Source: Candidatus Eiseniibacteriota bacterium
Lineage (GTDB): Bacteria; Eisenbacteria; RBG-16-71-46; DASYSL01
NCBI GenBank assembly: GCA_046598045.1
Contig: JBKJJJ010000127.1
Span: 9,419-73,418, forward strand
Direction of reading: 5' to 3'
Length of the DNA: 64,000 nucleotides
Shown one piece after another: positions 1 to 64,000 of the stretch. The notes below the pieces were generated by a model. The model was not told the origin of the DNA and did no database searches. It saw nothing but the letters and a program-made list of their open reading frames with translations. How positions within the stretch are numbered: position 1 is the first letter of the stretch; each line of letters opens with the position of its first letter. The position numbers and the translations under genes were made by a program.

Positions 1-618
1 GGGCGCGAGATCCTCGAGCAGCGCGAAGCCCATCGCGGGAAACACTTCGCCGGCCTCGCGCGGGCGGCGGCTCGCGAGCAGCGCGCCGGTCGCCTTGTCC
101 CACGCGGTCTGGACGAACAGGCGCGAGAACGCCGGGTGCGATGCGTCGGCGGCCGCGTGGTGGAGCACGACCTCGAGCGCGGCAGTGGCCGCGATCGTGC
201 GCGGCCCGGGCGAGCGGTTCGTGAGCGTCAGGCGGCGCACCTCGAGCGCGCGGCCCGGCACGACGGCAATGTCGAGCACGGCCTCGATGCCGTGTTCCTC
301 GCGCTCGAGCGTAAACCTGCCCGGGGTCCAGCGTGCGGACGCCGTCCCCGATCGTGGCGCGATCGGCTCGACACCGACCGACCACAGTGCGCCGCTCTCG
401 GCGTCCTGCAGGTAGATCAGCGTGCCCTCCCGGTCCTCGACCGGGTCGGCGGACCAGCGCGTGAGCGCGAAGTCTTCGAACGTCGTGCCGCCACAGCCTG
501 CGGCCGTGACGAGCGTGACGAACTCGCCGTCCGCGAGACGGGCGGCAATGCGCGGCGCCCGGAGCGTCGGCGTCGCGCCCCGGGCGGCGAGGATGGACGA
601 GGGCGGAGGAGGCGTCAT
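1..618 (-). CDS. Partial (N-terminal part only; gene continues past window start) GH94-family glycoside phosphorylase, cellobiose/1,2-beta-oligoglucan phosphorylase-like
   Basis: Reverse-strand translation begins MTPPPPSSILAARG... at an ATG overlapping the upstream stop (ATGA). The motif TLIYLQDAESGALWSV matches the conserved GH94 N-terminal beta-sandwich motif (compare YVYLRDDDSGDYWS in chitobiose/cellobiose phosphorylases). RLTLTNRS matches the TVTNTSD block. The frame is not in the ORF track because it is truncated by the window edge. Confidence 0.5.
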   Translation of the reverse strand, partial: MTPPPPSSILAARGATPTLRAPRIAARLADGEFVTLVTAAGCGGTTFEDFALTRWSADPVEDREGTLIYLQDAESGALWSVGVEPIAPRSGTASARWTPGRFTLEREEHGIEAVLDIAVVPGRALEVRRLTLTNRSPGPRTIAATAALEVVLHHAAADASHPAFSRLFVQTAWDKATGALLASRRPREAGEVFPAMGFALLEDLAP

Positions 619-2231
619 GGCGCCTGGCGCACGCGGACGAAGCGGGTCGAGGCCGAGCCCTGGTCGGTCGTCAGGCGCACGTAGTAGACGCCCGCGGCGA
701 GGTCCCCCGCCGTGAGCGCGATCGACTGCTCCCCGGCAGGGCGATCGGCGTCGAGCAACGATTGCAGGTGGCGGCCGCGCAGGTCATAGAGATCGAGCCG
801 CACGTGCCCCGGCTGCGGGAGGCGATAGCGCACCGTGCCCGTCCCGCTCAGCGGGTTCGGGGCCACGCCGGCGAGCGACACGCCAGCGAGCGCACCCGGC
901 TCGACGCCGGTGTTGCTGCCCGTGAAGCCCGCGCGCGCGAGTCCCGTGCGCAGGTCGAGGTTCTGGTACGTGCGCGCCCACACGGAGCCGTTGCGATAGT
1001 TCTCCATCATGAGCACGATCGGGCCCTGGTCGATGCCGAGGTAGTCGGTGTCGACCCAGCCGTAGTAAGGATTGAACGCGTCCTTGAAGCCGTACGGCCC
1101 CCACGTAGTGGCGCGCCAGTTGTCCCACAGGTTGTGCAGCAAGGGGACCGAGAGCTCGGGCGTGAACACGATCGAGCTCAGGCCCGCGGTCGGCGTGATC
1201 GTGCCGTTGTCGCTCTGCGACGGCGGCGCGCCGTGGGCGGCGTAACCGAACGGATCGTCGGACGCCGTCAGTCCCCACAGGCTGTCGCTGTAGCCGGTCC
1301 ACGCCCCCGGGTTCGCGATGCAGTACGAGTGCTGCGCCAGGGTCGCGCGCCGCGAATTCTCGGCGTAGTTCGAGCTTTGCGCGCGCATGTAATTGTCCTG
1401 CATCCCGCTGAAGTCGATCCAGCAATGCGAATACTGGTGCGTGAACAGGGGCGGGCAGATCAGGAACGACTGCCCGTACAAGGTCTGCCACAGGTAGTTG
1501 CTCGTCCACTTGCTCCACGCCGTCGTGGGCACGGGGTGCGTCGGGGAGCCGAGCGCGAGGATGTAGAGGATCATCGCCTCGTTGTAGCCGACCCACTGTC
1601 CGAAACCGCCGAAGCCGGTTCCCGGCTTCCAGCCCTGCAGGATGCCCTGGTTGAAATTGCGCGCGAAGTTCCAGTCGGCGCGGTAGTAGATCGAGTCCGC
1701 GAGCTGGCGGATCAGGACCTCCTGCGAATCGGCGCCGGTGAAGTACATCTTCGTGTCGAGGATGCCGGCGAACAGCAGCGCGGTGTCGATCGTCGAGAGC
1801 TCGCTGTCCCACGTGCGCGTCGCCGTGTTCATGTCGAGGAAGTGGTAGTACAGGCCCTTGTAGCCGATCGTGCCGCTCGCCGCGCTGCTCTGCGGCCCGG
1901 TCCAGAACGTGTTGAGCGTGGTCAGGACGCGGCCCTTCACCTGCTCGCGCGTGAGCCAGCCGTGGTCCACGCCGACGCACAGCGCCGAGAGGCCGAAGCC
2001 CGTGGCCGCGATGCTCGCCGGCGAGCCGGCCGTGCTGCGGTCCTTGACCAGGCCGTTCGCGGGGTTCGCCTGCTCCCAGAAATACATCACGCCCGTGTGC
2101 TGCACGGTGTCCACCAGCGCAGCGGTCGTCTGCGCGGCGGCGGGCCTCGCCGCGGGGAGGAGCAGCAGCGCCGTGAGCCAGAACGATGCGGCCCAGCGGA
2201 CCCTGTTCGGAAGACGTCGGCTTCGATTCAT
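615..2231 (-). CDS. Secreted six-hairpin glycoside hydrolase, DUF3131/GH144-like (putative endo-beta-1,2-glucanase family), with C-terminal T9SS sorting domain
   Basis: 538 aa. The N-terminal signal peptide is MNRSRRLPNRVRWAASFWLTALLLLPAARPAAAQ. The central region (GLYYHFLD, DTALLFAGIL, aromatic-rich) resembles the glucoamylase-like DUF3131 fold. The C-terminal roughly 80 aa (LAGVAPNPLSGTGTVRYRL...GVYYVRL...RFVRV) is a typical T9SS type-A CTD. Family assignment is from memory of motifs, not a search. Confidence 0.55.
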   Translation of the reverse strand: MNRSRRLPNRVRWAASFWLTALLLLPAARPAAAQTTAALVDTVQHTGVMYFWEQANPANGLVKDRSTAGSPASIAATGFGLSALCVGVDHGWLTREQVKGRVLTTLNTFWTGPQSSAASGTIGYKGLYYHFLDMNTATRTWDSELSTIDTALLFAGILDTKMYFTGADSQEVLIRQLADSIYYRADWNFARNFNQGILQGWKPGTGFGGFGQWVGYNEAMILYILALGSPTHPVPTTAWSKWTSNYLWQTLYGQSFLICPPLFTHQYSHCWIDFSGMQDNYMRAQSSNYAENSRRATLAQHSYCIANPGAWTGYSDSLWGLTASDDPFGYAAHGAPPSQSDNGTITPTAGLSSIVFTPELSVPLLHNLWDNWRATTWGPYGFKDAFNPYYGWVDTDYLGIDQGPIVLMMENYRNGSVWARTYQNLDLRTGLARAGFTGSNTGVEPGALAGVSLAGVAPNPLSGTGTVRYRLPQPGHVRLDLYDLRGRHLQSLLDADRPAGEQSIALTAGDLAAGVYYVRLTTDQGSASTRFVRVRQAP

Positions 2232-2256
2232 GGATGATCCTCGCGTCGGTGCATGC

Positions 2257-3276
2257 CTAGAAGTCGATGCCCACCGAGAACCGATGCGCTTGATCGAGCC
2301 GCCCCTGGTCGGTGTAGGCGTAATCGAGGTGGAACCCGAGCGCGTTGTTCATCTCGCCCTGGAAACCGGCCCCCAGCGTGAGGCCGGCCTCGGAGTCCCG
2401 GAGGAACAGCTGCTGCCAACCCGCCCGGAGCGCGAACGCCTTCTTGTAAGCGTACTCCGCGCCGAGGTTCATGCTCTCGGAATTGTCGCTCGGGTGAAGC
2501 GCATCGACCGCCAACCGCAGGCTGCTGGCCGCATTGAGCCGGACCGGCAACGCGAGGCCGAAGCGCAGCGTGATCGGCACGCTGAACCGGTCGGTGAAAT
2601 ACGTCGCCGGGATCGTGCCGTTGTCGCCGGAAGAGTTCGGGTCCTGGTCGAAGGTGACGCTCAGGTCGCGACCGTCATAGCGCCCGCCGACGCCGAGGTT
2701 CGAGACCGCCGCGCCCAGCACCAGGCCGTTGTCGTTCACGCGATAGATCGTGCCGAGGTCGACCACGCCGCTCGCGAGCGTGCTGTGCCAGATGCGCTCC
2801 TGCAGGTACGTGATGCGCGCGCCCACCGAGAACCGGTCGGTGATGGGGCGCGCCCAACCCAACCCCAGCGCCACGTCGGAGACGTCGAACGTCTCGCCCG
2901 TGCCGAACGGTTGGCCCACGGTGCGCACGTCGATCGCCCCCGAGTTGAGCGCGGTCAGGCTCGCCACCACCGTGCCGGCATGGCCGATCGGGATCGCGGT
3001 CGACACATGGTTGTAGTCGATGTCCGCGATCCAGCGCATGTGCGAGAACGACACCTCGTGCTTGCTCGTGCGCGCGATCGCCGCCGGGTTGAAGTAGTAC
3101 GCCTCGAGCCCGAGATCGGCCGCCGCTCCGGCGTTGCCCATCGCGGCGATGCGGGCGTTCGGCTCGAGCGTGAGGAACGATCCGACCGTCGTGCCGGTCT
3201 TGTTCTGCGCCTGCGCGGCGCCCGAGAAGAGCGCCAGCGCCACGAGGACGCCCAGGCCCGGCCCGCGCGCCCTCAC
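2257..3276 (-). CDS. Outer-membrane beta-barrel protein of the PorV/PorQ (T9SS-associated, FadL-like) family
   Basis: The ORF-track frame 2257..3753 has an Arg-rich N-terminal extension overlapping the upstream gene. The real start is probably the GTG at 3276 (GTGA overlap with the upstream stop), giving VRARGPGLGVLVALALFSGAAQA as signal peptide. Mature region motifs GSFLTLEPNARIAAMGNAGAAADLGLEAYYFNPAAIA and the alternating beta-strand pattern to a C-terminal F resemble PorV/PorQ/UPF0164 barrels. Confidence 0.5.
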   Translation of the reverse strand: MRARGPGLGVLVALALFSGAAQAQNKTGTTVGSFLTLEPNARIAAMGNAGAAADLGLEAYYFNPAAIARTSKHEVSFSHMRWIADIDYNHVSTAIPIGHAGTVVASLTALNSGAIDVRTVGQPFGTGETFDVSDVALGLGWARPITDRFSVGARITYLQERIWHSTLASGVVDLGTIYRVNDNGLVLGAAVSNLGVGGRYDGRDLSVTFDQDPNSSGDNGTIPATYFTDRFSVPITLRFGLALPVRLNAASSLRLAVDALHPSDNSESMNLGAEYAYKKAFALRAGWQQLFLRDSEAGLTLGAGFQGEMNNALGFHLDYAYTDQGRLDQAHRFSVGIDF

Positions 3277-6200
3277 TTGATCACCGCGAACTTTCCGATC
3301 GCCGGCTTCGCCCCGGGACCTTCGACCTGGTAGACGTAGAGCCCCGGCGCGACGTCGAGGTTGTCCTTGCTCCGCAGGTCCCAGGCCACGAACGCATCCG
3401 CCGAGCCGTCCTGCCGGAGCGTCTGTACGAGGTCGCCGCGCACGTTGTAGATGCGCACCACCGCGTTGAGCGGGATGCCGCGGAACTCGAGCCTTCGTAC
3501 GCCGCGGCCCGACGTGGCGAAGCGCTCCGGCTCGAACGAGGCCGCGCCGACGTAGGGGTTCGGGACGACGTACGGTTGATTCGTCACCGCCTGCCCCGCG
3601 CCGCGCACGACCTGGTCGCCCGAGGTCGTGAAGCGGAACACATCGTCGGCCGCGAGCGGGCGCGCGAGGGTCGCGCGGAACACGTCCCCCGCCGCCGGCG
3701 GACGGAGCGGCCCGTTGGCGCCGATGCCCGCGGTGTCGATCTCGACGCGCCACGTGATCGCCGCCGTGCCCGGCGCGGCCAGCGTGCGCGTCACGATGTC
3801 GATGCGCTCGTCGAGGCGCGAGAGTGTCTGGTCGTTGTTGAGGTCCCTGAAGATGAAGTCGAGCTTGCGTTCACCCGCGGGTTCGAGCGCGAACACCTCG
3901 AACTTCGCGGGGCGCGCCGGCGCGGGGAACTGGGCGAGCCCCGTGTCCTTGACGACGTCGGAGAAGCGCACCTCGATGTCCTCCGGGTAGCCCGGCCGCT
4001 TCAGGTTCCGCGACAGCACCGGCTGGTAGCTCATCTTTCCGGTCGCGTTCGTCGGGCTGCCCGGGAGGAACCCGGCGGTCGCGACCCGCACCAGCGAGTC
4101 CGAAGTCACGATCGGCAGCAGGCCGTCGCCGACCGGACCGATGCCCACGCCGTCGAAGTCCATGCCGAAGTTGAACAGCGTCGTGCCCGCGGTGCTGTCG
4201 AACAGCGCGTAGGTCTCCGCGCGCACGCTGTCGGTGTCGCTGGCCGCGAACGTGACGTGGAACACGTGGCCATCGGGCACCTCGGGCGCGGTCACGACCT
4301 GCACGACCACGCTGCCGACGCCGCGGCCGGCGATGTGGTCGGCGCCGCCTGCCTCGGCACGCGCGTAGCCCGACACCTTGGGCTCGGGACGCACGTGCAC
4401 CGCGTTCTTCGGCAGGATCAGCCCGCCCCGCGGAGTGCGCGAGATCGGAATCGCATTCTCGGACGGATAGAACGAGGCCGAGTCGTTGCTCACCGGCTCG
4501 TACCCGAAGTCGTACGCCGTCACCGCGTAGTAGTAGTCCTGCCCGTTGGTCACCGTGGTGTCGGTCCACGTGTGCTGGATCCCGGTGTCCGACCCGAGGA
4601 AGTAGGACACGCCGGAGATCGTGGTGCGCGAGTAGCCCTCCTTGCCGTCGACGAGGTCGAATTGCGCGATCGGCTTGCCGTTGCCCGCCAGCGGGCCCGA
4701 GCCGTTGCCGGTCGAGATCACCTGGTTGTCGAGGAAGTCCGGGTCGGTCGAGCGGTAGATGCGGTAGCCCTCGAAATCGTAGTCGTTGGTCACCGGGTCG
4801 ATTCCGCGCTCGGCGACGTCGTCCCAGGAGAGGCGCACGTGCCCGTCCCCCGCCTCGGCCCTGAGCGTGGGCACCGGCGGCGGCACGGCGAACTGGTAGT
4901 TCGCGTTGTAGATCTGCTGCACGGTCTTGACGTTCTCGCGCAGCTCGCGCAGGTCGGAGCCGTAGGCGAGCGCAAGGCTGAAGCGCTCGGTCTGCCCCGC
5001 CCTGAGCTGGAACGGCCCCGAGGCAAACAGGAACCCGAGGTTGTAATTCGCGGCCAGCGCCGAGTCGAAGCGCGCCCCCACGCTCGGGTCGGTGAACTTC
5101 TCGAACAGGCGCTGCGGCCAGTTGTTGCTGTCGGTGTAGAACAGCACGTTGTCCGACGTCGGGTCCGGGTTCCCGACGCCCGACTTGATGCGGTTCATCT
5201 TGAAGCCGGTGAGCCCGATCTGGTCCGACTCGTTGAGGTCGGTGCGGTCGAAGTTCGGCTCGCCCTCGGTCGGGATGCCGTCGCCCTCGCCCGCGTCCTG
5301 GGTCCCCGGCACGCCGTCGCCGCCGACGTCGCTGTACTGCGTCGTCCAGTCCATGTCCTCGTCACCCGTGAACCACGTGCCGAACTTGAACGCCGGGCGG
5401 TTGTCGAGCGGGCCGTACGCGGTCTCGAACTTCGCGAGGTCGTAGTGCGTCGTCACGTAGTCGCGGATCGCGGCCTGGCCGTCGATGCGCGTGCCGGGCC
5501 CGCCGTCCCGGCTCTCGTCGGTGATGCCGTCGTTGTCGTCGTCCAACCCGTTGAACTTGTTGCCCGGCGTCTCGAGGTAGGCGTAACCGAGGTAGCCGGT
5601 CTTGCCGCAGTTGCCCGAGAGGTCGCGACCATGGCCGTTCTTGTCCCACGTGTAGACCAGGTTGAGGCCCGAGGACTTGTCGAAGTACGCGTTGTCGTCG
5701 TCGGACTCGTAGATGCCGTCGCACGACAGCGACGAGCCGCCCACGCCCGAGTCCATGTACAGCCCGAAGATGATGTCGTCGTTGTAGTCGGTCGTGCTCT
5801 CGTTGGTGATGTCGTAGTGCCAGAAGATGACGTTGCCGGCCTGCGGGTTCGCCCACTGGAACCCGCGCACCTGCACGCGCAGGCCGAGCCCCTTGCGCGT
5901 CGAGTCCCGGCTGTCGGGGTAGTAGTCCCACGCGTCGTAGTACTGGTCGTCCATCACGGTGAAGCTCTCCTGGTCGGCCGCCGGGCGCTTGCCGAAGTAG
6001 CCGTTCCAGCTGCCGTCCCAGCCCGGATCCGAGGGATCGAGCAGCTTGTCGGGCCACTGGCCAGGCCACGTGCGCGGATCGTTGCTGATCGCCGGCGAGC
6101 GCCCGCGATTGATCGTCGGGTCGGGCTGGAAATACCCGGGCCGCGGCTCGAAGCGCATGATGTTGTTCGTGTACGGGCTCGCGGCCTGGCGCTCGCGGAA

Positions 6201-6557
6201 GCCGGTCTCCATGATGTACTGGTCGAGCCCGGAGACGTCCTTGATCTTCGCGAGCACGAACGGGGTGACGCCGTCGGAGTAGTTCATGCCCGTGCCCTTG
6301 GGCACTTCGACCGAGTGGAACACGGACAGGTCGACGTTGCCCGGGTCGGCCGGGTAGTCGCCCACCATCCCGAAGTTCCAGAACAGGGTGCGGATGCGCG
6401 CCGCGTCGTGGGTGCCGGAGCGCTCGGCGTCGGCGCGGCCGCGCTGGTCGGCCGGCACCGGCGTGACCACTTGCGCGCCCGCGGGGCGCGCGCTCGCCGC
6501 GGCGCAGAGCGCGAGCGCCAGCGCGGCCGCCACGATGATGCGAGGACGCAAGCTCAC
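3273..6557 (-). CDS. Large secreted protein (about 1094 aa) with an FN3 domain, thrombospondin-type-3-like DxDxDG calcium-binding motifs and a T9SS C-terminal sorting domain; function unknown
   Basis: The ORF-track frame 3273..9149 is a run-on through the upstream TonB receptor. The real start is inferred at the GTG at 6557 (in frame, GTGA overlap with the receptor stop), giving signal peptide VSLRPRIIVAAALALALCAAASARPAGAQ. Motifs present are GLDDDNDGITDESRDGG and GDGVPGTQDAGEGDGIPTEGEPNFDRTD (Ca-binding type), PPPVPTLRAEAGDGHVRLSWDDV...YYYAVTAYDFG (FN3), and a C-terminus GLYVYQVEGPGAKPAIGKFAVIK (T9SS CTD). Confidence 0.6.
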   Translation of the reverse strand: MSLRPRIIVAAALALALCAAASARPAGAQVVTPVPADQRGRADAERSGTHDAARIRTLFWNFGMVGDYPADPGNVDLSVFHSVEVPKGTGMNYSDGVTPFVLAKIKDVSGLDQYIMETGFRERQAASPYTNNIMRFEPRPGYFQPDPTINRGRSPAISNDPRTWPGQWPDKLLDPSDPGWDGSWNGYFGKRPAADQESFTVMDDQYYDAWDYYPDSRDSTRKGLGLRVQVRGFQWANPQAGNVIFWHYDITNESTTDYNDDIIFGLYMDSGVGGSSLSCDGIYESDDDNAYFDKSSGLNLVYTWDKNGHGRDLSGNCGKTGYLGYAYLETPGNKFNGLDDDNDGITDESRDGGPGTRIDGQAAIRDYVTTHYDLAKFETAYGPLDNRPAFKFGTWFTGDEDMDWTTQYSDVGGDGVPGTQDAGEGDGIPTEGEPNFDRTDLNESDQIGLTGFKMNRIKSGVGNPDPTSDNVLFYTDSNNWPQRLFEKFTDPSVGARFDSALAANYNLGFLFASGPFQLRAGQTERFSLALAYGSDLRELRENVKTVQQIYNANYQFAVPPPVPTLRAEAGDGHVRLSWDDVAERGIDPVTNDYDFEGYRIYRSTDPDFLDNQVISTGNGSGPLAGNGKPIAQFDLVDGKEGYSRTTISGVSYFLGSDTGIQHTWTDTTVTNGQDYYYAVTAYDFGYEPVSNDSASFYPSENAIPISRTPRGGLILPKNAVHVRPEPKVSGYARAEAGGADHIAGRGVGSVVVQVVTAPEVPDGHVFHVTFAASDTDSVRAETYALFDSTAGTTLFNFGMDFDGVGIGPVGDGLLPIVTSDSLVRVATAGFLPGSPTNATGKMSYQPVLSRNLKRPGYPEDIEVRFSDVVKDTGLAQFPAPARPAKFEVFALEPAGERKLDFIFRDLNNDQTLSRLDERIDIVTRTLAAPGTAAITWRVEIDTAGIGANGPLRPPAAGDVFRATLARPLAADDVFRFTTSGDQVVRGAGQAVTNQPYVVPNPYVGAASFEPERFATSGRGVRRLEFRGIPLNAVVRIYNVRGDLVQTLRQDGSADAFVAWDLRSKDNLDVAPGLYVYQVEGPGAKPAIGKFAVIK

Positions 6558-9247
6558 GATCCGCCTCCCTTGACGCCGCCGCCCGCGAACCTCAGGCCGA
6601 CCTCGATCCGCCGCGGCGCGTAGTAGCGCGTCGGGTCGGCGAGCAGCGGCGCATCGGTCGAGAAGCGCGAATAGTACGGGCTGCCCGAAGTCGAAAACAC
6701 GCCGCCGTTGAAGAACCGCTGGTCGAACAGGTTGAACACGCGCACGAACGCGTGCGCGGGCATGTGCCCGACCGACAGGTCCTTCTCCGCGCGCAGGTCC
6801 ACGAGGAACGACCCGGGCTTGCGGCCCGAGTTCGCCTCGAGCCCGTTGCCGAAGCCCGCGTCGACCGCGGGCGTGAAGGGCTGTCCGCTGACCACGCGCA
6901 CGATCGTCGACAGCAGGTAGTTGTCCGCCTTGCCGTAGCTCGAGGTCAGGTTGAGCGTGTGCCGCTGGTCCCAGTTGAACGGGATCTCGCGCGGTCGCGG
7001 GTCCTCGCCGTTGGTCGCTCGGGTCGCGGTCTCGCGCGGGTCGCTCGAGTTTCCGGTCGCCTTCTGCCACGTGTAGTCGAGCGTCAGGCCAAAGGGGCCG
7101 GACGGCCTCAGGTCGAACGCGACCGTGAAGCCGAGCACGCTGCCGAAGTCGATGTTCGTCAGCCGGGCGTACTCGGCGTCGTTGTAGGTCTGGATGAACT
7201 CGACGCCGAGCAGGTCCCTGATGTCCTTGTAGAACACGGTCAGGTCCGCGCCCAGGTTCTCGCTGATCGCGGTCTTGTATCCGCCCTCGTACTGGATCGT
7301 GCGCTCGGGCTTGATGTCCGGGTTGCCGAGGACGCCGATCTGGGCCTCGCTCTGCGGCGTCGCCTGCAGCTTCGCGAGCACCGAGTAGTCGGCGTTCGTG
7401 AAGATATCCCCGAGCGACGGGAACTGCGTGAAGTGCCCGTAGGCGAAATGCGCCGCGGACCTGGGGCCGGTCGGCCACGACACGCCGATGCGGGGGGAGA
7501 TCGCGAACTTGGACGTGGTCGCGACCGGCTGCGAGAGCGGCGCGCCGGGGAGCGCGTTCGCCGGGTTCGCGAGGTCGCTCGGGATCGTCGAACGCGCGTC
7601 GAACAGATCGAAGCGCACTCCGGCGCGCAACGTAAGGTCGTTGAATTCGAGCTGGTCCTGGCCGAACGCGGAGGCCACGAGCGGGAAGTACGTGCGGTAG
7701 CCCGCGAAGTTCGGCGGCTCGTCGACGTGACGATACAGGCTGTCGCCGAACACGGTGATCGTGCCGGGAGGCCCGAACGTGACGCGCGGCAACTGGAACT
7801 CGGCGCCGAACTTGAGCTGGCTGACCTCGGAGGCCTGGCGGACGTAGGAGGTCTTGAACAGCAGCGTGTTCGTGTTCTGGATGAAACGATTGAGGTTGAT
7901 GCCCTGGAACACTGCGTTGTCCTGGAAGTTCGCCGAGCTGTGCGGAGCTCCGGCCGCGTCGTACCGTGCATCGTACAGGTTGGCGAACGCCCAGTCGTGA
8001 TAGTCGAAGTAATTCTGGCGGATCGCGAGCGTGGCGAAGCTCTTCTTGTCGAACGTGCGGTTGAAGTCGAGGCCGTGCACGATCGAGTAGGTGTGCTTCT
8101 TCGTCCGGCCGTCGGGCAGCAGGCGGTACGCCCAGTCGACCGACTGCGCGTCGATCAGATTGACGATCGCCTGGTAGCCGAGTTCGAGGTTCGGGACCGA
8201 GCGGTTCGACACCTTGAACACGCCTGACCACTCGCGCGACGTCCCGAGCGGGACCCGCGCGCCGTCGCCGGTCGGCCGGTAGATGCTCGAGTCCGGAGCC
8301 GACTGGTCCGTCGGCACGAACACGCGCTGCCCGTACGCGAAGTCGTCGAACACGGAGCGGCGCGCGTTGACGAGGTAGTTCGTGTGGTGGAGCGGCGTCG
8401 GCCCGCTCAGGCTGAGCTGGTAGCTCTGCGTGCCGGTCGGACGGAACGAGTAGCCCTCGAGGGCGCGGCGCGACGCGGCGTTGAACGCCAGGAAACCGCC
8501 GCCGTAGACCTCCGCGTTCCACTCGAACTTGTCCGCGCCACGCTTCAGGATCGCGTTGACCACGCCACTCTGCGCCTGCCCGTACTCGGCGTCGAATGTG
8601 CCGCTGATGACCTGCACCTCCTCGAGCAACGAGCGGTCGAGGCGGAGCGACGACTTGTTGTCGTAGGCGTTGTTCACCGAGATGCCGTCGACCTGGTACT
8701 GGACCTCGCCGATGCGCCCGCCGCGGAAGTGGCCGTCGACAACGCCGGCCTGCAGGTTCACCACGTCGTCGAGGCTCTGCACCGGGAGTTTGGCGATCTC
8801 CTGCGCGGACACGGTCGCGATCGAGTTCGTGCGCGAGACCTCGACCACGGGCCGCGTCGCCTTGACCACGACCTCGCCGATCTGGAGCGCCTCTTCCTTG
8901 AGCGAGACGTCGAAGCGGGCGGTCAGGTCGGCCGAGACCGTGACGCCCGTCGTGACCACCGCACCGTAGCCGAGCAGGTTCACGCGCACGTCGTAGCTGC
9001 CGGGCGGGAGGTTGAGAATCGAGTAACGGCCGTCGATGTCGGTCGCGGCGCCGGTGCGCAGGGCGGGCAGCGCGACGCTCGCCCCCACCAGCGGCTGGCC
9101 CTTGGCGTCGGTCACGCGGCCGGCGAGCTTGCCGGTCGTGCCCGCCCAAGCCGAGTCCGCAAGAAACGTGGGTGCGGCCACGCCGGCCGCCATCCCCGCG
9201 AGCGCGAGGATGGCGACCAGCAAGCGCCTTCTCGACGCGCCGATCAC
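6554..9247 (-). CDS. TonB-dependent outer-membrane receptor with N-terminal carboxypeptidase-regulatory-like domain
   Basis: 897 aa. Signal peptide MIGASRRRLLVAILALAGMAAGVAA. GRVTDAKGQPLVGASVAL...TDIDGRYSILNLPPGSYDVRVNLLGY is a CarbopepD_reg_2 domain. Plug region VVVKATRP...IATVSAQEIAKLP...DDVVNLQAGV follows. A long beta-barrel ends ...RRIEVGLRFAGGG. The start codon is GTG, overlapping the upstream stop as GTGA. Confidence 0.85.
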   Translation of the reverse strand: MIGASRRRLLVAILALAGMAAGVAAPTFLADSAWAGTTGKLAGRVTDAKGQPLVGASVALPALRTGAATDIDGRYSILNLPPGSYDVRVNLLGYGAVVTTGVTVSADLTARFDVSLKEEALQIGEVVVKATRPVVEVSRTNSIATVSAQEIAKLPVQSLDDVVNLQAGVVDGHFRGGRIGEVQYQVDGISVNNAYDNKSSLRLDRSLLEEVQVISGTFDAEYGQAQSGVVNAILKRGADKFEWNAEVYGGGFLAFNAASRRALEGYSFRPTGTQSYQLSLSGPTPLHHTNYLVNARRSVFDDFAYGQRVFVPTDQSAPDSSIYRPTGDGARVPLGTSREWSGVFKVSNRSVPNLELGYQAIVNLIDAQSVDWAYRLLPDGRTKKHTYSIVHGLDFNRTFDKKSFATLAIRQNYFDYHDWAFANLYDARYDAAGAPHSSANFQDNAVFQGINLNRFIQNTNTLLFKTSYVRQASEVSQLKFGAEFQLPRVTFGPPGTITVFGDSLYRHVDEPPNFAGYRTYFPLVASAFGQDQLEFNDLTLRAGVRFDLFDARSTIPSDLANPANALPGAPLSQPVATTSKFAISPRIGVSWPTGPRSAAHFAYGHFTQFPSLGDIFTNADYSVLAKLQATPQSEAQIGVLGNPDIKPERTIQYEGGYKTAISENLGADLTVFYKDIRDLLGVEFIQTYNDAEYARLTNIDFGSVLGFTVAFDLRPSGPFGLTLDYTWQKATGNSSDPRETATRATNGEDPRPREIPFNWDQRHTLNLTSSYGKADNYLLSTIVRVVSGQPFTPAVDAGFGNGLEANSGRKPGSFLVDLRAEKDLSVGHMPAHAFVRVFNLFDQRFFNGGVFSTSGSPYYSRFSTDAPLLADPTRYYAPRRIEVGLRFAGGGVKGGGS

Positions 9248-11160
9248 TTCACGAACGTGAGCTTGCCCGACAGCGATGCGCGTTCGGCGCCGCTCGCGGG
9301 ATCCGTGACGTGCAGGCGGTAGAACACGACGCCCGACGCCGCCGAGCGCGGCACGGAGACGCGGCCGATGCCGGCTTCGTGCAACCCGAGGTCGCGGTGG
9401 GCGATCAGCCGCCCGGCCAGGTCGAAGGTCTCGAGCGCGAGCGCGCTCTTCTCCGCGAGCCGGAACTGGATCGCCGATTCAGCGCGTCCCGGGTTCGGCG
9501 CCGCGCCGAGGATCGTGTACGCGGCGACCGGTTTCGGACCGGGATCCCCCACGCCCACGATATACGTCGGATCGGCATACGCCCAGATCGGGCAGCACTG
9601 GTTCTGGCGCTCGCGCATGAACCAAGTGCGGGTCGCGTAGCTGTCCGTATACGGCGTGAACGAGTCGCCGTCGTTCATGTTGATGCCGAGGTGAATGATC
9701 CCGTCGCCGAGCCCGTTCGGATAGCCGAGCTTGGTCAGGTCCACGCCGAGTTCCGCCGTGTAGCCCTGGTCCGGCGAGGTGCCGACCGTGTCGACGACCG
9801 TCCCCGGCTTGAGCTGGAGCGCCACCTGCGCGCCGAACGCCGTGTCGCGCAGGAAGGGGAGGAAGTCCCGGGCGATCGCCGACCCGCTCGCCCCGACCTG
9901 GAACGAGAGCGTGCGATTCTTGAGCTCGTGGTCGGAGCCCTGCAGCGTCTTCTCCGTGAGGATGATGTTGAAGCCGTCCCAGCGATCGGGATCGGCGACG
10001 TACTGCACCGCCTGATCCCGCACGTCGAACGCGAAGTACAGCCAGTTGCCCTTGATGATGTACTTGATGGTCGCATCGCCGGGATCGGCGACGAACGCCA
10101 CGCCGCCGTTGATCGTCGGCTGGAACTGGCCGGAGCGGTACTTCGCAACACCGGGATAGCTTGCGCGCAGGGCATCGTCGCCATAGCGCATGTCGAAACT
10201 CGGCGCCGCGGCCCACACGGGGTCGTTCAGGTTGCCGTCGACCACGGGCGCGGCGAGCGCGCCCGCACTCGGGATGATCAATTCGGGTGCAATCACGGGG
10301 GTTGGCCCCGAGGCAACGTTCACGCTCGGCTTGGCATTGACCCGAACCTCGCCATACCACCCGACATTGCCCCACGGGTCCTGCCACCACACGCGGTTCG
10401 AGCTGAACTTCGTCACGTCGAGCGGCCAGAACCAGTCGGTGTCGTAGATCGAGATGTTCCACTCCATGACGTCGCCGGCGGGCTGCGTCACGTCGTAGCC
10501 CATCGGAGTCAGGTTGAAGCGCATCTCGACCGTGTAACCGCCGTCCAGCTGCGTGGTCTTCGGCGAGAACGCGTGCAGCGTGTCCTCGTTGACCGTTCCG
10601 TCGACGATGTAACCCGCGTCCCAGTTCGCGATCTGCTCGGCAGTACGCGCGGAGCCGCGCGGGTTCTCGCCCCAGCTGCCGTAGAACGTCGGGACCTGGC
10701 CGAGCGGCGGCGTGCCGACGATCGTCTGGTCGTCCCACGACCAGAAGTACTCCGCGACGGGCTTCGGAAAGTTCGGGCTCGAGTGGTCCTTGAGATCCAT
10801 GATGAAGCCGTCGAAACGGTTGAACATCGGGCCGCCGCCGACCGACTGGTCCTTGACCCGCGCGCCCATGTAGAGCTGGTTGCCGACGGTGAGGAACTTG
10901 AGCGTGACCGCCGTGGAGTCGATCGGGAGCTTGCCGGCCTCGACCTTGTAGCCGCTGCCCGGCACGCCACTGTCGATGCCGAAGCGGATCTGGATCGAGT
11001 CGGCGAACGCCCAGGCCGCCTCGTTCATGTTGCCGTCGAGCGTGATCGGGGCGCCGTTCGTCGAGCGGGCCCAGATCGCGTCCTTGCGCTGCGCCAGTGC
11101 CGGCGTGGCCATCAACAGCAGGAGCCCGAGGCCGAGCCAGGATGTCAGTCGATTCTTCAT
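9244..11160 (-). CDS. Secreted protein with CBM9/DOMON-like carbohydrate-binding domains and T9SS C-terminal sorting domain
   Basis: The ORF-track frame 9244..11757 carries a 199-aa Arg/Pro-rich spurious extension. The real start is the ATG at 11160 (MKNRLTSWLGLGLLLLMATPALAQ) overlapping the LacI stop (ATGA). Two repeats of the form LDGNMNEAAWAFADSIQI and VDGNLNDPVWAAAPSFDM are typical of carbohydrate-binding family 9-like modules. The C-terminus ...GVVFYRLHVTDP...GKLTFVK is a T9SS CTD. Confidence 0.6.
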   Translation of the reverse strand: MKNRLTSWLGLGLLLLMATPALAQRKDAIWARSTNGAPITLDGNMNEAAWAFADSIQIRFGIDSGVPGSGYKVEAGKLPIDSTAVTLKFLTVGNQLYMGARVKDQSVGGGPMFNRFDGFIMDLKDHSSPNFPKPVAEYFWSWDDQTIVGTPPLGQVPTFYGSWGENPRGSARTAEQIANWDAGYIVDGTVNEDTLHAFSPKTTQLDGGYTVEMRFNLTPMGYDVTQPAGDVMEWNISIYDTDWFWPLDVTKFSSNRVWWQDPWGNVGWYGEVRVNAKPSVNVASGPTPVIAPELIIPSAGALAAPVVDGNLNDPVWAAAPSFDMRYGDDALRASYPGVAKYRSGQFQPTINGGVAFVADPGDATIKYIIKGNWLYFAFDVRDQAVQYVADPDRWDGFNIILTEKTLQGSDHELKNRTLSFQVGASGSAIARDFLPFLRDTAFGAQVALQLKPGTVVDTVGTSPDQGYTAELGVDLTKLGYPNGLGDGIIHLGINMNDGDSFTPYTDSYATRTWFMRERQNQCCPIWAYADPTYIVGVGDPGPKPVAAYTILGAAPNPGRAESAIQFRLAEKSALALETFDLAGRLIAHRDLGLHEAGIGRVSVPRSAASGVVFYRLHVTDPASGAERASLSGKLTFVK

Positions 11161-12209
11161 GAGTGTCGCCTCCTGCGATCCGAGTGATTCGGGAACGCCG
11201 CTCTGGGGTCTTCGGGCGCACCACAGGAACGTCGGATCACGAGTTGCGTTCCGACGAGTTCGTGGCGCGGCACGTCGCCCGGGACGCCTTCCTTCACCTC
11301 GATCAGGCGATGGACGGCGCGGGCGCCGAGTTCGATCAGGTCCACGTGTACGGTGGTGAGGGCCGGCGTGAGGTAGCGGGCCATGGCGATGTCGTCGAAG
11401 CCGGCGATCGCGAGGTCGTCGGGCACACGGAGCCCCGCCTCGGACAGCGCGCTCATCGCGCCGACCGCCATGTAGTCGTTGCCGAAGAACGCGGCGGTCG
11501 GCCGGGGCGAAAGCTCGAGCAGGGTCTCGACGGCGCGATAGCCCGAGGGCTCGGTGAAGTCGCCCTCGATCTCGAGCTGTGCGTCGTGCGCGATCCCCGC
11601 CTCCGCGAGCGCGGCGCGATAGCCCGCGACGCGCTGCTGGGCGTCGATATTGTGCCTGGGCCCGGTCACGGTCGCGATGCGCCGGTGCCCGAGTCCGACG
11701 AGATGGCGCACGACCTGGAACGCGCCGTCCTGGTTCGCGATCGAGATCGTGTCCCACGTCGCGACGCCGAACCCCGGATCGAGCACGACCACCGGAAATT
11801 CCCCGGCCGCGTCGTGCATCGCCGCCGCGGAATCGAAGTCGGGCGCCATGACGAGCAGGCCGTCCACCCGGCCGCGCATCGAGCGCATCGCCGCCACCAG
11901 TCCATGCGTGTCGGAATGCGAACTCGAGACCAGCAGGTGAAAGCCCTCGCGCCGGGCGGCGAGGTCGATGCCACGAATGAGTTCGGAGAAGAAGTCGCCG
12001 TAGAGGTCGGGCAGGAGCACGCCGAAGGCGTGGGTGCGGCTGGTGATCAGGCTGCGGGCGACGCCGTTCGGCCAGTACTTGAGGCGCCCCGCGACGTCCT
12101 TGACCCGATGGCGCGTCTCGTCGGAGACGAGCTCGCTGTCGTTGAAAACCCGGGACACGGTGGCCACCGAGACTCCTGCCTCACGCGCGACGTCTTTGAT
12201 GTTGGCCAT
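11157..12209 (-). CDS. LacI-family transcriptional regulator
   Basis: MANIKDVAREAGVSVATVSRVFN... is a canonical LacI HTH, followed by a periplasmic-binding-like sugar-binding core. The start is the ATG at 12209 (the ORF-track 5' extension is Arg-rich junk). The stop overlaps the downstream gene start as ATGA. Confidence 0.85.
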   Translation of the reverse strand: MANIKDVAREAGVSVATVSRVFNDSELVSDETRHRVKDVAGRLKYWPNGVARSLITSRTHAFGVLLPDLYGDFFSELIRGIDLAARREGFHLLVSSSHSDTHGLVAAMRSMRGRVDGLLVMAPDFDSAAAMHDAAGEFPVVVLDPGFGVATWDTISIANQDGAFQVVRHLVGLGHRRIATVTGPRHNIDAQQRVAGYRAALAEAGIAHDAQLEIEGDFTEPSGYRAVETLLELSPRPTAAFFGNDYMAVGAMSALSEAGLRVPDDLAIAGFDDIAMARYLTPALTTVHVDLIELGARAVHRLIEVKEGVPGDVPRHELVGTQLVIRRSCGAPEDPRAAFPNHSDRRRRHS

Positions 12210-12282
12210 GAGGAGAGCTCCCGGCCCCCGAGCCCGCCCGGGGAGAGCCCGGGCGGGACGGGACCGTGCCTGGAGACGCTGT

Positions 12283-13083
12283 CTAGCGGTAGTCGGCCTT
12301 GATCTTGCCCCAGGTCGTGCCGTTCGCAGGCGTCGGGCCGGCGTCGTAGCAGATGTTCGACCACTCGGCGAGCATGTCCGACGTGCTGCCGTTCTGGCCC
12401 CAGAGGATCTGCACGTAACCACCGGCGTACGCCGGGGACAGGATGCCCCACACGCCGTGCGGGGGATCTTCCGCCGGGTTGCCGTGATCGAACGCGATCG
12501 GGCCGCTCGAGTAGGTGCCGCCGTAGGTCACCGTGTAGGTGATGGTCGCGGGGTCGACGAACGAGACCGAATGCGGATTGTAGTCGATCTGGAGCGTGAT
12601 CGGCGTGCCCTTGACATACGCCAGGCCATAGGCACCCGTGAACGAGTAGAACGGCAGGCGACCGCCGAAGCAGGCGATCTCGCCGTCCGTCGAGCGGACG
12701 TTGAACCTGCCATCGACATCGGGCGAGTACCACGGCGAGAGACGAAGCCCCGCCTCGGCGTTGCCGGTGCCGCTGATGACCAGCGTCGCGCAATAGGAGA
12801 ACTTGTCGTTGTTGCTGAATGTGGTCGGCGTGGCGCCGCCGTCGGACGAGAAGCTCCAGTTGTGGAGATTGGCGTAGCCGAAGCAACCGGCGTCGGCGTC
12901 CTTGATCCGGATCGCGCCCGGGTAGGCGTTGATCGTGGTCAGGGCTGAACCCGGACAGTCGTTGAAGATGCGGGTCTTGATGACGGCACCGTTGACGGCC
13001 GGCGTGGCCGAAGCCAGGTTCGCCGAAACCGCGAGTGTCGCCAGCACGAGCGCCGTCACGGCACTGTAGCCAATGCGCTTCAT
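12283..13083 (-). CDS. Hypothetical secreted protein (Cys-containing, beta-rich), unknown function
   Basis: The start is the ATG at 13083 (MKRIGYSAVTALVLATLAVSANLASA signal peptide). It has four Cys and an aromatic/Gly/Thr-rich composition. No recognisable catalytic motif. Confidence 0.45.
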   Translation of the reverse strand: MKRIGYSAVTALVLATLAVSANLASATPAVNGAVIKTRIFNDCPGSALTTINAYPGAIRIKDADAGCFGYANLHNWSFSSDGGATPTTFSNNDKFSYCATLVISGTGNAEAGLRLSPWYSPDVDGRFNVRSTDGEIACFGGRLPFYSFTGAYGLAYVKGTPITLQIDYNPHSVSFVDPATITYTVTYGGTYSSGPIAFDHGNPAEDPPHGVWGILSPAYAGGYVQILWGQNGSTSDMLAEWSNICYDAGPTPANGTTWGKIKADYR

Positions 13084-13361
13084 CGTTGGGGATCCTCCTC
13101 TTGAAGGACGATTTTCTGAGACAAGGTTCGACGATGGTTCCAAACGAGAGTCGATGCAGCGGTGATTCGGCGATGCTCGCCGGAGGCCAGCATGAGGCGT
13201 GCGTCGCCGGGGGAAACCGGAGGAAGTCGATGCGAAATCGAGGGATGGCCTTCCGTTCCGATTACTGTTGTAAACGTTTACATGGCAGGGGTGACAGTGT
13301 CAACGAGGAATCCGGGGAATCGGCCCTCGAGGGGGATCAGTTTTCCCCCGACACTGGCTAA

Positions 13362-14345
13362 CTAATGCAGTTGCTTCACCGCCGCGGTCAGGGCCGGGAC
13401 GATCTCGAACGCGTCGCCGACGATCCCGTAGTCCGCGATCTTGAAGATCGGGGCGTCGGCATCCTTGTTGATGGCCACGATGCAGCGCGACGACGACATT
13501 CCGGCGAGGTGCTGGATCGCGCCCGAGATCGCGATCGCGACGTAGAGCTTGGGCGAGACCGTCTTGCCGGTCTGGCCGACCTGGTCGCCATGCGGCCGCC
13601 AGCCGGCGTCGACCACGGCGCGCGAGGCCCCCACCGTGCCGCCGAGCGCGGCCGCGAGGTCTTCGATCAAATTGAAGTGCTCGGGTCCCTTGAGCCCGCG
13701 CCCGCCGGAGACGATCACGTCCGCCTCGGTCAGGTCGGCCGGGCCGCCGGTGGCCGCCGAGAGCGCGGTGACGACCAGCTTCGAGTCCTGCGCCGCGTCG
13801 AACGCGAGCGCGAGCGGCGTCACCGGCGCGGCCGCGCCCGGGCGGTGCTCGGTGAGCGGGAATACCTTCGGCCGCAGGCTCGCGAGCGCGACCGCCGAGC
13901 GGAAGCCCACCCTCTGGATCGCCTTGCCCGCGTACACCGGGCGCGTTGCGACCAGCCTGCCGCCCTCGAGGTCGAGGTGGGTGCAGTCGGACGCGAGCCC
14001 GGCCTGGAGGCGTGCCGCGACGCGCGGGGCGAGATCCTTGCCCATCGCGCCCGCGGAGAACAGCACGGTGGCCGCGCCCGACTTCTGCTGCGCGGCCACG
14101 ACCGCCGCCGCGTAGCCCTCGGGCTGGTAGCGGGCGAACGCGGGATCGGCGACAAACCACACCTGGTCCGCACCATGGACTCCGGCCTGGCCTGCCTTCG
14201 CCTCGGCGCCCGGCGCGCCCACGAGCACGGCGACGACCTCGCCGCCGAGTCCGGCGTCCGCGAGGCGGCGCGCCTCGGCGACGGCCTCGAACGAGGTCTT
14301 CCTGATCTCCCCTTCTCTCTGCTCGAGAAACACGAGGACGCCCAT
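13362..14345 (-). CDS. etfA: Electron transfer flavoprotein alpha subunit
   Basis: 327 aa. The FAD-binding C-terminal motif ...[40 protein letters not shown]... is characteristic of EtfA. The start overlaps the EtfB stop by 1 nt. Confidence 0.9.
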
Positions 14346-15109
14346 CAGATCACCTTCGCTTCTTCACGCAGGAGACGCACCAGTTCGGGCACCGCGGCCA
14401 CCCCCTCGCCCACGATGCGACCCGCGCTGCGCGCGGCCGGGAGCGTGAGGGAGAGCACCTCGAGCGAGGGCTCGCCGAGCCCGGCGGCGCGTTCCTCGAT
14501 CGGCTTCTTCTTGGCCGCCATGATGCCCTTGAGCGACGGGTAACGCGGCTCGTTGAGGCCCTTCTGGGCCGCGACCACCGCGGGCAGCGTGAAGGAGACC
14601 TCCTCGACGCCGCCCTCGATCTCGCGATGCGCGTGCGCCTTCGTGCCCGGAGCGACGGCGCCCTCGAGCGTGAGCCTGGTCACCACGGTCGCGCACGGCA
14701 GCGCGAGCAATTCGGCGAGCATGGGCGCGACCTGCGCGGCGTCGTCGTCCGCGGCCTGCTTGCCGCAGAACACCAGGTCAAAGCCCTTGCCCGTGATCTC
14801 GGCGGCGAGCGCACGTGCAACCTGCAACGTGTCGACCTCGCCGTCGGCGATCAGCAGCACGGCCGAGTCCGCGCCCATCGCGAGCCCGTTGCGGATCGTC
14901 GGGGCGAATCCCTGCGGCCCGACCGTGAGCAGCACGACTTCGCCGGCGCCGGCGGCCTCCTTGAGCTTGAGCGCCTCTTCGAGCGCGAACTCGTCGTACG
15001 GGTTGATCACCATGGAGACGCCGGCGGGATCGAGGCGCTTGCCGCCCCCCTCGATCCTGACGCGCGTGTCCGTCGCGGGCACGGGCTTGAGACAGACGGC
15101 GATTTTCAC
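14345..15109 (-). CDS. etfB: Electron transfer flavoprotein beta subunit
   Basis: 254 aa. MKIAVCLKPVPATDTRVRI...VINPYDEFALEEALKLKE... is the canonical EtfB N-terminus. Confidence 0.9.
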   Translation of the reverse strand: MKIAVCLKPVPATDTRVRIEGGGKRLDPAGVSMVINPYDEFALEEALKLKEAAGAGEVVLLTVGPQGFAPTIRNGLAMGADSAVLLIADGEVDTLQVARALAAEITGKGFDLVFCGKQAADDDAAQVAPMLAELLALPCATVVTRLTLEGAVAPGTKAHAHREIEGGVEEVSFTLPAVVAAQKGLNEPRYPSLKGIMAAKKKPIEERAAGLGEPSLEVLSLTLPAARSAGRIVGEGVAAVPELVRLLREEAKVI

Positions 15110-15202
15110 GTGGGGTTCCTTGGTCGGAAAATGGTCGTACGCTGGGCAGAGCGCATCCTGCCGATCGGCGCTCGGGCGGTCAAGGGCCTTGCGGGTGCGG
15201 CT

Positions 15203-15853
15203 TTAACGGCCCTTCTCGAGTGCGAGGCGCACGCCGCACGCGACCAACACGAGCCCGGTCAGCCGATCGAACGCCGCCTGCACGGCGGGCCGGGCGAGCC
15301 AGCGCGCGAGCGGACGGGTGGCGGCAATCAGCGCCGCGAACCACAGGAGACCCTCGAGCGCGTGCACGCCCGCGAGCAGCAGGCTGAACCCCGTCGTGTT
15401 GACCCCCGGAGGCACGAACTGCGGGAGGAATGTCGCATAGAACACGCCGACCTTGGGATTGAGCAGGTTCGTCAGGAGGCCGCGCCCGAACCAACTCCCG
15501 CCCCCGGGCGCCGGGGGCGCCGGGGTCGCCGCGGCCGCCTCCGGGCCAGGCGCCGCCCTGCCGTGACCGGCGCGCAGCAGGAGCCGAAGGCCCAGGTAGA
15601 GGAGGTAGGCCGCGCCCGCGACACGCAGCGCCGTGTAGGCTGCGCGCGAGGCGGCAAACAGCGCGCCGATCCCCACGGCGGCGACGACGCCCCACACGAG
15701 GCAACCGAGGACGATGCCGAACCCGGCCTGCCAGGCGCGGCGGGGCCCTTCGACCGTGGCGGTGCGGAGCACGAGCGCGGTGTCGAGCCCGGGAGTGATC
15801 GTGAGCAGCCCGGCGGCAAGGGCGAAGGCGGCAAGGGCGGCAGGGGGCGTCAT
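15203..15853 (-). CDS. LysE/RhtB-family amino-acid efflux translocator
   Basis: 216 aa, six predicted TM segments. ITPGLDTALVL and FLPQFV motifs are typical of the LysE family. Confidence 0.8.
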   Translation of the reverse strand: MTPPAALAAFALAAGLLTITPGLDTALVLRTATVEGPRRAWQAGFGIVLGCLVWGVVAAVGIGALFAASRAAYTALRVAGAAYLLYLGLRLLLRAGHGRAAPGPEAAAATPAPPAPGGGSWFGRGLLTNLLNPKVGVFYATFLPQFVPPGVNTTGFSLLLAGVHALEGLLWFAALIAATRPLARWLARPAVQAAFDRLTGLVLVACGVRLALEKGR

Positions 15854-15972
15854 GGCCCCGGGAGGTTACCCGCACGAGAGCCCCGAAGCCAAGCTGTTGT
15901 GCTACAATTTTGGGCCGGATTCGCGCACCGGTTCCCCACTCTTGGAACCGTGCCCGACCGCGGGAGCGACGA

Positions 15973-18900
15973 GTGACCCCAGCCCGCAAGCGACATTCGC
16001 CGACGACTTCGTCGACTTCGACCGTCCTGCGATCGAAACTGGTGCGCCCGAACGAGGGGCCGCGCCTGCTGGATCGCAGCCGGTTGGTCGACGGGCTCGC
16101 CGCGCATGCCGATCGACCGCTCTCGCTCGTCGTGGCCGACGCCGGCTACGGCAAGACCACCGTGCTGGTCGCGGCAAGTCGGCGACTTCGGCGCCCCGTC
16201 CTGTGGTACTCCCTGCTCGCCTCCGACGCCGATCCCGTGGTGTTCGGTCGCCACCTCCTCGCGGTGTTCCGCGCCGACGACCCGCGCTTCGGACGGGATT
16301 TCGAACGCGCGCTCGAGGAGCTCAAGCCGGGCCCACGCGCCGGCGAGTTGCTCGGCGGCGTCCTTGCGAACGCGGTCGCGGCGCTCAAGGGGCCCGCGCG
16401 CCTGCTGGTACTCGACGACTTCCACGAGGTTTCGCAGGCGCCGGGCGTGCTGGCGATCGTCGAGACCCTGCTCCGGCAACCCTCGGATCGGCTGCAACTC
16501 TGGATCGCGAGCCGGACGCCGCCGCCGCTCGCGATCGATCGCCTCCGCGTGCGGGGCGACGTCTTCGAAATCGACTCCAACCAGCTGGCATTCACGCGGG
16601 AGGAAATCGCGCGACTGTTCGGCGACGTGTTCGCCCGGCCCACCGGCGAAGAGGAGGCGGCCGCGCTGGAATCGGCGACGCGGGGCTGGCCGACCGCACT
16701 CCACCTGGTGCATGCGGCGCTCGAGCGGTCCCCCGGCGCGTCCGTGACCGAGGCCCTGCGGGCGGTCTCGGAATCTCCTCTCGACCTGCACTCGTACTTT
16801 TCCTCCGAGGTGTACGCGCGGCTCGATGAGGACTCCCGGCGCGTGATCGGGCGCACCTCCGCGCTCGACCACTTCGACACCGGGCTCGCCGAGGTGCTCG
16901 CCGGCGTCGCCGGCACGCGCCCGATCCTCGCCGGGCTCACCCGACGCGGGCTGCTGCGAAGTTTCGGCTCCGGGGCCGCAACGACGTTCGCCTGCCCGGA
17001 CCTGGTGCGCACATTCGTCCGGGGCACGATCGAGGAGGCGGGCGGCCCGGAGTCGTTGCGCCGCCTCGAAGCCGACACCGCGCTGGCCTTGCGCGCCCGA
17101 GGCGAAACCGAGCGCGCCTTGCGGCACGCGCTGCGTTCCGGCGATGCGGACGTCGCCTGCGCGCTCACCGGTGAGATCGCGTCGGCGCTGCTGCGCGAAG
17201 GCCGTGCGGCAGCCCTGCTCGAGTACCTGGCCGCCCTGCCCGTAGCCCGGGTCGACGCCGACGCGACCCTGAGGCGCTTTCGCGCCGACGCGCACCAGGC
17301 GGTAGGCCAATGGAACGAAGCGGCGGTCGATTACGAGGCCGCGCTCGCCGCCGCCCGCGCGCTGCCGGACCGCGAGGCGGAGGCGCGCGCGCTGCTCGGG
17401 CTCGGCAAGGTGTGGAACCTGCGGGGGCACCACGAGCAGGTGCTCGGTCTCGCCGAACGCGCGCTCGCCGGCGCGCGCGACCTCCCGCTCGACGTCCGTG
17501 CCCGGTTCCTGCAGACCAAGGCGGCAGCGCACTTCTACCTCGGGCAGTTCTCCGCCTCGGTGGCCCTTCTCGACCAGGTGCGCGCATTGCTCGGCTCCTC
17601 CCCGGACCCCGACTTGATCGTGCCGACCGTGCACAACCTGGCCATCGCCTACGCGGCCCAGGGGCGCTATCGCGAGGCCTCCGTCGAGTTCCGGGCTGCG
17701 CTCGCCCAGGTGCGCGGCGCGGCGTCGCCGCGGGCTCCGCTGTATCTTTCCAATCTCGCAACGCTCCTGCTTGAGATCGGCGAATGGAGCGAAGCCCGCG
17801 CCGCCGCCGAGGAGGGCCTGGCCGCCGCCCAGCGTTTCTCCAACCGCATGCACGAGACCATGTGTCACGAGGCGCTGGCCGAGGTGCTGGCGCACACCGG
17901 GGACCTCGACGGGGCGCTCGCGTCCCTGCGCCGCGCCGAGGAGCTCAATGCCGATTTGCGCATGGACGTCCTCGCAGCCGACCTCCTGGCCCTGCGCGGC
18001 CGGATCTTCTGCGCGCGCGGACAGTATCGCCGCGCGGTCGAATTCATGACGCGCGCGCTCGATCACCTGGCGGAGCGCCCGGACGCGCCCCGCCGGACCT
18101 CGTTCGTGACCCAGCTGGCCTGGTGCGAGCTACGGGCCGGTCGGCCCACCGTGGCCCGCGATCGGCTCCGCGCGGAGGTCTCTGCGGTGGACCAGGGCGA
18201 GAACGAGGACCAGCGGATGCGGGTCCACTACTGGCTCGCGGAGTCGCAGCTCGCACTCGGCGAGGCCCCGGACGAAGCCGCCCGCCACCTCGCGATCGCA
18301 CTCGCGTGCGTGCGGGTTCGCGGGTACGAGCACTTCCTGCGCGTCCAGGCCCGCGAGGAGCCGGCGCCGATGCTGCACGCGCTCGAACTCGGCATCGAGG
18401 TCGACGCCTGTGCGGGCGCGCTGGTCGAGGCCGGGGCGACCGTCGAGGCGCCGCTGCTCACGCTCCTCGGCGCGGCCCCGATCGCGGTCGGGGAAGCGGT
18501 GCTGACCGTGCTCGCCGAGATCGGGGGCGACGCCGCACTCGAGGAACTGCCCGCAATCGCGCGCGCGCGGCGTGCGCTCGCGCCGGCGGCGCGCACGGCG
18601 CTGCGGCACATCGAGGAGCGGGTCCGCCGCGGCCGTGCGCCCGGCGCGGGAGGCAGGGCGCGCCCCGGCGTTGCGTCGGTCGACGGCCCCGGCGCGGCAC
18701 GGCTGGTCCTGTTCGGGCCGCCGCGGCTCGAGATCGACGGCCGGCCGGTGCCCGCCTCCGCGTGGCGCACGCAGCGGGCGTTCCACGTCATGCTCGCCCT
18801 CGCGCTCCAGCCCCGGGGGATGTCCCGCGAACTGCTCATCGAATCATTTTGGCCGGGACGTCAGGCGGCGGCCGGACGTCGGAACTTCCACCCTACGCTG

Positions 18901-19536
18901 TCGTACCTCCGGGCCCTGCTACCGCGCACCGGAGAACCCCCGCTCGCGCGCGATGGCGAGACCTATCGCCTCAATCCGGATTACGCCTGGTCGTGCGATC
19001 TGTGGGAATTCGATGCCGCCTACAGCGAGGCCAGGCGCGGCGCAGGCGGCGGCGCGAGCGAGGCGGCGTCCGAGCGGGTGGTGGCGCTCGCCGACCGGCC
19101 GCTGCTCGAAGGCATCTACGGATCGTGGGCCGAGGAGTCCCAGGCGCGCGCACGGGACCGTGTCGAACAGGCATGGCGCACGCTCGGCGGGTTGCGCGTC
19201 GTGCGCGGCGACCACGAGGCCGCGCTCGCCGCGTTCCGACGCGCGTCGGAACTCGACGAGTTTCGCGAGTCGACGCGGGTCGCGCTCGTCGAGTGCCTCG
19301 TACGACTCGGGAATCGCCGGGCAGCGATCGTCGAGGCCGAACGGCTGCGCGAGATCCTCGCGCGCGAGCTGGGGGTCGATCCCCTGCCCGAGACCGAGGA
19401 GGCGCTGGCCCGCGCGCTCGAGGGTACGAGCTTGATCCGCAATGGGAAGAAACTTCGCCAGAGCCCAGCAGGACAATCGCTTACGAAGTCTGATCAAGTC
19501 AGGCTCAAGCCTACCATGGAAGGATCTCGACGATGA
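15973..19536 (+). CDS. STAND-type signal-transduction regulator: N-terminal P-loop NTPase (NB-ARC/AAA), central TPR array, C-terminal OmpR-type winged helix plus BTAD (SARP DNA-binding module at the C-terminus)
   Basis: Walker A is LVVADAGYGKTTVLVAAS. There are multiple TPR-like helical repeats (about residues 400-800). The C-terminus LVLFGPPRLEIDGRPVP...QRAFHVMLALALQPRGMSRELLIESFWPG...YRLNPDYAWSCDLWEFD matches SARP/AfsR-type wHTH, then the BTAD (LREILARELGVDPLPETEEALARAL). The start is placed at the in-frame GTG at 15973, which is preceded by GGGAG. The ORF-track start at 15910 is an alternative. The stop overlaps the next gene start (ATGA). Confidence 0.75.
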   Translation: MTPARKRHSPTTSSTSTVLRSKLVRPNEGPRLLDRSRLVDGLAAHADRPLSLVVADAGYGKTTVLVAASRRLRRPVLWYSLLASDADPVVFGRHLLAVFRADDPRFGRDFERALEELKPGPRAGELLGGVLANAVAALKGPARLLVLDDFHEVSQAPGVLAIVETLLRQPSDRLQLWIASRTPPPLAIDRLRVRGDVFEIDSNQLAFTREEIARLFGDVFARPTGEEEAAALESATRGWPTALHLVHAALERSPGASVTEALRAVSESPLDLHSYFSSEVYARLDEDSRRVIGRTSALDHFDTGLAEVLAGVAGTRPILAGLTRRGLLRSFGSGAATTFACPDLVRTFVRGTIEEAGGPESLRRLEADTALALRARGETERALRHALRSGDADVACALTGEIASALLREGRAAALLEYLAALPVARVDADATLRRFRADAHQAVGQWNEAAVDYEAALAAARALPDREAEARALLGLGKVWNLRGHHEQVLGLAERALAGARDLPLDVRARFLQTKAAAHFYLGQFSASVALLDQVRALLGSSPDPDLIVPTVHNLAIAYAAQGRYREASVEFRAALAQVRGAASPRAPLYLSNLATLLLEIGEWSEARAAAEEGLAAAQRFSNRMHETMCHEALAEVLAHTGDLDGALASLRRAEELNADLRMDVLAADLLALRGRIFCARGQYRRAVEFMTRALDHLAERPDAPRRTSFVTQLAWCELRAGRPTVARDRLRAEVSAVDQGENEDQRMRVHYWLAESQLALGEAPDEAARHLAIALACVRVRGYEHFLRVQAREEPAPMLHALELGIEVDACAGALVEAGATVEAPLLTLLGAAPIAVGEAVLTVLAEIGGDAALEELPAIARARRALAPAARTALRHIEERVRRGRAPGAGGRARPGVASVDGPGAARLVLFGPPRLEIDGRPVPASAWRTQRAFHVMLALALQPRGMSRELLIESFWPGRQAAAGRRNFHPTLSYLRALLPRTGEPPLARDGETYRLNPDYAWSCDLWEFDAAYSEARRGAGGGASEAASERVVALADRPLLEGIYGSWAEESQARARDRVEQAWRTLGGLRVVRGDHEAALAAFRRASELDEFRESTRVALVECLVRLGNRRAAIVEAERLREILARELGVDPLPETEEALARALEGTSLIRNGKKLRQSPAGQSLTKSDQVRLKPTMEGSRR

Positions 19537-22187
19537 CTCTCCGGGCCCCGACTCCGCGCCTCTCTCACCTCACGCATCCCTGCTCTGCCGGGCGGCGCGG
19601 GCGGGGCCTCGGGCTGTTCCTCGCTACGACCGCGCTCGCTCTCGCATGCGCATTCCCCCCGGCGCATGCAGGGCCTTACGTCTGGGACCAGGACGGAGAC
19701 GGCGTCGACGATCGCATGGAGACCGTGCAGGTCCTCGGCTATCGCTTCGCCTTCGAGAACGCCGACTCGCTGGGACGGCAGCGCTTCGAGGTGTCACGGG
19801 ACGCCGGCGGATTCCTGTTCGGCGTGTACGTCGTGTACGACCACCAGCCGACCCCGGCCGATCTCGCCGCGCTCAGCGCGCTCGGCATGCCGGTGATGCA
19901 TCGCCTCGAGGCGGTGCCTGCCGTGCGCAGCACCGCCACGCTCGGCCAGGCGACGCTCGCGCGCAACCTGGCTGGCGTCGAACGCATCGAGGTCATCCCG
20001 GTTCTCTATCCCGACCTCCACAACGCCACCGCCGCGCTCGGTGTGCGTGACCCCTCGGAGGTCGTGTTCCCGACCTGGGAGACGGCCGGTCTCGCGGGCG
20101 CCGGTGTCGAGGGGCCCCCGGTCGGGGGGGTTCCCACGCGGCGCGGCCAGGGCATCGTGGTCGCGATCCTCGACACCGGGATCAACGACGCCCCGGATAA
20201 CGGGTATCCCGGGCACGAAGCGGTCGCCGGGCGCGTCCTCGGCGGGGCCGACTTCACGCACGGCGACTCGCTGCTCGACACCCCGCGATCGGGAAGCGTG
20301 AACCCCGCGGATCATGGCGGCCCGGCGACGGGCGCGCACGCAACCCACGTCGCGGGGATCGTGGCGGGCACCGGCGGCGGCAGCGGCTACGCCGTGGGCC
20401 TCGCGCCCCTGGCCCGACTGGTCGACGTCAGGGTGCTCGGGGATCTCGGCAAGGGTAGCGCCGTCGCCGAGGCGATCGACTGGTGCATCGCCAATCGCGC
20501 GCGCGACTGGGGCGATCCCGATCCCTCCAACCGCGGGATCGACGTGATCAACCTGTCGCTCTCGAGCGTGGACCTGAGCGATGGAAACGACGTGGCCTCG
20601 CGCGCCGCGGCGCGCGCGGTGCAGAGCGGAATCGTGGTGGTCGCCTCGATGGGCAACGACGCGCTGAGAGCCCACGTGCCCTCGCCGGCCGCGGGCGACG
20701 GAGTGATCGCCGTGGGCGCGTGGGACATCCAGCGCAGCGGGGCTCCGGGGGATGATCGTCCGGCGACGTTCAACAACACCGGCCCGCGCGCGGACGACGG
20801 CGATGGCGACCCCAGCGACGAGCAGAAGCCGACCCTGCTCGCCCCCGGAGTCGGCATACTGGCGCCCGACGGGGACCCGACCAGCGACGGCGCCCAGTAC
20901 CGCCGCGCGAGCGGCACGAGCGCGGCGGCGGCCATGGTCAGCGGCGTGGTCGCGCTCGAGGCCTCGGCCCACCCGGGGATGTCTCCGGGGGCGATCACCC
21001 GTCTGCTCACGACCACGGCCCGCCGGGAACTCCCAGGGCTGGCCCCCGGGACCTCCGGCGTCGACCCGCGCTGGGACTCGGCGCGCGGCTTCGGGTTGGC
21101 GGACGCCTATGCCGCCGAGCTCGAGGCGGTCGCCCCGGGGCACACCCAGGTCCGCCGGCTCCAGCTCACGACGAGCCCGGACTCGATCGCGGCCGAGCTC
21201 TGGTCCCAGCGCGAGCGCGGTGCGCTCTACCTGGTGCTCGAGCGCGCGGCCGACGCCTCTGGCTCGCCCGGAGCTTTCGCCGCCTACGACTCGTTCCTGT
21301 GCGTGGGAGACTCATCGCTCGCCGACGTGTCGAACCGGTTCGTCTACGCCCGGGGCTGGCCCATCGCGTCGGCGGAGCGCGGGCGGGCGTACTGGTACCG
21401 CGCGGCCTACACCGAGGACGGGATGCGTTTCGCGGGGCCGGCAAGGCGTCTCGCCACGCCGATCGGAACCAGCCGGGCCACGCTCGAGGCGATCATCGTC
21501 CACAACGCGTACGACCATGACCTCAACGCGGTGTTCGAAGGCGTGAGCGGCTATGCCGGCTCTCCCGGCATCCTGACGTGGCCGCTCCCGGGGAGTTCCG
21601 CAGCGATCGCGAGCGACTGGGTTTCGGGGGTTTCGGCGACGGGCAACGTCTCCCAGACCTTCCGCGTGGAGATCCCTGTCGGCGCCGCCGAGAACTACCT
21701 CCCGCCGTCGGATTCGTCGCCCTGGACGCTGCGCGTGGGCGAGGGTGGCTACTTGAATCGATCCGGCCGCATCGAGCGCTTTCGGCTGACCTGGCACGGC
21801 CCCGACGGTGACGTCGTGTACGAGGGCTCCCCCTCTCCGGCGCCGACGATCGAGGGCCAGACCACGCGCGTCAGGATCCCGGCCGCGGTGACGGGCGTGC
21901 CCGATTTGGACACCCGGCAGCCGACCGGGCTCGCCGTCTTCCCGAACCCCGCGCGGACGAGCACGGCTCTCGAATTCTCGGTGCGCGCGGGCGACGCCAC
22001 CCGGGTGGACATCTTCGATCTCGCCGGCCGCCACGTCGGCGCGACGCCGCTCGCACCCAGCGGTTCAGGCCTTGTCGGCGCGCGTTGGATCGCCCGCGAC
22101 GTCCGCGGGGCAGCGCTTGCCCCGGGGGTCTACTTCGCTCGCGCAGGCCGTTCTCCGGCGCGCCGCCTGGTCCTGCTCGCGCCTTAG
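19533..22187 (+). CDS. Secreted subtilisin-like serine protease (peptidase S8) with T9SS C-terminal sorting domain (protease 1 of 3)
   Basis: Signal peptide is followed by a catalytic triad context VVAILDTGIND (Asp), HGGPATGAHATHVAGIVAG (His) and GTSAAAAMVSGVVAL (Ser). The C-terminus LAVFPNPARTSTALEFSV...GVYFARAG is a T9SS CTD. Confidence 0.85.
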   Translation: MTLRAPTPRLSHLTHPCSAGRRGRGLGLFLATTALALACAFPPAHAGPYVWDQDGDGVDDRMETVQVLGYRFAFENADSLGRQRFEVSRDAGGFLFGVYVVYDHQPTPADLAALSALGMPVMHRLEAVPAVRSTATLGQATLARNLAGVERIEVIPVLYPDLHNATAALGVRDPSEVVFPTWETAGLAGAGVEGPPVGGVPTRRGQGIVVAILDTGINDAPDNGYPGHEAVAGRVLGGADFTHGDSLLDTPRSGSVNPADHGGPATGAHATHVAGIVAGTGGGSGYAVGLAPLARLVDVRVLGDLGKGSAVAEAIDWCIANRARDWGDPDPSNRGIDVINLSLSSVDLSDGNDVASRAAARAVQSGIVVVASMGNDALRAHVPSPAAGDGVIAVGAWDIQRSGAPGDDRPATFNNTGPRADDGDGDPSDEQKPTLLAPGVGILAPDGDPTSDGAQYRRASGTSAAAAMVSGVVALEASAHPGMSPGAITRLLTTTARRELPGLAPGTSGVDPRWDSARGFGLADAYAAELEAVAPGHTQVRRLQLTTSPDSIAAELWSQRERGALYLVLERAADASGSPGAFAAYDSFLCVGDSSLADVSNRFVYARGWPIASAERGRAYWYRAAYTEDGMRFAGPARRLATPIGTSRATLEAIIVHNAYDHDLNAVFEGVSGYAGSPGILTWPLPGSSAAIASDWVSGVSATGNVSQTFRVEIPVGAAENYLPPSDSSPWTLRVGEGGYLNRSGRIERFRLTWHGPDGDVVYEGSPSPAPTIEGQTTRVRIPAAVTGVPDLDTRQPTGLAVFPNPARTSTALEFSVRAGDATRVDIFDLAGRHVGATPLAPSGSGLVGARWIARDVRGAALAPGVYFARAGRSPARRLVLLAP

Positions 22188-22399
22188 CCCCGGCTTCAAA
22201 ACCCGGCTCGCACCACCAGCTCCCCGGCTCGCTCCTCCAGCTCACTGGCCCGCCCGCTCAAGTCATTCTCAAGTCCCTCCCCCTAGTCTCGCCGCAGTTG
22301 GGAGCGCCGGCAATGAGCCGGTCTTGACCGGGTGGCAGGCGGGACTCGGGTCCCGCCGCCACCGGTACGCGAGCGACGCCACGGCGTCGAGGGGGAACA

Positions 22400-25300
22400 T
22401 TGATCATGGTGCGACACGCCTTACTCCGGGCCCTGGGCTTGTCCGCGCTGCTGGGGACGCTCGTTGCGTCGCCATCGGCCGCGGCGTGGATGTGGGATCA
22501 GAACGCGAATCGGATCGATGACCGCATGGAGGCCGTCGAGACCGACGGACCCCTGGCAGCGCGCGTGGACGGCGCCATAGACGGACGCCTGCGCATCGCC
22601 CTGCTGAACGCCGCTGCGCCCTACGTCTACGGTGTCTACGTCGGGTACGACCACCATCCGGGCGACGGCGACGCCGCCGCGCTCGCCGCCACCGGCGCGC
22701 CGGTGCAGGTGCGCTACGAGAACATCGACTACATCCGCACCCAGGTGACACTCGCCCAGGCGCAGGCGATCGCCCAGCTCCAGGGCGTCACGCGCGTCGA
22801 GACCATTCCCATGCTCTATCCCGTGAACGACATCGCGACCCAGGTGCTCCGCGCGCGGCCGTCGGGCGGGCAGCTGTTCCCCAGCGTGTGGGGCGATCTC
22901 GGAGTGACCGGCCGCGGCGTCTCGGTCGCGATCCTCGATACCGGCGTCAACGACGCTCCGGACTCGACGAACGGATACCCGGGCCACGAATCGCTGCGCG
23001 GCAAGTTCGTCGGGGGCGGAAGCTTCTTCTCCGGCCAGCCGGCCCTCAACACGCCGCTGAACAGCAGCGAAAACCCGAAGCATGCGCAGGACCCCGAGCT
23101 CACCTTCCACGGCACGCACGTCGCGGGCACGGCCATCGGCTCCGGCGGGCCGAACGGCGTGCTGGGCGGCGCGGCCCCGGGCCTGTACGCGGGCCTGGCC
23201 CCGGACGCGCGCCTGATCGACTGCAAGGTCCTCTCCGACGCCGGGCTGGGGTTCGGCGCAGCGGATGCACTCGACTGGCTGATTCACCACAAGAACGACA
23301 GCTGGGGCCTCTCGGGCGCCGACTCCATCTATCGCGGGGTGGACGTCGCGAACATGTCGCTCGGCGGCACCGACAACTCCGACGGCACCGACGCCAGCAG
23401 CGCCGCCGTCAACGCGGCCTCGCGCGCCGGGATCGTGGTCTGCGTCGCCACCGGCAACGACGGCAAGACGAACTATATCGCCTCGCCCTGCGCCGCGGAC
23501 CTGGCGCTCAGCGTGGGCGCTTTCACCGACAACAACACGATCGGACGCGAGGACGACCTCGTCGCGAGCTACAGCAACGAGGGCCCCCGCCTCGACGACC
23601 GCGACGCCGACCACGTGGACGAGATGAAGCCCTCGGTCCTGGGCTCGGGCACGGGCGTCCTGTCGGCGCTCGGTGATCCCACGACCAATGGACGCCAGTA
23701 CCACCACATCAACGGCACGAGCATGGCCACCCCGACGATCGCGGGCGTGTGCGCGCTCATCCTCTCCGCGCGGCCGAACCTGTCGCCCGACGACGTGCGG
23801 CGGATCATCCAGGACACCGCCGAACACCGGACCGACCGCGGCAAGCAGGCAGCGGGCGCGTCCAATCCCTACGGGATCGACCCGAACTACCATCCCTCGT
23901 GGGGCTGGGGCATGCCCGACGCCTACGCCGCCGTGCGCGAGGCGACGAACCCGAGCACGACCCAGATCGTGCGCATGACCCTCACGCCCCAGCGTGGCCC
24001 GGACGCGGTCCGCGTCGCCTGGTCGACCCAGCGCGAGGTCGATCTCTCGCGCTTCGTGGTCGAGCGCGCGCCGGACGTCGTCGGCGGCCCGGGCGCGTTC
24101 CAGTCGATCTACACGCAGACGGTCGCGAATCCGCAGTGGCAGATCCGCGGGATCGCGAATCGCCACCCCTACGCCTACGTCGACGGGGATCCGACGCTGG
24201 ACCCGGGCGCGAAGTACTGGTATCGGCTGCGCTGGATCGACACCAGCGGGTTCACCTACCAGGAACCCGCGCTGTCGGTGCGCATCGCCGACAGCCCGGT
24301 CGTGGCGCGCTTGCTCTACTCGTGGACCCACAACTACTCGGACGGCGACCTCGCCATTCGCGTCGGCACCGGGACCTCGACGCTGTATCCGATCTGGTTT
24401 CGCGCCGGCCTGGGGGCCCCCGCGGCGGACTCGATGAAGACGCGTTCGGGCGTAGCCTTCACCGGGACCAAGCAGTACTACTTCCACGTCGATCTCACGA
24501 CGGCCGACCTGGTCGAAGGGTTCCTGCCGCCGAGCGCGGCGAACCCCTGGTTCCTGGGCGTCAAGGAGGGCGGCTTCGTCAACACGAAGGGCACCGTGAA
24601 CGACTTCTCGATCCAGGTCTTCGGGCCGAGCGGGACGACCACGTATGCCGCTCCGAATCCGGCGACCCAGACGGTCGAGAAGACCGAGACCGTGTTCTGG
24701 ATCCCGGCCGACCCGGCCGCGTCGACGAACCACGCTCCGGTCTTCCAGGCGGTCGGACCGCAGACCATCGGCGAAGGCCTGATGCGCCGCTTCACGGTGC
24801 AGGCGTCGGATGCCGACGGCGACCTCCTCACCTACAGCGCGCTCTCGCTCCCTCCCGGCGCGCTGTTCGACACCGGCACTCACCGCTTCGAGTGGACGCC
24901 CGGGTATGCGGCGGCCGGCTCGTACACGGTGAGGTTCGTCGCCACGGACAACCACGTCCCGGCCGCGGCGGCCGACACCGAGGTGGTCGCGATCACGGTC
25001 ACCGACCGCAGCCCGAGCAGCAACCTGCCCCCGGCGTTCGACGTGATCTCCGATCGCTCCGCGATCGTCGGGGAGCCGGTGAGCTTCCGCGTCACGGCGC
25101 GCGATCCCGAGGGCTCGGCTCTGACCTACAGCTTGGTGGACCCGGGGTCGCTCGGGCAGCTCGATCCGGCGACCGGGGCGTTCAGCGTCACGATGTCGAA
25201 CAGCGGCTACTTCCGCTTCGGCTTCGTCGCCACCGATCCGGGCGGACTCACCGACTCGATGACGGTCGTGGTCTCGGCGATCGACCCGGTGATCGGCCCC

Positions 25301-25954
25301 GCCCCGCTGTCGGCCTGCGAGGAGAACGCGCAGGTGTTCACGGGCGTGGTCGGCATGGGCGTCCCCGAAGTCGCCCCGGGCCAGGTGGAACTGCCGTTCA
25401 CCTCGCCGGCGGGGATCCAGCGCATCCAGGCCACGCTGTCGTGGTTCGGCAGCCCGGCCGTGGATCTCGATCTCTACCTGCTCGACGCGAGCCACAACGT
25501 CGTGAAGGCGGCCGCCTCGAGCAACCCCAGCGAGAACCTCGTCTACAGCACGCCGGTGGCGGGCAACTACTTCTGGCGCGTCGTCAGCTACGCGAGCCCG
25601 GACACCGCGAACTTCCAGATCGCCATGAGCCAGTGCGTCACCTCACCGCTGGTCGGCGTGGCCGGAGGCGGGGCGGCCCGGGTCTCGTTCGCGCGCACCG
25701 TGCCGAACCCGTTTACGCTCTCGACGCGGGTGTCATTCTCGATGCCGGCGGCGGGCCATGCGACGCTCAAGCTCTATGACGTTGCCGGTCGCCTGGTGCG
25801 CACGCTCGAGGACTCCGACCTGCCGGCGGGAACGCACTCGCGGGTGTGGGACCGCCGAACCGACCGTGGCACGACCGCGACCGCGGGCCTGTACTTCTAC
25901 CAGCTCGAAGTGGGCGGAAAGCGCTTCGGGCAGAAGGTGATCCTCGCGCGCTGA
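22400..25954 (+). CDS. Secreted subtilisin-like serine protease (S8) with FN3-like, tandem Ig/cadherin-like, PPC (pre-peptidase C-terminal) domains and T9SS CTD (protease 2 of 3)
   Basis: VSVAILDTGVNDAPD, HGTHVAGTAIG and GTSMATPTIAGVCALI form the triad. The domain after the catalytic core has AWSTQREVDLSRFVVER...YWYRLRWID (FN3-like). Two He_PIG/cadherin-like repeats follow (LTYSALSLPPGALFD..., LTYSLVDPGSLGQLD...). The PPC domain is LDLYLLDASHNVVKAAASSNPSENLVYSTPVAGNYFWRVVSY. The CTD is VPNPFTLSTRVSFSM...GLYFYQLEVGGKRFGQKVIL. Confidence 0.85.
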   Translation: MIMVRHALLRALGLSALLGTLVASPSAAAWMWDQNANRIDDRMEAVETDGPLAARVDGAIDGRLRIALLNAAAPYVYGVYVGYDHHPGDGDAAALAATGAPVQVRYENIDYIRTQVTLAQAQAIAQLQGVTRVETIPMLYPVNDIATQVLRARPSGGQLFPSVWGDLGVTGRGVSVAILDTGVNDAPDSTNGYPGHESLRGKFVGGGSFFSGQPALNTPLNSSENPKHAQDPELTFHGTHVAGTAIGSGGPNGVLGGAAPGLYAGLAPDARLIDCKVLSDAGLGFGAADALDWLIHHKNDSWGLSGADSIYRGVDVANMSLGGTDNSDGTDASSAAVNAASRAGIVVCVATGNDGKTNYIASPCAADLALSVGAFTDNNTIGREDDLVASYSNEGPRLDDRDADHVDEMKPSVLGSGTGVLSALGDPTTNGRQYHHINGTSMATPTIAGVCALILSARPNLSPDDVRRIIQDTAEHRTDRGKQAAGASNPYGIDPNYHPSWGWGMPDAYAAVREATNPSTTQIVRMTLTPQRGPDAVRVAWSTQREVDLSRFVVERAPDVVGGPGAFQSIYTQTVANPQWQIRGIANRHPYAYVDGDPTLDPGAKYWYRLRWIDTSGFTYQEPALSVRIADSPVVARLLYSWTHNYSDGDLAIRVGTGTSTLYPIWFRAGLGAPAADSMKTRSGVAFTGTKQYYFHVDLTTADLVEGFLPPSAANPWFLGVKEGGFVNTKGTVNDFSIQVFGPSGTTTYAAPNPATQTVEKTETVFWIPADPAASTNHAPVFQAVGPQTIGEGLMRRFTVQASDADGDLLTYSALSLPPGALFDTGTHRFEWTPGYAAAGSYTVRFVATDNHVPAAAADTEVVAITVTDRSPSSNLPPAFDVISDRSAIVGEPVSFRVTARDPEGSALTYSLVDPGSLGQLDPATGAFSVTMSNSGYFRFGFVATDPGGLTDSMTVVVSAIDPVIGPAPLSACEENAQVFTGVVGMGVPEVAPGQVELPFTSPAGIQRIQATLSWFGSPAVDLDLYLLDASHNVVKAAASSNPSENLVYSTPVAGNYFWRVVSYASPDTANFQIAMSQCVTSPLVGVAGGGAARVSFARTVPNPFTLSTRVSFSMPAAGHATLKLYDVAGRLVRTLEDSDLPAGTHSRVWDRRTDRGTTATAGLYFYQLEVGGKRFGQKVILAR

Positions 25955-26038
25955 GCGCGAGCGGATGGGGGCGATCGGTCTTCGTGCGGACCCCGTTGGG
26001 CCCGGAATCCACGGGATCGGCGGAGATCGGTCGTTGAG

Positions 26039-26076
26039 GCGGGCCGGGGAGCAATCCCCGGCCCGCGTCGTTGTTG
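26039..26076 (+). terminator. Putative intrinsic terminator after protease 2 (approximate coordinates)
   Basis: An 11-bp GC stem gcgggccgggg / ccccggcccgc with a 6-nt loop is followed by gtcgttgttg. A TTGACA hexamer follows immediately, which may be a -35 element for protease 3. Confidence 0.4.
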
Positions 26077-26201
26077 ACACGGAGGCCGGATCCGGGGGAA
26101 ACTCATTCGATTTTGTCGCCATTCCCTCTTTTGCGGAATCGTGTCCGGGTCCCCCCTCGGCCTCGCCGTCCGTGCCCCCCTGATCAGGAGATCCTGGACG
26201 C

Positions 26202-29200
26202 ATGCGTGTTCGCCCGAGCCTCGCGCCGAGTCGTCTTGCATTGCTGGCCGCACTCACCCTCGCTCTGCTCCCGACCTTCGCCCTGGCCCAGGTTCGCATG
26301 CCGCTCGAGGATCTGGAGCGCGGCCTGAGGGCTGCCGAAGGCGGGCAGGAGATTCCGATCGCGAACCGTCCGTTCGCACGCCAGGTCTCGGTCAATGACC
26401 GGCTGTTCGATCGTGCGCCCTCGGGCGCGGAGCCGCCGGCCTACCAGGCGCCCGAGGAGTTCGGCGTCGTGCTCGAGTACGACGGTGGCCGGGTCGCGCT
26501 CGAGGCCGCCGGCGTGCGCGTCCAGAGCGAGGTCGGCAACATCTTCACGGCGCGCATGAAGCGCGACGAGATCGCGCTCCTGCGCAACGTGCGCGGCCTG
26601 AAGTCGGCGCGCCTCGCGCACTACACGCGGCCGAACCTCAACGTGAGCGCGGTCGACGTGCGCTCGGACCTCGAGCACGCGGCGGTGGGCTCGCCCCCCG
26701 TGTACAACGGGCGCGCGGGCCTCAACATGATCCTCGGCGACGTGGACACGGGGATCGACTTCACGCGCCCGGACTTCATGGACGGGCTGGGCAAGACGCG
26801 CATCCTCTATATCTGGGACCAGACCGACGCAGTCGGGCCCGGACCGGGCGCGTTCGGCTATGGCTCGGAGTGGACGAAGACCCAGATCGACAACACGCCT
26901 GGCGCGGTCCGCCAGACCGACAGCGACGGCCACGGCACGGCCGTCGCCGGAGTCCTGATCGGCAACGGCTCGCTCACCGGCTGCTCCGCCCCGGCGTACC
27001 GCTACGTGGGCATGGCGCCGCTCGCGCAGATCATCGAGGTCAAGACGAACTTCTCGGACGCGGGCATCATCGATGGCGTGAACTACATCTTCCAGAAGGC
27101 CGCGGCGCTCGGGAAGGACGCGGTCGTGAACCTCTCGCTCGGCAGCCAGTTCGGGCCGCACGACGGCTCGGACACGTTCGCCTCGGCGATCAGCGCGCTG
27201 ACCGGCCCGGGCAAGATCGTGGTCGCCTCGGCCGGCAACGAGCAGGCGGACAAGCTCCACGGCAAGCTCACCACGACCTCGACCACGCCGGGCGTCGATC
27301 GCGTCACGATCACGGTGCCGGCCTACACGGCGAACGCGGGCACGTTCAACGACTACTTCCTGGTCACCGGCTGGTACGACCCCACGGCGAGCTACACGAT
27401 TCGCGTCAAGGCCCCGAACGGGACGGACTCGCTGTCGTGCGGCTTCGGCGCCAACAAGGACAAGAACACCGTCAGCGGCAAGATCTTCATCGCGAACCAG
27501 AGCACGCTCTACGGCTACGGCGGCACGCCGAAGGGCCGGCAGTTCGAGGTCGAGGTCTACGACTCGCTCTCGACGCGCCGCCCGACAGCCGGCACGTGGG
27601 AGATCTCGATCGTCTCCAACGGCGCGCCGAACATCGGCAAGCGCGTCGACACGTGGATCTACCAGGCGCTGCTCGGCGCCGCGGGCGCGAGCCCGGTGAC
27701 CGCTATCAGTCTCGACAACACCACCGTGGTCGGGAGCCCGGCGGACGGCGACAGCGTGTTCGCGGTCGGCGCCCACACCACGAAGGCCTCGTGGTTCTCG
27801 TGCGCCCAAAACGGCACGTGCGCCTACTCGGTCCCGCCGACGCTCAACGCGATCGCCTCGTTCTCCTGCATCGGCCCGCGCAGGGACGGCGTGCTCAAGC
27901 CCGAGATCACGGCCCCCGGCTTCGGCGTGGCCACGACCCACTCGGCGCAGGCCCCCGCGATCGGCATCTGCGGCGACGTCGATGACGGCGTGCACGAGGT
28001 CGAGGCCGGCACGAGCTTCTCCGCCCCGCACGTCGCGGGCGCGGCCTCGCTGTTCCTCTCGGCCTACCCGGGCTCGTCGCCGAGCCGGGTCAAGCAGGCG
28101 TTCGAGGCGCACGCGCGCACGGACGGCTTCACCGGCGCGGTGCCGAACAACACCTGGGGTTACGGCAAGCTCGACATCTACGGCACGTTCGACCACACCG
28201 CTCCGGCCGTGGCGGTGACCTCGCCGAGCGGCGGCGAGTCGTGGGCGGTCGGCTCGAGCCACAACATCACCTGGACCGCGAGCGACGCCTCGGGCGTCAC
28301 CTCGGTCGACCTCGCCTACTCGACCGACGGCGGCGGCAGCTACCCGAACGCAATCGCCACCGGGATCGCGAACTCGGGCTCGTACTCGTGGTCGGTGCCC
28401 AACGCGGTCACCTCGACGGCGCGCGTGCGGGTCACGGCGCACGACCCGTTCAACAACACGGCGGCCGCCCAGAGCGCGGCGAACTTCGCGATCGTCGACG
28501 GCACGCCGCCGACGGCGAGCGTGGTCGCCCCGAACGGCGGCGAATCGTGGGGCGCGGGCTCCTCGCAGACGATCCAGTGGACCGCGAGCGACAACCTGGC
28601 GGTGACCGGGGTCGACCTCGCGTACTCGACCGACGGCGGCGCGACCTACCCGAACGTGATCGCGACCGGCCTGGCGAACAGCGGCAGCTACGCCTGGACG
28701 CTGCCGGCGATCTACACGACGACCGCGCGGGTCAAGGTCACCGCCTACGACGCATCGGCGAACGCGGGCGTGGGCACGAGCGCGAACAACTTCTCGATCG
28801 TCGACCTGACGCCGCCGACGGTGACCGTCACCTCGCCGGTGGGCGGCGGATCGGTCGAGGCGGGCTCGAACACGAACGTGGCCTACACCTACGGCGACAA
28901 CGTGGGCGTGACCTCGTTCGACATCGAGTACTCGGCGGACAACGGCGGCAGCTGGGCGACGCTCGCGACCGGCGTCGCCGGGTCGCCCTACCTGTGGGCC
29001 GTGCCCGCAACGCTCGTGCCGCAGGCGAAGCTGCGCGTCACCGCGCACGACGCCGCCGCGAACACGGGTAACTTCACGACCGGCGCGTTCTCGATCGTGG
29101 ACACGACCCCGCCCGCGATCTCGCTGATCGCCCCGAATGGCGGGGAGACCTGGACCGAGGGCGACAGCCGCCTGATCGACTGGACGGCGAGCGACGTCAT

Positions 29201-29717
29201 GGGCGTCGACTCGGTGCGCGTCGAGTACTCGCTCCATGGCACCGGCGGGCCATGGCTGGCGGTCGCGACCGTGGCACCGGACACCAGCGGCTACCAGTGG
29301 ACGGTGCCCGTGGGCGTCAGCGACTCGGCGCTGGTGCGCGTGACCGCGTTCGACACGTCGGTCAACGGCGGCCTGGATCAGAGCAACGCGCTGTTCTCGA
29401 TCCTGGGCTCGGCTGTGGGCGTGGCGCCGACGGGCGACGTGGCGTTCGCCCTCCTGCCGCCGGCCCCGAATCCGGGCAGCGGCGCGATGACGCTGCGCTA
29501 CCGCCTGCCGCAGACGGCGGACGCATCGCTCGAGATCTTCTCGCCTTCGGGCCAGCGTGTGTGGTCCGCATTCGAGGCCGCGAAGTCGGCGGGTGAGCAC
29601 GTGGTGACCTGGAGCGGTCGCGATGCGGGCGGCGCGCGCGTGCCGGCCGGGCTCTATTTCGTGCGGCTCAGGACACAGTTCGGCAACCGCAGCGCAAAGC
29701 TGGTGCGCCTGAAGTAG
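26202..29717 (+). CDS. Secreted subtilisin-like serine protease (S8) followed by four tandem Kre9/KNH-like (about 100 aa) beta-sandwich repeats and a T9SS CTD (protease 3 of 3)
   Basis: Signal peptide is MRVRPSLAPSRLALLAALTLALLPTFALAQ. Triad context is LGDVDTGIDFTRPDF, DSDGHGTAVAGVLIG and GTSFSAPHVAGAASLF. The repeats are of the form P.GGESW.(A/E)GS...I.WTASD...V..VDLAYSTDGG.S(Y/W)..IATG.ANSGSY.W..P. The CTD is LLPPAPNPGSGAMTLRYRL...GLYFVRLRTQFGNRSAKLVRLK. Confidence 0.85.
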   Translation: MRVRPSLAPSRLALLAALTLALLPTFALAQVRMPLEDLERGLRAAEGGQEIPIANRPFARQVSVNDRLFDRAPSGAEPPAYQAPEEFGVVLEYDGGRVALEAAGVRVQSEVGNIFTARMKRDEIALLRNVRGLKSARLAHYTRPNLNVSAVDVRSDLEHAAVGSPPVYNGRAGLNMILGDVDTGIDFTRPDFMDGLGKTRILYIWDQTDAVGPGPGAFGYGSEWTKTQIDNTPGAVRQTDSDGHGTAVAGVLIGNGSLTGCSAPAYRYVGMAPLAQIIEVKTNFSDAGIIDGVNYIFQKAAALGKDAVVNLSLGSQFGPHDGSDTFASAISALTGPGKIVVASAGNEQADKLHGKLTTTSTTPGVDRVTITVPAYTANAGTFNDYFLVTGWYDPTASYTIRVKAPNGTDSLSCGFGANKDKNTVSGKIFIANQSTLYGYGGTPKGRQFEVEVYDSLSTRRPTAGTWEISIVSNGAPNIGKRVDTWIYQALLGAAGASPVTAISLDNTTVVGSPADGDSVFAVGAHTTKASWFSCAQNGTCAYSVPPTLNAIASFSCIGPRRDGVLKPEITAPGFGVATTHSAQAPAIGICGDVDDGVHEVEAGTSFSAPHVAGAASLFLSAYPGSSPSRVKQAFEAHARTDGFTGAVPNNTWGYGKLDIYGTFDHTAPAVAVTSPSGGESWAVGSSHNITWTASDASGVTSVDLAYSTDGGGSYPNAIATGIANSGSYSWSVPNAVTSTARVRVTAHDPFNNTAAAQSAANFAIVDGTPPTASVVAPNGGESWGAGSSQTIQWTASDNLAVTGVDLAYSTDGGATYPNVIATGLANSGSYAWTLPAIYTTTARVKVTAYDASANAGVGTSANNFSIVDLTPPTVTVTSPVGGGSVEAGSNTNVAYTYGDNVGVTSFDIEYSADNGGSWATLATGVAGSPYLWAVPATLVPQAKLRVTAHDAAANTGNFTTGAFSIVDTTPPAISLIAPNGGETWTEGDSRLIDWTASDVMGVDSVRVEYSLHGTGGPWLAVATVAPDTSGYQWTVPVGVSDSALVRVTAFDTSVNGGLDQSNALFSILGSAVGVAPTGDVAFALLPPAPNPGSGAMTLRYRLPQTADASLEIFSPSGQRVWSAFEAAKSAGEHVVTWSGRDAGGARVPAGLYFVRLRTQFGNRSAKLVRLK
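28213..29400 (+). repeat. Four tandem in-frame repeats of roughly 300 nt (about 100 aa) inside the protease 3 gene (approximate boundaries)
   Basis: The protein-level repeats begin TSPSGGESWAVGSS..., VAPNGGESWGAGSS..., TSPVGGGSVEAGSN... and IAPNGGETWTEGDS.... Copies are divergent at the nucleotide level. Confidence 0.6.
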
Positions 29718-29740
29718 GCACCCGGCATCGGCACTCCACG

Positions 29741-29780
29741 GGGCGGTCCGCGCTCGGGCGCGGGCCGCCCCTTCTGCCAT
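29741..29780 (+). terminator. Putative GC-rich terminator hairpin after protease 3 (approximate coordinates)
   Basis: The stem ggggcgg...ccgcccc encloses an inner palindrome tccgcgctcgggcgcggg and is followed by ttctgcc. It has no strong U-tract, so this is a weak call. Confidence 0.35.
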
Positions 29781-29902
29781 GCGGCGTTCCTCGGGATCAA
29801 CCCGTGCGGCTGAGGGTGCTGGCATGCGGGCATGGCAACTCCAAGGGGCCCTGCGGCGTAGTCGGCGAGTCCCCACCGACCTTCCAGCCCGGGAGTCCGC
29901 CC

Positions 29903-31639
29903 ATGCGTGTCCCTGCCTCACGGCGATCGAACCTGCTCGTTCCGTTCACCGCCGTGTTCCTGTTGTTCGCCGTCCCCCCCGCGCGGTCGGCCACGCGCCT
30001 CGACCCGGCTGTGCAGTACGCGAGCGACGTCGATACCCTGCTCGCCCGCGTGCGCGCGGGGCGTGGCGCCGAGGCGCTCGTCCTGTTGCGCCGCGCACTC
30101 CTTGTCTCGCCCGACGACTCCTACCTCTGGCACCTGAGGGGCGACCTCGCCGCCGACCAGCACGAGCCCGCGGAGGCGGCGTTCGCGTATCGCCAGGCGC
30201 TCGCGCTCGGATCCCAGACGCGCGCGGGGGTGGCCGAGGACCTGGCGCGCGCGCTGGCCAAGGGCGGCGAGCGTGACAGCGCACTCGCCTGGCTCGAGCG
30301 CTCGGTGGCGTGGGGCAACGAGCACCGGCCGGACCTGGCCGCCGACAGCGCGTTCACCTCCCTGTGGAAGGACCCGCGCTACCGCGCGGCGACGGGGCAG
30401 CTCCCCGACCGCAAGTTCACGCGCGACGAGGGCTGGCGCTATGACCTTGCGTATCTCGTGTCCGAGGTGAAGCGAATGCACTATCGCTATCGGGTCGAGC
30501 CACTTCCGCCCGGCTTCGAAGACGCCGTTCGGGACCTCGACCGGCGTATTCCCGGACTCCCCGACGGACAGGTCCTGCTCGCCATGCAGCGGCTGCTGGT
30601 GCGGATCGGGGACGGCCACAGCACGCTCTACCCGGTGAGCGACCGCACGGGCCCGTGGCCGGTGGTGCCGGTGCGCATGTACCTGTTCAGCGACGGCGCA
30701 TGGATCGTGGACGCCGACTCGTCGCACGTCGGCGCGATCGGCCAGCGCGCGACGGCGATGAACGGCGTGGCAATCGACCGGGTCCTCGCGCGCCTGACGG
30801 AGGTGGTGCCCCACGACAATCCGATGGGCGTCCTCTGGATGGGACCCCTGTTTCTGTCCATGCCCGATGTTCTTGTCCAGCTTGGCATTGGGAACGACTC
30901 CTCAAGCATCACTTTCGACCTGGTCGATCGCGCGGGGACCGCTTCGCGCCTGACGGTGAGCACGCCGACGACTGCGCACGGCGGCAATCCGCACACGCAC
31001 ATTCCGCGGCTCGGTCCGTCCCGCGCCCCGGGCGCGGGTCCCGTGCCGCGCTGGCTCGCGCACGCGGACGACGCCTACTGGTTTGGACCGCTCGAGGATT
31101 CGTCGATCGTCTACATGCAGTTCAACCAGGTGCAGAACGACCCGCGCGAGCGCCTGCGCGACTTCGCGAACCGGCTCACGGCGTATGTCACCGAGCACGA
31201 CACGCGCGACCTGATCGTCGACGTACGGCACAACAACGGCGGGAACGGGAACCTGAACGTGTTGCTCGAGCGCGCGCTCGTGCGCTTCGAAGGCGGACGA
31301 CCGGGGCGGCGTTTGTGGGTGATCGCGGGGCGTGGCACGTTCTCGGCGGCGCAGTCGTTCATCAACGACGTCGAGCGCCTGACCAACGCGACGTTCGCCG
31401 GCGAACCCAGCGGGTCACGTCCGAACTTCGTCGGCGAATCGACGTCGTTGCGGCTGCCGTGGAGCGGAGCCATCGGGAGCGTCTCGACGCGCTTCCACAG
31501 CTTCCGCGACGCGGATGAGCGATTGTGGATCGCGCCGCGCGTGCCCATTCCGCTCTCGTCGGCGGACTACTTCGCGAACCGCGACCCGGCGCTCGACGCG
31601 GTGGTCGCGGCGGCGAAGGCGCGGCGGCCGATCCCCTAG
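29903..31639 (+). CDS. Secreted S41-family (C-terminal processing / tricorn-core-like) serine peptidase with N-terminal TPR-like domain
   Basis: The start is the ATG at 29903 (MRVPASRRSNLLVPFTAVFLLFAVPPARSA). An N-terminal TPR-like helical region is followed by S41 blocks IVDVRHNNGGNGNL (compare DLRNNGGG) and GRGTFSAAQSF (Ser nucleophile context). It is convergent with the next gene and overlaps it by 4 nt. Confidence 0.7.
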   Translation: MRVPASRRSNLLVPFTAVFLLFAVPPARSATRLDPAVQYASDVDTLLARVRAGRGAEALVLLRRALLVSPDDSYLWHLRGDLAADQHEPAEAAFAYRQALALGSQTRAGVAEDLARALAKGGERDSALAWLERSVAWGNEHRPDLAADSAFTSLWKDPRYRAATGQLPDRKFTRDEGWRYDLAYLVSEVKRMHYRYRVEPLPPGFEDAVRDLDRRIPGLPDGQVLLAMQRLLVRIGDGHSTLYPVSDRTGPWPVVPVRMYLFSDGAWIVDADSSHVGAIGQRATAMNGVAIDRVLARLTEVVPHDNPMGVLWMGPLFLSMPDVLVQLGIGNDSSSITFDLVDRAGTASRLTVSTPTTAHGGNPHTHIPRLGPSRAPGAGPVPRWLAHADDAYWFGPLEDSSIVYMQFNQVQNDPRERLRDFANRLTAYVTEHDTRDLIVDVRHNNGGNGNLNVLLERALVRFEGGRPGRRLWVIAGRGTFSAAQSFINDVERLTNATFAGEPSGSRPNFVGESTSLRLPWSGAIGSVSTRFHSFRDADERLWIAPRVPIPLSSADYFANRDPALDAVVAAAKARRPIP

Positions 31640-32862
31640 AGCGCCTTCCGTGGCGGCAGCGCGAGGTTCGCGAACAGGAGCCCGGCGGCGAGCGCGCCCG
31701 CGACCGTGACCAGCGTGAACAGCAACTCCACCCCCGGGATCACCTGGCGCTCGACCAGCGAAGCGATGCTGCGCACGCCGAGCGTGCCCGGCACGAGCAT
31801 GAGCAGCGCGGGCACGACCGGCACGGCGGCCGGCCGGCGGGTGAGGCGCGCGTAGGCGTTGCCGAACAGGCCGGTGGCGAACGCGGCCGCGAGCATGCCG
31901 AGGTCGGGCCCGCCTATGGTCGAGCCGATGCGCGCGACGCCGTAGGCGACGGCGCCCGAGAACAGGATCACCCAGCCGTCCTTCGGGCGGGCGCGGAAGC
32001 CGATCGTGAGCGCGATCGGCGACAGCGCGAGCGCGAGCAGCTCCGTCCAGAACGGCAGGTGCTCCGTCGGCAGCGCGAGCACCTGCGCTCCGGCCAGGGG
32101 CGCGAAGCGCGCGCCGATCGCGAGCCCGAAGCCGATCGCGAGGAACGTCATCCCGGCGCCGGCGAGGCGCGCGGTGCCCGAAACCAGGTTCTTGGTCGCG
32201 AGCTCGGTGAGCGCGACCGTGAGCGCGAAACCGGGCACGAGCACGATCAGCCCGCTCACGGCCGCGACCGGCGCGGCCATCGGTCCGATCGCCCACGCCC
32301 ACGCGACCGCCGCGAGCCCGGCGGCGATCGACGCCAGCCAGTCGAACACGCGGGCCGCCGCGGCATTGCGCGCCGCGAGCTGGGCGAGCACGCCGGTCTG
32401 CAGCCCGATCGCCGCCGCCGAGACGATCTCGCGCGGGCCGCCGCCGAGGAAGCGCGCGACCGTCGCGGAGGCGAGCCCGAACGCCAGCACGGACAGCCAC
32501 GGCGGATAGCGGCCCGGCGTGGCCTCGATCGCGAGCAGCCGCGTGCGCGCGGCCGCCACGTCGAGCCGGCCCGTGCCGAGGGCGTCGATCAGCTCGTCGA
32601 GCTGGCTCATGCGTTCGAGGTTGACGGCCGCGGGCTCGACCCGCAGCAGCGCGGTGCGCGCCTCCTCGGGCGGGCCGAACGACGCCAGCAGCGAGGTCGG
32701 CGAGGAATACACCCGGGCCTCGAGGCCGAGCCGCGGCGAGAGCGCGCGGATCGCGTCCTCGAGGCGGTGGGCCGGTGCGCCCGCGACGTGAAGCGCGTGG
32801 CCGAGCGCGAGGACGAACGCCTCGGCCTCGCGTCGCTCGGCGCTGCCCGCTGGCGAATTCAT
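31636..32862 (-). CDS. ThrE-family threonine/serine exporter (fused DUF1212 + DUF3815 type)
   Basis: 408 aa. The N-terminal soluble part RLEDAIRALSPRLGLEARVYSSPTSLLASF is followed by about 10 TM segments. The RBS is GGAGGctccATG. Confidence 0.7.
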   Translation of the reverse strand: MNSPAGSAERREAEAFVLALGHALHVAGAPAHRLEDAIRALSPRLGLEARVYSSPTSLLASFGPPEEARTALLRVEPAAVNLERMSQLDELIDALGTGRLDVAAARTRLLAIEATPGRYPPWLSVLAFGLASATVARFLGGGPREIVSAAAIGLQTGVLAQLAARNAAAARVFDWLASIAAGLAAVAWAWAIGPMAAPVAAVSGLIVLVPGFALTVALTELATKNLVSGTARLAGAGMTFLAIGFGLAIGARFAPLAGAQVLALPTEHLPFWTELLALALSPIALTIGFRARPKDGWVILFSGAVAYGVARIGSTIGGPDLGMLAAAFATGLFGNAYARLTRRPAAVPVVPALLMLVPGTLGVRSIASLVERQVIPGVELLFTLVTVAGALAAGLLFANLALPPRKAL

Positions 32863-32881
32863 GGAGCCTCCAAAATCAAAA

Positions 32882-32908
32882 GGGCCGCGCCCGATCGGAC
32901 GCGGCCCT
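32882..32908 (-). terminator. Intrinsic-terminator-like hairpin on the minus strand immediately upstream of the thrE-like RBS (approximate coordinates)
   Basis: An 8-bp GC stem (gggccgcg / cgcggccc) is followed on the minus strand by CUUUUGAUUUUGG. The next bases are the GGAGG Shine-Dalgarno of the exporter gene. Confidence 0.45.
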
Positions 32909-32937
32909 GGTTCAGCTTCGGCTTTGGCCGCGCGGGC

Positions 32938-33069
32938 CTAGAAACCGGCCCGGGCTAGTCCTGCGGTCACCAATGCGAGCCCCAAGACGAGCCCGACGGT
33001 GAGCAGGATGGCGTAGGCGACCCGCGTCAACACGGGTCGCGTGGTTTCGGCCGATGGCGCGTGACGCAC
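32938..33069 (-). CDS. Small hydrophobic ORF (about 43 aa), possible leader or small membrane protein (coordinates +/-1)
   Basis: GGAGGtccccGTG gives VRHAPSAETTRPVLTRVAYAILLTVGLVLGLALVTAGLARAGF then a stop. It has a strong SD and one predicted TM helix. It is below the size cutoff of the ORF track. Confidence 0.35.
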   Translation of the reverse strand: MRHAPSAETTRPVLTRVAYAILLTVGLVLGLALVTAGLARAGF

Positions 33070-33175
33070 GGGGACCTCCTGTCACGTCTCGAGAGACACG
33101 GCTGGGGACTCATCCGAGAGTCCCTTACGGCGAACGCAGTCTCCACGCGAAGCGCCTGCGGGTCAAGCAGAACCG

Positions 33176-34135
33176 TCACGCAGCTTCGGCGCGCAGCCCG
33201 TCTTCGTCGTTGCGCGGCTCGACCGCTTCCATCGCGAGACGGATTTCCGTCGCCGAGCCCGCGATCCAGGATTCGAGCCCCGCGAGCCGTTCCGGCTTCG
33301 CCTCGCGCGCGATGCTCTCGAACAGAGCGGCCGCGCGGCTCGCGCCGAGGGTCTCGCACAGGCAGGAGAGGGCGTGCGCATGGATCTCGACCTGCGACGC
33401 GTCGCCCGCGCCGTACGCGAAGCGCAGGCGCGCGAGCGGCTGCTGCGTGCGCGCCACGAACGCGTCGGCGAGCATCGCGCGCAGCTCGGGATTGCCCATG
33501 CTCGAGGACTCGATCTTCGTGGCATCGAGCACCGGCAGTTCGCGCCAGGCATCGTTCGGGGCCCACGCCGGCTCGGGCTCGGGCACCCAGGCGGCAGGAT
33601 CCTCGTCCACCCACGCGACGGCCGACTCCATGGCCGGGGCGACCCCGAACGTGGACTCCATCTCGGGAACCGGCGCGACCTCGGCGACCAGCGAGGCGGG
33701 CGCCTCTTCGGGGTGGTGCACCCATTTTTCGACCGGGGCACACGTCAGTTCGAGGTCCATCGGCTTGCCCAGGAAATCGTCCCTGCCCGCGGACCGGCAG
33801 CGTTCCCGCTCGCCCTCGCGCACACGGCCGGTGAGCGCGATGAGCGGGGTGCGGTGACCGCCGCTTTCGGCGGAGCGAATCCACGTTGCGACTTGGGCGC
33901 CGTCGCTCCCGGTCGCGTCCTGCGAGTTTGGCTCGTCCATGAATCCTCCGAAGTGATGGGCCACGATGGATATCGGCCCCACCCCGGAAGACTTGAACCC
34001 CCCTGCGACCAGGGTGTGACTCCGTCCTTCGCCAGCCGCGGGACGATCGGCTTCGACCATCCTCGAAATCGGATACGATGCGAGCCATGCCCCCTCCGTC
34101 CGGACCCCCCCTGACTCCGCGTTTCGAGAACGCAT
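33176..34135 (-). CDS. Receiver-domain (degenerate) plus Hpt-domain phosphotransfer protein
   Basis: The receiver-like segment has FMD (Asp57 equivalent), PLIALTG (Thr87) and FLGKP (Lys109), but the N-terminal acidic pair is replaced by VEADRP. The C-terminal Hpt-like four-helix segment is AHALSCLCETLGASRAAALFESIARE. The start is uncertain (34135 or 34057). Confidence 0.5.
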   Translation of the reverse strand: MRSRNAESGGVRTEGAWLASYPISRMVEADRPAAGEGRSHTLVAGGFKSSGVGPISIVAHHFGGFMDEPNSQDATGSDGAQVATWIRSAESGGHRTPLIALTGRVREGERERCRSAGRDDFLGKPMDLELTCAPVEKWVHHPEEAPASLVAEVAPVPEMESTFGVAPAMESAVAWVDEDPAAWVPEPEPAWAPNDAWRELPVLDATKIESSSMGNPELRAMLADAFVARTQQPLARLRFAYGAGDASQVEIHAHALSCLCETLGASRAAALFESIAREAKPERLAGLESWIAGSATEIRLAMEAVEPRNDEDGLRAEAA

Positions 34136-35520
34136 CCGAGTGCCCCGCCGACCCGATTGCGCTGCTCGAGCCGGAGAGCTCCGAAGCAGCGGCCCCCGCG
34201 GAACCGGCCGGGCCGCCCGTCTCGACCGGCGACGTCTTCCGCACGTGGTGGCCGCTCGCCGCGAGCTGGCTCCTGATGGGGTTCGAGCTGCCGGTCGTGA
34301 GCGCGGTCATGGCCCGCCTGCCCATGCCGACGCTCTCGCTCGCCGCCTACGGCGGCGTTGTCTTTCCGCTCGCGCTCCTGATCGAGTCGCCGATCATCAT
34401 GCTGCTCTCGGCCTCGACCGCGCTGTCGAAGGACCTCGCCTCGCATCGCCTGGTGGGGCGCTTCATGTGGACGGCGGGACTCTCGTTCACCGCGCTCCAC
34501 GTGCTGGTCGCTTTCACCCCGCTCTACGACGTGGTCGTGGGCGGGCTGCTCGGCGCCCCCGAGGCGATTCGCGCGCCGGCGCGGCTCGGCCTCATGATCA
34601 TGACGCCGTGGACGATCGCGATCGCCTACCGGCGCTACTCGCAGGGGCTCCTGATCCGCTTCGGCCGCTCGAAACTGGTGGGCGTCGGGACCGCGGTGCG
34701 CCTCGCGACGAACGCGCTCGTGCTCACCGCCGGCGCGGCCCACGGCCGCCTGCCGGGCATCGCGGTCGGCACGATGGCGGTCGCGTCGGGCGTGGTCGCC
34801 GAGGCGATCTTCGCCGGGCTGTGCGCGCGGCCGGTGGAACGGGACCTGCTGCCGCTCGCGCCGCCGGTCGAGCCGCCGCTTACGCAGCAGCGCTTCCTCG
34901 CGTTCTACGTGCCGCTCATGCTCACGCCGCTGATCGCGTTCCTCGCGATGCCGCTGTCGAGTGCAGCGATCAGCCGCATGCCGCGCGCGCTCGACTCGCT
35001 CGCGGTGTGGCCGGCCCTGACCGGGCTCGTGTTCACCCTGCGCAGCGTGGGCTTCGCGCTCAACGAGGTCGTGGTCTCGATGCTCGAGCGCCCGGGTGCG
35101 CTGCCCGCGCTCCGGCGTTTCGCGTTCACGCTCGGCGCCGGCACGTCGGGCGCCCTGCTCGTGCTCGCGCTCACGCCGCTCGGCCGGCTGTGGTTCGGGC
35201 ACGTCGCGGGCCTGCCGCCGGCGCTGGTCGCGCTCGCCACGATCGGGCTCCTGTTCTCGATCCCCATGCCCGGCCTGTCGGCGATCCAGAGCCTGTTCCA
35301 GGGCGCGCTCGTCCACGCGCACAGGACGCGCGGGGTCACCGAGTCGGTCGCGATCCTGCTGCTCGTCACCGGCGCGACGCTGGTCTCGGGCGTCGTCTAT
35401 GGGCGCGTGGCCGGGCTGTATGTGGGGCTGGTCTCGTTCGTGCTCGGCAACGGGGCGCAGGCCGCGTGGTTGATGTGGCGCGCGAAGGCCCTGGACTCGC
35501 GGACGGAGGCGGCGGGATGA
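34078..35520 (+). CDS. Polytopic inner-membrane protein (about 12 TM), possibly MOP/MATE-superfamily transporter
   Basis: 480 aa of hydrophobic segments after a Pro/Ala-rich N-terminus. There is weak resemblance to MATE N-terminal helices. The start is uncertain. As drawn, 34078 overlaps the divergent gene start by about 58 nt, so a later start (for example the GTG near 34219) is possible. Confidence 0.45.
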   Translation: MRAMPPPSGPPLTPRFENASECPADPIALLEPESSEAAAPAEPAGPPVSTGDVFRTWWPLAASWLLMGFELPVVSAVMARLPMPTLSLAAYGGVVFPLALLIESPIIMLLSASTALSKDLASHRLVGRFMWTAGLSFTALHVLVAFTPLYDVVVGGLLGAPEAIRAPARLGLMIMTPWTIAIAYRRYSQGLLIRFGRSKLVGVGTAVRLATNALVLTAGAAHGRLPGIAVGTMAVASGVVAEAIFAGLCARPVERDLLPLAPPVEPPLTQQRFLAFYVPLMLTPLIAFLAMPLSSAAISRMPRALDSLAVWPALTGLVFTLRSVGFALNEVVVSMLERPGALPALRRFAFTLGAGTSGALLVLALTPLGRLWFGHVAGLPPALVALATIGLLFSIPMPGLSAIQSLFQGALVHAHRTRGVTESVAILLLVTGATLVSGVVYGRVAGLYVGLVSFVLGNGAQAAWLMWRAKALDSRTEAAG

Positions 35521-35676
35521 GCGCACGCTCTGCCGGGCGCCGGGCCGCCGTGCGCCGGGGCGCCGGGCCGCCTGGCCCCGGACGAATTCGCCTCTTGCGC
35601 CCGGGAGGGCGCTGGCGGACGATGACGCAGGTTTTACACCATGATGCGCATCAGCCCGTCTCACAGGAGGCCTTCC

Positions 35677-35931
35677 ATGTTCCAGCCAGGCGAGGAGAAG
35701 CCCGACTTCTCCGACGTAGAGTCCGGCGGATCCTCGACCGCGCCCAGCGCGAACCCCGTCCCGGCGGAATCCACGTACACCGTGGTTTCCGGGGACAGCC
35801 TGTCGAAGATCTCGAAGCATTTTTACGGCGACGCGAACCAGTGGCGCCGGATCTGGGAAGCGAACCAGGACCAGATCAAGAATCCGGATCTCATCCACCC
35901 CGGACAGGTCCTCAAGATTCCGCAGGCCTAG
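35677..35931 (+). CDS. Small LysM-domain protein
   Basis: The start is placed at the ATG at 35677 behind AGGAGG plus a 6-nt spacer. YTVVSGDSLSKISKHFYGDANQWRRIWEANQDQIKNPDLIHPGQVLKIP is a canonical LysM. Confidence 0.75.
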   Translation: MFQPGEEKPDFSDVESGGSSTAPSANPVPAESTYTVVSGDSLSKISKHFYGDANQWRRIWEANQDQIKNPDLIHPGQVLKIPQA

Positions 35932-35964
35932 AGCCCAGCGTTTCACCCCAGGGAGGGAAATCGC

Positions 35965-36414
35965 ATGCGTCGCCATGTTTCCGCCGGCCTTTTGGGCCTG
36001 GCCGCAGTTCTGTCGTTGATCGTGGTCGGTTGCCAGAAGAAGCCGGAGCCGCCCCCCGCCGCCGTCTCCACCACACCCGCACCCGCGCCCTTCAAGGTCA
36101 CCGGCATCGAACTCGGCAAGGCGCTGACGGCCGACAAGAAGATCGCCGCCACCATGGGAACGTTCGCCACGCGTGACACGATCTACGCCGTGATCGCGAG
36201 CGAGGGCACGTCGCAGAGCACGAAGGTCGGCGCGCGCTGGACGTTCCAGGACACGCTGGTCGTGGCCGAGGACTCGCAGGACCTCGCGCCGACAGGACCG
36301 GCCTGGACGGAGTTCCACATCCTCAAGCCGACGCGCTGGCCGAAGGGCAAGTACGCGGTCGAGGTCACGGTCGACGGCGCCCCGGCGGGCCGCAAGGAGT
36401 TCCAGATCCAGTAG
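35965..36414 (+). CDS. Small lipoprotein, unknown function
   Basis: MRRHVSAGLLGLAAVLSLIVVGC is a signal peptide with lipobox VVGC. The RBS is GGGAGGGAAATCGCATG. The mature part is a beta-rich 125 aa. Confidence 0.65.
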   Translation: MRRHVSAGLLGLAAVLSLIVVGCQKKPEPPPAAVSTTPAPAPFKVTGIELGKALTADKKIAATMGTFATRDTIYAVIASEGTSQSTKVGARWTFQDTLVVAEDSQDLAPTGPAWTEFHILKPTRWPKGKYAVEVTVDGAPAGRKEFQIQ

Positions 36415-36444
36415 TTCGCTCCTGGACCAAGGGGTCACACACCG

Positions 36445-36483
36445 AGGGCGCTCTCCTTTGAAGGAGGGCGCCTTCGTTCGTTG
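36445..36483 (+). terminator. Putative intrinsic terminator after the lipoprotein gene (approximate coordinates)
   Basis: An imperfect hairpin gggcgctctcc-tttgaa-ggagggcgcc is followed by ttcgttcgttg. Confidence 0.4.
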
Positions 36484-36504
36484 AAGGCAGAGCGGGCGGA
36501 GCCC

Positions 36505-36580
36505 ATGCAAGTTTTGCATTGCAGTCTTGTAAGAAATTTGGCTTACTCCGTACGTTTTTGCCGATAAGAGAATGGTTGCC
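36505..36580 (+). promoter_or_regulatory. AT-rich island with an inverted repeat in the 320-nt leader/intergenic region upstream of the giant gene; likely promoter/operator
   Basis: Local composition drops far below the 70% GC background (catgcaagttttgcattgcagtcttgtaagaaatttggcttactccgtacgtttttgccgataagagaatgg). It contains the inverted repeat TGCAAgtttTTGCA and TTGCAT / TAAGAAAT -35/-10-like hexamers. Confidence 0.35.
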
Positions 36581-36803
36581 GGACAAGGAGTCCGGGAGCC
36601 GCGACACCCCACGTGCGGGGGGTACGCAGCTGCAACCACGAACGGATTCGACACGCCCGTCTCTCGGACGGCCGCAGGATGCGCACACGCATCCTCCTGC
36701 CCCGGCCGTCCCGTGCCCCCCGTTCCACGCACCGACAACTGCTGGCCGTCCGGTCCCACTCGCTTCGTGGCGCCCCCCTGGGCGTTACCCTGGAGGTGAT
36801 GGC

Positions 36804-39800
36804 GTGATTTCGTCCGTGTACCGTCGTGCGCTCGTCCTGGTCCTCGGCCTGCTCGCCATCCCGGCGATCGCCTCCGCGCAATTCACGATCCAGCGCACCT
36901 CCTCGCCCATCTTCTACAACGACGTGGGCAACAGCCCGAGCCTGCGTTGCATGTACGCGTCCTACGAGGTCACGAACACGGGCGGGTCGACGATCGCGGA
37001 CGTGTGGGTCGACATCGGGAGCTTCACCGGTGGCGTCGTGGGCCGCGCGTCGAGCGAGGACGGCGTGGTCGAGCTCGGCGCGATGGCCCCCGGGCAGCGG
37101 AAGACGGCCTACTTCTATCTGCAGGCAAACACGACCACGGGCGTCGCGCAGGGTCACACCGTGCACGTCTACGCGAGCCGCCCTCCCGCCTCTGCGGCGC
37201 TCACGCAGTCGTACACGATCACGTCGGTCCAGAGCACGATTGCGGCCAACGCGAACAAGGTCACGACCGTGGTCAGCGGCCCGAACCCACCGCAGGTCGG
37301 CGGCATCGTGACCATCACCGTGTCCGGCCACACCGGGACGATCGGGTCTCCCCCGGTCCTGGCATTCTCGCCCGCCACCGACATCCTCTGGTCGGCTGCC
37401 GTGTTCGAGATGATCAGCACCCGGATCACGTTCTCGGGGAGCCCCAATGCGGGCGTCGTCACCGACAGCTTGATCGTCGCACCGGCCGACCCGGGGAACA
37501 CGGACTACGTGGCGGTCTACACCATGCGCGCCGCAGGCACGACCGTGGCCCCCACGGCCGTCACGCCGATCGGCTACTTCGCCAGCGGCGCCAACGTCAA
37601 GCACACCGACACCGGGAACTACGGCGGCTTCGCTCCGATCCCGCCGCCCGAGAGCAAGCTCACGCTCACCAAGTCCGCGACGCCGACCTACATCGTCGAC
37701 GGCGGCGTCTCGACCTACACGATCCACATCGTCAACAGCGGCTTCGCGGACGGAACGCTCGACGACATCAAAGATGTGCTCCCGGGCGCCTCGACGATCG
37801 TGCCCGGCAGCTCGACCTTCAACGGCCTGCCGATCGGCGACCCGTCGGTGGCGGGCCGGACCGCGTTCTGGTACGGCCCGTTCACGTTGCTGGCGAACTC
37901 CTCCCGCGACCTGATCTACCAGGCTTCGTTCCCGGCCACGGCCGGCACGTTCGTCAACCAGGCGCTCGCCCACGTGGGCTCGGCGATCATCGACACCACG
38001 CTCGCGCTGAGCGACAGCCTGCCGGGCAAGGCGCCGATCGTGGTCTACGTGCATAACGCGGACATCTCGATCACCAAGGGGGACGTGCCGGACCCGGTCG
38101 GCCCCGACTCGACTTTGACCTACACGCTCGTGGTCTCGAACGCCGGCCCGGACACCGCGTTCACCACCAGCGCGCTCGACACGCTGCCAGCCGGCGTGGC
38201 GTTCGTCAACGCCAGCGCGACCCAGGGCACGGCCTCGGAAGCCTCGGGGGTGGTCCAGGTCGCGATCGGCACGCTCGCCCCGGGCGCAAGCTCGACGATC
38301 ACGATCGTGGTCACGCCGAGCGCGGTCGGCACGCTGGTCAACACGGCACGCGCCACCAACGCGCGCGTCGACTACGTGCCCGGCAACAACACGGCCACCA
38401 CGACCACGACCGTCAGGCTGCCGCCGCTGCCCGACATGCAAATCATCAAACGCGCCGCGCCCGCGATGTTCACGGTGGGACAGACCGTGGCCTACATCCT
38501 GTCGCTGACCAACATCGGCACCGGCCCCACGGAGGGCGCGATCGCGGTCGTCGACACGCTTCCGGCCGGCCTGAGCTACGTCTCGGGCAGTGGCCCGGGC
38601 TGGAGCGTGAGCGAGAGCGGTGGCGTGGTCACCGCCACCAACCCCGGCCCGATCGCGCTCGGCGACAGCGCCCTGGTCACGATCCAGGCGACGGTGAGGG
38701 CGGCGGCCTTCCCGGGCGTGCTCAATCTCGCGCGCGTGACCACGTTCCGGGACTCGGACGCGGCCAACGACACCAGCTCGGTCGTGAACGCGGTGTTGGG
38801 CGCGCCCGACCTCCAACTTGCCAAGCGGCACGCGGGCGACTTCACGGTCGGCTCGCCGGGCCAGTACACGATCACGGTGACGAACGTCGGCAACCTGCCC
38901 ACGACCAGCACGATCACGGTCGTCGACACGCTGCCCTCGGGCCTCGGTTACATCGCCGCCGCCGGTGCGGGGTGGACCACGAACGAAACCTCCGGCATCG
39001 TCACTGCGACCTATGCGAGCCTGATTCTGCCGGGGGACAGCACCTCGTTCACCCTCGATGTCACGGTCGGCCCGGCGGCAGCGCCGTGGGCCGTCAACAC
39101 TGCGGTCTCGACGGTGACGGGCGACGTCGGCGCGGCCAATGATCGCGGCGTCGACTCGACGCGCGTGATCGGGTTCCCCGACGTGCAGATGATCAAGCGC
39201 GCCGTGGGCGCGCCGTTCACCGTCGGCGGCATCGCGACATGGACGCTGACGGCGACCAACGTCGGATCCGGCGCGACCACCGGGCCGATCACGATCACCG
39301 ATACGCTCGCGCCAGGGCTGACCTTCGGGTCTGCCGCCGGCACGGGCTTCAGCACCTCGTTCGCCGACCCGACAGTGACCGCGACCTACGCGGCCGCGCT
39401 CGCCCCCGGGGACAGCGCGACGGTGACGCTCACCGCCCGGGTCTCTGCCGCTGCGTCGCCCGCGGTCGCCAACACCGCGCTCGCGAACACGCCGGGCGAC
39501 ACCAGCGCCGCGAACGACTCGAGCACCGCGACGAGCGCGGTCAATGACGCGCCCGATGTCCGGCTCGCCAAGCGGCACGCCGGTGACTTCACCGTCGGCG
39601 TGAACGGCCAGTACGTCATCAAGGTCTACAACGAAGGCTCGGCTCCGACGACGGGTACGGTCACCGTGCTCGACACGCTGCCCTCCGGCCTCGGCTTCGT
39701 CGCCGGGACGGGCGCGGGCTGGACGGTGAACGAGGCGCTCGGCATCGTGACCGCGACCAATGCGGGGCCGATTGCCGCCGGCGACAGCGCGAGCTTCACG

Positions 39801-42800
39801 CTCGACGTCTCGGTCGGACCCACGGCGATGCCCTCGGTCGTCAATGCGGCCGTCGCGTCCGCCACCGGCGATCTCAATGGCGGCAACGACCGCGGGATCG
39901 ATCCCACGAACGTATCCGCGGCGCTCACGCCCGACCTGCAGGTGGTCAAGCGCGCGCTCGCGCCGCCGTTCACCGTGGGCGGCACCGCGAGCTACGCGAT
40001 CACGGTCACGAACGTCGGCTCCGCCGCGACGACCGGTACGATCACGCTCAGCGACACCCTCCCCGCCGGGCTGACGTGGATCTCGGGCAGCGGCGCGGGC
40101 TGGATCGTCACCCAGTCGCTCGGCACCGTCACCGCCACCAACGCCGGCCCGATCGCGCCCGGCGATAGCGCGCTGGTCACGCTGACCGTGCAGGTCGGCG
40201 CAGCGGCCGCGCCATCGGTGATCAACTCCGCCACCGGCAGCACGCCGGGCGACGCGAGCCCGGGCAACGACACCGGCAGCAGCACGACCGCGGTCAATGA
40301 CGCGCCGGACCTGCGCCTCTCGAAGTCGCACGCCTCGGACTTCACCGTGGGCACGAATGGCCAGTACCGCATCACGCTCTTCAATGACGGCTCGATTCCC
40401 ACCACCGGCACGATCACCGTGCTCGACACGCTCCCCTTCGGCCTCGGCTTCGTCGCCGGGACGGGCGCGGGCTGGAGCGTCAACGAGGCGCTCGGCATCG
40501 TGACCGCGACCAATGCGGGCCCGATCGCCGTCGGCGACAGCGCGAGCTTCACGCTCGACGTCACGGTCGGCCCTGCCGCGTTCCCCGGGGTGACCAACTC
40601 CGCGGTGGCGCAGACCGCGGGCGACATCGACGGCGGCAACGATCGCGGAGTCGACCCCACGATCGTCCAGCCGGCGCCGGTCTTCCCGCCGGACCTGCAG
40701 ATCGTCAAACGCGCACCAGGCGCGCCGTTCACGGTGGGCGGCAGCGCCACCTACGTGCTCTCGGTCACCAACGTGGGCACCGGTCCGACCACGGGCGGCA
40801 TCACGGTGACCGACGTCCTCCCCACCGGGATGACCTTTGTCTCGGGCAGCGGAGCAGGCTGGATCGTCACTGCAGCGCTCGGCACGGTCACCGCGACCAA
40901 CGCGGGCCCGATCGCGTCCGGCGACAGCTCGCTGGTCTCGATCATCACGTCGGTCGGCGCGGCCGCGTTGCCTTCGGTCTCGAACAGCGCGAGCGTGGCG
41001 ACGGCCGGCGACGGCAATGCTGCGAACGACAACGGATCGAACACGAGCGCGGTCAACGGCGCCCCGGATCTCGCGATGGGCAAGCGCCACTTCGGCGCGT
41101 TCACGGTCGGACAGCCGGGCGTCTACACGCTGACCGTCCGCAATGTGGGCAGCATCGCGACCACCGGCACGATCACGGTCGTCGACAGCCTGCCGGCCGG
41201 CCTCACCTACGTGACCGGCAACGGCGCGGGCTGGGCCTTCGGCGCAGCCGGCCAGGTCGTGACCGCGACCAACGCCGGGCCGATCGCGGCCGGCGACAGC
41301 CTCTCCTTCACGCTCACGGTGGCGGTCGGCAATGCCGCCCTGCCGGGCGTGACCAACGTCGCGGTCGCCCGGACGCCGGGGGATGCCAGCCCCGCGAATG
41401 ATCGCGCGACCGATGCGACCGCGATCAGCGGCGCGCCCGACGTCGCATTGCTCAAGCGCCACGTGGGTTCGTTCACGGTGGGCGCGAACGCCGCGTACCA
41501 GATCGCGGTGCTCAACCTCGGCACCGCGGCAACCGCGGGCACGATCACCGTGCGCGACACGCTGCCCACCGGCCTCACGTTCGTGTCGCTTACGGGGGCA
41601 GGCTGGAGCAGCTCGCTCTCGGGCAACGTGGTCACCGCCACGAACCCAGGCCCGATCGCGCCGGCCGACAGCGCCACGTTCACGCTCACCGTGCTCGTCG
41701 GCCCGGCGGCGTATCCGTCGGTCCTGAACGCGGCCGTGGCGCAGGTCGCCGGCGACAACAACCCGGGCAACGACCGCGGCAGTGACGTGCCGGCACCGGT
41801 CGTCTACGCGTCGCAGCTCGCGCTCGAGAAGCGCGCCGCGCCCTCGATCGTCGAGCCTGCGGACGTGGTCACCTACACGCTCGTCCTCTCGAACCTGGGC
41901 GTCTCGCAGGTGCCCGGAGTGGTGGTGCGCGACACGCTGCCGGTCGGCTTCCGCTTCGCCGACGGCACCGCGTCGGTCAACGGCACGCCGATCGCCGACC
42001 CGGCAGGAGCGCCGGGTGCGGGGCTCGCGTTCAACGTCGGCACCGTGCCGGCGAACGGCGCGATCACGCTGCGCTACCGCGCGCTGGTCGGGACGTCGGC
42101 CGTACTGGGCGACGGCATCAACCGTGCCTACGCGGAGAACGCCGGACTCAACCTGCGCTCGAACACCGCCGCGGCGAAGGTCACGATCCACGGCGGCGTG
42201 TTCGCCGACGACGGCGTGCTCGCCGGCAAGGTGTGGGCGGATTGCGACTGCGATTCGAACCGCGCACAGGGCAAGGAGGAACTCGGGGTGCCCGGCGTGC
42301 GGGTCTACCTCGAGGACGGCCGCTCGGCGATCACCGACGTCGAGGGCAAGTACCACTTCGAGGCGGTCGCGCCGCGCCTGCACACGGTCAAGCTCGACAA
42401 GACGACGCTGCCCCAGGGCGCGCACATCGAGGTCGTGAACACGCGCGACGGCATGAGCCCGGGCACGCGCTTTGCGGACGTCAAGGACGGCGAGCTCTAC
42501 CGCGCCGACTTCGCGCTCGCGGGCTGCGACCCGGCGTTCGTGTCCGAGCTCAAGGCCCGGCGCGAGCTGGGCGAGGTGCGCGCGGCGATCCAGACCGCGC
42601 AGCCGACGACCGCTGCCAACGTGGAGCCGGGCGCGACGCGCGTGCTCGACGGCACGCCGTGGGCGGGGGAAGCGGGCGCGCGCAGCGACGACGGCGCGTT
42701 CTATCACGTGATGCCCGGGCATCTCAATGACGGCGCCGCGGGCTCCGATCCGCGCAACTTGCTGTCGGCGGCGAGCTCGCTCGTGCCCGACGCGCCGGGC

Positions 42801-45800
42801 ACGCCGGGGCTGCTCGCCGGCCACATCAGGAACGCGGCCCCGGGGCTCGAGATCTCGGTCCCCCGCCGCCCGGCGCCGGCCGACGGCCACACGCTCGTGC
42901 CGGTGACGGTGCGCGTGCCCGGGGATGCGCCGGTGGCGGTCACGCTCGACAGTGATCTCGGCCTCTGGCAGGTCGCCGACCAGGATCCGAAGCACGACGG
43001 CATCCAGACCAGCGTCACGCACCAGGCCACGTTCCTGCTGGTCGCCCCGGCCTCCGCCGGCGCGGGCACGGTGCGCGTGACCGAGGACACGGACCTGAAG
43101 GGCAAGGTCACGTCGGACGGCCCGACCGCCCTGAGCGGCGTGCGCGAGGCCGAGGCCGGCCTCGTGTTCATCCCGAGCCCGCGGCCGTGGCTGGTCACGG
43201 GCACGATCGAGGGCCGCTACGACGGGCGCTCGGTCCACGCCGACGAGCTCGCTCCGGGGCAGATTCGGGACCGCTTCGAGGACGCGTTCACGGTCGTTCG
43301 TTCGGACAACAGCGACGGCACATCGAACCTCGGCGCGCGCGGCGCGATGTTCGCGAAGGGCACGATCGGCGGCAACGTGGGCGTGACCTTCCGCTTCGAC
43401 TCCGAGCACGCGGCGGACCGTCGCCGCTTCGACGACATTCGCCCGGACGAGGGCGAGGCGAACTTCGGCGACGCGTCGGTCTCGGGCTTCGAGGCGCAGT
43501 CGACCGAGCGCCTGTACGCGCGCCTCGAGCGCGGCCGCTCGTACGCTCTGTACGGCGATTTCCAGACCGCGGCGCTCGACCCGATCCGCGTGCTCGGCGC
43601 GTACTTCCGCGGCGTCAACGGCGGACGCGCGCACCTCGAGAACGGGCGCGCGGCGGTGGACGCGTTCGCGACGCATGACAAGGACCGCCAGGTCGTCGAC
43701 GAGATCGACGGCCGCGGCATCTCGGGCCCGTATCCGCTGTCGCGCAAGGACGGCGTGCTCAACAGCGAGCGCGTCGAGATCGTCACGCGCGACCGCAACA
43801 ACCCGTCGGTGATCCTCGCCCGCAAGGTGATGACGCGCTTCGCGGATTACACGATCGAGCCCTTCACCGGGCGCCTCCTGTTCCGCGCGCCGGTCGAGGC
43901 GCTGGACGAGCGCCTGAACCCGGTCTCGGTGCGCGTGACCTACGAGGTCGAGGGCGGCGGCGACCGCTTCTGGACCGCGGGCGGCAGCGCGAATCTCAAG
44001 CCGGTCGATGGCGTCGAGCTGATGGGCTCGTACGTCAAGGAGGACGACCCGGCGCGCGAGCACGTGCAGTACGGTGCCGGCGCCACCGTGAAGCTCCTCG
44101 CGCGCACGTTCGTGACGGGCGAGTGGGCGCGCACCGACAGCGCGGGCACGGGCGCGGCGAACGCGTATCGCGGGGAGATCCGCCACCAGGCGGACCACCT
44201 CGACCTGCGCGGCTTCGCGGTGCGCACCGATGCCGGCTTCGACAACCCCTCGTCCGGCTACGCGGCCGGACGCCAGGAATGGGGCGGCGGCGCGCGCTAC
44301 CTGCTGGGCGGACGCTCGTCCGCCACGGCCGAGGGCGTGCTGACGAAGGACCTCGCGACCGGCGGACGCCGGAAGGGCGCGTCGCTCGGCCTCGAGCGCC
44401 GCCTCTCGGACGGCGTGTCGCTCGGCATCGGTTATCGCTGGGCGCGCGAGAGCTCGCTGCCGGCGGGCGGCGGCAACGCCGTGCCGACTCCGAACGAGAC
44501 CGACGCCGCGCGCGCACGGCTCACGGCGCAGTTCAACCCGCGCACGAGCCTGTTCGCCGAGTACGAGAACGACCTCGGCGCGGGCAACGCGAAACGCTTC
44601 GAGGTGGGCGGCGACCGGCGCCTCACCGACCATGTGCGGGCGTACGCGCGCCACGAATTCCTGAACGGCTTCGCGGGCCCGTACGCGCTCGACGACCGCC
44701 AGGGCCTCAACACCACCGTCTTCGGGTTCGCGGCCGACGGCCAGTCCGACCTCTCGGCGTTCAGCGAGTACCGCGTGCGCGACGCGTTCGCGGGGCGCAA
44801 CGCCGAGGCCGCGATGGGCCTGAGGGACCGCTTCCGCCTCTCCCCCGCCGTGCGCGTCCTGCTGTCGGTCGAGCGGGTCACGCCGACGAAGGGCGCGCCG
44901 GCGAGCGACGGCATGACCGCGATCGCGAGCGGACTCGAGTGGACCGGCGACCCGCTGACCAAGGGCTCGCTGCGGCTCGAGTACCGCAAGTCGCAGGACC
45001 AGCCGCAATGGCTCGCGTCGGGCGGCCTGGCGCGCAAGCTCGGCCGGGACTGGACGGGCCTCGCGCGCTCGATGTGGAGCTGGGCGCCGAGCCAGCAGCG
45101 CACGGTGGCGCGCGACGAGATCGCGTTCGCGCTGCGCGAGACCGATCGCAACCACTGGAACGTGCTCGGCCGCATCGAGCACCGCCTGGACGAGCAGCAG
45201 CTCGAGCCCGGATTCGACAGCCGCCACGAGGTGTTCCTCGCCTCCACGCGGCTCAACCTCCGCGCCTCGCGCCCGCTCACGCTGATGGGCCGCGCGGCCG
45301 GCAAGTGGACATTCGACGACGCCGGCGCCCGCACGATCGACGGCCGCGGCGCGCTGGCCTCGCTGCGCGCGCTCTACGACCTGTCCCCGCGGCTCGACCT
45401 CGCGCTGGCGGCGCGCTCGCGCTTCGACGGCTCGTTCGACCGCCGCACCGACGGGCTCGGCGCCGAGCTCGGCGTGCTGGTGACGAAGAACCTCAGGCTT
45501 TCGGGTGGCTACAACGCATTCGGGTTCCACGATCCGGACTTCGCCTCGCTCGAGCGCACGGACAAGGGTCCGTTCCTCGCGTTCGGCTTCAAGTTCGACG
45601 AGGGCCTGTTCGGGGGTGGGCACGACGCGGTGCCGGCGGCGGCTTCGGCCCCGGCCGAGGGCGTCCAGCGCGGGGCAATCGCGACCGCGCCGAGGGACAC
45701 GCTGTCGGCCAACTGGGCGCGCGTCAGCGACCCCGCGATCGCGGGCGACCTGCGCACGATCGACGCCTGGCGCGCGCGGGTCGACGCCCAGCCCGATTCG

Positions 45801-46745
45801 CTCGGCATCTACGGGCGCGCCAAGGCGAGGGCCTGGCTCACGCTCGCCCGCGCCGAATACACCGACAACGACCGCACCGGCGACGCCGAGCGCGCGCTGG
45901 CGAACGCCGTGGCGCTCTACCATGCAATGAACGGGGCGAGCGGCATCGATTCGGCCGCGTTCGCAGCCGCCTCGGCGCGGTCCCTCCCGCGCCCCGAGCA
46001 CCTGGCCGCGGGCGACATCGACGCGCGGATCGCGACGTTGAAGACGCACCCCGGATTCCACTGCGCCGAGGAGGAGGTCGCGCGTTACGAGGTCGAGCTC
46101 GCCTGGGCCGGGAACGAGGACCGGGACCAGGGCGCATGCAAGGCCACGCCGCACGAACAGGAAGCGCAGCGCCTTGCCGAGTCGATCGAGGCCAAGGAGG
46201 CGGAGTGCGTCAAGCCGGTCGCGATTCCCGTCCCGGTGGATACGACGCAGGCCCCGCCGGTCATGCCGAACTCGGAAATCGAGGAGATCCAGGCTGCGCT
46301 GGCCGAGATCCCGAGCGGGATCCACTTTGCGCTCAATCGCAATGACCTGAGCGCCACGTCCAGGGACGTCCTCGCGAGGATCGGCGTGGTGATGGCGAAG
46401 TACCCGCACATCAAGGTCGATCTCAAGGGCCACACCGATTCGCGCGGCTCGGTCGCGTACAACCTCGCGCTGTCGAAGCGCCGCGCGGACGCGGTGCAGA
46501 ATGGGCTCGAAGCGGTGGGCGTGGACTCCGCGCGCATCACCACGTCGTTCGCCGGCAAGGGCGAGTTGCTCACGGCGGAGAAGGACGTGCGCGACCTCGC
46601 GCTCAACCGGCGCGTGGACTTCCACTACTATGACCCGACCGGGACCGAGATCATCGCGAAGAAGCAGACCGGGGACATCCAGATCGAGAAGCCGAAGCCG
46701 GCCAGGCGGCCCGCGCGCAAGCGGGCCGTGAAGACCACGCGGTAG
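36804..46745 (+). CDS. Giant cell-surface protein (3313 aa): signal peptide, N-terminal domain, about 11 DUF11 repeats, SdrD-B/CnaB-like domain, long beta-rich (putative beta-barrel) region, C-terminal OmpA-like peptidoglycan-binding domain
   Basis: The start is the GTG at 36804 behind GGAGG (7-nt spacer), giving VISSVYRRALVLVLGLLAIPAIASAQ. The ORF-track frame is open from 36519. DUF11 repeats have the form PDLQLAKRHAGDFTVG..GQYTITVTNVG..PTTGTITVVDTLPSGLG...GAGW...GIVTAT. The SdrD-B-like segment is GKVWADCDCDSNRAQGKEELGVPGVRVYLEDGRSAITDVEGKYHF. The OmpA_C segment is IHFALNRNDLSATSRDVLARIGVVMAKYPHIKVDLKGHTDSRGSVAYNLALSKRRADAVQNGL. Confidence 0.85.
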   Translation: MISSVYRRALVLVLGLLAIPAIASAQFTIQRTSSPIFYNDVGNSPSLRCMYASYEVTNTGGSTIADVWVDIGSFTGGVVGRASSEDGVVELGAMAPGQRKTAYFYLQANTTTGVAQGHTVHVYASRPPASAALTQSYTITSVQSTIAANANKVTTVVSGPNPPQVGGIVTITVSGHTGTIGSPPVLAFSPATDILWSAAVFEMISTRITFSGSPNAGVVTDSLIVAPADPGNTDYVAVYTMRAAGTTVAPTAVTPIGYFASGANVKHTDTGNYGGFAPIPPPESKLTLTKSATPTYIVDGGVSTYTIHIVNSGFADGTLDDIKDVLPGASTIVPGSSTFNGLPIGDPSVAGRTAFWYGPFTLLANSSRDLIYQASFPATAGTFVNQALAHVGSAIIDTTLALSDSLPGKAPIVVYVHNADISITKGDVPDPVGPDSTLTYTLVVSNAGPDTAFTTSALDTLPAGVAFVNASATQGTASEASGVVQVAIGTLAPGASSTITIVVTPSAVGTLVNTARATNARVDYVPGNNTATTTTTVRLPPLPDMQIIKRAAPAMFTVGQTVAYILSLTNIGTGPTEGAIAVVDTLPAGLSYVSGSGPGWSVSESGGVVTATNPGPIALGDSALVTIQATVRAAAFPGVLNLARVTTFRDSDAANDTSSVVNAVLGAPDLQLAKRHAGDFTVGSPGQYTITVTNVGNLPTTSTITVVDTLPSGLGYIAAAGAGWTTNETSGIVTATYASLILPGDSTSFTLDVTVGPAAAPWAVNTAVSTVTGDVGAANDRGVDSTRVIGFPDVQMIKRAVGAPFTVGGIATWTLTATNVGSGATTGPITITDTLAPGLTFGSAAGTGFSTSFADPTVTATYAAALAPGDSATVTLTARVSAAASPAVANTALANTPGDTSAANDSSTATSAVNDAPDVRLAKRHAGDFTVGVNGQYVIKVYNEGSAPTTGTVTVLDTLPSGLGFVAGTGAGWTVNEALGIVTATNAGPIAAGDSASFTLDVSVGPTAMPSVVNAAVASATGDLNGGNDRGIDPTNVSAALTPDLQVVKRALAPPFTVGGTASYAITVTNVGSAATTGTITLSDTLPAGLTWISGSGAGWIVTQSLGTVTATNAGPIAPGDSALVTLTVQVGAAAAPSVINSATGSTPGDASPGNDTGSSTTAVNDAPDLRLSKSHASDFTVGTNGQYRITLFNDGSIPTTGTITVLDTLPFGLGFVAGTGAGWSVNEALGIVTATNAGPIAVGDSASFTLDVTVGPAAFPGVTNSAVAQTAGDIDGGNDRGVDPTIVQPAPVFPPDLQIVKRAPGAPFTVGGSATYVLSVTNVGTGPTTGGITVTDVLPTGMTFVSGSGAGWIVTAALGTVTATNAGPIASGDSSLVSIITSVGAAALPSVSNSASVATAGDGNAANDNGSNTSAVNGAPDLAMGKRHFGAFTVGQPGVYTLTVRNVGSIATTGTITVVDSLPAGLTYVTGNGAGWAFGAAGQVVTATNAGPIAAGDSLSFTLTVAVGNAALPGVTNVAVARTPGDASPANDRATDATAISGAPDVALLKRHVGSFTVGANAAYQIAVLNLGTAATAGTITVRDTLPTGLTFVSLTGAGWSSSLSGNVVTATNPGPIAPADSATFTLTVLVGPAAYPSVLNAAVAQVAGDNNPGNDRGSDVPAPVVYASQLALEKRAAPSIVEPADVVTYTLVLSNLGVSQVPGVVVRDTLPVGFRFADGTASVNGTPIADPAGAPGAGLAFNVGTVPANGAITLRYRALVGTSAVLGDGINRAYAENAGLNLRSNTAAAKVTIHGGVFADDGVLAGKVWADCDCDSNRAQGKEELGVPGVRVYLEDGRSAITDVEGKYHFEAVAPRLHTVKLDKTTLPQGAHIEVVNTRDGMSPGTRFADVKDGELYRADFALAGCDPAFVSELKARRELGEVRAAIQTAQPTTAANVEPGATRVLDGTPWAGEAGARSDDGAFYHVMPGHLNDGAAGSDPRNLLSAASSLVPDAPGTPGLLAGHIRNAAPGLEISVPRRPAPADGHTLVPVTVRVPGDAPVAVTLDSDLGLWQVADQDPKHDGIQTSVTHQATFLLVAPASAGAGTVRVTEDTDLKGKVTSDGPTALSGVREAEAGLVFIPSPRPWLVTGTIEGRYDGRSVHADELAPGQIRDRFEDAFTVVRSDNSDGTSNLGARGAMFAKGTIGGNVGVTFRFDSEHAADRRRFDDIRPDEGEANFGDASVSGFEAQSTERLYARLERGRSYALYGDFQTAALDPIRVLGAYFRGVNGGRAHLENGRAAVDAFATHDKDRQVVDEIDGRGISGPYPLSRKDGVLNSERVEIVTRDRNNPSVILARKVMTRFADYTIEPFTGRLLFRAPVEALDERLNPVSVRVTYEVEGGGDRFWTAGGSANLKPVDGVELMGSYVKEDDPAREHVQYGAGATVKLLARTFVTGEWARTDSAGTGAANAYRGEIRHQADHLDLRGFAVRTDAGFDNPSSGYAAGRQEWGGGARYLLGGRSSATAEGVLTKDLATGGRRKGASLGLERRLSDGVSLGIGYRWARESSLPAGGGNAVPTPNETDAARARLTAQFNPRTSLFAEYENDLGAGNAKRFEVGGDRRLTDHVRAYARHEFLNGFAGPYALDDRQGLNTTVFGFAADGQSDLSAFSEYRVRDAFAGRNAEAAMGLRDRFRLSPAVRVLLSVERVTPTKGAPASDGMTAIASGLEWTGDPLTKGSLRLEYRKSQDQPQWLASGGLARKLGRDWTGLARSMWSWAPSQQRTVARDEIAFALRETDRNHWNVLGRIEHRLDEQQLEPGFDSRHEVFLASTRLNLRASRPLTLMGRAAGKWTFDDAGARTIDGRGALASLRALYDLSPRLDLALAARSRFDGSFDRRTDGLGAELGVLVTKNLRLSGGYNAFGFHDPDFASLERTDKGPFLAFGFKFDEGLFGGGHDAVPAAASAPAEGVQRGAIATAPRDTLSANWARVSDPAIAGDLRTIDAWRARVDAQPDSLGIYGRAKARAWLTLARAEYTDNDRTGDAERALANAVALYHAMNGASGIDSAAFAAASARSLPRPEHLAAGDIDARIATLKTHPGFHCAEEEVARYEVELAWAGNEDRDQGACKATPHEQEAQRLAESIEAKEAECVKPVAIPVPVDTTQAPPVMPNSEIEEIQAALAEIPSGIHFALNRNDLSATSRDVLARIGVVMAKYPHIKVDLKGHTDSRGSVAYNLALSKRRADAVQNGLEAVGVDSARITTSFAGKGELLTAEKDVRDLALNRRVDFHYYDPTGTEIIAKKQTGDIQIEKPKPARRPARKRAVKTTR
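38050..41900 (+). repeat. Tandem array of DUF11-type repeat units inside the giant gene, organised as an alternating A/B di-domain unit of about 750 nt repeated at least 4 times (approximate boundaries)
   Basis: A-type units begin APD(L/V)(Q/R)LAKRHAGDFTVG near 38806, 39551, 40302 and 41061, giving periods of 745, 751 and 759 nt. B-type units (KRA.GAPFTVGG...NVG.G.TTG.IT) sit between them. Confidence 0.7.
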
Positions 46746-46770
46746 CCCAGGGGCCGATCGCAAACAAAGC

Positions 46771-46805
46771 GGGCCGCCGGAGCGATCCGGCGGCCCGTTT
46801 GCTTT
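46771..46805. terminator. Bidirectional intrinsic terminator between the convergent giant gene and the thioredoxin-TPR gene
   Basis: A perfect 10-bp stem gggccgccgg / ccggcggccc with loop agcgat is flanked by aaacaaagc upstream and gtttgcttt downstream, so it has U-tracts in both orientations. Confidence 0.7.
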
Positions 46806-46825
46806 CCCCCTCCCGCAGCCGGCCG

Positions 46826-48223
46826 CTACTGCCCGGCGGCCGGCGGACCCAGGAGCGCGTCCCGCCGCTTGGTCAACGTGGCGAGCGTCGAGCGGCTGCG
46901 CTGCGCCTCGGGAAGCGCGTTGAGATACGCGATCGCCACCTCGTACGTCTTGCGCGCGGACACGGCGTCGCCCTTGCCCGTGAACGCATCGGCGCGTGCG
47001 AGATAGCTGCGCAGCTTGCGCGGCCCGTAGGCCCGCGCGAGCGCCCGGTCGGTTGCCGCCAGCGCGTCATCCCAGCGCTTGAGCGCGTTGTAGGCGATCG
47101 CCAGCCGGGCCGGCGGATTGTAATCGTTCGGTAGCGCCTGCTCGGACGCCTGGAGCATCGGGATGGCCTTCTCAGGCTGTCCCAGCTCGAGGTACGCCGA
47201 GAGCCGGTGCGGATCGAACACCGCGCGCTCGTCCGCCGTCCTGGCGCGGGCCGCGGCGCCCTCGAGGAAAGCGGCCCATTGCTCTGCGACCGCGTGCGCC
47301 CCGGTCGAATCGTGCGCCTCGGAGCGGGCGTCGTGCAACACGCCGTACGTGCCGCTGCGGTCATCGTCCGACATCAGGATCGAGGGGTCGGCCAGGTAGT
47401 CCCGCGTCCTCGCCTCGTAGCGCGCGATCAGCGCGGCACGCCCTTCCGCCGTGTCCGGCAACGCCAGCGCCGCCCCGAGCGCGCTGCCCGTGATGCTCGC
47501 GCCCGAGGTCGTGCGTCCGAGGCGCGGCAGCACGGTCTCGGCGAGCGCGAGCGAGGCGCGGCTCTGGTCGGTGGTCGAGAGCGCGTACATGAGCGATTCG
47601 ACCGCGCGTGCGTAGCTCGCGTCTCCCGGCGCGAGCGCCGGCAACGCCTCCTGGTAGGCCGTGGCCGCGGCCGCATAGTTGCCGTCGCCGTACAGGCGAT
47701 CCGCACGCGCGAGCGGTCCCCCGGGCGCCGCGAGTGCGGCGCGCGCGTCGTCGAGGAAGGCGTGGAGCTGGGGTAGCGTCATGCCGCCGACCCAACGCCG
47801 GACGACGGTCTCGCTCTCGGCGTTCACCACGTAGAACGTGGGAAGCGCCTCGGTCGGGAGCTTCTTGAGCGCGGCCTGGTTCCTGGATTTCTCGTTATCA
47901 AGCGCCAGCCAGACAAACTGCCCGGCCCGGCTCGAGAGGGACGCGTCCGTGAAGACGAACGCCCTCATCGAGCGACACGTGTGTCACCAGGGTGCCCACG
48001 ACTCGACGAAGATCGGAACGTGCCGCGCGCGCGCGATCGTCACCGCCCGCGCGTAATTGTCGGCGATGAACGGCACGGCCTCGGGACGCGCGGCCGCCTT
48101 CGCGACCGGCTTCGCGGCGTGCTTCGCGGGGTGCTTCGCGGCCACCGCGGCCTGCGCTGGCGCACTCGAGCCGGCCACGGCGGCGAACGCGAGGATGAGG
48201 AGCGATCCAACTCGAGCCAGCAT
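46826..48223 (-). CDS. Secreted thioredoxin-fold plus TPR protein with an in-frame TGA at the first Cys of the W-C-x-x-C motif; candidate selenoprotein (alternatively a pseudogene or sequencing error)
   Basis: Two ORF-track ORFs (47984..48346 and 46826..47968) are in the same frame and are separated only by the TGA at 47984..47986. The read-through product is MLARVGSLLILAFAAVAGSSAPAQA...VPIFVESWAPW-[TGA]-HTCRSMRAFVFTDASL..., that is WAPW(U)HTC, a TlpA/DsbE-like WCxxC motif with Sec at the nucleophilic position, followed by about 300 aa of TPR repeats. The start is assigned to the ATG (codon 48221..48223) behind GGAGGTG (7-nt spacer). Confidence 0.5.
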
Positions 48224-48411
48224 GCTTGCACCTCCAATGCGGGAGAACGACCGTCGGCAGCATGCCCCAGCGCCAGGACGCGCGCAACGGCCGCGCGATA
48301 TCGGCCCCGGCGCCCCGTCCCGGCGACTCAGGGCGATCCGCAACAACCGGTTGCCAGTCTGTCGCTTATGGCTCCGAAGCGCGCGTCCCGCTGATCCGCT
48401 AGGATACGCGG

Positions 48412-49842
48412 ATGACCGCGCCCGCCTCCCCTTCCAGGCCCGCCACGAGCGACCTGCGCGAGTTGTTCGCGCTCGCCGCGCCGGTGGTGTTCGTCCAGGT
48501 CGGCCTGATGACCATGGGCGTCGTCGACACGATCCTGGTCGGGCGCGTCTCCGCGGCCGCGCTGGCGGCGGTCGCGCTCGGCAACATGTACTTCATGACG
48601 GTCGCGATGCTCGGCATGGGCGTCCTGTTCGCGCTCGACACGGTGGTGTCCCAGGCCGTGGGCGCGGGCGACCAGGCGGGCATCGCGCGCGGCGTCCAGC
48701 GCGGCCTCGTGCTCGCGGTGGCGATGACCGTGCCCTCGCTGCTGCCGCTGCTGCTCGCGCAGCCGGTCTTCGCGGCGCTCGGGCAGCCCGCGGCCGTGGT
48801 GCCGATCGCCGCGAAGTACGTGTGGGTCTCGATTCCGGGGCTCCTGCCATTCTTCGGGTTCATCGTGCTCCGGCAGTCGCTCCAGGCCATGGGCAAGCTC
48901 CGGCCGATCGTGCTCGCGATCGTGTTCGCCAACTTGCTCAACGCCCTCCTGTGCTGGATGTTCATCTTCGGCAAGCTGGGCGCCCCCGCGCTGGGCGCGG
49001 TCGGCACTGCGGTCGCCTCGACGACCGGACGCTGGGCGATGGCGCTGTTCCTGCTCGGCGCCGCGTGGAAGGACCTGCGCCCGGCGCTCAAGCCGCTCAC
49101 GCGCGCCGCGCTCGAGGCGGAGCCGCTCCGGCGCATGGTGCGGCTCGGGCTGCCGATCGGGCTCCAGTTCATGCTCGAGGTCGGCGTCTTCAGCCTGGTC
49201 GGCGTGTTCATGGGCCGCATGAGCGCGATCGCGCTCGCCGGGCACCAGGTCGCGATCACGCTCGCGAGCCTGACGTTCATGGTCCCGCTCGGCATCTCGG
49301 TCTCGGGTGCGGTGCTGGTCGGACGCGCCGTCGGGCGGCGCGACGAGGGCGGCGCCCGCCGCGCGGCGAAGCTCGCGATCGCGACCAGCACGATTTTCAT
49401 GGCGTGTTCGGCCCTGACGCTCCTTTTCTTCCCGGGACTGTTCGCGCGGCTCTACACGACGGACGCGGCGGTGATCGCCGTCGCCGCGAGCCTGATCCCG
49501 ATCGCGGGCGTGTTCCAGGTGTTCGACGGCATCCAGGTGACCTCGGGCGGCGTGCTGCGAGGGTTCGGCGAGACGCGCTCGCCGATGATCGCGAACCTCG
49601 TCGGCTACTGGGTGATCGGATTCCCGGTCAGCCTGCTGCTCGCGTTTCGCTTTGGGCTCGGTCCGCGCGGGCTGTGGTGGGGATTCGTGGTCGGGTTGGG
49701 ATCGGTCGCGATCTTCCTGTTATCGCGGGTGCGCCTCAAGCTGGCGCACGTCCCGGAGCCGGTGACGATCGACCGGCCGCCTCCGCCGTCGGGCATCGCG
49801 CAGCCGGATCCGTTCGCCGTGGCGGAACATCCAGCGGGTTGA
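48412..49842 (+). CDS. MATE-family multidrug/toxin efflux transporter (NorM-like)
   Basis: 476 aa, 12 TM. LFALAAPVVFVQVGLMTMGVVDTILVGRVSAAALAAVALGNMYF is a canonical MATE N-terminal block. The pseudo-twofold repeat is evident. Confidence 0.85.
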   Translation: MTAPASPSRPATSDLRELFALAAPVVFVQVGLMTMGVVDTILVGRVSAAALAAVALGNMYFMTVAMLGMGVLFALDTVVSQAVGAGDQAGIARGVQRGLVLAVAMTVPSLLPLLLAQPVFAALGQPAAVVPIAAKYVWVSIPGLLPFFGFIVLRQSLQAMGKLRPIVLAIVFANLLNALLCWMFIFGKLGAPALGAVGTAVASTTGRWAMALFLLGAAWKDLRPALKPLTRAALEAEPLRRMVRLGLPIGLQFMLEVGVFSLVGVFMGRMSAIALAGHQVAITLASLTFMVPLGISVSGAVLVGRAVGRRDEGGARRAAKLAIATSTIFMACSALTLLFFPGLFARLYTTDAAVIAVAASLIPIAGVFQVFDGIQVTSGGVLRGFGETRSPMIANLVGYWVIGFPVSLLLAFRFGLGPRGLWWGFVVGLGSVAIFLLSRVRLKLAHVPEPVTIDRPPPPSGIAQPDPFAVAEHPAG

Positions 49843-49896
49843 GGCCCCGCGCCGCGCGGGCGCGGGGCCTCGTTCGCTGCCGGAGACCCTGGTCGG

Positions 49897-51609
49897 TCAG
49901 CCGCCGACGGCGCTGACCCTCACCATGCGCTTCGCCGCGTTCAGCCCGGGGCCGACCGCGCGATAGAAGAACACGCCCGGCGCCACCTTGCTGCCCGCGT
50001 CGTCCCGGCCATCCCACGTCGCCGCGTGCGTCCCCGCGGGCAGCTCGGTCGAGAGCAGGTGCTTCACCTCGCGGCCCGCGACGTCGAAGATCACGATCTC
50101 GGTGTGGCCCGCCGTAGGCAGCGTGAAACCGATCGAGGTCGTGACCGTGAACGGGTTCGGCCACGCGTCGCGCAGCGCCACGCTCCCGCCCCCGCCACCC
50201 GGATCGACCGAGGTGACGCGCGGCTGGAACCAGCCGATGTCCTCGAACGCGAACTTCGTCAGGTCGACGGTGCTCGAGAGGCCGTCGGTGATGAACGGCT
50301 CCATCAGGAGGCTCGGCTCCGCGCTCGGGTCCCAGTGCGAGATCGACGAGCCCGGCTCGACCGGGTTCGGGGTGTAGAGCAGCACGCGCCCGTTGTCGTC
50401 GGCGCCCGCGAGGAACGCGGGGTTCGGCCCGATCGACATGGTGACTCCGCCGCCGAGCTGCCCCTTGATCGCGGTGCCGTCCGCCTGCGAGACGCTGACC
50501 GTCGGGATCGTGATGCTCGGGTCGGTGCCGCCCATCGCGGGCGGCGTGCCGGCCACGTTGTTCACGATCACGACCGCGATTGCGCCGGCCGCCTGCGCGC
50601 CGGCCGTCTTCTGGACGAAAGCACAGTTGCCGCGGTCGATGAGCGCGATCTTGCCCACCATCGCGCCGCCGTTGACCAGCGCGGTGCAGCCATCGGACGT
50701 CGGCACGAGGCCGTCATCGGCGAGCACGACCGATCCGCTGACCGTCGCGGCGCCGGCGGAGGGGCCGAAGTCGGCGGTGCCGTAGACCTTGAGCCCCGCG
50801 ATCCCCGCCGGCGTGAGCACGCGCACCTCGGTGCGCGGGCCGAGCACGGTCGGCGCGACCACCTTGACCGCGGAGCCGTCCCATCCCACGTGGCCGGTGT
50901 TGAGCGCCGAGGTCGCGCGCTGGGCGTTGCTCATGGTGTTCCAGCGCAGCCCCACCGAGTTGTCGAAGACGAAGCGCTGGTAGATGTCCGGGAAGTTGTT
51001 GAAAAACGCGCCGGTGCTCAGGCTGCCGTACTGGGCGAAGCCCAGGCCATGGCCGAGCTCGTGCAGCACGACCGGCAACAGCTCGATCTTGCCGACGGGC
51101 TCGTTGCCGTCGACGCCGTAGTACCACGTCTGGCCGCCGAGGCAGCCGCCCCCGTCGAGCGTGGAATTGAACTGCGCATTGATATCGTTGCCGAGAGGGT
51201 CCTCGTCGACGCCCGCGAGCCGGCTCGCGAGGGCAATCGGATACCAGGTCCCCGTGAACTCCGCGTTCGGAAAGTCGCGCAGCAGCGTGACCGCGCCCGC
51301 GCTGCCGAGAGCCGCGCTCGTGGCGTCGCAGCTCAAGGGGTTGAACTGCGCCGACACCTTGATCGTCACCGCCGAGGGCAGAATGTTGCCCCAGATGCCG
51401 GCCGCATTCTGGAACACGAACAGGCGCTGCGCGCCGAGCGTCGTCCCCGGGTTGCCGCCGACAGGCGCCGCGGCGGTCGGATCATTGAAGCCCTCGCCCG
51501 CACCATCCGAGTTGACGATCACGATCGTCGCCGCTCGCGCGACGAGGGGAATGGAGAGAGTCATGAAGACGAGGAGGGCGGCCGGCGTGAACCTGCGGAG
51601 CTCGCCCAT
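49897..51609 (-). CDS. Secreted zinc metalloprotease (HExxH) with PA (protease-associated) domain and T9SS CTD
   Basis: The start is the ATG at 51609 (MGELRRFTPAALLVFMTLSIPLVARAA). The zinc-binding motif is VVLHELGHGLGF. The PA domain is GKIALIDRGNCAFVQKTAGAQAAGAIAVVIVNN. The C-terminus AWPNPFTVTTSIGFTL...GVFFYRAVGPG is a T9SS CTD. Confidence 0.7.
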   Translation of the reverse strand: MGELRRFTPAALLVFMTLSIPLVARAATIVIVNSDGAGEGFNDPTAAAPVGGNPGTTLGAQRLFVFQNAAGIWGNILPSAVTIKVSAQFNPLSCDATSAALGSAGAVTLLRDFPNAEFTGTWYPIALASRLAGVDEDPLGNDINAQFNSTLDGGGCLGGQTWYYGVDGNEPVGKIELLPVVLHELGHGLGFAQYGSLSTGAFFNNFPDIYQRFVFDNSVGLRWNTMSNAQRATSALNTGHVGWDGSAVKVVAPTVLGPRTEVRVLTPAGIAGLKVYGTADFGPSAGAATVSGSVVLADDGLVPTSDGCTALVNGGAMVGKIALIDRGNCAFVQKTAGAQAAGAIAVVIVNNVAGTPPAMGGTDPSITIPTVSVSQADGTAIKGQLGGGVTMSIGPNPAFLAGADDNGRVLLYTPNPVEPGSSISHWDPSAEPSLLMEPFITDGLSSTVDLTKFAFEDIGWFQPRVTSVDPGGGGGSVALRDAWPNPFTVTTSIGFTLPTAGHTEIVIFDVAGREVKHLLSTELPAGTHAATWDGRDDAGSKVAPGVFFYRAVGPGLNAAKRMVRVSAVGG

Positions 51610-52166
51610 CACTGGACCTCGTGCTTCGGCGCGGGCGCCGCGGCCTGGGTCTGTGCATCCTTCCGGAAGCGCGCGGCCGCCTCGGGCCCGTGCACGCAAT
51701 CGCGCACCAGCTTGCCGTCCGGACCGATGCGCGCCACCTCGTACTCCTGGAATCGCTCGTCGAGCCGCGCCAGCGTGGCGCCGTTGGCGAGCCGCTCCGT
51801 GGTGATGCCGCGCGCGGGATCATCATCGGGCGCGGCCTGGTGGATGCCGGACTGGGCGTCGAGCGCCTGCACCTGCTCGGCGGTCGGACGCACGAGGCGT
51901 CCGGTCGCCGGATCGATCGCGGCCTTCATGCCGAAGGTTCCGCGCGTCGTCGCAACCTTCGCGGCGCGCACGCGCGTAACGTGCGCCTTGGCGTGCGCGG
52001 CCTTGGCGTGCGTCGCCTTGGCGTGCGTCGCCTTGCGCGCGGTCGGGAGCAACGTGTGCGCCCCTGCGGCCTGGGCCGGCGGCGTGGATGCGATCATGAT
52101 CAGGGCGGTGAGCGCTCCGGCGATGCTGACCCGGAGCGTGGGGGGCTGAGCAATCCATCGCTTCAT
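51609..52166 (-). CDS. Small secreted protein (185 aa) with His-Ala-Lys tandem repeats, unknown function; translationally coupled to the metalloprotease
   Basis: This is the C-terminal part of the spurious ORF-track frame 51609..53153. The real start is the ATG at 52166 (MKRWIAQPPTLRVSIAGALTALIMIASTPPAQA). ATHAKATHAKAAHAKAH is encoded by three 15-nt tandem repeats (gccttggcgtgcg.. family, about 51976..52022). The stop overlaps the metalloprotease ATG by 1 nt. Confidence 0.55.
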   Translation of the reverse strand: MKRWIAQPPTLRVSIAGALTALIMIASTPPAQAAGAHTLLPTARKATHAKATHAKAAHAKAHVTRVRAAKVATTRGTFGMKAAIDPATGRLVRPTAEQVQALDAQSGIHQAAPDDDPARGITTERLANGATLARLDERFQEYEVARIGPDGKLVRDCVHGPEAAARFRKDAQTQAAAPAPKHEVQ

Positions 52167-52388
52167 GGCGCGTGATCTCCTCGTAGGTCGGCGCGGGACT
52201 GCAGGGTGTCGATCAAGCGTAGCACGGTCCGCAGGTCGTTGAAGAATTGCACTTTGCCCGCTCCGGCGGCCCCTGGCAGGGCCCGTTACAAAGCGCTGCA
52301 TGCCCGGGGCCCGGCTGCCGATACCCCGGGGGTACCGCGCGGCGGACGGTTTTCCGCCGGCGCCTGGGACGATTCCACGGAGGCCGCG

Positions 52389-54044
52389 ATGGCGCAATTC
52401 GACAGCGCCTTTCAGGACGAACTCGCAGATCTCGATCGCAGGAACTGGTCGCTGTGGTTCGTGAACGGGTTGCTGCTCGTGTTCATGGCGGCGGTGATCA
52501 CATCGCTGTACCTCCCCCGCATCTGGGGCCTGATCGTGCCCGAGTTTCCGGCTCCCGAGACCCGGGGCATCCTGGTCACCGGAATGTGTGGCCTGGTGCT
52601 CGTCTTCATGCTCTACATGCTGCTCAAGCAGCGCCAGATGCAGACGCTGCGTAACGACCTGATCCGGGCGCGCGTGAAGGAGGAGGTCCTGCGTTCGCGG
52701 CTCTCCGAGATCACCTCGTTGTTCGACATGTCGACCTCGGTCAACATGCAGCTCAGCGTCGACTCCATCCTCGACATCATCACCCGCCGGGTGCTGACCT
52801 GCCTCGAGGCGGACCAGTCGTCGATCCTGCTGCTGAACGTCGAGAACCAGCACCTCGAGGCCCGCTCGGTGCATGGCGTCGACTCGGACTTCGTCAAGGA
52901 CGCGCGCATCAAGCTGGGCGAGGGCATTGCCGGCTACGTCGCGCAGCACGGCGAGCCCATGGTGCTCAACGACGAGGACATCCAGCGGCGCTTCGCGTCC
53001 TCGAAGAAGACCGGCCGCAACATCACGTCGGCGCTGTGCATCCCGCTGATGATCAAGGGGCGCGCGATCGGCGTGCTCAACATCAACCGGATCGACCGCG
53101 ACCGCTCGTTCAGCGCGGGTGACGCTCGCGTCCTCGCCGTGTTCGGCGAGCACGCGGCGGTGGCGATCCAGCGCGTCGAGGAATACCGCGCGCTCGACAC
53201 GCGGGCCTCACTCCTCGAGGACGCGAACCGGCGCCTGGCCGAGGTCAACCGGATGAAGGAGATCTTCCTCTACACGGTGAGCCACGAGCTCAAGACGCCG
53301 CTGACGTGCATCATCGCGTATGCCGAGTTCCTGCGGCAGGACGAGAACGCGATCGATCCGGACCAGCGCCGGACGTTCTCGCGCATCCTCTACGACCAGG
53401 CGAACCGGCTGCTCGAGCTGGTCAACGACATCATGGACCTGTCCCGCCTCGAGGGCGGAGCGGCGCGGCTCAACCTGACGCCGACCAGCATGAATTCGAT
53501 CGTGGATTCGAGCGTGCAGGCGCTGGAGACGCTCGCGGTGCGCAAGGGCATCCACCTCGCGCACGAGCTGGCGGGTGAGATGCCGGTGATTCCGGTCGAC
53601 GCCTCGAAACTGCGCCAGGTGATCGTCAACCTGCTCAACAATGCGATCAAGTTCACCGAGGCCGGCGGCACGATTACGATCGGCACGCGCATCTGGGACG
53701 GCAGCGTGATCGTCGAGGTGTCCGATTCGGGCATTGGGATCCCGGCGCGCGACCTGACGCGCATCTTCGACCTGTTCGCGCGCTCCGACGTGGCGGTCAG
53801 CCGTCACTACGAGGGGCTCGGCCTGGGTCTCCACCTGGTCAAGCGCCTGGTGGAGCTGCACGGCGGCCGCGTCTGGGTCGAGAGCACACCCGGCAAGGGC
53901 AGCCGATTCTCGTTCAGCCTGCCGATGGCGCAGGCGATGCCTACGGGTGCCGTGGAACCGGCCAAGGACGGATCGATGTCGGGCCCCGAGCCGATGCCGG
54001 CGATCTCGGCGAACGGGGCGGACGCGGGAGAGCGCGCGGCCTAG
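52389..54044 (+). CDS. Membrane sensor histidine kinase with GAF domain (two TM helices, GAF, HisKA, HATPase_c)
   Basis: The start is placed at the ATG at 52389 behind GGAGG. TM helices are [20 protein letters not shown] and [18 protein letters not shown]. The GAF region has a ...[19 protein letters not shown]... signature. The H-box is [15 protein letters not shown]1 and G2 boxes are present ([21 protein letters not shown]). Confidence 0.8.
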
Positions 54045-54430
54045 AGTGGGCGGTCCATCTCGCGGGGCTTGAGCAGCTCGCTGATGCGCTCACGCAGGAG
54101 CGAAATTCCGCCCGGCTTGCGCAGCAACCCGGACGCGCCGTGTTCGAGCGCGTAGGCGTCGTCCACCGCGCGGTCGCCGGTGTGCAGGATGACCGGGATC
54201 CAGGTCCCCGCCTGGCGCACGTCAACCAGCAACGCGCCGGCCCGGCCACCGTCCGTGCGCGGCTCGAGCACGATCACCTCGGGCGAGAGGTCGTTGACCG
54301 CGGCAACCGCCTCCTCGACGGTGTCGGCCCCATAGAACGACCAACCCTCCCGTTCGATCATCGCCGACAACTCCTCCTTGACCACAGGATCGTCGTCGAT
54401 CACGAGGATGCGCGGACCTCCGGGCTTCAA
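54041..54430 (-). CDS. Single-domain CheY-like response regulator
   Basis: The start is assigned to the in-frame TTG at 54430 behind AAGGAG (5-nt spacer), giving [20 protein letters not shown]...[10 protein letters not shown]...IPVILHTGD...LLRKP. It is convergent with the kinase gene and overlaps it by 4 nt. The ORF-track N-terminal extension was rejected. Confidence 0.7.
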
Positions 54431-54494
54431 GGCGACTCCTTTGCAAGGGTGCGGAAATTCGGGATCCCCGGGCTCGCAATCACCGGCCGGAGGG

Positions 54495-55793
54495 TCACTC
54501 TTCCCGGTTGGATGCCAGGGCCTCGCGATTCGTGCGCAGGGGTTCATCGACGGTGAGGCGCGCCAGGTCGTCCATGGTCTCCCCACGGCGGACCAGCCGG
54601 GCCACGCCGCCCTCGAGCAGGACCTCGGGCAGCCGCGGGCGGCCGTTGTAATTGGAGCTCATGGTGTAGCCGTACGCCCCCGCGTCGAGGATCGCCACGC
54701 CGTCCCCGGGCGCGAGCGGCGGCAGGGCGCGCCCGCGTGCGAGGCAGTCGCCGGTCTCGCAGATCGGCCCCACCACGTCGGCGACGAACGTCCGGGCCGC
54801 CGTGCCCGGCTCGGTGAGCGGCACGATGCGGTGGAACGCGTCGTAGAGCGCGGGCCTCAGCAGGTCGTTCATCGCGACGTCGAGCACGACGAACGTGCGC
54901 GCAGGCCCCTTCTTGACGTCGAGCACGCGGCCGATCAGCGCGCCGGCGGCGCCCGCGACGTAGCGGCCCGGCTCGACCAGCGCGAACAGCCCGCGGCCCT
55001 TCACCGCCTCGCGCACCCGGCGCGCATAGGCTTCGAGCGGAAACGTGGCGCCCGTGCCCTCGTAGTCGATGCCGAACCCGCCGCCCAGGTCGAGCGTGTC
55101 GAGCCGGGCGCCGGCCGAGCGTCCCGCGTCCACGATCTCGAGCGCCTCGGCGAGCGCGGCCTCGAGCGGCGCCAGCTCCATGAGCTGCGAGCCGATGTGC
55201 ACGTGCAGCCCCGCGATCGCGAGGTGCGGGTAGGCCCCGGTGCGCGCGCAGGCGGAGAGCGCCTCGATCGGCGTCATGCCGAACTTGCTCTCCTTGAGTC
55301 CGGTCGCGATGTAGGGATGCGTGTGCGGGTCGACGTCGGGATTGACCCGCAGCAGCACGCGCTGCACCCGCCCGGCGCGCGCGGCGGCCGCATCGAGGCG
55401 CGCGAGCTCGGCCGGGCTGTCGGCGCTCACGAGGCCGATGCCGCAGGCGATCGCCTGGTCGAGCTCGGCGGCCGTCTTGCCGTTGCCGTTGAGCACCAGC
55501 AGCGCCGGATCGAATCCCGACGCCAGCGCGAGCTGGAGTTCCCCCCCGGAGGACACCTCGGCGCCCAGTCCGTGGGCGCGGGCGAGGGCGAGCAGCGCGG
55601 GGTTCGTGTTGGCCTTGACCGCATAGCAGGCGCGCGCCCACGAGCCGTCGAACGCCCGGCCGAGCGCCTCGGCGCGGGTCTTGATGCCGTCGCCGTCATA
55701 CACCCACGCGCTGCCCACCTCGGCGAGCACGTGGGCGAGCGACACCCCGCTCGCGCTGAGCTGTCCCTGCTGGTACCGGAATCCGGCGTCCAC
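54495..55793 (-). CDS. lysA: Diaminopimelate decarboxylase (PLP-dependent fold-type III decarboxylase)
   Basis: YAVKANTNPALL (PLP Lys), HVHIGSQ, GGGFGIDY and EPGRYVAG are present, with the CETGD catalytic Cys context. Substrate assignment within the ornithine/DAP/arginine decarboxylase family is by best motif fit. Confidence 0.75.
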   Translation of the reverse strand: MDAGFRYQQGQLSASGVSLAHVLAEVGSAWVYDGDGIKTRAEALGRAFDGSWARACYAVKANTNPALLALARAHGLGAEVSSGGELQLALASGFDPALLVLNGNGKTAAELDQAIACGIGLVSADSPAELARLDAAAARAGRVQRVLLRVNPDVDPHTHPYIATGLKESKFGMTPIEALSACARTGAYPHLAIAGLHVHIGSQLMELAPLEAALAEALEIVDAGRSAGARLDTLDLGGGFGIDYEGTGATFPLEAYARRVREAVKGRGLFALVEPGRYVAGAAGALIGRVLDVKKGPARTFVVLDVAMNDLLRPALYDAFHRIVPLTEPGTAARTFVADVVGPICETGDCLARGRALPPLAPGDGVAILDAGAYGYTMSSNYNGRPRLPEVLLEGGVARLVRRGETMDDLARLTVDEPLRTNREALASNREE

Positions 55794-55846
55794 GGCATTC
55801 TCCCTTCAATTGACACGCCCGCCTGCGCGGGGCAGGATGAGCGACC

Positions 55847-56350
55847 ATGATCATCCGTCGTGCGCCTCTCATGCAAGCCTCGATCGCAGTCCTCGCGGTC
55901 GCGCTCGCCCTCCTGGCCGTCGGCTGCACCGAGAAGCTGGTCCAGCCCCCGCCGCCGCCGACCGTGCTCGCGGTCCCCGACAGCATCCAGCAAATCTTCA
56001 CCGCAAATTGTGCGTTCAGCGGGTGTCACGGCGGCGCGACGCCGCAGCAGGGCCAGGACTTGAGCGACGCGGTGACGAGCTACGCGCACATCGTGGACGT
56101 GGCGTCGAACGAACGCAGCGCGTTCAAGCGCATCGCGCCGGGGGACAGCGCGAACAGCTACATCGTGATGAAGCTGCGGAACGACCCGCGCAAGGGCGGC
56201 CAGCCGATGCCGCTCGGGGCGTATCCGCTGGACGGCGTGCTGGTGTTGCGGATCGCGCTCTGGGCGCAGCAGGGCGCGCCGGGCGTGCCCACGATCGCTG
56301 CGCGCGTCCCGCACACGGGCGACGGCGACGCGCTCGCCGCCGCACACTGA
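55847..56350 (+). CDS. Lipoprotein with a planctomycete-type cytochrome-c-like domain (CX4CH variant haem-binding motif)
   Basis: The signal peptide has lipobox LLAVGC. IFTANCAFSGCHGG...QDLSD...PGDSANSYIVMKL...QPMPLG resembles the PSCyt1-type domain, but with C-x4-CH instead of C-x2-CH. A possible promoter TTGACA-17nt-CAGGAT lies about 25 nt upstream of the ATG. Confidence 0.45.
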   Translation: MIIRRAPLMQASIAVLAVALALLAVGCTEKLVQPPPPPTVLAVPDSIQQIFTANCAFSGCHGGATPQQGQDLSDAVTSYAHIVDVASNERSAFKRIAPGDSANSYIVMKLRNDPRKGGQPMPLGAYPLDGVLVLRIALWAQQGAPGVPTIAARVPHTGDGDALAAAH

Positions 56351-56356
56351 GCCAGG

Positions 56357-58453
56357 CTAGACCTTCCCGACCTCGACGAAATTGGTGTAGAACGTCGCGC
56401 CGCCGCCGGCATCCGTCAGGCGCAGCGACGTGGTCTGGTTCGCGTTGGCGCCGCCCTCGGTGAAGCGCGACCACCATCCGCGATAGCACGCGACCACGCC
56501 GGGGCCGGTCAGGTCCGACACCTCGGCGGTCGTGATCCACGAGCCGCGATCGTTCCACACGCGCACGCGGTCCCCGCTCGCAATGCCGCGGGCCTCCGCG
56601 TCGGCCGCGCTGAGGTAGAGCAGCGGGCCCTTCGCCAGCCGCCGGCCGCGCTCATTCTCGACCATCGAGGAGTTGATGAAGTAGCGCGACGCCGGGGTCA
56701 GGAAGTGGAGCGGCCACTTCGCGTGCTCGGCCGCCACGTCGGGGTGGGTGTCCTCGCTCGTGAGCGCGCCCAGCACCGGATCGAGGCCGTGCCCCTTCAT
56801 CAGGCTCGAGACGAACTCGACCTTGCCCGAAGGCGTGTCGAACTTCCCGTCGAGCCACGGCGAGTACACCGGCAGCCGCGGATCCTGCGGAGCCAAAGGC
56901 ACGCTGCGCTCGCGCTCGAGGCGCTCGGGGGTGATGCCCTTGAGCCGCGGGTTCGCCGGGTTGTCGAGCGCGATCGCGAGCACGTCGTCGAACGTCTGGT
57001 CGAAGCACGGATCGTCGAGCCCCATGCGGTGCGCGAGGTCCTGGAACACGTCGAACAGCGGGCGGCACTCGCCGGGCGCGGGCACGGCCGGGCGATTGAG
57101 CTGCAGGTGGTAGTGGCCGTACGCGAGATGCAGGTCCGAGTGCTCCATCTGCATGGTCGAGGGCAGGAGCACGTCGGCATGGAGCGCGGTGTCGGTCATG
57201 AACTGCTCGTGCACGACCGTGAACAGGTCCTCGCGCTCGAGCCCCTTGCGCACGCGCGACTGGTCCGGGTTCGACGCGCCCGGGTTCGCCGAGTAGACGA
57301 ACATGGCGCGCACGGGCGGATCCAATTCGGTCAGCGCCTGGCCCAGCAGCGACATGTTGATCGTGCGCGGGGTGCGCGGCTCGAGGTCCGGGCGGGCCAT
57401 GCCCTTGCGATTGAGCCCGAAGGCCGCGGACGTCGAGAGCCGCGCGCCACCGCCGGGCCGCGCCCAGTCCCCCACCAGCGCGGGCAGGAGCGCGACTGCG
57501 CGCACCATGGCCGCGCCGTTGGTGTGACGATTGAGGCCGTAGTTGAGCCGCACCAGCGCCGGCCGCGACTCCGGGGCCGCGTACAACGCGGCGAGCCGGC
57601 GAATGTCCTCCGCCGGGACGCCGGTGAGCTGCGCGGCGCGCTCGGGTGGGCACTCCTGGGCACGCGCGCGATACTCGCGCCAGCCCAGCGCGTGCGCCTC
57701 GAGCCACGGTTCGTCGTGCCAGCCGTGGGCGAAGATCTCGTGCGCCACCGCAAGCGCGAGTGCGGCGTCGGTGCCGGGCCGGACGCGGATGTGCCAGTCG
57801 GCCTTCTCCGCGGTCGGCGTCCTGAGCGGGTCGATCACCACGACCTGCGCGCCGCCCTTGCGCGCGTCCTCGATGAACGGCCAGTCGTGGATCGAGGTCG
57901 CGAGCACGTTCGCGCCCCAGAGCACGATCAGCTTCGTGAGCGGAATCGATTCGGGAGGCGGACCCTGGTTCGTGCCGTAGCACGACCAGAAGCCCTGGGT
58001 CCCCGTGGTCGAACAGATCGTCTCGTCGAGGCGCGACGCGCCGAGCGCGTGGAAGAATCTCCGGTCCATCGAGCCATTCTGGATGAGCCCCATCGTGCCG
58101 GCGTAGTGGTAGGGCAGGAGCGCCTCGCCGCCATGCTGGTCGATGATCGCGCGCAGCCGTGCGGCGACCAGGTCCAATGCCTCGTCCCAGCTCGCGCGGC
58201 GGAACTCGCCCTTGCCCTTCGCCCCGCTACGGATCTGGGGATAGAGCAGGCGCTCGGCGTGGTTCAGGCGCTCGTCGTAGCGATTGACCTTGTTGCACAG
58301 GAAGCCGCGCGTGACCGGGTGCGCGGGGTCGCCGTGGACGCGGACGACCTTGTCGCCTTCGACCTCGACCAGCAGTGCGCAGGTGTCGGGGCAGTCGTGC
58401 GGGCATACGGCCTTGAGGGTGCGGCGTTCGGGGGTCGCGGTGGCGGGCGTCAT
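56357..58453 (-). CDS. Molybdopterin (bis-MGD) oxidoreductase family catalytic subunit with N-terminal 4Fe-4S cysteine motif (nitrate reductase/formate dehydrogenase-like; substrate unknown)
   Basis: 698 aa. CPHDCPDTCALLVE (Cx2Cx3C...C) is followed by MGD-binding domains, with a C-terminal molydopterin-dinucleotide-binding domain (...GDRVRVWNDRGSWITTAEVSD...). Confidence 0.8.
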   Translation of the reverse strand: MTPATATPERRTLKAVCPHDCPDTCALLVEVEGDKVVRVHGDPAHPVTRGFLCNKVNRYDERLNHAERLLYPQIRSGAKGKGEFRRASWDEALDLVAARLRAIIDQHGGEALLPYHYAGTMGLIQNGSMDRRFFHALGASRLDETICSTTGTQGFWSCYGTNQGPPPESIPLTKLIVLWGANVLATSIHDWPFIEDARKGGAQVVVIDPLRTPTAEKADWHIRVRPGTDAALALAVAHEIFAHGWHDEPWLEAHALGWREYRARAQECPPERAAQLTGVPAEDIRRLAALYAAPESRPALVRLNYGLNRHTNGAAMVRAVALLPALVGDWARPGGGARLSTSAAFGLNRKGMARPDLEPRTPRTINMSLLGQALTELDPPVRAMFVYSANPGASNPDQSRVRKGLEREDLFTVVHEQFMTDTALHADVLLPSTMQMEHSDLHLAYGHYHLQLNRPAVPAPGECRPLFDVFQDLAHRMGLDDPCFDQTFDDVLAIALDNPANPRLKGITPERLERERSVPLAPQDPRLPVYSPWLDGKFDTPSGKVEFVSSLMKGHGLDPVLGALTSEDTHPDVAAEHAKWPLHFLTPASRYFINSSMVENERGRRLAKGPLLYLSAADAEARGIASGDRVRVWNDRGSWITTAEVSDLTGPGVVACYRGWWSRFTEGGANANQTTSLRLTDAGGGATFYTNFVEVGKV

Positions 58454-58499
58454 GGCGCATGAGCGTACGCCGCCGGGGCCCCCGCTTCAAGCCGCGGAC

Positions 58500-59183
58500 T
58501 CAGTCGTTCGGGGCGCGGCGCTCGAGCTGGCGCGAGCGCTCGAGCGCCCGGTCCCACTCCTCGGGCGTGTTGACGCCGGCCAGGCTCTCGAGTCCGCCGG
58601 GCCAGACGCCGTCCTTCTCGACCTCGAGATAGCGGATCCGCGGGCCCAGGTCCGTCAGGGCGCGCGCCGGGGAGCGCTCCCCGCGATTCCACGCCGCGCG
58701 CAGAACCGCCCCCGCATACACCGGCCGATAGGCCCCGATCAGCGGCTCGACGCCGCGCATGGTGCGGGGCACGACGGCCGCGGGCGGCACGACCGACAGC
58801 GTGGCGAGCGGCCCGTCCACCGGATCGAGCGCCAGTGCGAGCGCATCGAGATGGGCGTCCCCGATCAGCGGCAGGTCGGCCGGGATCACCCACGCCACGT
58901 CCGCGCGCGCGGTCGCCGCGCGCTCGAGCGCGGGCACGAGCCCGGCGAGCGGCCCGTCGCCGTTCGAGAGATCATCGACGCGCTCGAAGCGCGCGCCGTC
59001 CGGAGGCAGCGGAAACGCGTGCGGCACGGCAACGAAAATGCGCTCGGTGCGCACGCTCAGCAATTGGATCGCGCGTTCGAGCAGCGACATGCCGCCGAAC
59101 GTGCGCAACGCCTTGGGAGGGCCCGGGCCGAGCCGCATGCCCGAGCCACCGGCGAGGATGATGCCCGCGCGCACGAGGCTCAC
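58500..59183 (-). CDS. mobA: Molybdenum cofactor nucleotidyltransferase (MobA/MocA-like)
   Basis: The ORF-track frame 58500..59735 has a 184-aa Arg-rich N-terminal extension that overlaps the upstream gene. The real start is the GTG at 59183 (GTGA overlap), giving VSLVRAGIILAGGSGMRLGPGPPKALRTF..., the canonical MobA glycine-rich N-terminus. The neighbouring bis-MGD enzyme favours a guanylyltransferase (MobA) over a MocA assignment. Confidence 0.65.
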   Translation of the reverse strand: MSLVRAGIILAGGSGMRLGPGPPKALRTFGGMSLLERAIQLLSVRTERIFVAVPHAFPLPPDGARFERVDDLSNGDGPLAGLVPALERAATARADVAWVIPADLPLIGDAHLDALALALDPVDGPLATLSVVPPAAVVPRTMRGVEPLIGAYRPVYAGAVLRAAWNRGERSPARALTDLGPRIRYLEVEKDGVWPGGLESLAGVNTPEEWDRALERSRQLERRAPND

Positions 59184-59956
59184 GTGCGCACCCCGCGCCT
59201 TACGCTCGTCCACTCCTGGCGCCTCAAGTCGCCCCACAGCACCTCGCCCACGCCGCGCTCGACCAGTCCGAGCGCGAGGCGCTGCGCGACCGCCACCCGG
59301 ACCGGGCGGTCGGCCTGGTTGAGGAACACCGCATAGCGCCCGCCCGGCGGGACCGCCGCGCGGTAGCCGGCGGGGTCGGCGAGCGCCGCGTAATACGCGT
59401 CGTCCTCGATCCGCTCGCCCTCGGCGAGACCGAGGTGCGCGGCGAAGAGATCGTGGCGATGGACCGTGTCGGGGCCGAGCGGTGTTCCCCAGGCATCGAG
59501 CCCCGCGACCGCGACCACGAGCGAAGTGTCGAGCGGCACCGCCGGATCGCCCGCCACCGGCTCGGCCAGGGAGCGCCCGACCGAATCCCCGCACTTGATG
59601 AGCACCAGGTCCGCATTGCCCGCCCGCGCGAGCGCGTCGATCTCGTCGGGCCCGAGGGGATCGATCTGGCCGGGAGCCTCGGCCTTGCGACCGACCACCA
59701 GCAGTTCGCCGCCCAGAAAGCCCACCGGGGGCCACGCCGAGCGCGCGGCAGGCAGCAGCACCGTGCGCACCCCGGGGACGCCGCGCCCTTCATGGCGCGT
59801 GACGCGCGCAGTCGGGGCGAGCAGCGGCTTGCCGCCGGACTGCGCCCAGGCGAGGCCGAGCGTGGTGAGGAGGCTCATCTTGCCGCCACCACCGATCGCG
59901 GCAACGCGCGCTTCCCTCGGCACGGCGAGCAGTTCGGCAAGCGGTCGGGACGGCAT
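59180..59956 (-). CDS. YqeC-family P-loop protein (MobB-like accessory protein associated with molybdoenzyme maturation; annotated in other genomes as selenium-dependent hydroxylase accessory protein)
   Basis: The start is the ATG at 59956 (MPSRPLAELLAV...). RVAAIGGGGKMSLLTTLGLAWAQSGGKPLLAPTARV parallels the YqeC block VISFVGAGGKTTLMFALA...GKRVLVTTTTHI. DLVLIKCGDSVGRSL parallels the (W)ILVEADGSARKPL block. This is from remembered family features, not a search. Confidence 0.5.
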   Translation of the reverse strand: MPSRPLAELLAVPREARVAAIGGGGKMSLLTTLGLAWAQSGGKPLLAPTARVTRHEGRGVPGVRTVLLPAARSAWPPVGFLGGELLVVGRKAEAPGQIDPLGPDEIDALARAGNADLVLIKCGDSVGRSLAEPVAGDPAVPLDTSLVVAVAGLDAWGTPLGPDTVHRHDLFAAHLGLAEGERIEDDAYYAALADPAGYRAAVPPGGRYAVFLNQADRPVRVAVAQRLALGLVERGVGEVLWGDLRRQEWTSVRRGVRT

Positions 59957-60185
59957 GGCCGGATGGTCCCACGGTGGGTAGCTTTTTCCCAAGCGGCGAT
60001 TTGCAACCCCCCCCACCGGGGGGACTGACGAGCAACATGGACGGATTCTTGCCGGAAGTTTACAATTTTGCCCGTGCGGCCGCTCCGGACGCTACGGCCG
60101 ACACCACCCTGCCCGCGGACCCAGCGCGGCCGTGCCGCTCGCTCCGCGCGGGAGCGCCCGAACTCCCGCGCCTCCGGAGGTGGTC

Positions 60186-61571
60186 ATGCCTTCCCAACTC
60201 CATGGCGCCGCTGGCTTCCCCGCTGCTTGTGCTTTCGACGCTCATCGCGGGGCTCTCCACCCGGCCATGAGACGCCTCGTGGTCTCGCTTGCAGCGGGTT
60301 CGGCGCTCGCGATCGGGCTTCTCGTCGGGTTGCCCGGAACCTCCCGCGCGTCCGATTGCACGCGCGACACCACGGGCCTGGTCGCGCTCACCGACCTCGG
60401 TCCGGGGCTGTACCAGGGCCGCGTGGGAGGCCTGTATCCCGGCGGCGTCAACGGGCGGCCCGCCGCCCACGACATGGCCGGGATCGCGATCGCGCAGTCG
60501 ATCGTGCCGCTCGATACGCTGGGGAACTCCGACCCCGCCCAGGGAAGGATCGTCCTGATCTCGATCGGCATGAGCAACGCGACCCAGGAATTCCAGGCCT
60601 TCGTCCCGAAGGCGATGAGCGAACCCTCGCGCCACCCCCGCCTCGCGGTGATCGACTGCGCGCTGGGCGGCCAGTCGGCGGATCGCATTCGCGGGGCGAG
60701 CGCCGCCTACTGGGACTCGGTGGCGACACGTCTGCGGGGACATGGGTCCTCGCCCGCGCAGGCGCAGGTCGCGTGGATCAAGGAAGCCGACGCCGGGCCG
60801 ACCGGCGGCTTCCCGGCGGCCACGGACACGCTGCGGGACAACCTGGCAGCGGTCGTGCGCGTCCTGCAGCAGCGGTGCCCGAATCTCAAGCTGGTATTCC
60901 TCACCAGCCGCATCTATGCCGGCTACGCGACCACGAACCTCAATCCCGAGCCTTACGCCTACGAGTCGGGATTCGCGCTCAAGTGGTTGATCGAAGAACA
61001 ACTCGCCGGCGTCGACAGCCTCAATTTCGATCCCGCTGCGGGGCCGAAGGTCGCACCGTGGCTGGCGTGGGGGCCCTACCTGTGGGCGGACGGGACGCGC
61101 GGTCGTGCCGACGGATTGATCTGGCCCTGTTCCTGGTTCGCGGCGGACGGCACCCACCCGGGGACACTCGCGCGCAACGCTGTGGCCGACAGCCTGCTCG
61201 CGTTCTTCAAGCTCGACCCGGCTGCCACGCCCTGGTTTCTCGCCCCGGTCGTCGGCGTCCCCTCCGCGGGCTCCGCGCGCACATCCGGGCTGCGCATGAC
61301 GCTGGCTCCCGCCTCCAATCCGGCGCGAGGCCTGCTCGCCGTCGACGTCGAAGCCCCTGCCGGCCGTCCCTGGCGTGTCGAGTTGTTCGACGCGCGCGGC
61401 CGGCGCGTCGGCGAACTCGGCCGCGGAATCGGGCAGGCGAGCGGGCAGCGTGTCGCCACGCCACTGACCGCGTTGCGGACGGGGGGCGTCGCACCCGGTG
61501 CGTACCGACTGCGTCTCACGTGCGATGGCATGGCGACCAGCCGGGGCGTCGTGGTCATCGGCTCCCGCTAG
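60186..61571 (+). CDS. Secreted SGNH/GDSL-like hydrolase-fold protein with C-terminal T9SS-like sorting domain
   Basis: The start is placed at the ATG at 60186 behind GGAGG (5-nt spacer). The alternative ATG at 60267 has no SD. The N-terminus ...AMRRLVVSLAAGSALAIGLLVGLPGTSRA may be a Tat or Sec signal. ISIGMSNATQEF (block I, Ser nucleophile) and DGTHP (block V Asp-x-x-His) suggest an SGNH hydrolase. The C-terminal roughly 90 aa (LRMTLAPASNPARGLLAVDVEA...YRLRLTCDG...VVVIG) is CTD-like. Confidence 0.5.
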   Translation: MPSQLHGAAGFPAACAFDAHRGALHPAMRRLVVSLAAGSALAIGLLVGLPGTSRASDCTRDTTGLVALTDLGPGLYQGRVGGLYPGGVNGRPAAHDMAGIAIAQSIVPLDTLGNSDPAQGRIVLISIGMSNATQEFQAFVPKAMSEPSRHPRLAVIDCALGGQSADRIRGASAAYWDSVATRLRGHGSSPAQAQVAWIKEADAGPTGGFPAATDTLRDNLAAVVRVLQQRCPNLKLVFLTSRIYAGYATTNLNPEPYAYESGFALKWLIEEQLAGVDSLNFDPAAGPKVAPWLAWGPYLWADGTRGRADGLIWPCSWFAADGTHPGTLARNAVADSLLAFFKLDPAATPWFLAPVVGVPSAGSARTSGLRMTLAPASNPARGLLAVDVEAPAGRPWRVELFDARGRRVGELGRGIGQASGQRVATPLTALRTGGVAPGAYRLRLTCDGMATSRGVVVIGSR

Positions 61572-61720
61572 CTCCGCCGGAAACAACAGTCGCGCCGAGG
61601 GGCGGCGCGGACCTTCGCCGCGTCCCCCGCGGGCCAGGGCCGCCTTGCCTCGGACGCGGTTCTGGGGTAGTTTGGCGCGACATGTCGCGCCCCTGGCCCC
61701 ACATCCATCCTGAGGATTCC

Positions 61721-62812
61721 ATGTTTCCCATGCGGACCCGTGTTGGACTCGCGGGGGCCAAGGCCCCGGCTGCGCTCCTGCTGTGCACCATCGTCCTCGG
61801 ACTCGCCCTGGCGGCCTCCGCCAACGCGGGCCCGTGGACCCAGACGCGCAACGGATATTTCACGACCGCGCGCCTGTCCTGGCTCTCGACGTCCAAGTTC
61901 TACGATGCCGACGGCAACGTCGTGGATACGAGCACGCTCTTCAAGTACACGGCGCGCACGGTCCAGTTCGACACCGAGTACGGCGTGTCGAACCACCTGA
62001 CGTTCATGCTCGGCATGCCGGTGCAGTTCCTCGCCTACAAGCTCACCGCCGGGAACCCCGACAAGTTCAGCAACAACGGCTTCGGCGACCTCAACTTCGG
62101 GTTCAAGTACGGCTTGCTGAACCCGGCCGGCCGGGCCGCGGTCGCGCTCGAAATCGATGCCAATACGCCGACGGGCTACAACAGCCAGGGCCTTGGGCGG
62201 CCGCCCATGGGCCGCGGCAAGTTCAGCACGTTCGGCCGGCTGCACGCGGGCACGACGTTCGACCCGGCGCCCGTCTACGTGCAGGCCGAGGTCGGGTACC
62301 GCAGGTTCTTCGCCAAGAGGGACTCCACCCCGGCGATCACGGAGGCGAACGGCAAGGTTCGCGAGGTTCCGCCAGGACCCTACCCGCTCGTGTCGTCCGC
62401 CCTGGTCTATGGCGTGGAGGCGGGCGCGTTCGTCTCGCCGCGCATGCTGATCGTGGGTGAGTTTCACGCCGAGAAGAGCCTCGACTACACCAAGACCTAC
62501 TTCCAGGACCTGTCGGAGGCGGGCGCGCTCGTGCAGTACCGGCTCAAGCCGCACCTCGACGTCATGGCCGGCATGAGCACCTCGCTCAGCGGCAAGAACG
62601 CGACCAAGGGCACCCGGGTCCGCCTCGGCGTGACGCTCAAGGGCAACGGCCTCGGTCGCTACCGCGGCCAGACTGCTGCGGGCTACTCCGAAGGCGCGTT
62701 CCCGGGGGCTGCAAAGGCCATGGCCCCGGCGCCGGTCCCCGTGCCTGAGCCGGTATCGATCCCGACGCCCGCCGCCTCGGATTCATCGTCGACTCCGGAC
62801 CAGCCGAAGTAG
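61721..62812 (+). CDS. Putative outer-membrane beta-barrel (porin-like) protein with signal peptide
   Basis: This is the C-terminal part of ORF-track frame 60068..62812; the upstream part of that frame is Arg-rich shadow. The start is the ATG at 61721 (MFPMRTRVGLAGAKAPAALLLCTIVLGLALAASANA). The mature part has alternating hydrophobic/aromatic beta-strand periodicity and a Pro/Ser-rich C-terminal tail. Confidence 0.45.
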   Translation: MFPMRTRVGLAGAKAPAALLLCTIVLGLALAASANAGPWTQTRNGYFTTARLSWLSTSKFYDADGNVVDTSTLFKYTARTVQFDTEYGVSNHLTFMLGMPVQFLAYKLTAGNPDKFSNNGFGDLNFGFKYGLLNPAGRAAVALEIDANTPTGYNSQGLGRPPMGRGKFSTFGRLHAGTTFDPAPVYVQAEVGYRRFFAKRDSTPAITEANGKVREVPPGPYPLVSSALVYGVEAGAFVSPRMLIVGEFHAEKSLDYTKTYFQDLSEAGALVQYRLKPHLDVMAGMSTSLSGKNATKGTRVRLGVTLKGNGLGRYRGQTAAGYSEGAFPGAAKAMAPAPVPVPEPVSIPTPAASDSSSTPDQPK

Positions 62813-62873
62813 TCCCAACTCCCTACGGCCCGGAGCCCGCGCACCTCCGCCGTCCGGGCGCGAGGATGACCGA

Positions 62874-64000
62874 CTGAAGACGCTTCGGGGACTGCTCCCC
62901 TACCTCGCCCGCTATCGCGCCCGCTTCGCGGCGGGCGTGGTCTTCCTCCTGCTCACCAACGTGGTGGCCCTCGCCGCGCCCTGGATTCTCAAGCACGTGG
63001 TCGACGGACTCTCCGTGTCGGTCACGGCCGGGCGCCTCGGGCAGTACGCGGTCTGGATCGTCGCGATCGCGCTGGTCGGCGGGATCTTCCGCTACTTCAT
63101 GCGCGAGATCCTGATCGGCGTCTCGCGCCACGTCGAATACGACCTGCGCAACGACCTGTTCGCCCACCTCCAGCGCCAGCCGCAGTCGTTCTATCACTCG
63201 CAGCAGACCGGCGAGCTGATGTCGCGCGCCACCAGTGACATGAACGCCGTGCGCATGGTCCTGGGCCCCGGCATCATGCAGGGCCTCAACACGGTGGTGG
63301 TCGCGGTGGTCGCGATCGGGGTCATGATCTACATCTCCCCGCTGCTCACGCTGTTCGCGCTCCTGCCCATGCCCCTGCTCTCGTTCTCGGTCGCGTTCTT
63401 CGGCCAGCGCATCCACAAGGGCTTCGAGGAAGTGCAGGCGCACTTCGCGAAGATCTCGGCCATGTGCCAGGAGAACCTCTCCGGCGTGCGCGTGGTTCGC
63501 GCCTACGCGCAGGAGGAGAACCAGATCGCGCAGTTCTCCCTGCTCAACAAGGATTACGTGCGGAAGAACAGCTCGCTCATCCGCCTGTTCAGCTTCTTCT
63601 ACCCCGCGATGGGTTTCCTCGCCGGGCTCGGGCCGGTGATCGTGCTCGGGCTCGGCGGCTGGCTCGTGATCAAGAAACAGATCTCGCTCGGCGAGTTCGT
63701 GGCGTTCGGCGGCTACCTCTCGATGCTGACGTGGCCGATGATCGCGTTCGGCTGGGTGGTGAACCTGTTCCAGCGCGGCGCGGCCTCGTGGTCGCGCCTG
63801 CGGGCGATCCTCGAGACCCCGCCCGCGATCCAGGACCTCGAGGGCGCGTCCGATCCGCCCCTGGCCGAGGGCGCGATCGAACTTCGCCACCTGTCGTTCA
63901 CCTATCCGGGGTCGTCGCGCGCCGCGCTCACCGACGTGTCGATCTTGATCCCCGCCGGGCGCACGGTCGCGCTCGTGGGGCCGACCGGCTCGGGCAAGAG
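62874..64000 (+). CDS. ABC transporter, fused permease plus ATP-binding protein (MsbA-like exporter), 3' partial (runs off window); start codon uncertain
   Basis: The frame reads ...RLKTLRGLLPYLARYRARFAAGVVFLLLTNVVALAAPWILK... with 6 TM segments, then ...LSFTYPGSSRAALTDVSILIPAGRTVALVGPTGSGK (Walker A) at the window edge. There is no in-frame ATG/GTG/TTG upstream of TM1. The candidate is a CTG at 62874 behind GAGGA (7-nt spacer). An ATG at 62866 is in the +1 frame and hits TGA after 3 codons. Confidence 0.65.
   Translation, partial: MKTLRGLLPYLARYRARFAAGVVFLLLTNVVALAAPWILKHVVDGLSVSVTAGRLGQYAVWIVAIALVGGIFRYFMREILIGVSRHVEYDLRNDLFAHLQRQPQSFYHSQQTGELMSRATSDMNAVRMVLGPGIMQGLNTVVVAVVAIGVMIYISPLLTLFALLPMPLLSFSVAFFGQRIHKGFEEVQAHFAKISAMCQENLSGVRVVRAYAQEENQIAQFSLLNKDYVRKNSSLIRLFSFFYPAMGFLAGLGPVIVLGLGGWLVIKKQISLGEFVAFGGYLSMLTWPMIAFGWVVNLFQRGAASWSRLRAILETPPAIQDLEGASDPPLAEGAIELRHLSFTYPGSSRAALTDVSILIPAGRTVALVGPTGSGK

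What the first reader, a model, noticed from the sequence alone, without database searches (positions are those of the whole stretch)
1..12209. LacI-controlled, translationally coupled locus resembling a polysaccharide utilization locus that pairs GH94 with a DUF3131/GH144-like hydrolase (beta-1,2-glucan signature), a TonB receptor, a PorV-like barrel and three T9SS-cargo proteins
Seven consecutive minus-strand genes are joined by 4-nt overlaps (ATGA at 11157-11160, GTGA at 9244-9247, 6554-6557 and 3273-3276, ATGA at 615-618): LacI, CBM9-like protein, TonB-dependent receptor, large FN3/TSP3 protein, PorV/PorQ-like barrel, DUF3131/GH144-like hydrolase, and GH94 phosphorylase. The GH144 endo-beta-1,2-glucanase plus GH94 1,2-beta-oligoglucan phosphorylase pairing is the established route for beta-1,2-glucan catabolism. 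That is known from Chitinophaga and Listeria, but there it is combined with SusC/SusD or ABC importers. Here the SusD position after the TonB receptor is taken by an unrelated 1094-aa T9SS-secreted protein. A T9SS shuttle-like barrel is embedded in the operon, and three operon products carry T9SS CTDs. This suggests a non-Bacteroidetes, T9SS-dependent analogue of a polysaccharide utilization locus. The partial GH94 gene continues beyond coordinate 1.
Basis: partly seen in the sequence, partly recalled or inferred. Interest (0 to 1): 0.65.

Follow-up and report, generated by a model that had tools for sequence, protein, structure and literature searches.

The report
SusD-less glucan uptake locus using T9SS parts
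This is a sugar-regulated operon in a Candidatus Eisenbacteria-like bacterium that most likely harvests beta-1,2-glucan, built around a three-gene outer-membrane cassette that recurs beside many different glycan-degrading enzymes in Bacteroidota-related phyla and that I did not find described in the literature searched.

Summary
All seven genes, the five 4-nt overlaps and the family assignments were verified.

- **Enzymes.** The hydrolase is a clear GH144 beta-1,2-glucanase homologue (XcSGL, E 3e-106). The GH94 fragment is closest to the GH94 domain of cyclic beta-1,2-glucan synthase.
- **Locus limits.** The locus is longer than reported. An eighth gene (12283-13083) lies upstream. A perfect LacI-type palindrome, TGTAAACGTTTACA, sits at 13269-13282. 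The same palindrome heads orthologous operons in several phyla.
- **Main new result.** The 1094-aa "unknown" protein belongs to a large family with no Pfam or NCBIfam model (3307 clusters at 50% identity). Among 80 genome loci, a TonB receptor lies directly upstream in 68 and a PorV/PorQ-family barrel directly downstream in 69. All exceptions are contig ends or local rearrangements.
- **Neighbours of the paralogous cassettes.** These carry GH16, GH3, GH5, GH9, GH10, GH43, GH66, alpha-amylase, CBM20 and CBM9 proteins, mostly with T9SS C-terminal domains. The phyla include Ignavibacteria, Calditrichota, Rhodothermales, Marinimicrobia and KSB1.

How the three proteins interact, what they bind, and whether this organism has a T9SS remain inferred.

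The parts
1..618 (-). 5' part of a GH94 phosphorylase gene (first 206 codons; it runs off the window). No signal peptide, so it is probably cytoplasmic.
   Evidence: PF06165, 2e-43. Best solved relative is the cyclic beta-1,2-glucan synthase GH94 region, 8rf9 residues 1533-1707, E 5e-26. The counterpart in the syntenic locus L003 is 1185 aa with PF06165 plus PF17167 and matches 8rf9 at 2e-240; its N-terminal domain is only 35% identical to this fragment.
615..2231 (-). GH144-type endo-beta-1,2-glucanase homologue (538 aa) with a signal peptide and a type-A T9SS C-terminal domain (nt 618-866).
   Evidence: PF10091, 2e-77. TIGR04183, 36.6 bits against a cutoff of 23. XcSGL 8xul, E 3e-106; CpSGL 5gzh, 2e-55. 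The general-acid Glu (GYNEAM) and the clan Phe and Tyr align with XcSGL E239/F286/Y367 (PMC12102758).
2257..3276 (-). PorV/PorQ-family outer-membrane beta-barrel (339 aa) encoded directly after the 1094-aa protein. It is the proposed dedicated carrier or anchor for that protein.
   Evidence: NF033709, 197 bits (cutoff 90). It falls below the PorQ cutoff (101 against 220) and the PorV cutoff (77 against 250). Its only solved relative is F. johnsoniae PorV, 6h3i_F, 1e-8. A homologue lies directly downstream of the 1094-aa homologue in 69 of 80 loci.
3273..6557 (-). 1094-aa secreted protein of a large family with no Pfam or NCBIfam model. It has a signal peptide, an N-terminal ~530-aa domain with a beta-supersandwich-like fold and Asp-rich loops, an FN3-like region, a variable beta-sandwich region (residues ~701-990), and a divergent but highly conserved CTD (nt 3276-3587).
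   Evidence: No Pfam or NCBIfam hit. 3307 representative clusters at E<=1e-3. AlphaFold models. Foldseek matches to supersandwich-containing GH15-like, GH94, GH116 and GH149 enzymes, E 2e-7 to 1e-3. CTD: hhalign probability 97% against type-A CTDs; weak hits to the PorU and PorZ CTDs. Conservation by region.
6554..9247 (-). TonB-dependent receptor (897 aa) with an N-terminal carboxypeptidase-regulatory-like domain. It is not a SusC/RagA-family member.
   Evidence: PF13620, PF07715 and PF00593. TIGR04056, 76.8 bits against a cutoff of 368. Only its N-terminus matches a SusC homologue, 8aa4, 8e-6. A homologue lies directly upstream of the 1094-aa homologue in 68 of 80 loci.
9244..11160 (-). Secreted 638-aa protein with CBM9-like modules and a degenerate type-A T9SS CTD (nt 9247-9528). 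It is a likely surface glycan-binding protein.
   Evidence: CBM9_1, 26.2 bits. 10 of 12 proteins in the same position hit CBM9_1 (best 1.4e-12) and 8 of 12 hit Por_Secre_tail. The profile matches T. maritima Xyn10A CBM9, 1i82, 3e-6. CTD profile probability 99.95%.
11157..12209 (-). LacI-family transcription regulator (350 aa).
   Evidence: PF00356, PF13377 and PF00532. NF007075, 230 bits. A LacI gene occupies this position in L001, L004-L009 and L012.
12233..12257 (-). G+C-rich hairpin (10-bp stem) in the 73-nt spacer between the 266-aa gene and lacI. There is no U-run and its role is unknown.
   Evidence: Read. RNA fold of 84 nt: -46 kcal/mol, z -2.4. The consensus terminator scan did not find it.
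12283..13083 (-). Eighth gene of the locus: a 266-aa secreted protein of unknown function, first gene after the operator.
   Evidence: ORF with a GGAGGA ribosome-binding site and a signal peptide. No Pfam or PDB hit. Homologues occur inside the orthologous loci L003 (N-terminal part of an 818-aa CTD protein) and L004.
13269..13282 (.). Perfect 14-bp palindrome TGTAAACGTTTACA, the probable LacI operator, 186 bp upstream of the 266-aa gene.
   Evidence: Unique in the window even with up to 2 mismatches allowed, against 0.01 expected. Exact copies lie 50-160 bp upstream of the first operon gene in L006, L007, L010, L011 and L012, and copies with 1-2 mismatches in L003, L004 and L005.

Best explanation
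The locus (1 to about 13282, minus strand) is a LacI-repressed operon for scavenging beta-1,2-glucan.

Proposed sequence of events (steps inferred unless marked otherwise):
1. LacI binds the palindrome at 13269-13282 until a sophoro-oligosaccharide-type inducer appears.
2. The GH144 endo-beta-1,2-glucanase and the CBM9-like protein are exported by a T9SS-type route through their C-terminal domains and act at the cell surface.
3. The 1094-aa protein is exported the same way. Its unusually conserved, PorU/PorZ-like CTD is not removed. It stays docked on the dedicated PorV/PorQ-family barrel encoded next to it, beside the TonB receptor.
4. There it plays the role that SusD or another surface glycan-binding protein plays in Bacteroidota. 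It captures oligosaccharides and passes them to the TonB receptor.
5. Oligosaccharides cross the inner membrane through a transporter that is not in the window.
6. The cytoplasmic GH94 enzyme phosphorolyses them to glucose-1-phosphate.

Shown here: gene content, family membership, the conserved operator, and strict synteny of the three-gene core across phyla and glycan types.

Inferred: substrate, surface location, CTD retention, physical contact between the three outer-membrane proteins, and the presence of a T9SS.
For: Enzymes:
- GH144 homology with catalytic and clan residues kept (PMC12102758).
- The GH94 fragment is closest to the cyclic beta-1,2-glucan synthase GH94 domain.
- The same gene set recurs in Eisenbacteria (L001, L003) and Krumholzibacteriia (L004). 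LacI, the CBM9-like gene, the triad and GH144 recur in Calditrichia and Ignavibacteria, and the LacI/CBM9-like/triad part in a Rhodothermales contig that ends there (L005-L012). The triad proteins are 42-63% identical to the window's.

Regulation: the operator is exact in five orthologous loci.

Core cassette:
- The TonB receptor is adjacent in 68 of 80 loci and the barrel in 69 of 80. The exceptions are contig ends or local rearrangements.
- The three proteins diverge together (r = 0.96 and 0.78).
- Neighbours of the paralogous cassettes are CAZymes and CBMs with T9SS CTDs: Por_Secre_tail in 23 of 40 upstream and 24 of 42 downstream proteins, plus CBM9, CBM20, CBM48, GH3, GH9, GH10, GH16, GH43, GH66 and alpha-amylase.
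- Independent gene calls show laminarin-type loci in an assembly whose protein NCBI/UniRef label Ignavibacterium album and in a contig of the Neomarinimicrobiota (Marinimicrobia) paralogue clade.

Anchor idea:
- The barrel is a PorV/PorQ-family member.
- The CTD is the most conserved region of the 1094-aa family (mean column identity 0.63 against 0.37 for residues 701-990). Its only database similarities are to T9SS CTDs, led by those of PorU and PorZ. Those two are the T9SS proteins known to keep their CTDs and sit on PorV and PorQ (PMC10202324).

Glycan-related fold: the N-terminal domain resembles the beta-supersandwich domains of GH15-like, GH94, GH116 and GH149 enzymes.

Organism: CTD-like C-termini occur on at least five other proteins in the window.
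Against: - No experiment or complex prediction links the three outer-membrane proteins.
- The PorU and PorZ CTD similarities are weak (E 4e-4 to 0.14).
- The N-terminal model is only moderately confident (pLDDT 74) and the fold matches are partial (TM about 0.33).
- No carbohydrate-binding site was identified in the 1094-aa protein.
- T9SS core genes were not seen in the window and could not be searched for in the genome.
- The catalytic domain of GH94 lies outside the window. Characterised 1,2-beta-oligoglucan phosphorylase structures were not among its hits.
- No inner-membrane transporter or periplasmic beta-glucosidase is in the visible part of the locus.
- A hairpin between the 266-aa gene and lacI may split transcription.
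Confidence: 0.6

Rival explanations
1. The 1094-aa protein and its barrel are not part of the uptake step. They form a locus-specific T9SS attachment or processing module, like PorU-PorV or PorZ-PorQ, that anchors or matures the CTD-bearing enzymes encoded beside it.
For: The CTD resembles those of PorU and PorZ. The barrel is PorV/PorQ family. Its length is close to that of PorU. PorZ appears at rank 3 in the full-length fold search. Most neighbouring genes carry CTDs.
Against: There is no peptidase C25 or other catalytic domain. The PorZ fold match has TM of about 0.1. The gene is tied to the TonB receptor as tightly as to the barrel (68 and 69 of 80 loci) and diverges together with it (r = 0.96). 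The N-terminal fold resembles carbohydrate-enzyme supersandwich domains.
Confidence: 0.17
2. The architecture is as described, but the substrate is not beta-1,2-glucan. The GH144-like and GH94 enzymes act on another beta-glucan or glycoconjugate.
For: Specificity is inferred from homology alone. A related SGL-clan protein has no known substrate (PMC12102758). Only 206 residues of GH94 are in the window. Characterised 1,2-beta-oligoglucan phosphorylases were not retrieved. In the Calditrichia, Ignavibacteria and Cytophagia-labelled loci L005, L008, L012 and L034 the GH94 matches only the C-terminal ~800 residues.
Against: E 3e-106 to a characterised beta-1,2-glucanase, with the E/F/Y residues kept. 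The nearest GH94 relative acts on beta-1,2-glucan chains. GH144 and GH94 co-occur repeatedly in the orthologous loci.
Confidence: 0.15
3. The PorV/Q-like barrel works as a FadL-type diffusion channel independent of T9SS, and the 1094-aa protein is simply a secreted adhesin. The clustering reflects co-regulation only.
For: PorV belongs to the FadL superfamily. There are weak Toluene_X/FadL hits. T9SS genes were not demonstrated.
Against: The NCBIfam PorV/PorQ family score is well above its cutoff. The fixed gene order across many phyla and substrates is hard to explain by co-regulation alone. The family's CTD is its most conserved part.
Confidence: 0.05

Closest known systems
Bacteroidota polysaccharide utilization loci (SusC/SusD paradigm)
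   Same: Co-regulated locus with a TonB-dependent transporter that has a carboxypeptidase-regulatory-like N-terminal domain, surface glycan-binding proteins, surface endo-enzymes and a sugar-responsive regulator. There are many paralogous copies, each next to CAZymes for a different glycan.
   Different: There is no SusD-like protein. The receptor fails the SusC/RagA model (76.8 bits against 368). The partner is a ~1100-aa protein with a signal peptide and a CTD rather than a lipoprotein, and it comes with its own PorV/PorQ-family barrel. Surface components carry T9SS CTDs instead of lipid anchors.
Known beta-1,2-glucan catabolic systems: GH144 endo-glucanases CpSGL and XcSGL, and GH94 1,2-beta-oligoglucan phosphorylase clusters
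   Same: Pairing of a GH144 endo-beta-1,2-glucanase with a GH94 phosphorylase. Catalytic and clan residues are conserved (PMC12102758).
   Different: The GH144 enzyme carries a T9SS CTD. The GH94 is a stand-alone ~1185-aa enzyme (by homology to L003) nearest to the synthase GH94 domain, not to the solved phosphorylases retrieved. Uptake is through the SusD-less cassette.
T9SS carrier/anchor pairs: PorU-PorV, PorZ-PorQ, and type-B CTD proteins with PorP/SprF-like barrels
   Same: A CTD-bearing protein is encoded next to a cognate PorV-like barrel. The literature proposes that cognate barrels keep the CTD uncleaved and anchor the protein (PMC10202324, PMC10994853).
   Different: Here the pair is embedded in a nutrient-uptake operon, invariably next to a TonB receptor. 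The barrel reaches neither the PorV nor the PorQ equivalog cutoff. The CTD is a divergent type-A-like variant.
Cytophaga hutchinsonii chu_1276-chu_1280 'atypical PUL' (PMC12016534)
   Same: A SusD-less cluster with a TonB-transporter-like barrel, further outer-membrane proteins, beta-sandwich glycan-binding proteins and an endoglucanase, required for cellulose use.
   Different: As described in the paper, its components are 375-aa SGBP-B-like proteins. No PorV-like barrel or ~1100-aa CTD protein is reported. Homology to the present cassette could not be tested because no sequence was available.
Rhodothermus marinus xylan locus Rmar_1067-1073 (PMC6987092, Table 1)
   Same: Gene order: LacI, CTD-bearing GH43/CBM6 and Xyn10A, TonB receptor, CTD-bearing hypothetical protein, hypothetical protein, CTD-bearing hypothetical protein. 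This is the same layout as the cassette.
   Different: The hypothetical proteins were not analysed in that paper. Their homology to the 1094-aa and barrel families is my inference from the annotation pattern and is not tested. That locus also has a canonical SusC/SusD pair.

Membership tests
GH144 (endo-beta-1,2-glucanase) | Significant sequence similarity to characterised members, with the PF10091 catalytic domain | tested here: met
   PF10091, 2e-77. XcSGL 8xul, 3e-106, over residues 39-439. CpSGL 5gzh, 2e-55.
GH144 (endo-beta-1,2-glucanase) | Conserved general-acid Glu and the clan-defining Phe and Tyr (XcSGL E239, F286, Y367), plus an acidic candidate base in the E-L-S-x-x-D-T-A-L-L helix | tested here: met
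   In the alignment, GYNEAM aligns with GYNQAM of the crystallised chain (Gln where the paper numbers E239). 'plF' aligns with 'pmF' and 'Ya' with 'Ys'. ELSTIDTALL aligns with ELSSVDTALL. Residue roles come from PMC12102758.
GH144 (endo-beta-1,2-glucanase) | Hydrolysis specific for beta-1,2-glucan | not testable with these tools
   Needs an enzyme assay.
GH94 phosphorylase (beta-1,2-glucan-acting branch) | N-terminal supersandwich domain PF06165 | tested here: met
   2e-43 on the 206-aa fragment.
GH94 phosphorylase (beta-1,2-glucan-acting branch) | Catalytic (alpha/alpha)6 domain PF17167 with catalytic residues | tested here: inconclusive
   This domain lies beyond coordinate 1. It is present in the counterpart in the syntenic locus L003 (1185 aa). 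Catalytic residues were not inspected.
GH94 phosphorylase (beta-1,2-glucan-acting branch) | Closest relatives act on beta-1,2-glucan | tested here: met
   The best solved relatives are cyclic beta-1,2-glucan synthases 8rf9 and 8rf0 (5e-26 for the fragment; 2e-240 for the L003 counterpart). Cellobiose and chitobiose phosphorylases score far lower. Solved 1,2-beta-oligoglucan phosphorylases were not retrieved at E<=1e-3.
PorV/PorQ family (T9SS carrier barrels) | Score above the NCBIfam NF033709 family cutoff | tested here: met
   197 bits against a cutoff of 90. PorV 6h3i_F, 1e-8.
PorV or PorQ proper (equivalogs) | Score above the equivalog cutoffs NF033710 and NF033711 | tested here: not met
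   PorV 77.3 against 250; PorQ 101.4 against 220; PorV2 43.7 against 325.
SusC/RagA TonB-dependent transporters | Full-length match to TIGR04056 | tested here: not met
   76.8 bits against a cutoff of 368, N-terminal 120 residues only. SusC homologue 8aa4 matches only residues 40-193. Generic TonB-receptor domains are present.
Canonical PUL | Adjacent susC/susD-like gene pair | tested here: not met
   No SusD-family Pfam or NCBIfam hit in any of the eight locus proteins.
T9SS type-A cargo (TIGR04183 CTD) | C-terminal ~80-aa beta-sandwich sorting domain above threshold | tested here: met
   GH144: 36.6-41.2 bits against a cutoff of 23. CBM9-like protein: 13.9 bits alone, but its orthologue profile matches type-A CTDs at probability 99.95%.
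T9SS type-A cargo (TIGR04183 CTD), 1094-aa protein | C-terminal sorting domain above threshold | tested here: inconclusive
   16.9 bits, below the cutoff of 23. The profile-profile match is 97% (E 5e-11), but only over the last ~60 residues. AlphaFold gives a seven-strand sandwich at residues 1022-1092.
T9SS-dependent secretion | Presence of the core machinery (SprA/Sov, GldK/L/M/N, PorU, PorV) in the genome | not tested
   None of these was found among the window proteins scanned.
LacI-family repressor with operator | HTH_LacI plus periplasmic-binding-protein fold, and a palindromic operator near the regulated promoter | tested here: met
   Palindrome at 13269-13282, conserved in orthologous loci. 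Binding and the effector are not testable here.

The most novel reading that the evidence does not exclude
The TonB receptor, the ~1100-aa CTD protein and its private PorV/PorQ-like barrel form one stable outer-membrane machine. In it, a T9SS-delivered protein is held by an uncleaved CTD on the barrel and acts as the glycan-capturing partner of the transporter. This would be a second design of polysaccharide utilization locus, parallel to SusC/SusD. It would be spread across Ignavibacteria, Calditrichota, Rhodothermales, Marinimicrobia, KSB1, Eisenbacteria and some MAGs labelled Bacteroidota, and would be used for starch, laminarin, cellulose, xylan, dextran and beta-1,2-glucan.
Probability: 0.4. 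Interest if true: 0.85.

Novelty: new variant of a known kind. Interest (0 to 1): 0.72.

Why it matters
PULs built on SusC/SusD explain how Bacteroidota win at glycan foraging. How their sister phyla take up polysaccharides is much less clear, and those phyla include abundant marine Marinimicrobia and soil Eisenbacteria.

A conserved receptor / large CTD protein / PorV-like barrel cassette next to CAZymes gives a concrete and searchable marker for glycan-uptake loci in these lineages. No Pfam or NCBIfam model matches the large protein. The cassette would also extend the role of T9SS carrier barrels from secretion and gliding to nutrient import. It gives the beta-1,2-glucan enzymes GH144 and GH94 an outer-membrane uptake route outside Bacteroidota.

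It can be tested in cultured Ignavibacterium album and perhaps in Rhodothermus marinus.

Tried and rejected
- **Extending past coordinate 1.** An exact-sequence look-up of the GH144 protein found nothing.
- **Promoter and terminator scans.** These gave no signal above the shuffled controls.
- **Fold search with the full-length 1094-aa model.** It returned only generic Ig/FN3 arrays with TM below 0.1, and PorZ at rank 3 with poor superposition. I did not use this as evidence of a PorZ relationship.
- **The 266-aa protein.** It has no Pfam or PDB relative.
- **Second cassette.** There is no second copy in the window.
- **Literature searches.** Searches combining Eisenbacteria with T9SS, PorV-like with TonB, Melioribacter, Marinimicrobia and Rhodothermus with PUL and T9SS terms, and PorV2 found no description of this cassette. 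These searches cover open-access text only.
- **Cytophaga chu_1276-1280 cluster.** I considered it as a possible published equivalent. As described it has different components.
- **The 1094-aa protein as a glycoside hydrolase.** I considered this and set it aside. Only the non-catalytic supersandwich part of GH15-like, GH94 and GH116 enzymes is matched, and the model has too few helices for an (alpha/alpha)6 barrel.

Full report
**1. The observation**

The window is about 70% G+C throughout.

| Coordinates | Product | Key evidence |
|---|---|---|
| 1-618 | GH94, N-terminal fragment | PF06165, 2e-43 |
| 618-2231 | 538-aa protein with a T9SS type-A CTD | PF10091, 2e-77; TIGR04183, 36.6 bits against a cutoff of 23 |
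| 2260-3276 | PorV/PorQ-family barrel | NF033709, 197 bits against a cutoff of 90 |
| 3276-6557 | 1094-aa protein | no hit in either library |
| 6557-9247 | TonB-dependent receptor | CarboxypepD_reg, Plug and barrel domains |
| 9247-11160 | CBM9-like protein | CBM9_1, 26.2 bits against a cutoff of 23.4 |
| 11160-12209 | LacI regulator | PF00356, PF13377, PF00532 |

The remaining junction (barrel to GH144) is a 25-nt spacer with a GAGGA site.

**2. The locus is longer than reported**

Reading upstream of lacI shows an eighth minus-strand gene at 12283-13083. It encodes 266 aa with a signal peptide and has no Pfam or PDB relative. A perfect palindrome, TGTAAACGTTTACA, lies 186 bp upstream of it at 13269-13282. 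No other site in the 64 kb matches it even when up to two mismatches are allowed, against 0.01 expected.

The same 14-mer, exact or with one or two mismatches, lies 50-160 bp upstream of the first operon gene (lacI or the CBM9-like gene) in orthologous loci. These come from Eisenbacteria, Krumholzibacteriia, Calditrichia, Rhodothermales and Ignavibacteria. In L003 it also lies upstream of the homologue of the 266-aa protein.

A 10-bp G+C hairpin without a U-run sits between the 266-aa gene and lacI (12233-12257). Its role is open.

**3. The enzymes**

*GH144.* The hydrolase matches the characterised GH144 beta-1,2-glucanase XcSGL (8xul) at E 3e-106 and CpSGL (5gzh) at 2e-55. In that alignment the general-acid Glu (GYNEAM), the clan-defining Phe and Tyr, and the acidic ELSxxDTALL helix are all kept. 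The residue roles come from PMC12102758.

*GH94.* The fragment is closest to residues 1533-1707 of cyclic beta-1,2-glucan synthase (5e-26). In a 4.16-Mb Eisenbacteria contig (L003) the syntenic gene is 1185 aa and matches the synthase GH94 region at 2e-240. Cellobiose and chitobiose phosphorylases score about 1e-70.

Beta-1,2-glucan is therefore the best-supported substrate. It remains an inference, for three reasons. The catalytic domain of GH94 is outside the window. Solved 1,2-beta-oligoglucan phosphorylases were not retrieved.

**4. The C-terminal domains**

Only the GH144 CTD passes the HMM cutoff on its own.

- Orthologues of the CBM9-like protein in lower-G+C phyla carry a textbook GNYPNPFNPST motif. 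Their C-terminal profile matches generic type-A CTDs at 99.95% probability.
- Ten of twelve proteins in that position hit CBM9 and eight hit Por_Secre_tail. The profile finds the T. maritima CBM9 structure.
- The C-terminus of the 1094-aa family matches CTDs at 97% probability, but only over its last ~60 residues.
- Its only other similarities are weak ones to T9SS CTDs and FlgD-like domains. The best are the CTDs of PorU and PorZ (4e-4 and 6e-4 in NCBIfam; 0.034 and 0.14 in PDB).
- CTD-like ends occur on at least five further proteins in the window.

**5. The 1094-aa protein and the cassette**

*A large unmodelled family.* The word-indexed search found more than 2280 homologues. The top 120 are all full-length, 65-90% identical, without Pfam domains, and mostly named Candidatus Eisenbacteria where named at all. 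The exhaustive search found 3307 representative clusters at E<=1e-3 and 543 at E<=1e-30.

*Strict synteny.* An alignment of diverse members was used to scan one genome per species. This gave 80 loci from Krumholzibacteriia, Calditrichia, Ignavibacteria, Melioribacteraceae, Rhodothermales, Balneola, Marinimicrobia, KSB1, Stahlbacteria and various MAGs labelled Bacteroidota.

- tblastn with the window's proteins shows a homologue of the TonB receptor directly upstream in 68 loci.
- A homologue of the PorV/Q-like barrel lies directly downstream in 69 loci.
- Every exception is a contig end or a rearrangement within the same locus (L017, L026, L028).
- Identities of the three proteins to the window's copies rise and fall together (r = 0.96 and 0.78).
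- Some loci carry two cassettes in tandem (L035, L066).

*Orthologues.* The loci with 55-63% identity also carry LacI, the CBM9-like gene and/or GH144, and some carry GH94. They are orthologous beta-1,2-glucan loci.

*Paralogues.* The loci with 29-39% identity sit in other contexts. A Pfam census of their nearest co-directional neighbours gave:

| Position | Proteins | Families hit (number of proteins) |
|---|---|---|
| Upstream | 40 | Por_Secre_tail 23, CBM9 8, PPIase/SurA 7, FG-GAP 4, alpha-amylase 2, GH43 1, CBM6 1, LacI 1, ROK 1 |
| Downstream | 42 | Por_Secre_tail 24, CBM20 9, CBM48 5, GH3 3, GH9 2, and one each of GH66, GH94, GH10 and GH16 |

Independent gene calls with precomputed Pfam hits show the same picture in two further contigs. 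L084 holds a protein that NCBI and UniRef name Ignavibacterium album. L085 holds a protein of the Neomarinimicrobiota (Marinimicrobia) paralogue clade. Both read: sigma-54 response regulator, SSF symporter, CTD protein (with CBM9 in L084), TonB receptor, family member, PorV-like barrel, GH16+CTD, then further GH16 genes or a GH3, and a GH5+CBM6 protein. These are laminarin-type loci.

**6. Structure**

AlphaFold on the full protein with an orthologue-only alignment gave pLDDT 70.5. The C-terminal half was confident, with an FN3-like region, beta-sandwiches and a seven-strand CTD. Foldseek then returned only generic Ig/FN3 arrays.

Re-predicting residues 30-560 with a three-clade alignment gave pLDDT 74 and pTM 0.76. 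Foldseek then matched enzymes that carry an N-terminal beta-supersandwich domain. The hits were dextran dextrinase, GH94 phosphorylases, the cyclic glucan synthase, GH116, GH149 and GH63, with E 2e-7 to 1e-3 and TM about 0.33. The model has too few helices for a catalytic (alpha/alpha)6 barrel.

Conservation across the family, as mean column identity:

| Region (residues) | Mean column identity |
|---|---|
| CTD | 0.63 |
| FN3-like region | 0.58 |
| 30-560 | 0.45-0.47 |
| 701-990 | 0.37 |

This pattern suits conserved docking surfaces plus a substrate-specific module.

**7. Mechanism proposed**

Established T9SS knowledge says that PorU and PorZ keep their CTDs and sit on PorV and PorQ, and that type-B cargo stays on PorP/SprF-like barrels (PMC10202324, PMC10994853). 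By analogy, I propose that the 1094-aa protein is exported and then held at the surface by its conserved CTD on its private barrel, next to the TonB receptor. There it does the job of SusD or another surface glycan-binding protein.

The CTD-bearing GH144 enzyme cuts beta-1,2-glucan outside the cell. The receptor imports the oligosaccharides. The cytoplasmic GH94 phosphorolyses them. LacI controls the operon through the palindrome.

Gene content, family membership, operator conservation and synteny are shown. Localisation, CTD retention, protein contacts, substrate, and the presence of a T9SS in this organism are inferred.

**8. Comparison with what is known**

The locus fails the defining PUL test. 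There is no SusD, and the receptor scores 76.8 against a cutoff of 368 for SusC/RagA. It nevertheless works like a PUL by every contextual criterion.

- It is a member of the known GH144/GH94 beta-1,2-glucan enzyme set.
- The barrel belongs to the PorV/PorQ family but is neither PorV nor PorQ.
- A SusD-less 'atypical PUL' is published for Cytophaga hutchinsonii (PMC12016534), with different components.
- The Rhodothermus marinus xylan locus table in PMC6987092 lists LacI, two CTD-bearing enzymes, a TonB receptor, a CTD-bearing hypothetical protein and a further hypothetical protein in the same order. This probably is the same cassette, left unanalysed. I could not test that.
- Eight literature searches found no description of the cassette. 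They cover open-access text only, so prior description elsewhere cannot be excluded.

**9. Verdict**

Its significance is larger than one locus. It points to a widespread alternative architecture for glycan uptake in the FCB superphylum that does not appear in the literature searched. I rate it a new variant of a known kind, with interest 0.72. It is limited by the lack of any direct evidence for the proposed protein complex.

Noticed in passing
window 15910-31639 (+): A large BTAD/TPR/AAA-type regulator (15910-19536) is followed by three S8 subtilase genes (19533-22187, 22400-25954, 26202-29717; the last two end in FlgD_ig/CTD-like domains) and a TPR/S41-like protein. This looks like a secreted-protease cluster.
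   Followed up: partly
window 36519-46745 (+): A single 3408-aa ORF with 11 DUF11 repeats and a C-terminal OmpA domain, probably a giant cell-envelope-anchored surface protein.
   Followed up: no
window ORF ends near 22073, 25840, 29723, 49915, 61556: The C-termini of at least five other proteins resemble the CTDs of the GH144 or CBM9-like proteins. CTD-type sorting therefore seems heavily used by this organism.
   Followed up: partly
window 12233-12257: A 10-bp G+C stem-loop without a U-run lies between the 266-aa gene and lacI (84-nt fold -46 kcal/mol, z -2.4). It could be an attenuator, a processing site or a stabiliser.
   Followed up: partly
L003 19751-22207 and L004 16126-16923: The 266-aa protein of the window recurs in orthologous loci. 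In L003 it forms the N-terminal part of an 818-aa CTD-bearing protein preceded by an operator-like site. In L004 it is a separate gene after GH144. Its function is unknown.
   Followed up: partly
L035 and L066: Two receptor / large-protein / barrel cassettes lie in tandem within one locus.
   Followed up: no
Paralogous loci, gene directly upstream of the TonB receptor (alignment A3): Seven of 40 upstream neighbours are PPIase/SurA-like chaperones rather than CAZymes. This may be a dedicated folding factor for the outer-membrane components.
   Followed up: no
L005, L008, L012, L034: In the loci labelled Calditrichia, Ignavibacteria and Cytophagia, the GH94 gene matches only residues ~370-1177 of the 1185-aa Eisenbacteria enzyme. 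It appears to be a shorter form lacking the extra N-terminal supersandwich domain that is the only part visible in the window.
   Followed up: no
window 13362-15109 (-): Electron-transfer flavoprotein alpha and beta genes and a LysE exporter directly flank the locus. No sugar transporter is visible on this side.
   Followed up: no
P0391-P0510: The paralogue clade retrieved with the Neomarinimicrobiota (Marinimicrobia) L045 protein is very abundant in ENA, JGI and Tara Oceans data, with clusters of up to 137 member sequences.
   Followed up: no

Follow-up and report, generated by a model that had tools for sequence, protein, structure and literature searches.

The regulator described here is a MalT-type STAND switch that carries a complete SARP module at the position occupied by the LuxR domain in MalT. 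The window analysed, a 64,000-nucleotide stretch of DNA from a member of Candidatus Eisenbacteria, encodes downstream of this regulator three S8 subtilases (S8-1, S8-2 and S8-3) and a TPR/S41-like protein, all on the + strand (Table 1). The new result is a conserved cis-element, TCAAGyC-N4-TCAAGnn-N8-nAnnnT, which 51 dereplicated loci carry about 28 nt ahead of the S8-1 start codon. As judged from the sequence and placement of this element, the regulator most likely activates S8-1 and S8-2 at promoters of their own rather than through translational coupling. The predicted regulon is S8-1 plus S8-2, not a four-protease operon.

Table 1. Coordinates of the regulator, its domains, the predicted promoter elements and the downstream genes, counted from the first nucleotide of the window
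Feature	Position	Strand	Details
Regulator upstream region, common to the divergent LysE gene	15854..15972	+	no SARP box
STAND-SARP regulator	15973..19536	+	1187 aa; GTG start codon, not ATG
MalT-type nucleotide-binding oligomerisation domain (NOD)	16027..17241	+	residues 19-423; match to PDB 8bob, MalT NOD
MalT-like TPR (SUPR) sensor region	17425..18327	+	residues 485-785; Pfam TPR_MalT E = 1.3e-14, TPR_12 E = 1.5e-21
C-terminal SARP module	18694..19419	+	OmpR-type winged helix (~908-1007) and BTAD (1008-1143)
Regulator C-terminal tail, non-conserved, predicted disordered	19420..19533	+	DNA carries the predicted S8-1 promoter
SARP box 1 (predicted), TCAAGTC-aggc-TCAAGCC	19494..19511	+	exact match; inside the non-conserved tail of the regulator
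-10 hexamer (predicted), AAGGAT	19520..19525	+	8 bp after the 3' repeat of box 1, 7 nt before the S8-1 ATG
S8-1 subtilase	19533..22187	+	884 aa; signal peptide, S8 domain, shared post-catalytic domain, T9SS-type tail
SARP box 2 (predicted), TCAAGTC-attc-TCAAGTC	22258..22275	+	upstream of S8-2; 25.5 bits
-10 hexamer (predicted), TAGTCT	22284..22289	+	8 bp after box 2
Stem-loop in the predicted S8-2 leader	22327..22366	+	leader of about 110 nt
S8-2 subtilase	22406..25954	+	ORF from 22400, probable ATG 22406; He_PIG, PPC, T9SS tail
Intrinsic-terminator-like hairpin and T-rich tail	26039..26076	+	after S8-2
S8-3 subtilase	26202..29717	+	four Big_7/Kre9_KNH repeats, T9SS tail; no SARP box
Secreted TPR/S41-fold-like protein	29903..31639	+	ORF from 29804, probable ATG 29903 before signal peptide; no SARP box

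The ATPase and sensor regions of the regulator are of the MalT type. Residues 19–423 align to the solved MalT NOD (8bob, E = 8e-26), and the NCBIfam MalT model aligns to residues 19–661 (E = 5e-60), scoring 203.5 bits against an equivalog cutoff of 537, which is not reached. The Walker A (G58, G60, K61) and Walker B (D148, D149) residues are invariant among 35 orthologues, and the MalT winged-helix domain WHD_MalT (PF25873) is on record for regulator orthologues. This NOD is followed by the SUPR/TPR sensor, as in MalT and the LAL regulators. Pfam, NCBIfam and PDB searches gave MalT as the best NOD match and returned no NB-ARC match in the regulator; the NCBIfam AfsR model matches only over the TPR stretch 509–663.

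The SARP module, an OmpR-type winged helix directly followed by a BTAD, occupies approximately residues 908–1149 of the 1187-residue protein and is hence not N-terminal. Pfam identifies the BTAD (residues 1008–1143, E = 4e-12) but does not detect Trans_reg_C in the regulator, even at E ≤ 1. The winged helix is present despite this missing match: EmbR (2fez residues 14–279, E = 1e-10) and the AfsR SARP module (8hvr, E = 1e-6) both align over the two sub-domains, and an AlphaFold (AF2) model of residues 880–1187 (pLDDT 88, pTM 0.80) has the SARP modules of AfsR (8k60, 8hvr) and EmbR (2ff4, 2fez) as its sole strong PDB matches. These matches have E values of 1e-10 to 3e-9, compared with 3e-3 for the next PDB entry, and the target-normalised TM reaches 0.81 (AfsR chains). 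No GerE/LuxR match was found at E ≤ 1 within the C-terminal 345 residues. The recognition-helix segment of the winged helix, RRNFHPTLSYLR, is nearly invariant, with N971, H973, P974, T975, S977 and R980 fully conserved in the orthologue alignment, and is also kept in P0132 despite an overall SARP-module identity of only 37%. In the tail that follows the module, the orthologue consensus is mostly 'x' and the pLDDT is about 50–60. Together, the Pfam, NCBIfam and PDB alignments and the AF2 model bear out the domain order given in a first-pass annotation of this DNA (NTPase, TPR, winged helix, BTAD), as well as its description of a MalT-like topology with a SARP output in place of the LuxR output in a non-actinobacterial, high-GC host. 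Of the two profiles it expected at the C-terminus, Trans_reg_C and BTAD, Pfam returned only the second.

This architecture is shared by more than 100 full-length orthologue clusters of Candidatus Eisenbacteria that come from independent assemblies, so the regulator is not a fusion artefact created by a frameshift, a concern raised at first pass. Its closest relatives are MAGs of the same group. Outside it, a C-terminal SARP module on a long protein is found in about 40 of the 150 nearest cluster representatives, and some members have already been auto-annotated by JGI as 'MalT/DNA-binding SARP family'. The NTPase–TPR–SARP arrangement is neither unique nor rare and is common in sequence databases. 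In the literature, we found no paper describing a MalT-type NOD–TPR protein with a C-terminal SARP module. The host itself is an uncultured soil bacterium of an FCB-group phylum.

In the Streptomyces literature, SARP family members have an N-terminal module, an actinobacterial host and a role in controlling secondary-metabolite clusters. The regulator departs from this description on each count: its module is not N-terminal, its host is not actinobacterial, and its neighbours are proteases and exporters, not the biosynthetic genes of a secondary-metabolite cluster. AfsR and other large Streptomyces SARPs likewise combine a SARP output with a STAND NTPase and a TPR sensor. The modelled SARP module superposes on 8k60 and 8hvr with the TM given above, and the candidate operators follow the 11-bp/8-bp SARP-box rule at about the promoter position of the afs box. 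The AfsR order, however, is SARP, NB-ARC NOD, TPR, whereas the order here is reversed, the NOD is MalT-type, and no NB-ARC NOD lies between an N-terminal SARP and C-terminal TPRs. The present system also differs from AfsR in its uncultured FCB-group host, in its repeat sequence (TCAAGyC) and in its predicted targets, which are secreted proteases and not antibiotic pathways. Escherichia coli MalT and the LAL regulators have a homologous NOD and TPR region and likewise place their DNA-binding output at the C-terminus, but this output is a LuxR/GerE helix-turn-helix rather than a winged helix plus BTAD, and the operators predicted here are SARP-type direct repeats over the -35 region, not MalT boxes. 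The SARP-LALs (PimR, SanG, PolR) join a SARP module to a LAL/MalT-like ATPase region, but they carry that module at the N-terminus and regulate pathways in actinobacteria. EmbR from Mycobacterium tuberculosis (SARP + FHA) is the best PDB sequence match for the C-terminal module, but in EmbR the SARP module is N-terminal, an FHA domain follows, and there is no NTPase.

Gene order marks S8-1 as the regulator's conserved partner: in 48 of 51 testable loci an S8-1 orthologue comes after the regulator, in agreement with the functional tie to proteases first proposed. S8-2 is a paralogue of S8-1 (38% identity over 825 residues). Peptidase_S8 matches in Pfam (E = 4e-40, 1.7e-44 and 2.2e-33) uphold the identification of three S8 subtilases, and DTG, H(G/A)THVAG-type and GTS motifs are visible in all three translations. 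The accessory domains described earlier were recovered in S8-2 and S8-3 (Table 1), apart from FN3, which was not detected. For the T9SS type A sorting domain (TIGR04183, cutoff 23 bits), S8-2 and S8-3 pass with 31.5 and 32.2 bits, and S8-1 lies below with 18.1; the S8-1 tail aligns to the tails of S8-2 and S8-3 (E = 9e-8 and 2e-7). All three may be T9SS cargo, as proposed: the profile agrees for two enzymes, and the S8-1 tail is homologous to theirs. No T9SS components were found among the large window ORFs scanned (64 kb of genome).

Exact matches to the repeat core occur only twice on the two strands of the 64-kb window, each directly upstream of an S8 paralogue (boxes 1 and 2). Box 1 scores 31.7 bits with the full matrix, against a shuffle maximum of 8.9, and the next-best score in the window after the two boxes is 8.6 bits. 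An additional half-repeat, cGAAGTC, lies upstream of box 1 at 19484–19490, offset by 10 bp. No matrix match of at least 7 bits was found upstream of S8-3, the S41-like gene or the regulator. SARP repeats had been anticipated upstream of 15973, 22400 and 26202; only the second of these regions contains them, and the box before 19533 had not been proposed. Every other examined locus with an S8-2 gene also has an equivalent box ahead of it. Box 1 predicts a regulator-dependent, essentially leaderless S8-1 transcript. Within the predicted S8-2 leader, the RNA fold of 22296–22410 has an energy of -57.6 kcal/mol (z = -2.4).

TCAAG-N6-TCAAG is exact in 40 of the 51 dereplicated spacers and has at most two mismatches in the remainder; in most, the start codon falls at +27 to +29 from the second repeat. 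The core box positions are kept in 46–51 of the 51 loci, and the composition of the N4 and N8 spacers is close to background; conservation is therefore position-specific and not just shared ancestry, with the proviso that the loci are phylogenetically related and the counts are not independent events. Hexamer position 2 is A in 46 and position 6 is T in 50 of the 51 S8-1 promoters. A repeats-only matrix was used to find boxes that do not precede S8-1 (n = 32), which stand tens to hundreds of nucleotides ahead of the first downstream ORF found; 30 of them have A at +27 together with T at +31. We predict from this pattern that the conserved hexamer nAnnnT is a -10 element.

The repeats might instead be kept for a reason other than transcription, as a coding constraint on the regulator tail or as an RNA element, with the hexamer serving as the S8-1 ribosome-binding site. 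The regulator frame does enter or pass through the box in 35 of the 51 loci, and the S8-1 promoters show a mild G enrichment at hexamer positions 3–4. The position of the regulator stop, however, varies between -133 and +40 with respect to the box, and in 15 loci it lies upstream, leaving the box intergenic. The box and hexamer also occur far from start codons, within other intergenic regions and on the opposite strand. Within the hexamer, A2 and T6 are the invariant positions, not a G-rich core, and direct repeats do not form RNA helices. We consider this explanation very improbable.

In SARP operators, direct repeats recur every 11 or 22 bp and the 3' repeat is separated from the -10 element by 8 bp; the afs box spans -40 to -19 (PMC10936776). 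Supposing a TSS at the S8-1 ATG, the box described here spans about -39 to -18, and the geometry of the candidate operator, in the 51 S8-1 promoters as in the 32 other boxes, is that of the textbook SARP-box rule. PimR, which recognises the heptamer CGGCAAG with 4-bp spacers, can also use a unit of 10 bp (PMC5930380). Both systems have a CAAG core and an 11-bp unit in common, and the 10-bp unit resembles the extra half-repeat at 19484. S8-1-type promoters contain further conserved upstream positions that the proposed SARP mechanism leaves unexplained.

A different regulator could use the box, because OmpR/PhoB-type regulators also bind 11-bp-spaced direct repeats: PhoB-type winged-helix response regulators bind 7-bp direct repeats with 11-bp periodicity, replacing the -35 element. 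The TCAAG repeats would then be the operator of such a protein encoded elsewhere, and the STAND-SARP protein would control other genes; the regulator itself has no upstream box in the window, as this arrangement would allow. Against it, physical linkage of box and regulator gene is seen in 51 of 51 dereplicated spacers and persists across lineages, and the 8-bp spacing of the box to the -10 element is the SARP rule. Loci with a conserved box also have a nearly invariant recognition helix, and several loci have boxes ahead of the regulator gene as well, as autoregulation would give. Control by another regulator is quite improbable on these grounds, and we infer that the STAND-SARP protein binds the motif and activates transcription from it.

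The first-pass annotation had described the regulator and S8-1 as one co-transcribed, ATGA-coupled unit, and S8-1, S8-2, S8-3 and the S41 gene as one signal-gated proteolysis unit. The ATGA overlap of regulator stop and S8-1 start (19533–19536) is real and recurs in 19 of 51 loci, distant ones included, all genes are co-oriented, and the regulator and S8-1 are not separated by a terminator. In locus L092, the regulator–S8 gap is 12 bp and has no box, and a box is found upstream of the regulator, suggesting a true operon there. The overlap is nevertheless missing in 32 of the 51 loci and the promoter-like box is present in all 51; the conserved feature is the predicted SARP-type promoter before the S8-1 ATG, not translational coupling. 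Nor does the island behave as one regulatory unit. The terminator-like hairpin noted between S8-2 and S8-3 is confirmed (26039–26066; 12-bp stem, 11 G–C pairs) and would act as a strong terminator ahead of S8-3, and boxes are restricted to S8-1 and S8-2. S8-3 is found only in the close relatives L001 and L012, and in L001 an opposite-strand gene separates it from S8-2. S8-3 is probably a separate transcription unit, and we treat it and the S41-like gene as neighbours, not demonstrated targets. The assignment of the last gene to peptidase S41 is itself weak: the Pfam match scores 27.3 bits against a cutoff of 24 over profile positions 2–48 of 165 (48 of 165 covered), no NCBIfam S41 matches were obtained for the protein, and its PDB matches, to IRBP-like S41-fold proteins, are marginal. 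A single coupled island is therefore unlikely, and the ATGA overlap allows coupling as a parallel route to S8-1 expression.

A MalT-type/SARP switch that activates S8-1 and S8-2 through TCAAGyC boxes is the probable explanation of these observations. Its observed basis consists of the domain identities, the conserved pairing of the genes, and the conserved motif with its geometry. By analogy with MalT and AfsR, a ligand bound at the TPR region together with ATP would release autoinhibition and drive oligomerisation, which would bring two SARP modules side by side onto the two 11-bp-spaced TCAAGyC direct repeats. A weak -10 element (nAnnnT) follows the 3' repeat at a distance of 8 bp, and no -35 sequence can be recognised, suggesting that RNA polymerase is recruited by the SARP dimer, which would replace -35 recognition ('sigma adaptation'). 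Promoter 1, inside the last 40 nt of the regulator frame, would start at or within 1–2 nt of the S8-1 ATG and yield an essentially leaderless mRNA, and promoter 2, upstream of S8-2, would yield an mRNA whose structured leader is about 110 nt long. The two genes encode paralogous secreted subtilases that carry T9SS-type sorting tails. The order regulator, S8, He_PIG-S8 is also found beside P0132. A point against this mechanism is that the -10 candidate AAGGAT could double as a Shine-Dalgarno site on a read-through transcript.

Upstream of the regulator, a candidate extended -10 element, TGcTACAAT, is located at 15900–15908 (promoter assignment by eye only), and an SD-like GGAG at 15963–15966 precedes the start codon. 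The divergent gene on the minus strand encodes a LysE protein (Pfam E = 1e-29).

The regulator is composed of a MalT-type STAND scaffold and a C-terminal SARP module comprising a winged helix and a BTAD domain. The NCBIfam MalT model aligns to residues 19–661 (E = 5e-60, under the equivalog cutoff), residues 19–423 align with the solved MalT NOD (8bob, E = 8e-26), and Pfam places TPR_MalT at residues 485–785 and BTAD at 1008–1143. No Pfam match to Trans_reg_C was found in the regulator even at E ≤ 1, so structure and PDB alignments were needed for the winged helix. EmbR (2fez residues 14–279, E = 1e-10) and the AfsR SARP module (8hvr) both align over the winged helix and BTAD. An AlphaFold model of residues 880–1187 (pLDDT 88, pTM 0.80) has strong PDB matches only to the SARP modules of AfsR (8k60, 8hvr) and EmbR (2ff4, 2fez), with E-values of 1e-10 to 3e-9 compared with 3e-3 for the next match, and with a target-normalised TM of up to 0.81 (AfsR chains). 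The reversed-order SARP architecture proposed in the first-pass annotation is thus borne out by the MalT, TPR_MalT and BTAD matches and by the winged helix aligned to EmbR and AfsR; of the two C-terminal domains sought by Pfam scan, BTAD was recovered and Trans_reg_C was not. Among 35 orthologues, the Walker A and B residues are invariant and the predicted recognition helix (RRNFHPTLSYLR) is largely so. The final ~40 residues are unconserved, and disorder is predicted for them. The ~120 residues between TPR_MalT and the winged helix (residues ~786–905; 18328–18693) have no Pfam match and appear HEAT-like by eye (LHALELGIEVD...LLTLLGA...VLAEIGGDAALEEL), with several positions conserved among orthologues.

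A word-indexed search returned more than 100 full-length regulator clusters (52–87% identity) with the same architecture, so the regulator is not a fusion artefact. The named members are Candidatus Eisenbacteria MAGs, and JGI automatically names some clusters ‘MalT/DNA-binding SARP family transcriptional activator’. With the C-terminal module as query, HMMER gave 2530 matches at E ≤ 1e-10 among 1.84 billion cluster representatives. The best 150 of these include ~40 proteins of at least 850 aa with the module at the C-terminus, versus 5 with it at the N-terminus. In all nine long proteins that were scanned, AAA_22/AAA_16 is followed by TPR_MalT/TPR_12, in some cases Trans_reg_C, and finally a C-terminal BTAD; the names they carry at source are either generic or incorrect (‘BTAD domain-containing putative transcriptional regulator’, ‘tetratricopeptide repeat protein’, ‘LuxR family ... 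MalT’). C-terminal SARP modules on a MalT scaffold occur commonly among metagenomic sequences. Recent AfsR papers define the SARP module as N-terminal, and work on SARPs has dealt almost exclusively with such N-terminal modules in the antibiotic regulators of Actinobacteria. Our literature searches found no description of a C-terminal SARP/BTAD, of a SARP outside Actinobacteria or of a non-actinobacterial SARP–STAND protein, and nothing relevant on Eisenbacteria proteases; the SARP papers that were read likewise mention neither a C-terminal nor a non-actinobacterial form.

The five genes from the regulator to the S41-like gene share one orientation, and GC content is ~70–73% across the region.

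Coordinates of features in the window and of box-preceded genes in comparison loci
Feature	Position	Strand	Remarks
CBM9-containing protein	9244–11757	-	upstream context
LacI-family regulator	11157–12422	-	upstream context
LysE-type exporter	15853–15203	-	divergent, upstream of regulator; Pfam E = 1e-29
Regulator	15973–19536	+	1187 aa; GTG start, GGAG just 5′
S8-1 box repeats	19494–19500, 19505–19511	+	inside regulator's last 40 nt
S8-1 predicted -10, AAGGAT	19520–19525	+	ATG 19533 lies 7 nt past hexamer
S8-1 subtilase	19533–22187	+	
S8-2 box repeats	22258–22264, 22269–22275	+	
S8-2 predicted -10, TAGTCT	22284–22289	+	
S8-2 subtilase	22406 (probable ATG)–25954	+	
S8-3 subtilase	26202–29717	+	
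TPR/S41-like secreted protein	29903 (probable ATG)–31639	+	
ThrE-type Thr/Ser exporter	31636–32862	-	convergent, downstream; E = 3e-61
Giant 3408-aa ORF	36519–46745	+	11 DUF11 repeats (E = 7e-139), C-terminal OmpA domain
Box-preceded secreted-protein genes	L031 2127, L041 1128, L035 8580	-, -, +	comparison loci
Box-preceded secreted-protein genes	L029 2519, L075 3689	-, +	comparison loci
Box-preceded secreted-protein gene	L043 2054	-	comparison locus

The LysE- and ThrE-type exporters flanking the proteases may be linked to amino-acid overflow in proteolytic growth; this flanking is not kept in comparison loci L001 and L002, where ETF genes adjoin the regulator. In the window, two upstream ORFs of 327 and 254 aa (13362–15109, minus strand) match these genes in length and position, and by synteny they are putatively ETF alpha and beta. 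Spurious long ORFs are plentiful on both strands of this 70% GC sequence. One of them, at 14627–15976 (+), overlaps the start of the regulator by GTGA and was considered as a second coupled gene; we regard it as spurious because the LysE gene lies on the opposite strand and it has no Pfam match. The product of the 3408-aa ORF is a very large cell-surface protein, and the minus-strand mirror of this ORF, which has no matches, was likewise rejected as a gene.

All three proteases contain an S8 domain and the triad motifs. They had been described as T9SS cargo throughout: S8-2 and S8-3 pass the TIGR04183 cutoff, whereas S8-1 falls under it and has a tail homologous to theirs. For the fifth gene, the S41 label is tentative, since the Pfam match behind it is partial and close to the cutoff. 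S8-1 and S8-2 are paralogues (38% identity over 825 aa), and S8-2 often comes directly after S8-1. S8-3 is confined to the closest relatives, L001 and L012, and in L001 an opposite-strand gene lies between S8-2 and S8-3.

A scan of species-representative genomes gave five loci, and the comparative set came from a metagenome scan. From 91 loci fetched, 51 contain the regulator 3′ end and at least 1200 bp of downstream sequence. An S8-1 orthologue follows the regulator in 48 of the 51, starting ~50–170 bp past the end of BTAD. Gene calls at six orthologue loci (57–76% identity) place an S8 peptidase directly downstream, with differing flanking genes. The order regulator, S8, He_PIG-S8 is also present around P0132, a divergent relative whose SARP module is 37% identical, and a relative with 27% identity also has an S8 gene next.

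The spacer between BTAD and S8-1 contains the pattern TCAAGyC-N4-TCAAGnn-N8-nAnnnT-N7-ATG in all of 51 dereplicated loci. The direct repeat TCAAG-N6-TCAAG is exact in 40 spacers and has at most two mismatches in the others; core positions of the box are conserved in 46–51 loci, and within the hexamer position 2 is A in 46 loci and position 6 is T in 50. The N4 and N8 spacers are near background composition, which indicates position-specific constraint rather than leftover similarity. The regulator stop codon lies anywhere from 133 nt 5′ of the first repeat to 40 nt 3′ of it, and the box is wholly intergenic in 15 loci. This variability indicates that the box is conserved as DNA and that the regulator tail in the window is read-through over it. 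Translational coupling of regulator and S8-1, suggested by the first-pass annotation, does not hold as the conserved logic, since stop and start overlap in 19 of the 51 loci, compared with the box in all of them. In the window's clade, the ATGA overlap may contribute a basal level of coupled expression.

With a 32-position matrix, the sites at 19494 and 22258 score 31.7 and 25.5 bits, and no other site in the window exceeds 8.6 bits (8.9 bits is the highest value in 20 shuffled windows). The same two sites are the only exact pattern matches on both strands of the 64 kb. A repeats-only matrix identified 32 further unique boxes, most of them not before S8-1 and most tens to hundreds of nt before the first downstream ORF found; the apparent ORFs 3′ of extra boxes in L004, L016, L017, L074 and L078 look like high-GC artefacts and were set aside. 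A at +27 and T at +31 are kept in 30 of these 32 boxes, and because the boxes are mostly far from ORFs, the hexamer is best described as a -10 element rather than a ribosome-binding site. It is unlikely that the repeats serve a purpose other than transcription. A TCGAG-like form of the classical SARP heptamers was not confirmed in the papers searched for it and plays no part in the argument here. The box follows the published SARP geometry of 11-bp repeats with the 3′ repeat 8 bp from the -10, and it agrees in promoter position with the afs box of AfsR, which spans -40 to -19 (PMC10936776). Its use by a different OmpR-type regulator seems improbable.

Because the S8-1 ATG lies so close to the -10 hexamer, the predicted leader is 0–2 nt and the transcript would be effectively leaderless. 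The predicted S8-2 leader is ~110 nt and contains a stem-loop (22327–22366) between the box promoter and the start codon; the fold of 22296–22410 has an energy of -57.6 kcal/mol (z = -2.4). This stem-loop, similar in sequence in L010 only, might act in attenuation or as a stabilising element. Other loci with S8-2 have an equivalent box upstream of it, degenerate in L001. SARP repeats had been anticipated before the regulator, S8-2 and S8-3, and of these three places only that before S8-2 has them, in addition to the box before S8-1; no box of at least 7 bits is present upstream of the regulator (15854–15972), S8-3 (25955–26201) or the S41-like gene (29718–29902). The terminator-like hairpin noted earlier between S8-2 and S8-3 was confirmed as a strong one at 26039–26066.

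We consider it likely that the regulator is a MalT-like switch whose C-terminal SARP modules bind the repeats, recruit RNA polymerase and turn on S8-1 and S8-2. Ligand and ATP would gate the switch, the modules would sit side by side on the two repeats as a dimer, and this bound dimer would bring RNA polymerase to promoters that have no -35 element. The finding is a variant of the SARP and MalT/LAL kinds, and would carry SARP promoter logic outside Actinobacteria. For one clade, the operator, the geometry of the promoter and the regulon are now predicted in precise, testable terms, so that what had been a domain annotation alone can be tested with a defined DNA probe, a defined protein fragment and predicted start sites. 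The analysis also offers an initial picture of how extracellular proteolysis may be controlled in a widespread, uncultured phylum of soil bacteria, and with the ligand identified, the regulator and box could serve as a portable module for ligand-gated expression. A wider reading, which we advance only tentatively and think doubtful as a whole, is that SARP ‘sigma adaptation’ extends beyond Actinobacteria, with a phylum-wide Eisenbacteria C-terminal-SARP/MalT family running a secreted-protease regulon from canonical SARP-box promoters. With the box in the regulator's 3′ coding tail, regulator binding might both launch the leaderless protease mRNA and block read-through of its own transcript, as a built-in feedback switch, and C-terminal-SARP STAND proteins like it in other phyla might make up a large class of ligand-gated activators that has yet to be studied.

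The regulator gene itself is also preceded by boxes in L031, L036, L039, L042, L054 and L092, which suggests positive autoregulation in those lineages. Elsewhere, boxes precede genes for other secreted proteins, among them a BNR-like family that recurs and an FG-GAP protein whose tail is of T9SS type, so the regulon is probably wider than proteases. Two related box-linked families have an N-terminal pre-peptidase-like domain and a weak match to BNR_2 (sialidase-like propeller); the FG-GAP-like repeats and T9SS-type-like C-terminus of the FG-GAP protein were read by eye. L092, the P0132 locus, is wired differently (sites 5607–5644, 9486–9498 and 12100–12137): one box lies ~390 nt 5′ of the regulator, the 12-bp regulator–S8 gap contains none, and a canonical box is located 5′ of the He_PIG-S8 gene. 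The distant locus L007, with a regulator–S8 pair at 27% identity, has no TCAAG box and an ordinary promoter (TTGACC-17-TAGTTA); its recognition helix is related, not identical, which makes the locus imperfect as a negative control.

Upstream of the box, S8-1-type promoters share further conserved positions (C-20 in 40/49, A-19 in 45/49, T-13 in 35/49 and T-12 in 46/49, plus T-27 and G-26), numbered from the first repeat such that -27 to -12 corresponds to 19467–19482 in the window, where they appear as CAAT (19474–19477) and TT (19481–19482). These positions are absent from the 32 other boxes. Possible explanations are a third repeat 21 bp upstream, a UP-like element or, where the regulator gene ends, an RNA element. 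The window also contains a half-repeat, cGAAGTC (19484–19490), offset by 10 bp rather than 11 from the first repeat and otherwise present only in the closest relative, L010; 10-bp units have been described at a secondary operator of PimR (PMC5930380).

Follow-up and report, generated by a model that had tools for sequence, protein, structure and literature searches.

The window analysed here is a 64,000-nucleotide stretch from Candidatus Eiseniibacteriota (GCA_046598045.1). On its minus strand, two ORFs (48346..47984 and 47968..46826) lie in the same frame with a single TGA (47986..47984) between them. Reading through this codon, from the ATG at 48223 to the TAG at 46828..46826, gives a protein of 465 residues in which the TGA is codon 80, and translation of the minus strand thus bears out what the initial annotation had described. 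No further stop or frameshift occurs in the 465-codon frame. The residues before the TGA are FVESWAPW and those after it HTCRSMRAFVFTD, so that the redox motif reads W-A-P-W-[TGA]-H-T-C. In a search of the whole window, in all six frames, for TGA codons with 50 stop-free codons of coding-type GC3 and GC2 on either side, this TGA was the sole site to pass. TGA is otherwise an ordinary stop in the window, ending 13 of the 31 listed ORFs; the recoding is therefore site-specific.

The gene, which is monocistronic, diverges from a MatE gene and converges with a gene for a 3408-residue DUF11/OmpA protein, and it ends at a strong hairpin terminator (Table 1). Synteny clustering of the flanks of 80 related loci returned no conserved neighbour, and the largest cluster consisted of antisense ORFs over the gene itself; further in-frame TGAs in the flanks of these loci were only ordinary gene ends.

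As the initial annotation had noted, a YqeC-family gene is present, and it adjoins genes for a MobA-like transferase and a molybdopterin oxidoreductase; we regard it as an indirect sign of selenium use in this genome. The accompanying remark that the window holds no selD or other gene of the selenocysteine (Sec) machinery also stands, given that Pfam annotation of the main ORFs of the 64-kb window revealed no selA, selB, or selD. ARAGORN, run on the window and on the flanks of 60 related loci, found no tRNA-Sec and only tRNA-Pro and tRNA-Arg. The Sec trait is on record in the literature for Acidobacteria, and our search of the literature on selenocysteine in Eisenbacteria found nothing relevant.

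Table 1. Features at the locus and elsewhere in the window (positions counted from the first nucleotide of the window)
Feature	Position	Strand	Details
Putative complete selenoprotein CDS	46826..48223	-	465 codons + TAG; ATG 48223..48221
Shine-Dalgarno-like GGAGG	48231..48235	-	7 nt 5' of the ATG; from sequence
Predicted signal peptide, residues 1-25, MLARVGSLLILAFAAVAGSSAPAQA	48149..48223	-	A-x-A cleavage motif; from translation, cleavage site putative
UGA codon 80, candidate Sec, N-terminal residue of U-H-T-C	47984..47986	-	same-column TGA in relatives
Thioredoxin-fold domain, Thioredoxin_7 / DsbD-gamma type, ~residues 47-165	47729..48085	-	
TPR-like alpha-solenoid, ~nine helix pairs, residues ~172-455	46859..47710	-	TPR_12, model, fold matches
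SECIS-like stem-loop inside the CDS	47930..47973	-	core 47966..47936; extended stem 47973..47930
Lower helix GAGG/CCUC of the stem-loop	47966..47963 + 47939..47936	-	apical helix/loop ~47956..47945
Intrinsic terminator hairpin, 12 bp (11 G-C), then CTTTGTTTGC	46770..46797	-	separates the CDS from the convergent 3408-aa gene
YqeC ("selenium cofactor biosynthesis protein")	59183..60091		TIGR03172, 80.1 bits vs equivalog cut-off 73.05

Domains and fold of the predicted protein

With Cys in place of the stop, the window protein matched Thioredoxin_7 (PF13899; 32.4 bits, cut-off 27, residues 55-134), Thioredoxin (PF00085; 29.2 bits, cut-off 23.5), and TPR_12 (32.4 bits, cut-off 30.1) in Pfam. The NCBIfam selenoprotein models gave no match, the best of them, TsoB, scoring 18 bits (cut-off 805), and the other NCBIfam similarities, to DsbD, TrxC, and TlpA, were all sub-threshold. 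Full-length DsbD can be set aside, as only a gamma-like domain is present: NF001419 scored 32.6 bits (cut-off 330) and matched through its C-terminal part only.

As a structural proxy we modelled a Cys orthologue (P0005, 63% identity) with 119 aligned sequences. The model (pLDDT 91.7, pTM 0.87) comprises a thioredoxin domain and a TPR solenoid, preceded by a disordered leader with low pLDDT at the N terminus. Its WCHTC motif (residues 71-75) lies between strand 1 (residues 63-68) and helix 1 (residues 73-82), and helices spanning residues 164-448 form about nine pairs with pLDDT above 90. By sequence profile, the closest solved structures were 2kuc, a putative disulphide isomerase (7e-16), and DsbD C-terminal domains (1e-10), and the best fold matches of the solenoid were TPR superhelices, namely LGN, consensus TPR, Sti1/Hop, and CHIP. 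Among the matches, no solved structure spanned both the thioredoxin and the TPR parts.

Based on the Pfam scores above cut-off and the modelled position of the redox motif at the N terminus of helix 1, the protein is assigned to the Thioredoxin_7 / DsbD-gamma subgroup, and the tandem helix-turn-helix solenoid of the model makes it a TPR repeat protein. The architecture proposed in the initial annotation (a signal peptide, a thioredoxin-like domain, and TPRs) therefore agrees with the translation and the Pfam matches; its count of about eight TPR repeats is replaced here by about nine TPR-like helix pairs.

Codon 80 in related genomes

A search of 5.8 billion proteins returned 1,698 matches, and the best 120 of these are bimodal in length. 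The full-length relatives among them (425-522 residues) carry W(A)PWCH[TSA]C. When a profile was searched against 1.84 billion representatives of clusters at 50% identity, 732 family members were found at E <= 1e-30. The initial annotation had proposed to ask which of the two, Cys or TGA, homologues carry at this column. We scanned GTDB representatives, one genome per species, with the family alignment and read the codon directly. Among 80 related species-level loci, the exact codon is TGA in 67 and TGC or TGT in 12, and one locus on a short contig is ambiguous; in the 79 readable loci the column never holds Trp or Gly. Alternation of TGA and Cys at one column is the Sec/Cys exchange signature of bacterial selenoproteins (PMC1794560). 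By their record titles, the loci come from Candidatus Eisenbacteria/Eiseniibacteriota, Krumholzibacteriia, Thermoanaerobaculia, Vicinamibacteria, Holophagales, other Acidobacteriota, and a few other labels, some of which may be binning errors.

The sequence on both sides of the TGA behaves as coding sequence. The upstream in-frame ORF is open in all 67 TGA loci; 64 of these have a Met and a hydrophobic leader, and the other 3 run off the contig upstream. The hydrophobic N-terminal leader is also present in the Cys-form loci with complete upstream sequence. A conserved motif, LPFIxDDY..A...A....P.F.E.WAPW, precedes the TGA. Relative to the window sequence, median dN/dS is 0.37 over the 30 codons upstream and 0.23 over the 30 codons downstream, at a dS of ~0.8. 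Purifying selection on either side of the TGA means that both sides are translated in this frame. In total, these comparisons show one frame that, as judged from substitution patterns, is translated from the ATG at 48223, and the family alignment shows UGA codon 80 at the nucleophilic-Cys position of a thioredoxin-fold CxxC center.

Could the TGA be a misread or mutated Cys codon, in a pseudogene or through a sequencing or assembly error? A TGA is one base away from TGC and TGT. However, the identical TGA occurs in a separate Logan assembly of run SRR31159421 (locus L001), which may derive from the window's own reads and so represents a second assembler rather than second data, and in a further 66 species-level genomes, which come from many projects. 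Purifying selection acts on either side of the codon, and the frame has no other stops or frameshifts. With TGA and Cys alternating at one column, and with the protein sequence to either side conserved and under purifying selection, a pseudogene or a miscalled base is excluded; on this comparative evidence we consider that explanation, whose probability is close to nil, to be effectively refuted already. The preference of the initial annotation for a selenoprotein over a pseudogene is thus upheld by recurrence in relatives and by the dN/dS values.

A second alternative is suggested by the public gene calls. Met86 lies six codons 3' of the Cys/Sec position, and 28 of the best 120 matches, including P0001 and P0002, begin exactly there, with lengths of 376-393 residues and the start M[RK]A[FY]V[FL]TD; P0042 (373 residues) begins four residues past the Met86 position. 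Likewise, 41 of the best 150 cluster representatives (50% identity) begin at the profile position of Met86. Taken at face value, these calls would mean two products, a 79-residue secreted peptide ending at the TGA and a 380-residue TPR protein starting at Met86, as gene callers annotate for P0001, P0002, and 26 others, and for P0042 from four residues later. Some termination at UGA is also expected under selenium limitation. Against this, two products would break the thioredoxin fold at its active site, through which the full-length Cys orthologues run without interruption, and the Met86 product would have no signal peptide. Inspection of the sequence ahead of the Met86 codon (47968) revealed no Shine-Dalgarno-like motif comparable to the GGAGG of the real ATG. 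Two products would, moreover, leave unexplained the Sec-specific RNA structure and codon bias described below, and we judge this alternative to be very improbable. Starts at Met86 are what one expects if gene callers halt at the TGA and restart at the next Met, and we favor this account, in which the gene encodes a single Sec-containing protein.

Dozens of public calls in the family are cut at Met86 and named "tetratricopeptide repeat protein"; because the thioredoxin domain and the signal peptide are missing from the truncated calls, both function and location are misassigned. The family is widespread in soil Eisenbacteria and Acidobacteriota, and public annotations do not label it as a selenoprotein. 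Providing the family with a model that makes an exception for Sec would mend these annotations.

The stem-loop downstream of the UGA

The initial annotation had drawn a bulged hairpin near 47935..47975. The hairpin is real: the stem-loop lies 18-48 nt downstream of the UGA, and in the window the 60-nt segment that starts at the UGA has a folding energy of -29.3 kcal/mol (z = -3.25), a stability reached by 0 of 200 shuffles. An Rfam scan of the window gave no match. RNAalifold, applied to 65 distinct aligned TGA-form segments, did not return the hairpin and gave nothing beyond a trivial 5-bp helix at the UGA, likely because the basal and apical helices differ in register between sequences. The hairpin was then tested by pair counts as two hand-drawn registers. 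Register 1, with lower helix GAGGGCCUU/AAGGCCCUC, apical helix GUCU/GGAC, and loop UCAC, has 81% of cells paired, versus 32-56% when the 3' side is shifted, and shows compensatory changes at pair 30-54 (G-C to A-U or C-G) and pair 33-51 (C-G to G-C or U-A). Register 2, the minimum-energy fold of the window with loop CUUC, is weaker than register 1 family-wide, at 72% paired. The lower GAGG/CCUC helix is common to both registers and is 89.6% paired. The register of the apical helix is thus ambiguous, with loop UCAC family-wide and loop CUUC in the minimum-energy fold of the window.

Does the structure track the UGA? We compared nt +16..+60 with synonymous-codon shuffles drawn from the codon usage of each gene. 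TGA forms fold at -17.4 kcal/mol versus -12.8 kcal/mol for their shuffles (mean z of -1.6, 94% below 0); the Cys forms have a z of -0.26, and TGA and Cys forms differ by Mann-Whitney at p = 7e-4, with a small Cys group of 10 sequences. Codon choice follows the same division. In TGA forms, Arg87, which follows Met86, is AGG in 48 of 60 sequences, as against 6% for the Arg codons over the remainder of the gene; Leu is CTC in 64 of 68 cases, and Ser is TCC in 22 of 25, versus TCG in 5 of 6 in Cys forms. The rare codons that build the stem-loop, and its extra stability, are confined to TGA forms, with two Cys forms (L059 and L031) retaining Sec-type codons. These two look like recent Sec-to-Cys conversions with a "fossil SECIS," as has been described for such conversions (PMC1794560). 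Codon usage and folding statistics together show a hairpin that is, by these measures, selectively maintained only in UGA-carrying genes and decays in Cys forms.

The published bSECIS model calls for a loop of 3-9 nt with a G at its first or second position, an upper stem of 4-16 bp, a spacing of 16-37 nt, and an MFE no higher than -7.5 (PMC13188914). The stem-loop, its spacing (27-31 nt), and its energy fit this model; the G rule fits only if the hairpin is drawn with loop GUCUUCAC, which has an invariant GU and lies 27 nt from the UGA. In most family sequences, a G stands at loop position one or two only when two apical pairs are opened. We re-implemented the bSECIS rules, and the outcome cuts both ways: the window hairpin can be drawn to fit, and 66 of 68 Sec forms pass, but so do 12 of 12 Cys forms, again a small group. 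Because the rules pass Cys forms too, compliance is uninformative in this GC-rich sequence, and we set it aside as evidence. The initial annotation had seen no clear match to the fdhF-type SECIS. The apical loop does not clearly obey the G rule, but that caution was excessive, since codons, covariation, and stability all make the hairpin Sec-specific. We infer that the stem-loop is a bacterial SECIS whose apical loop is not clearly canonical.

It is conceivable that the UGA is decoded without any Sec machinery, by hairpin-stimulated near-cognate or suppressor read-through that would place Trp, Cys, or Gly at position 80 and leave a sulfur-only or inactive center. Such decoding would accord with the lack of Sec-machinery genes in the window and of tRNA-Sec in the flanks of the 60 loci, and with an apical loop that is off the clear G-in-loop bSECIS consensus. 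It is at odds with a column that holds TGA or Cys and never Trp or Gly across 79 loci, as in the Sec/Cys exchange signature (PMC1794560), and with the location of the codon at precisely the nucleophilic residue of a CxxC center. The record of the Sec trait in Acidobacteria and the selenium-cofactor gene yqeC in the same window also weigh against it, and we consider read-through of this kind improbable. Based on the evidence described above, we conclude, with a probability of roughly 90%, that the in-frame TGA is a selenocysteine codon and that the locus is a functional gene for a secreted Trx-TPR selenoprotein. The proposal of the initial annotation, a candidate Sec at the nucleophilic Cys of a thioredoxin WCxxC motif, is in this way supported by the TGA majority at the column, by selection on both sides, and by a Sec-specific hairpin.

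Proposed mechanism and place among known systems

We propose the following mechanism, drawing on established bacterial Sec decoding and on the domains of the protein. The hairpin would recruit SelB-GTP-Sec-tRNA(Sec), and the ribosome would insert Sec at codon 80 instead of terminating. The 465-residue product would be exported via its Sec-type signal peptide, and in the envelope its U-H-T-C center would cycle between the selenolate/thiol and the selenenylsulfide (U80-C83) states, acting as a thiol-disulfide oxidoreductase. The C-terminal TPR solenoid (~290 residues) may hold a protein client or partner. The whole would then amount to a DsbD-gamma/TlpA-type periplasmic reductase joined to a TPR client-binding module, which would make it the envelope equivalent of CnoX, the cytoplasmic Trx-TPR chaperedoxin. 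Its reductant would be expected to be a donor of the CcdA/DsbD type, and none is linked to the gene.

How does such a protein compare with what is known? It resembles the UxxC thioredoxin-fold selenoproteins, in which Sec replaces the N-terminal nucleophilic Cys of CxxC, a class that includes Sec-thioredoxin (PF00085), the "thiol:disulfide interchange protein" (PF13098), and DsbG-like and DsbA-like proteins (PMC1794560, PMC13188914). As here, these selenoproteins have many Cys orthologues and a SECIS hairpin in the CDS right after the UGA, and several of the families are also exported envelope proteins. Unlike them, the window protein has a thioredoxin domain of the Thioredoxin_7 / DsbD-gamma type, and this domain is fused to the TPR solenoid. 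Neither "TPR" nor "tetratricopeptide" is used even once in an inventory from 2026 that covers 119 families of prokaryotic selenoproteins, and the BSepDB and deep-Sep texts mention no TPR-fused selenoprotein. We rate it as a new member of the well-known UxxC thioredoxin-fold class, real and widespread but not conceptually surprising.

Three other systems invite comparison. The closest solved thioredoxin domains are the DsbD gamma domain and exported cytochrome c biogenesis-related thioredoxin domains (2fwe, 1vrs_D, 3f9u_B, and 2kuc), but the window protein, unlike DsbD, has no membrane domain and no alpha domain, carries Sec in place of Cys, and adds a TPR region. CnoX (YbbN) has its two modules in the same order, the thioredoxin domain N-terminal and the TPR domain C-terminal, and JGI names many of the Cys homologues COG3118, "thioredoxin-like negative regulator of GroEL." The window protein, in contrast to CnoX, has a signal peptide and a TPR region about twice as long, and in the alignment the redox center is U/CxxC in the window family versus SQHC in E. 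coli CnoX. Membership in the CnoX/YbbN family was considered and rejected, given that hhalign against E. coli CnoX covered 63 columns of the thioredoxin core only (probability 21%) and that a signal peptide is present. Finally, the Trx7/PDZ domain-containing selenoprotein (NF041199), likewise a predicted one, also joins a Thioredoxin_7-type domain to a protein-binding module, but with CxxU rather than UxxC and with PDZ rather than TPR as the partner; the NF041199 model gave no match to the window protein at E <= 0.1.

We can go one step further, tentatively and with the odds against us. The family may be an uncatalogued, selenium-dependent envelope "chaperedoxin," with a Sec center and a TPR client solenoid, a loop-variant SECIS (UCAC/CUUC, or GUCUUCAC when opened), and the Sec form in the majority in soil Eisenbacteria and Acidobacteriota.

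The Sec reading of the codon has several implications. The current bSECIS rules, as re-implemented, do not discriminate Sec from Cys forms in this family, and its ~65 natural coding-region SECIS variants, together with the 12 Cys-form "decay" controls, provide a set for refining bacterial SECIS models. The Sec trait would be extended to Candidatus Eisenbacteria, and an exported redox protein is suggested as a major selenium sink in soil Acidobacteriota. If the more tentative picture of an envelope chaperedoxin with a Sec majority is true, this protein could be among the main uses of selenium in abundant, mostly uncultured phyla.

Folding near the UGA and its possible trace in Cys-form orthologues

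Just 3' of the UGA codon of the selenoprotein gene, two alternative folds are possible, because a small hairpin found by the terminator scan inside the SECIS region and the lower SECIS helix compete for the same GGG run. Among orthologues with TGC or TGT at the Sec column, two (L059 and L031) retain the Sec-type codons that build the hairpin, AGG ... (T/G)C(C/G) CTC, and these loci look like recent Sec-to-Cys conversions carrying a fossil SECIS.

Public annotation and spread of the family

The public records of TGA-form genes (P0001, P0002, P0009, P0027, P0080, and others) describe proteins of ~380 residues that take Met86, the first methionine after the UGA codon, as their start and that are named "tetratricopeptide repeat protein" or "hypothetical protein." The same truncation is present in 41 of the 150 best cluster representatives (50% identity).

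In six of the related loci (L010, L017, L023, L033, L049, and L061), a tRNA-Pro(CGG) gene lies roughly equally far downstream of the family gene, at ~3 kb, and is encoded on the other strand; this recurrence is the sole hint of local synteny around the family. Contigs bearing four others (L013, L015, L018, and L066) are labeled Udaeobacter, Saccharimonadales, Limnocylindria, and Deltaproteobacteria; either the family has genuinely spread outside Acidobacteriota and Eisenbacteria or these contigs are mis-binned. Given the high GC content of the locus, assignment to Saccharimonadales is particularly hard to credit.

Other genes of the window

The selenoprotein gene and the DUF11/OmpA gene are convergent and have a hairpin terminator in common. 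Elsewhere in the window, a molybdopterin oxidoreductase, a MobA-like open reading frame (ORF), and YqeC form a three-gene cluster; the oxidoreductase gene contains no in-frame TGA. YqeC is usually associated with selenium-dependent hydroxylases of the xanthine dehydrogenase type, and its pairing here with a DMSO reductase family enzyme is therefore unusual.

Features of the window and of two orthologous loci
Feature	Coordinates	Strand	Remarks
Small hairpin	47960..47974	-	CGCUC-GAUGA-GGGCG, then UUCGUCUUCA
Cys-form orthologues	L059:1151-1222 and L031:3115-3186		TGT, TGC
DUF11/OmpA protein gene	36519..46745	+	3408 residues; 11 DUF11 repeats, C-terminal OmpA domain
Common hairpin terminator	46770..46797
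Three-gene cluster	56360..60091	-
Molybdopterin (bis-PGD) oxidoreductase	56360..58486	-
MobA-like ORF	within 58503..59735	-	NTP_transf_3 domain
YqeC	59183..60091	-	TIGR03172 passed, 80.1 versus 73.05
FlgD_ig-ended S8 subtilases and PA-domain protein	19494..29714 and 49900..51819	+ and -, respectively

Three large S8 subtilases and one PA-domain protein of the window end at the C terminus in a FlgD_ig domain, which suggests a sorting or anchoring module common to several proteins of this organism.
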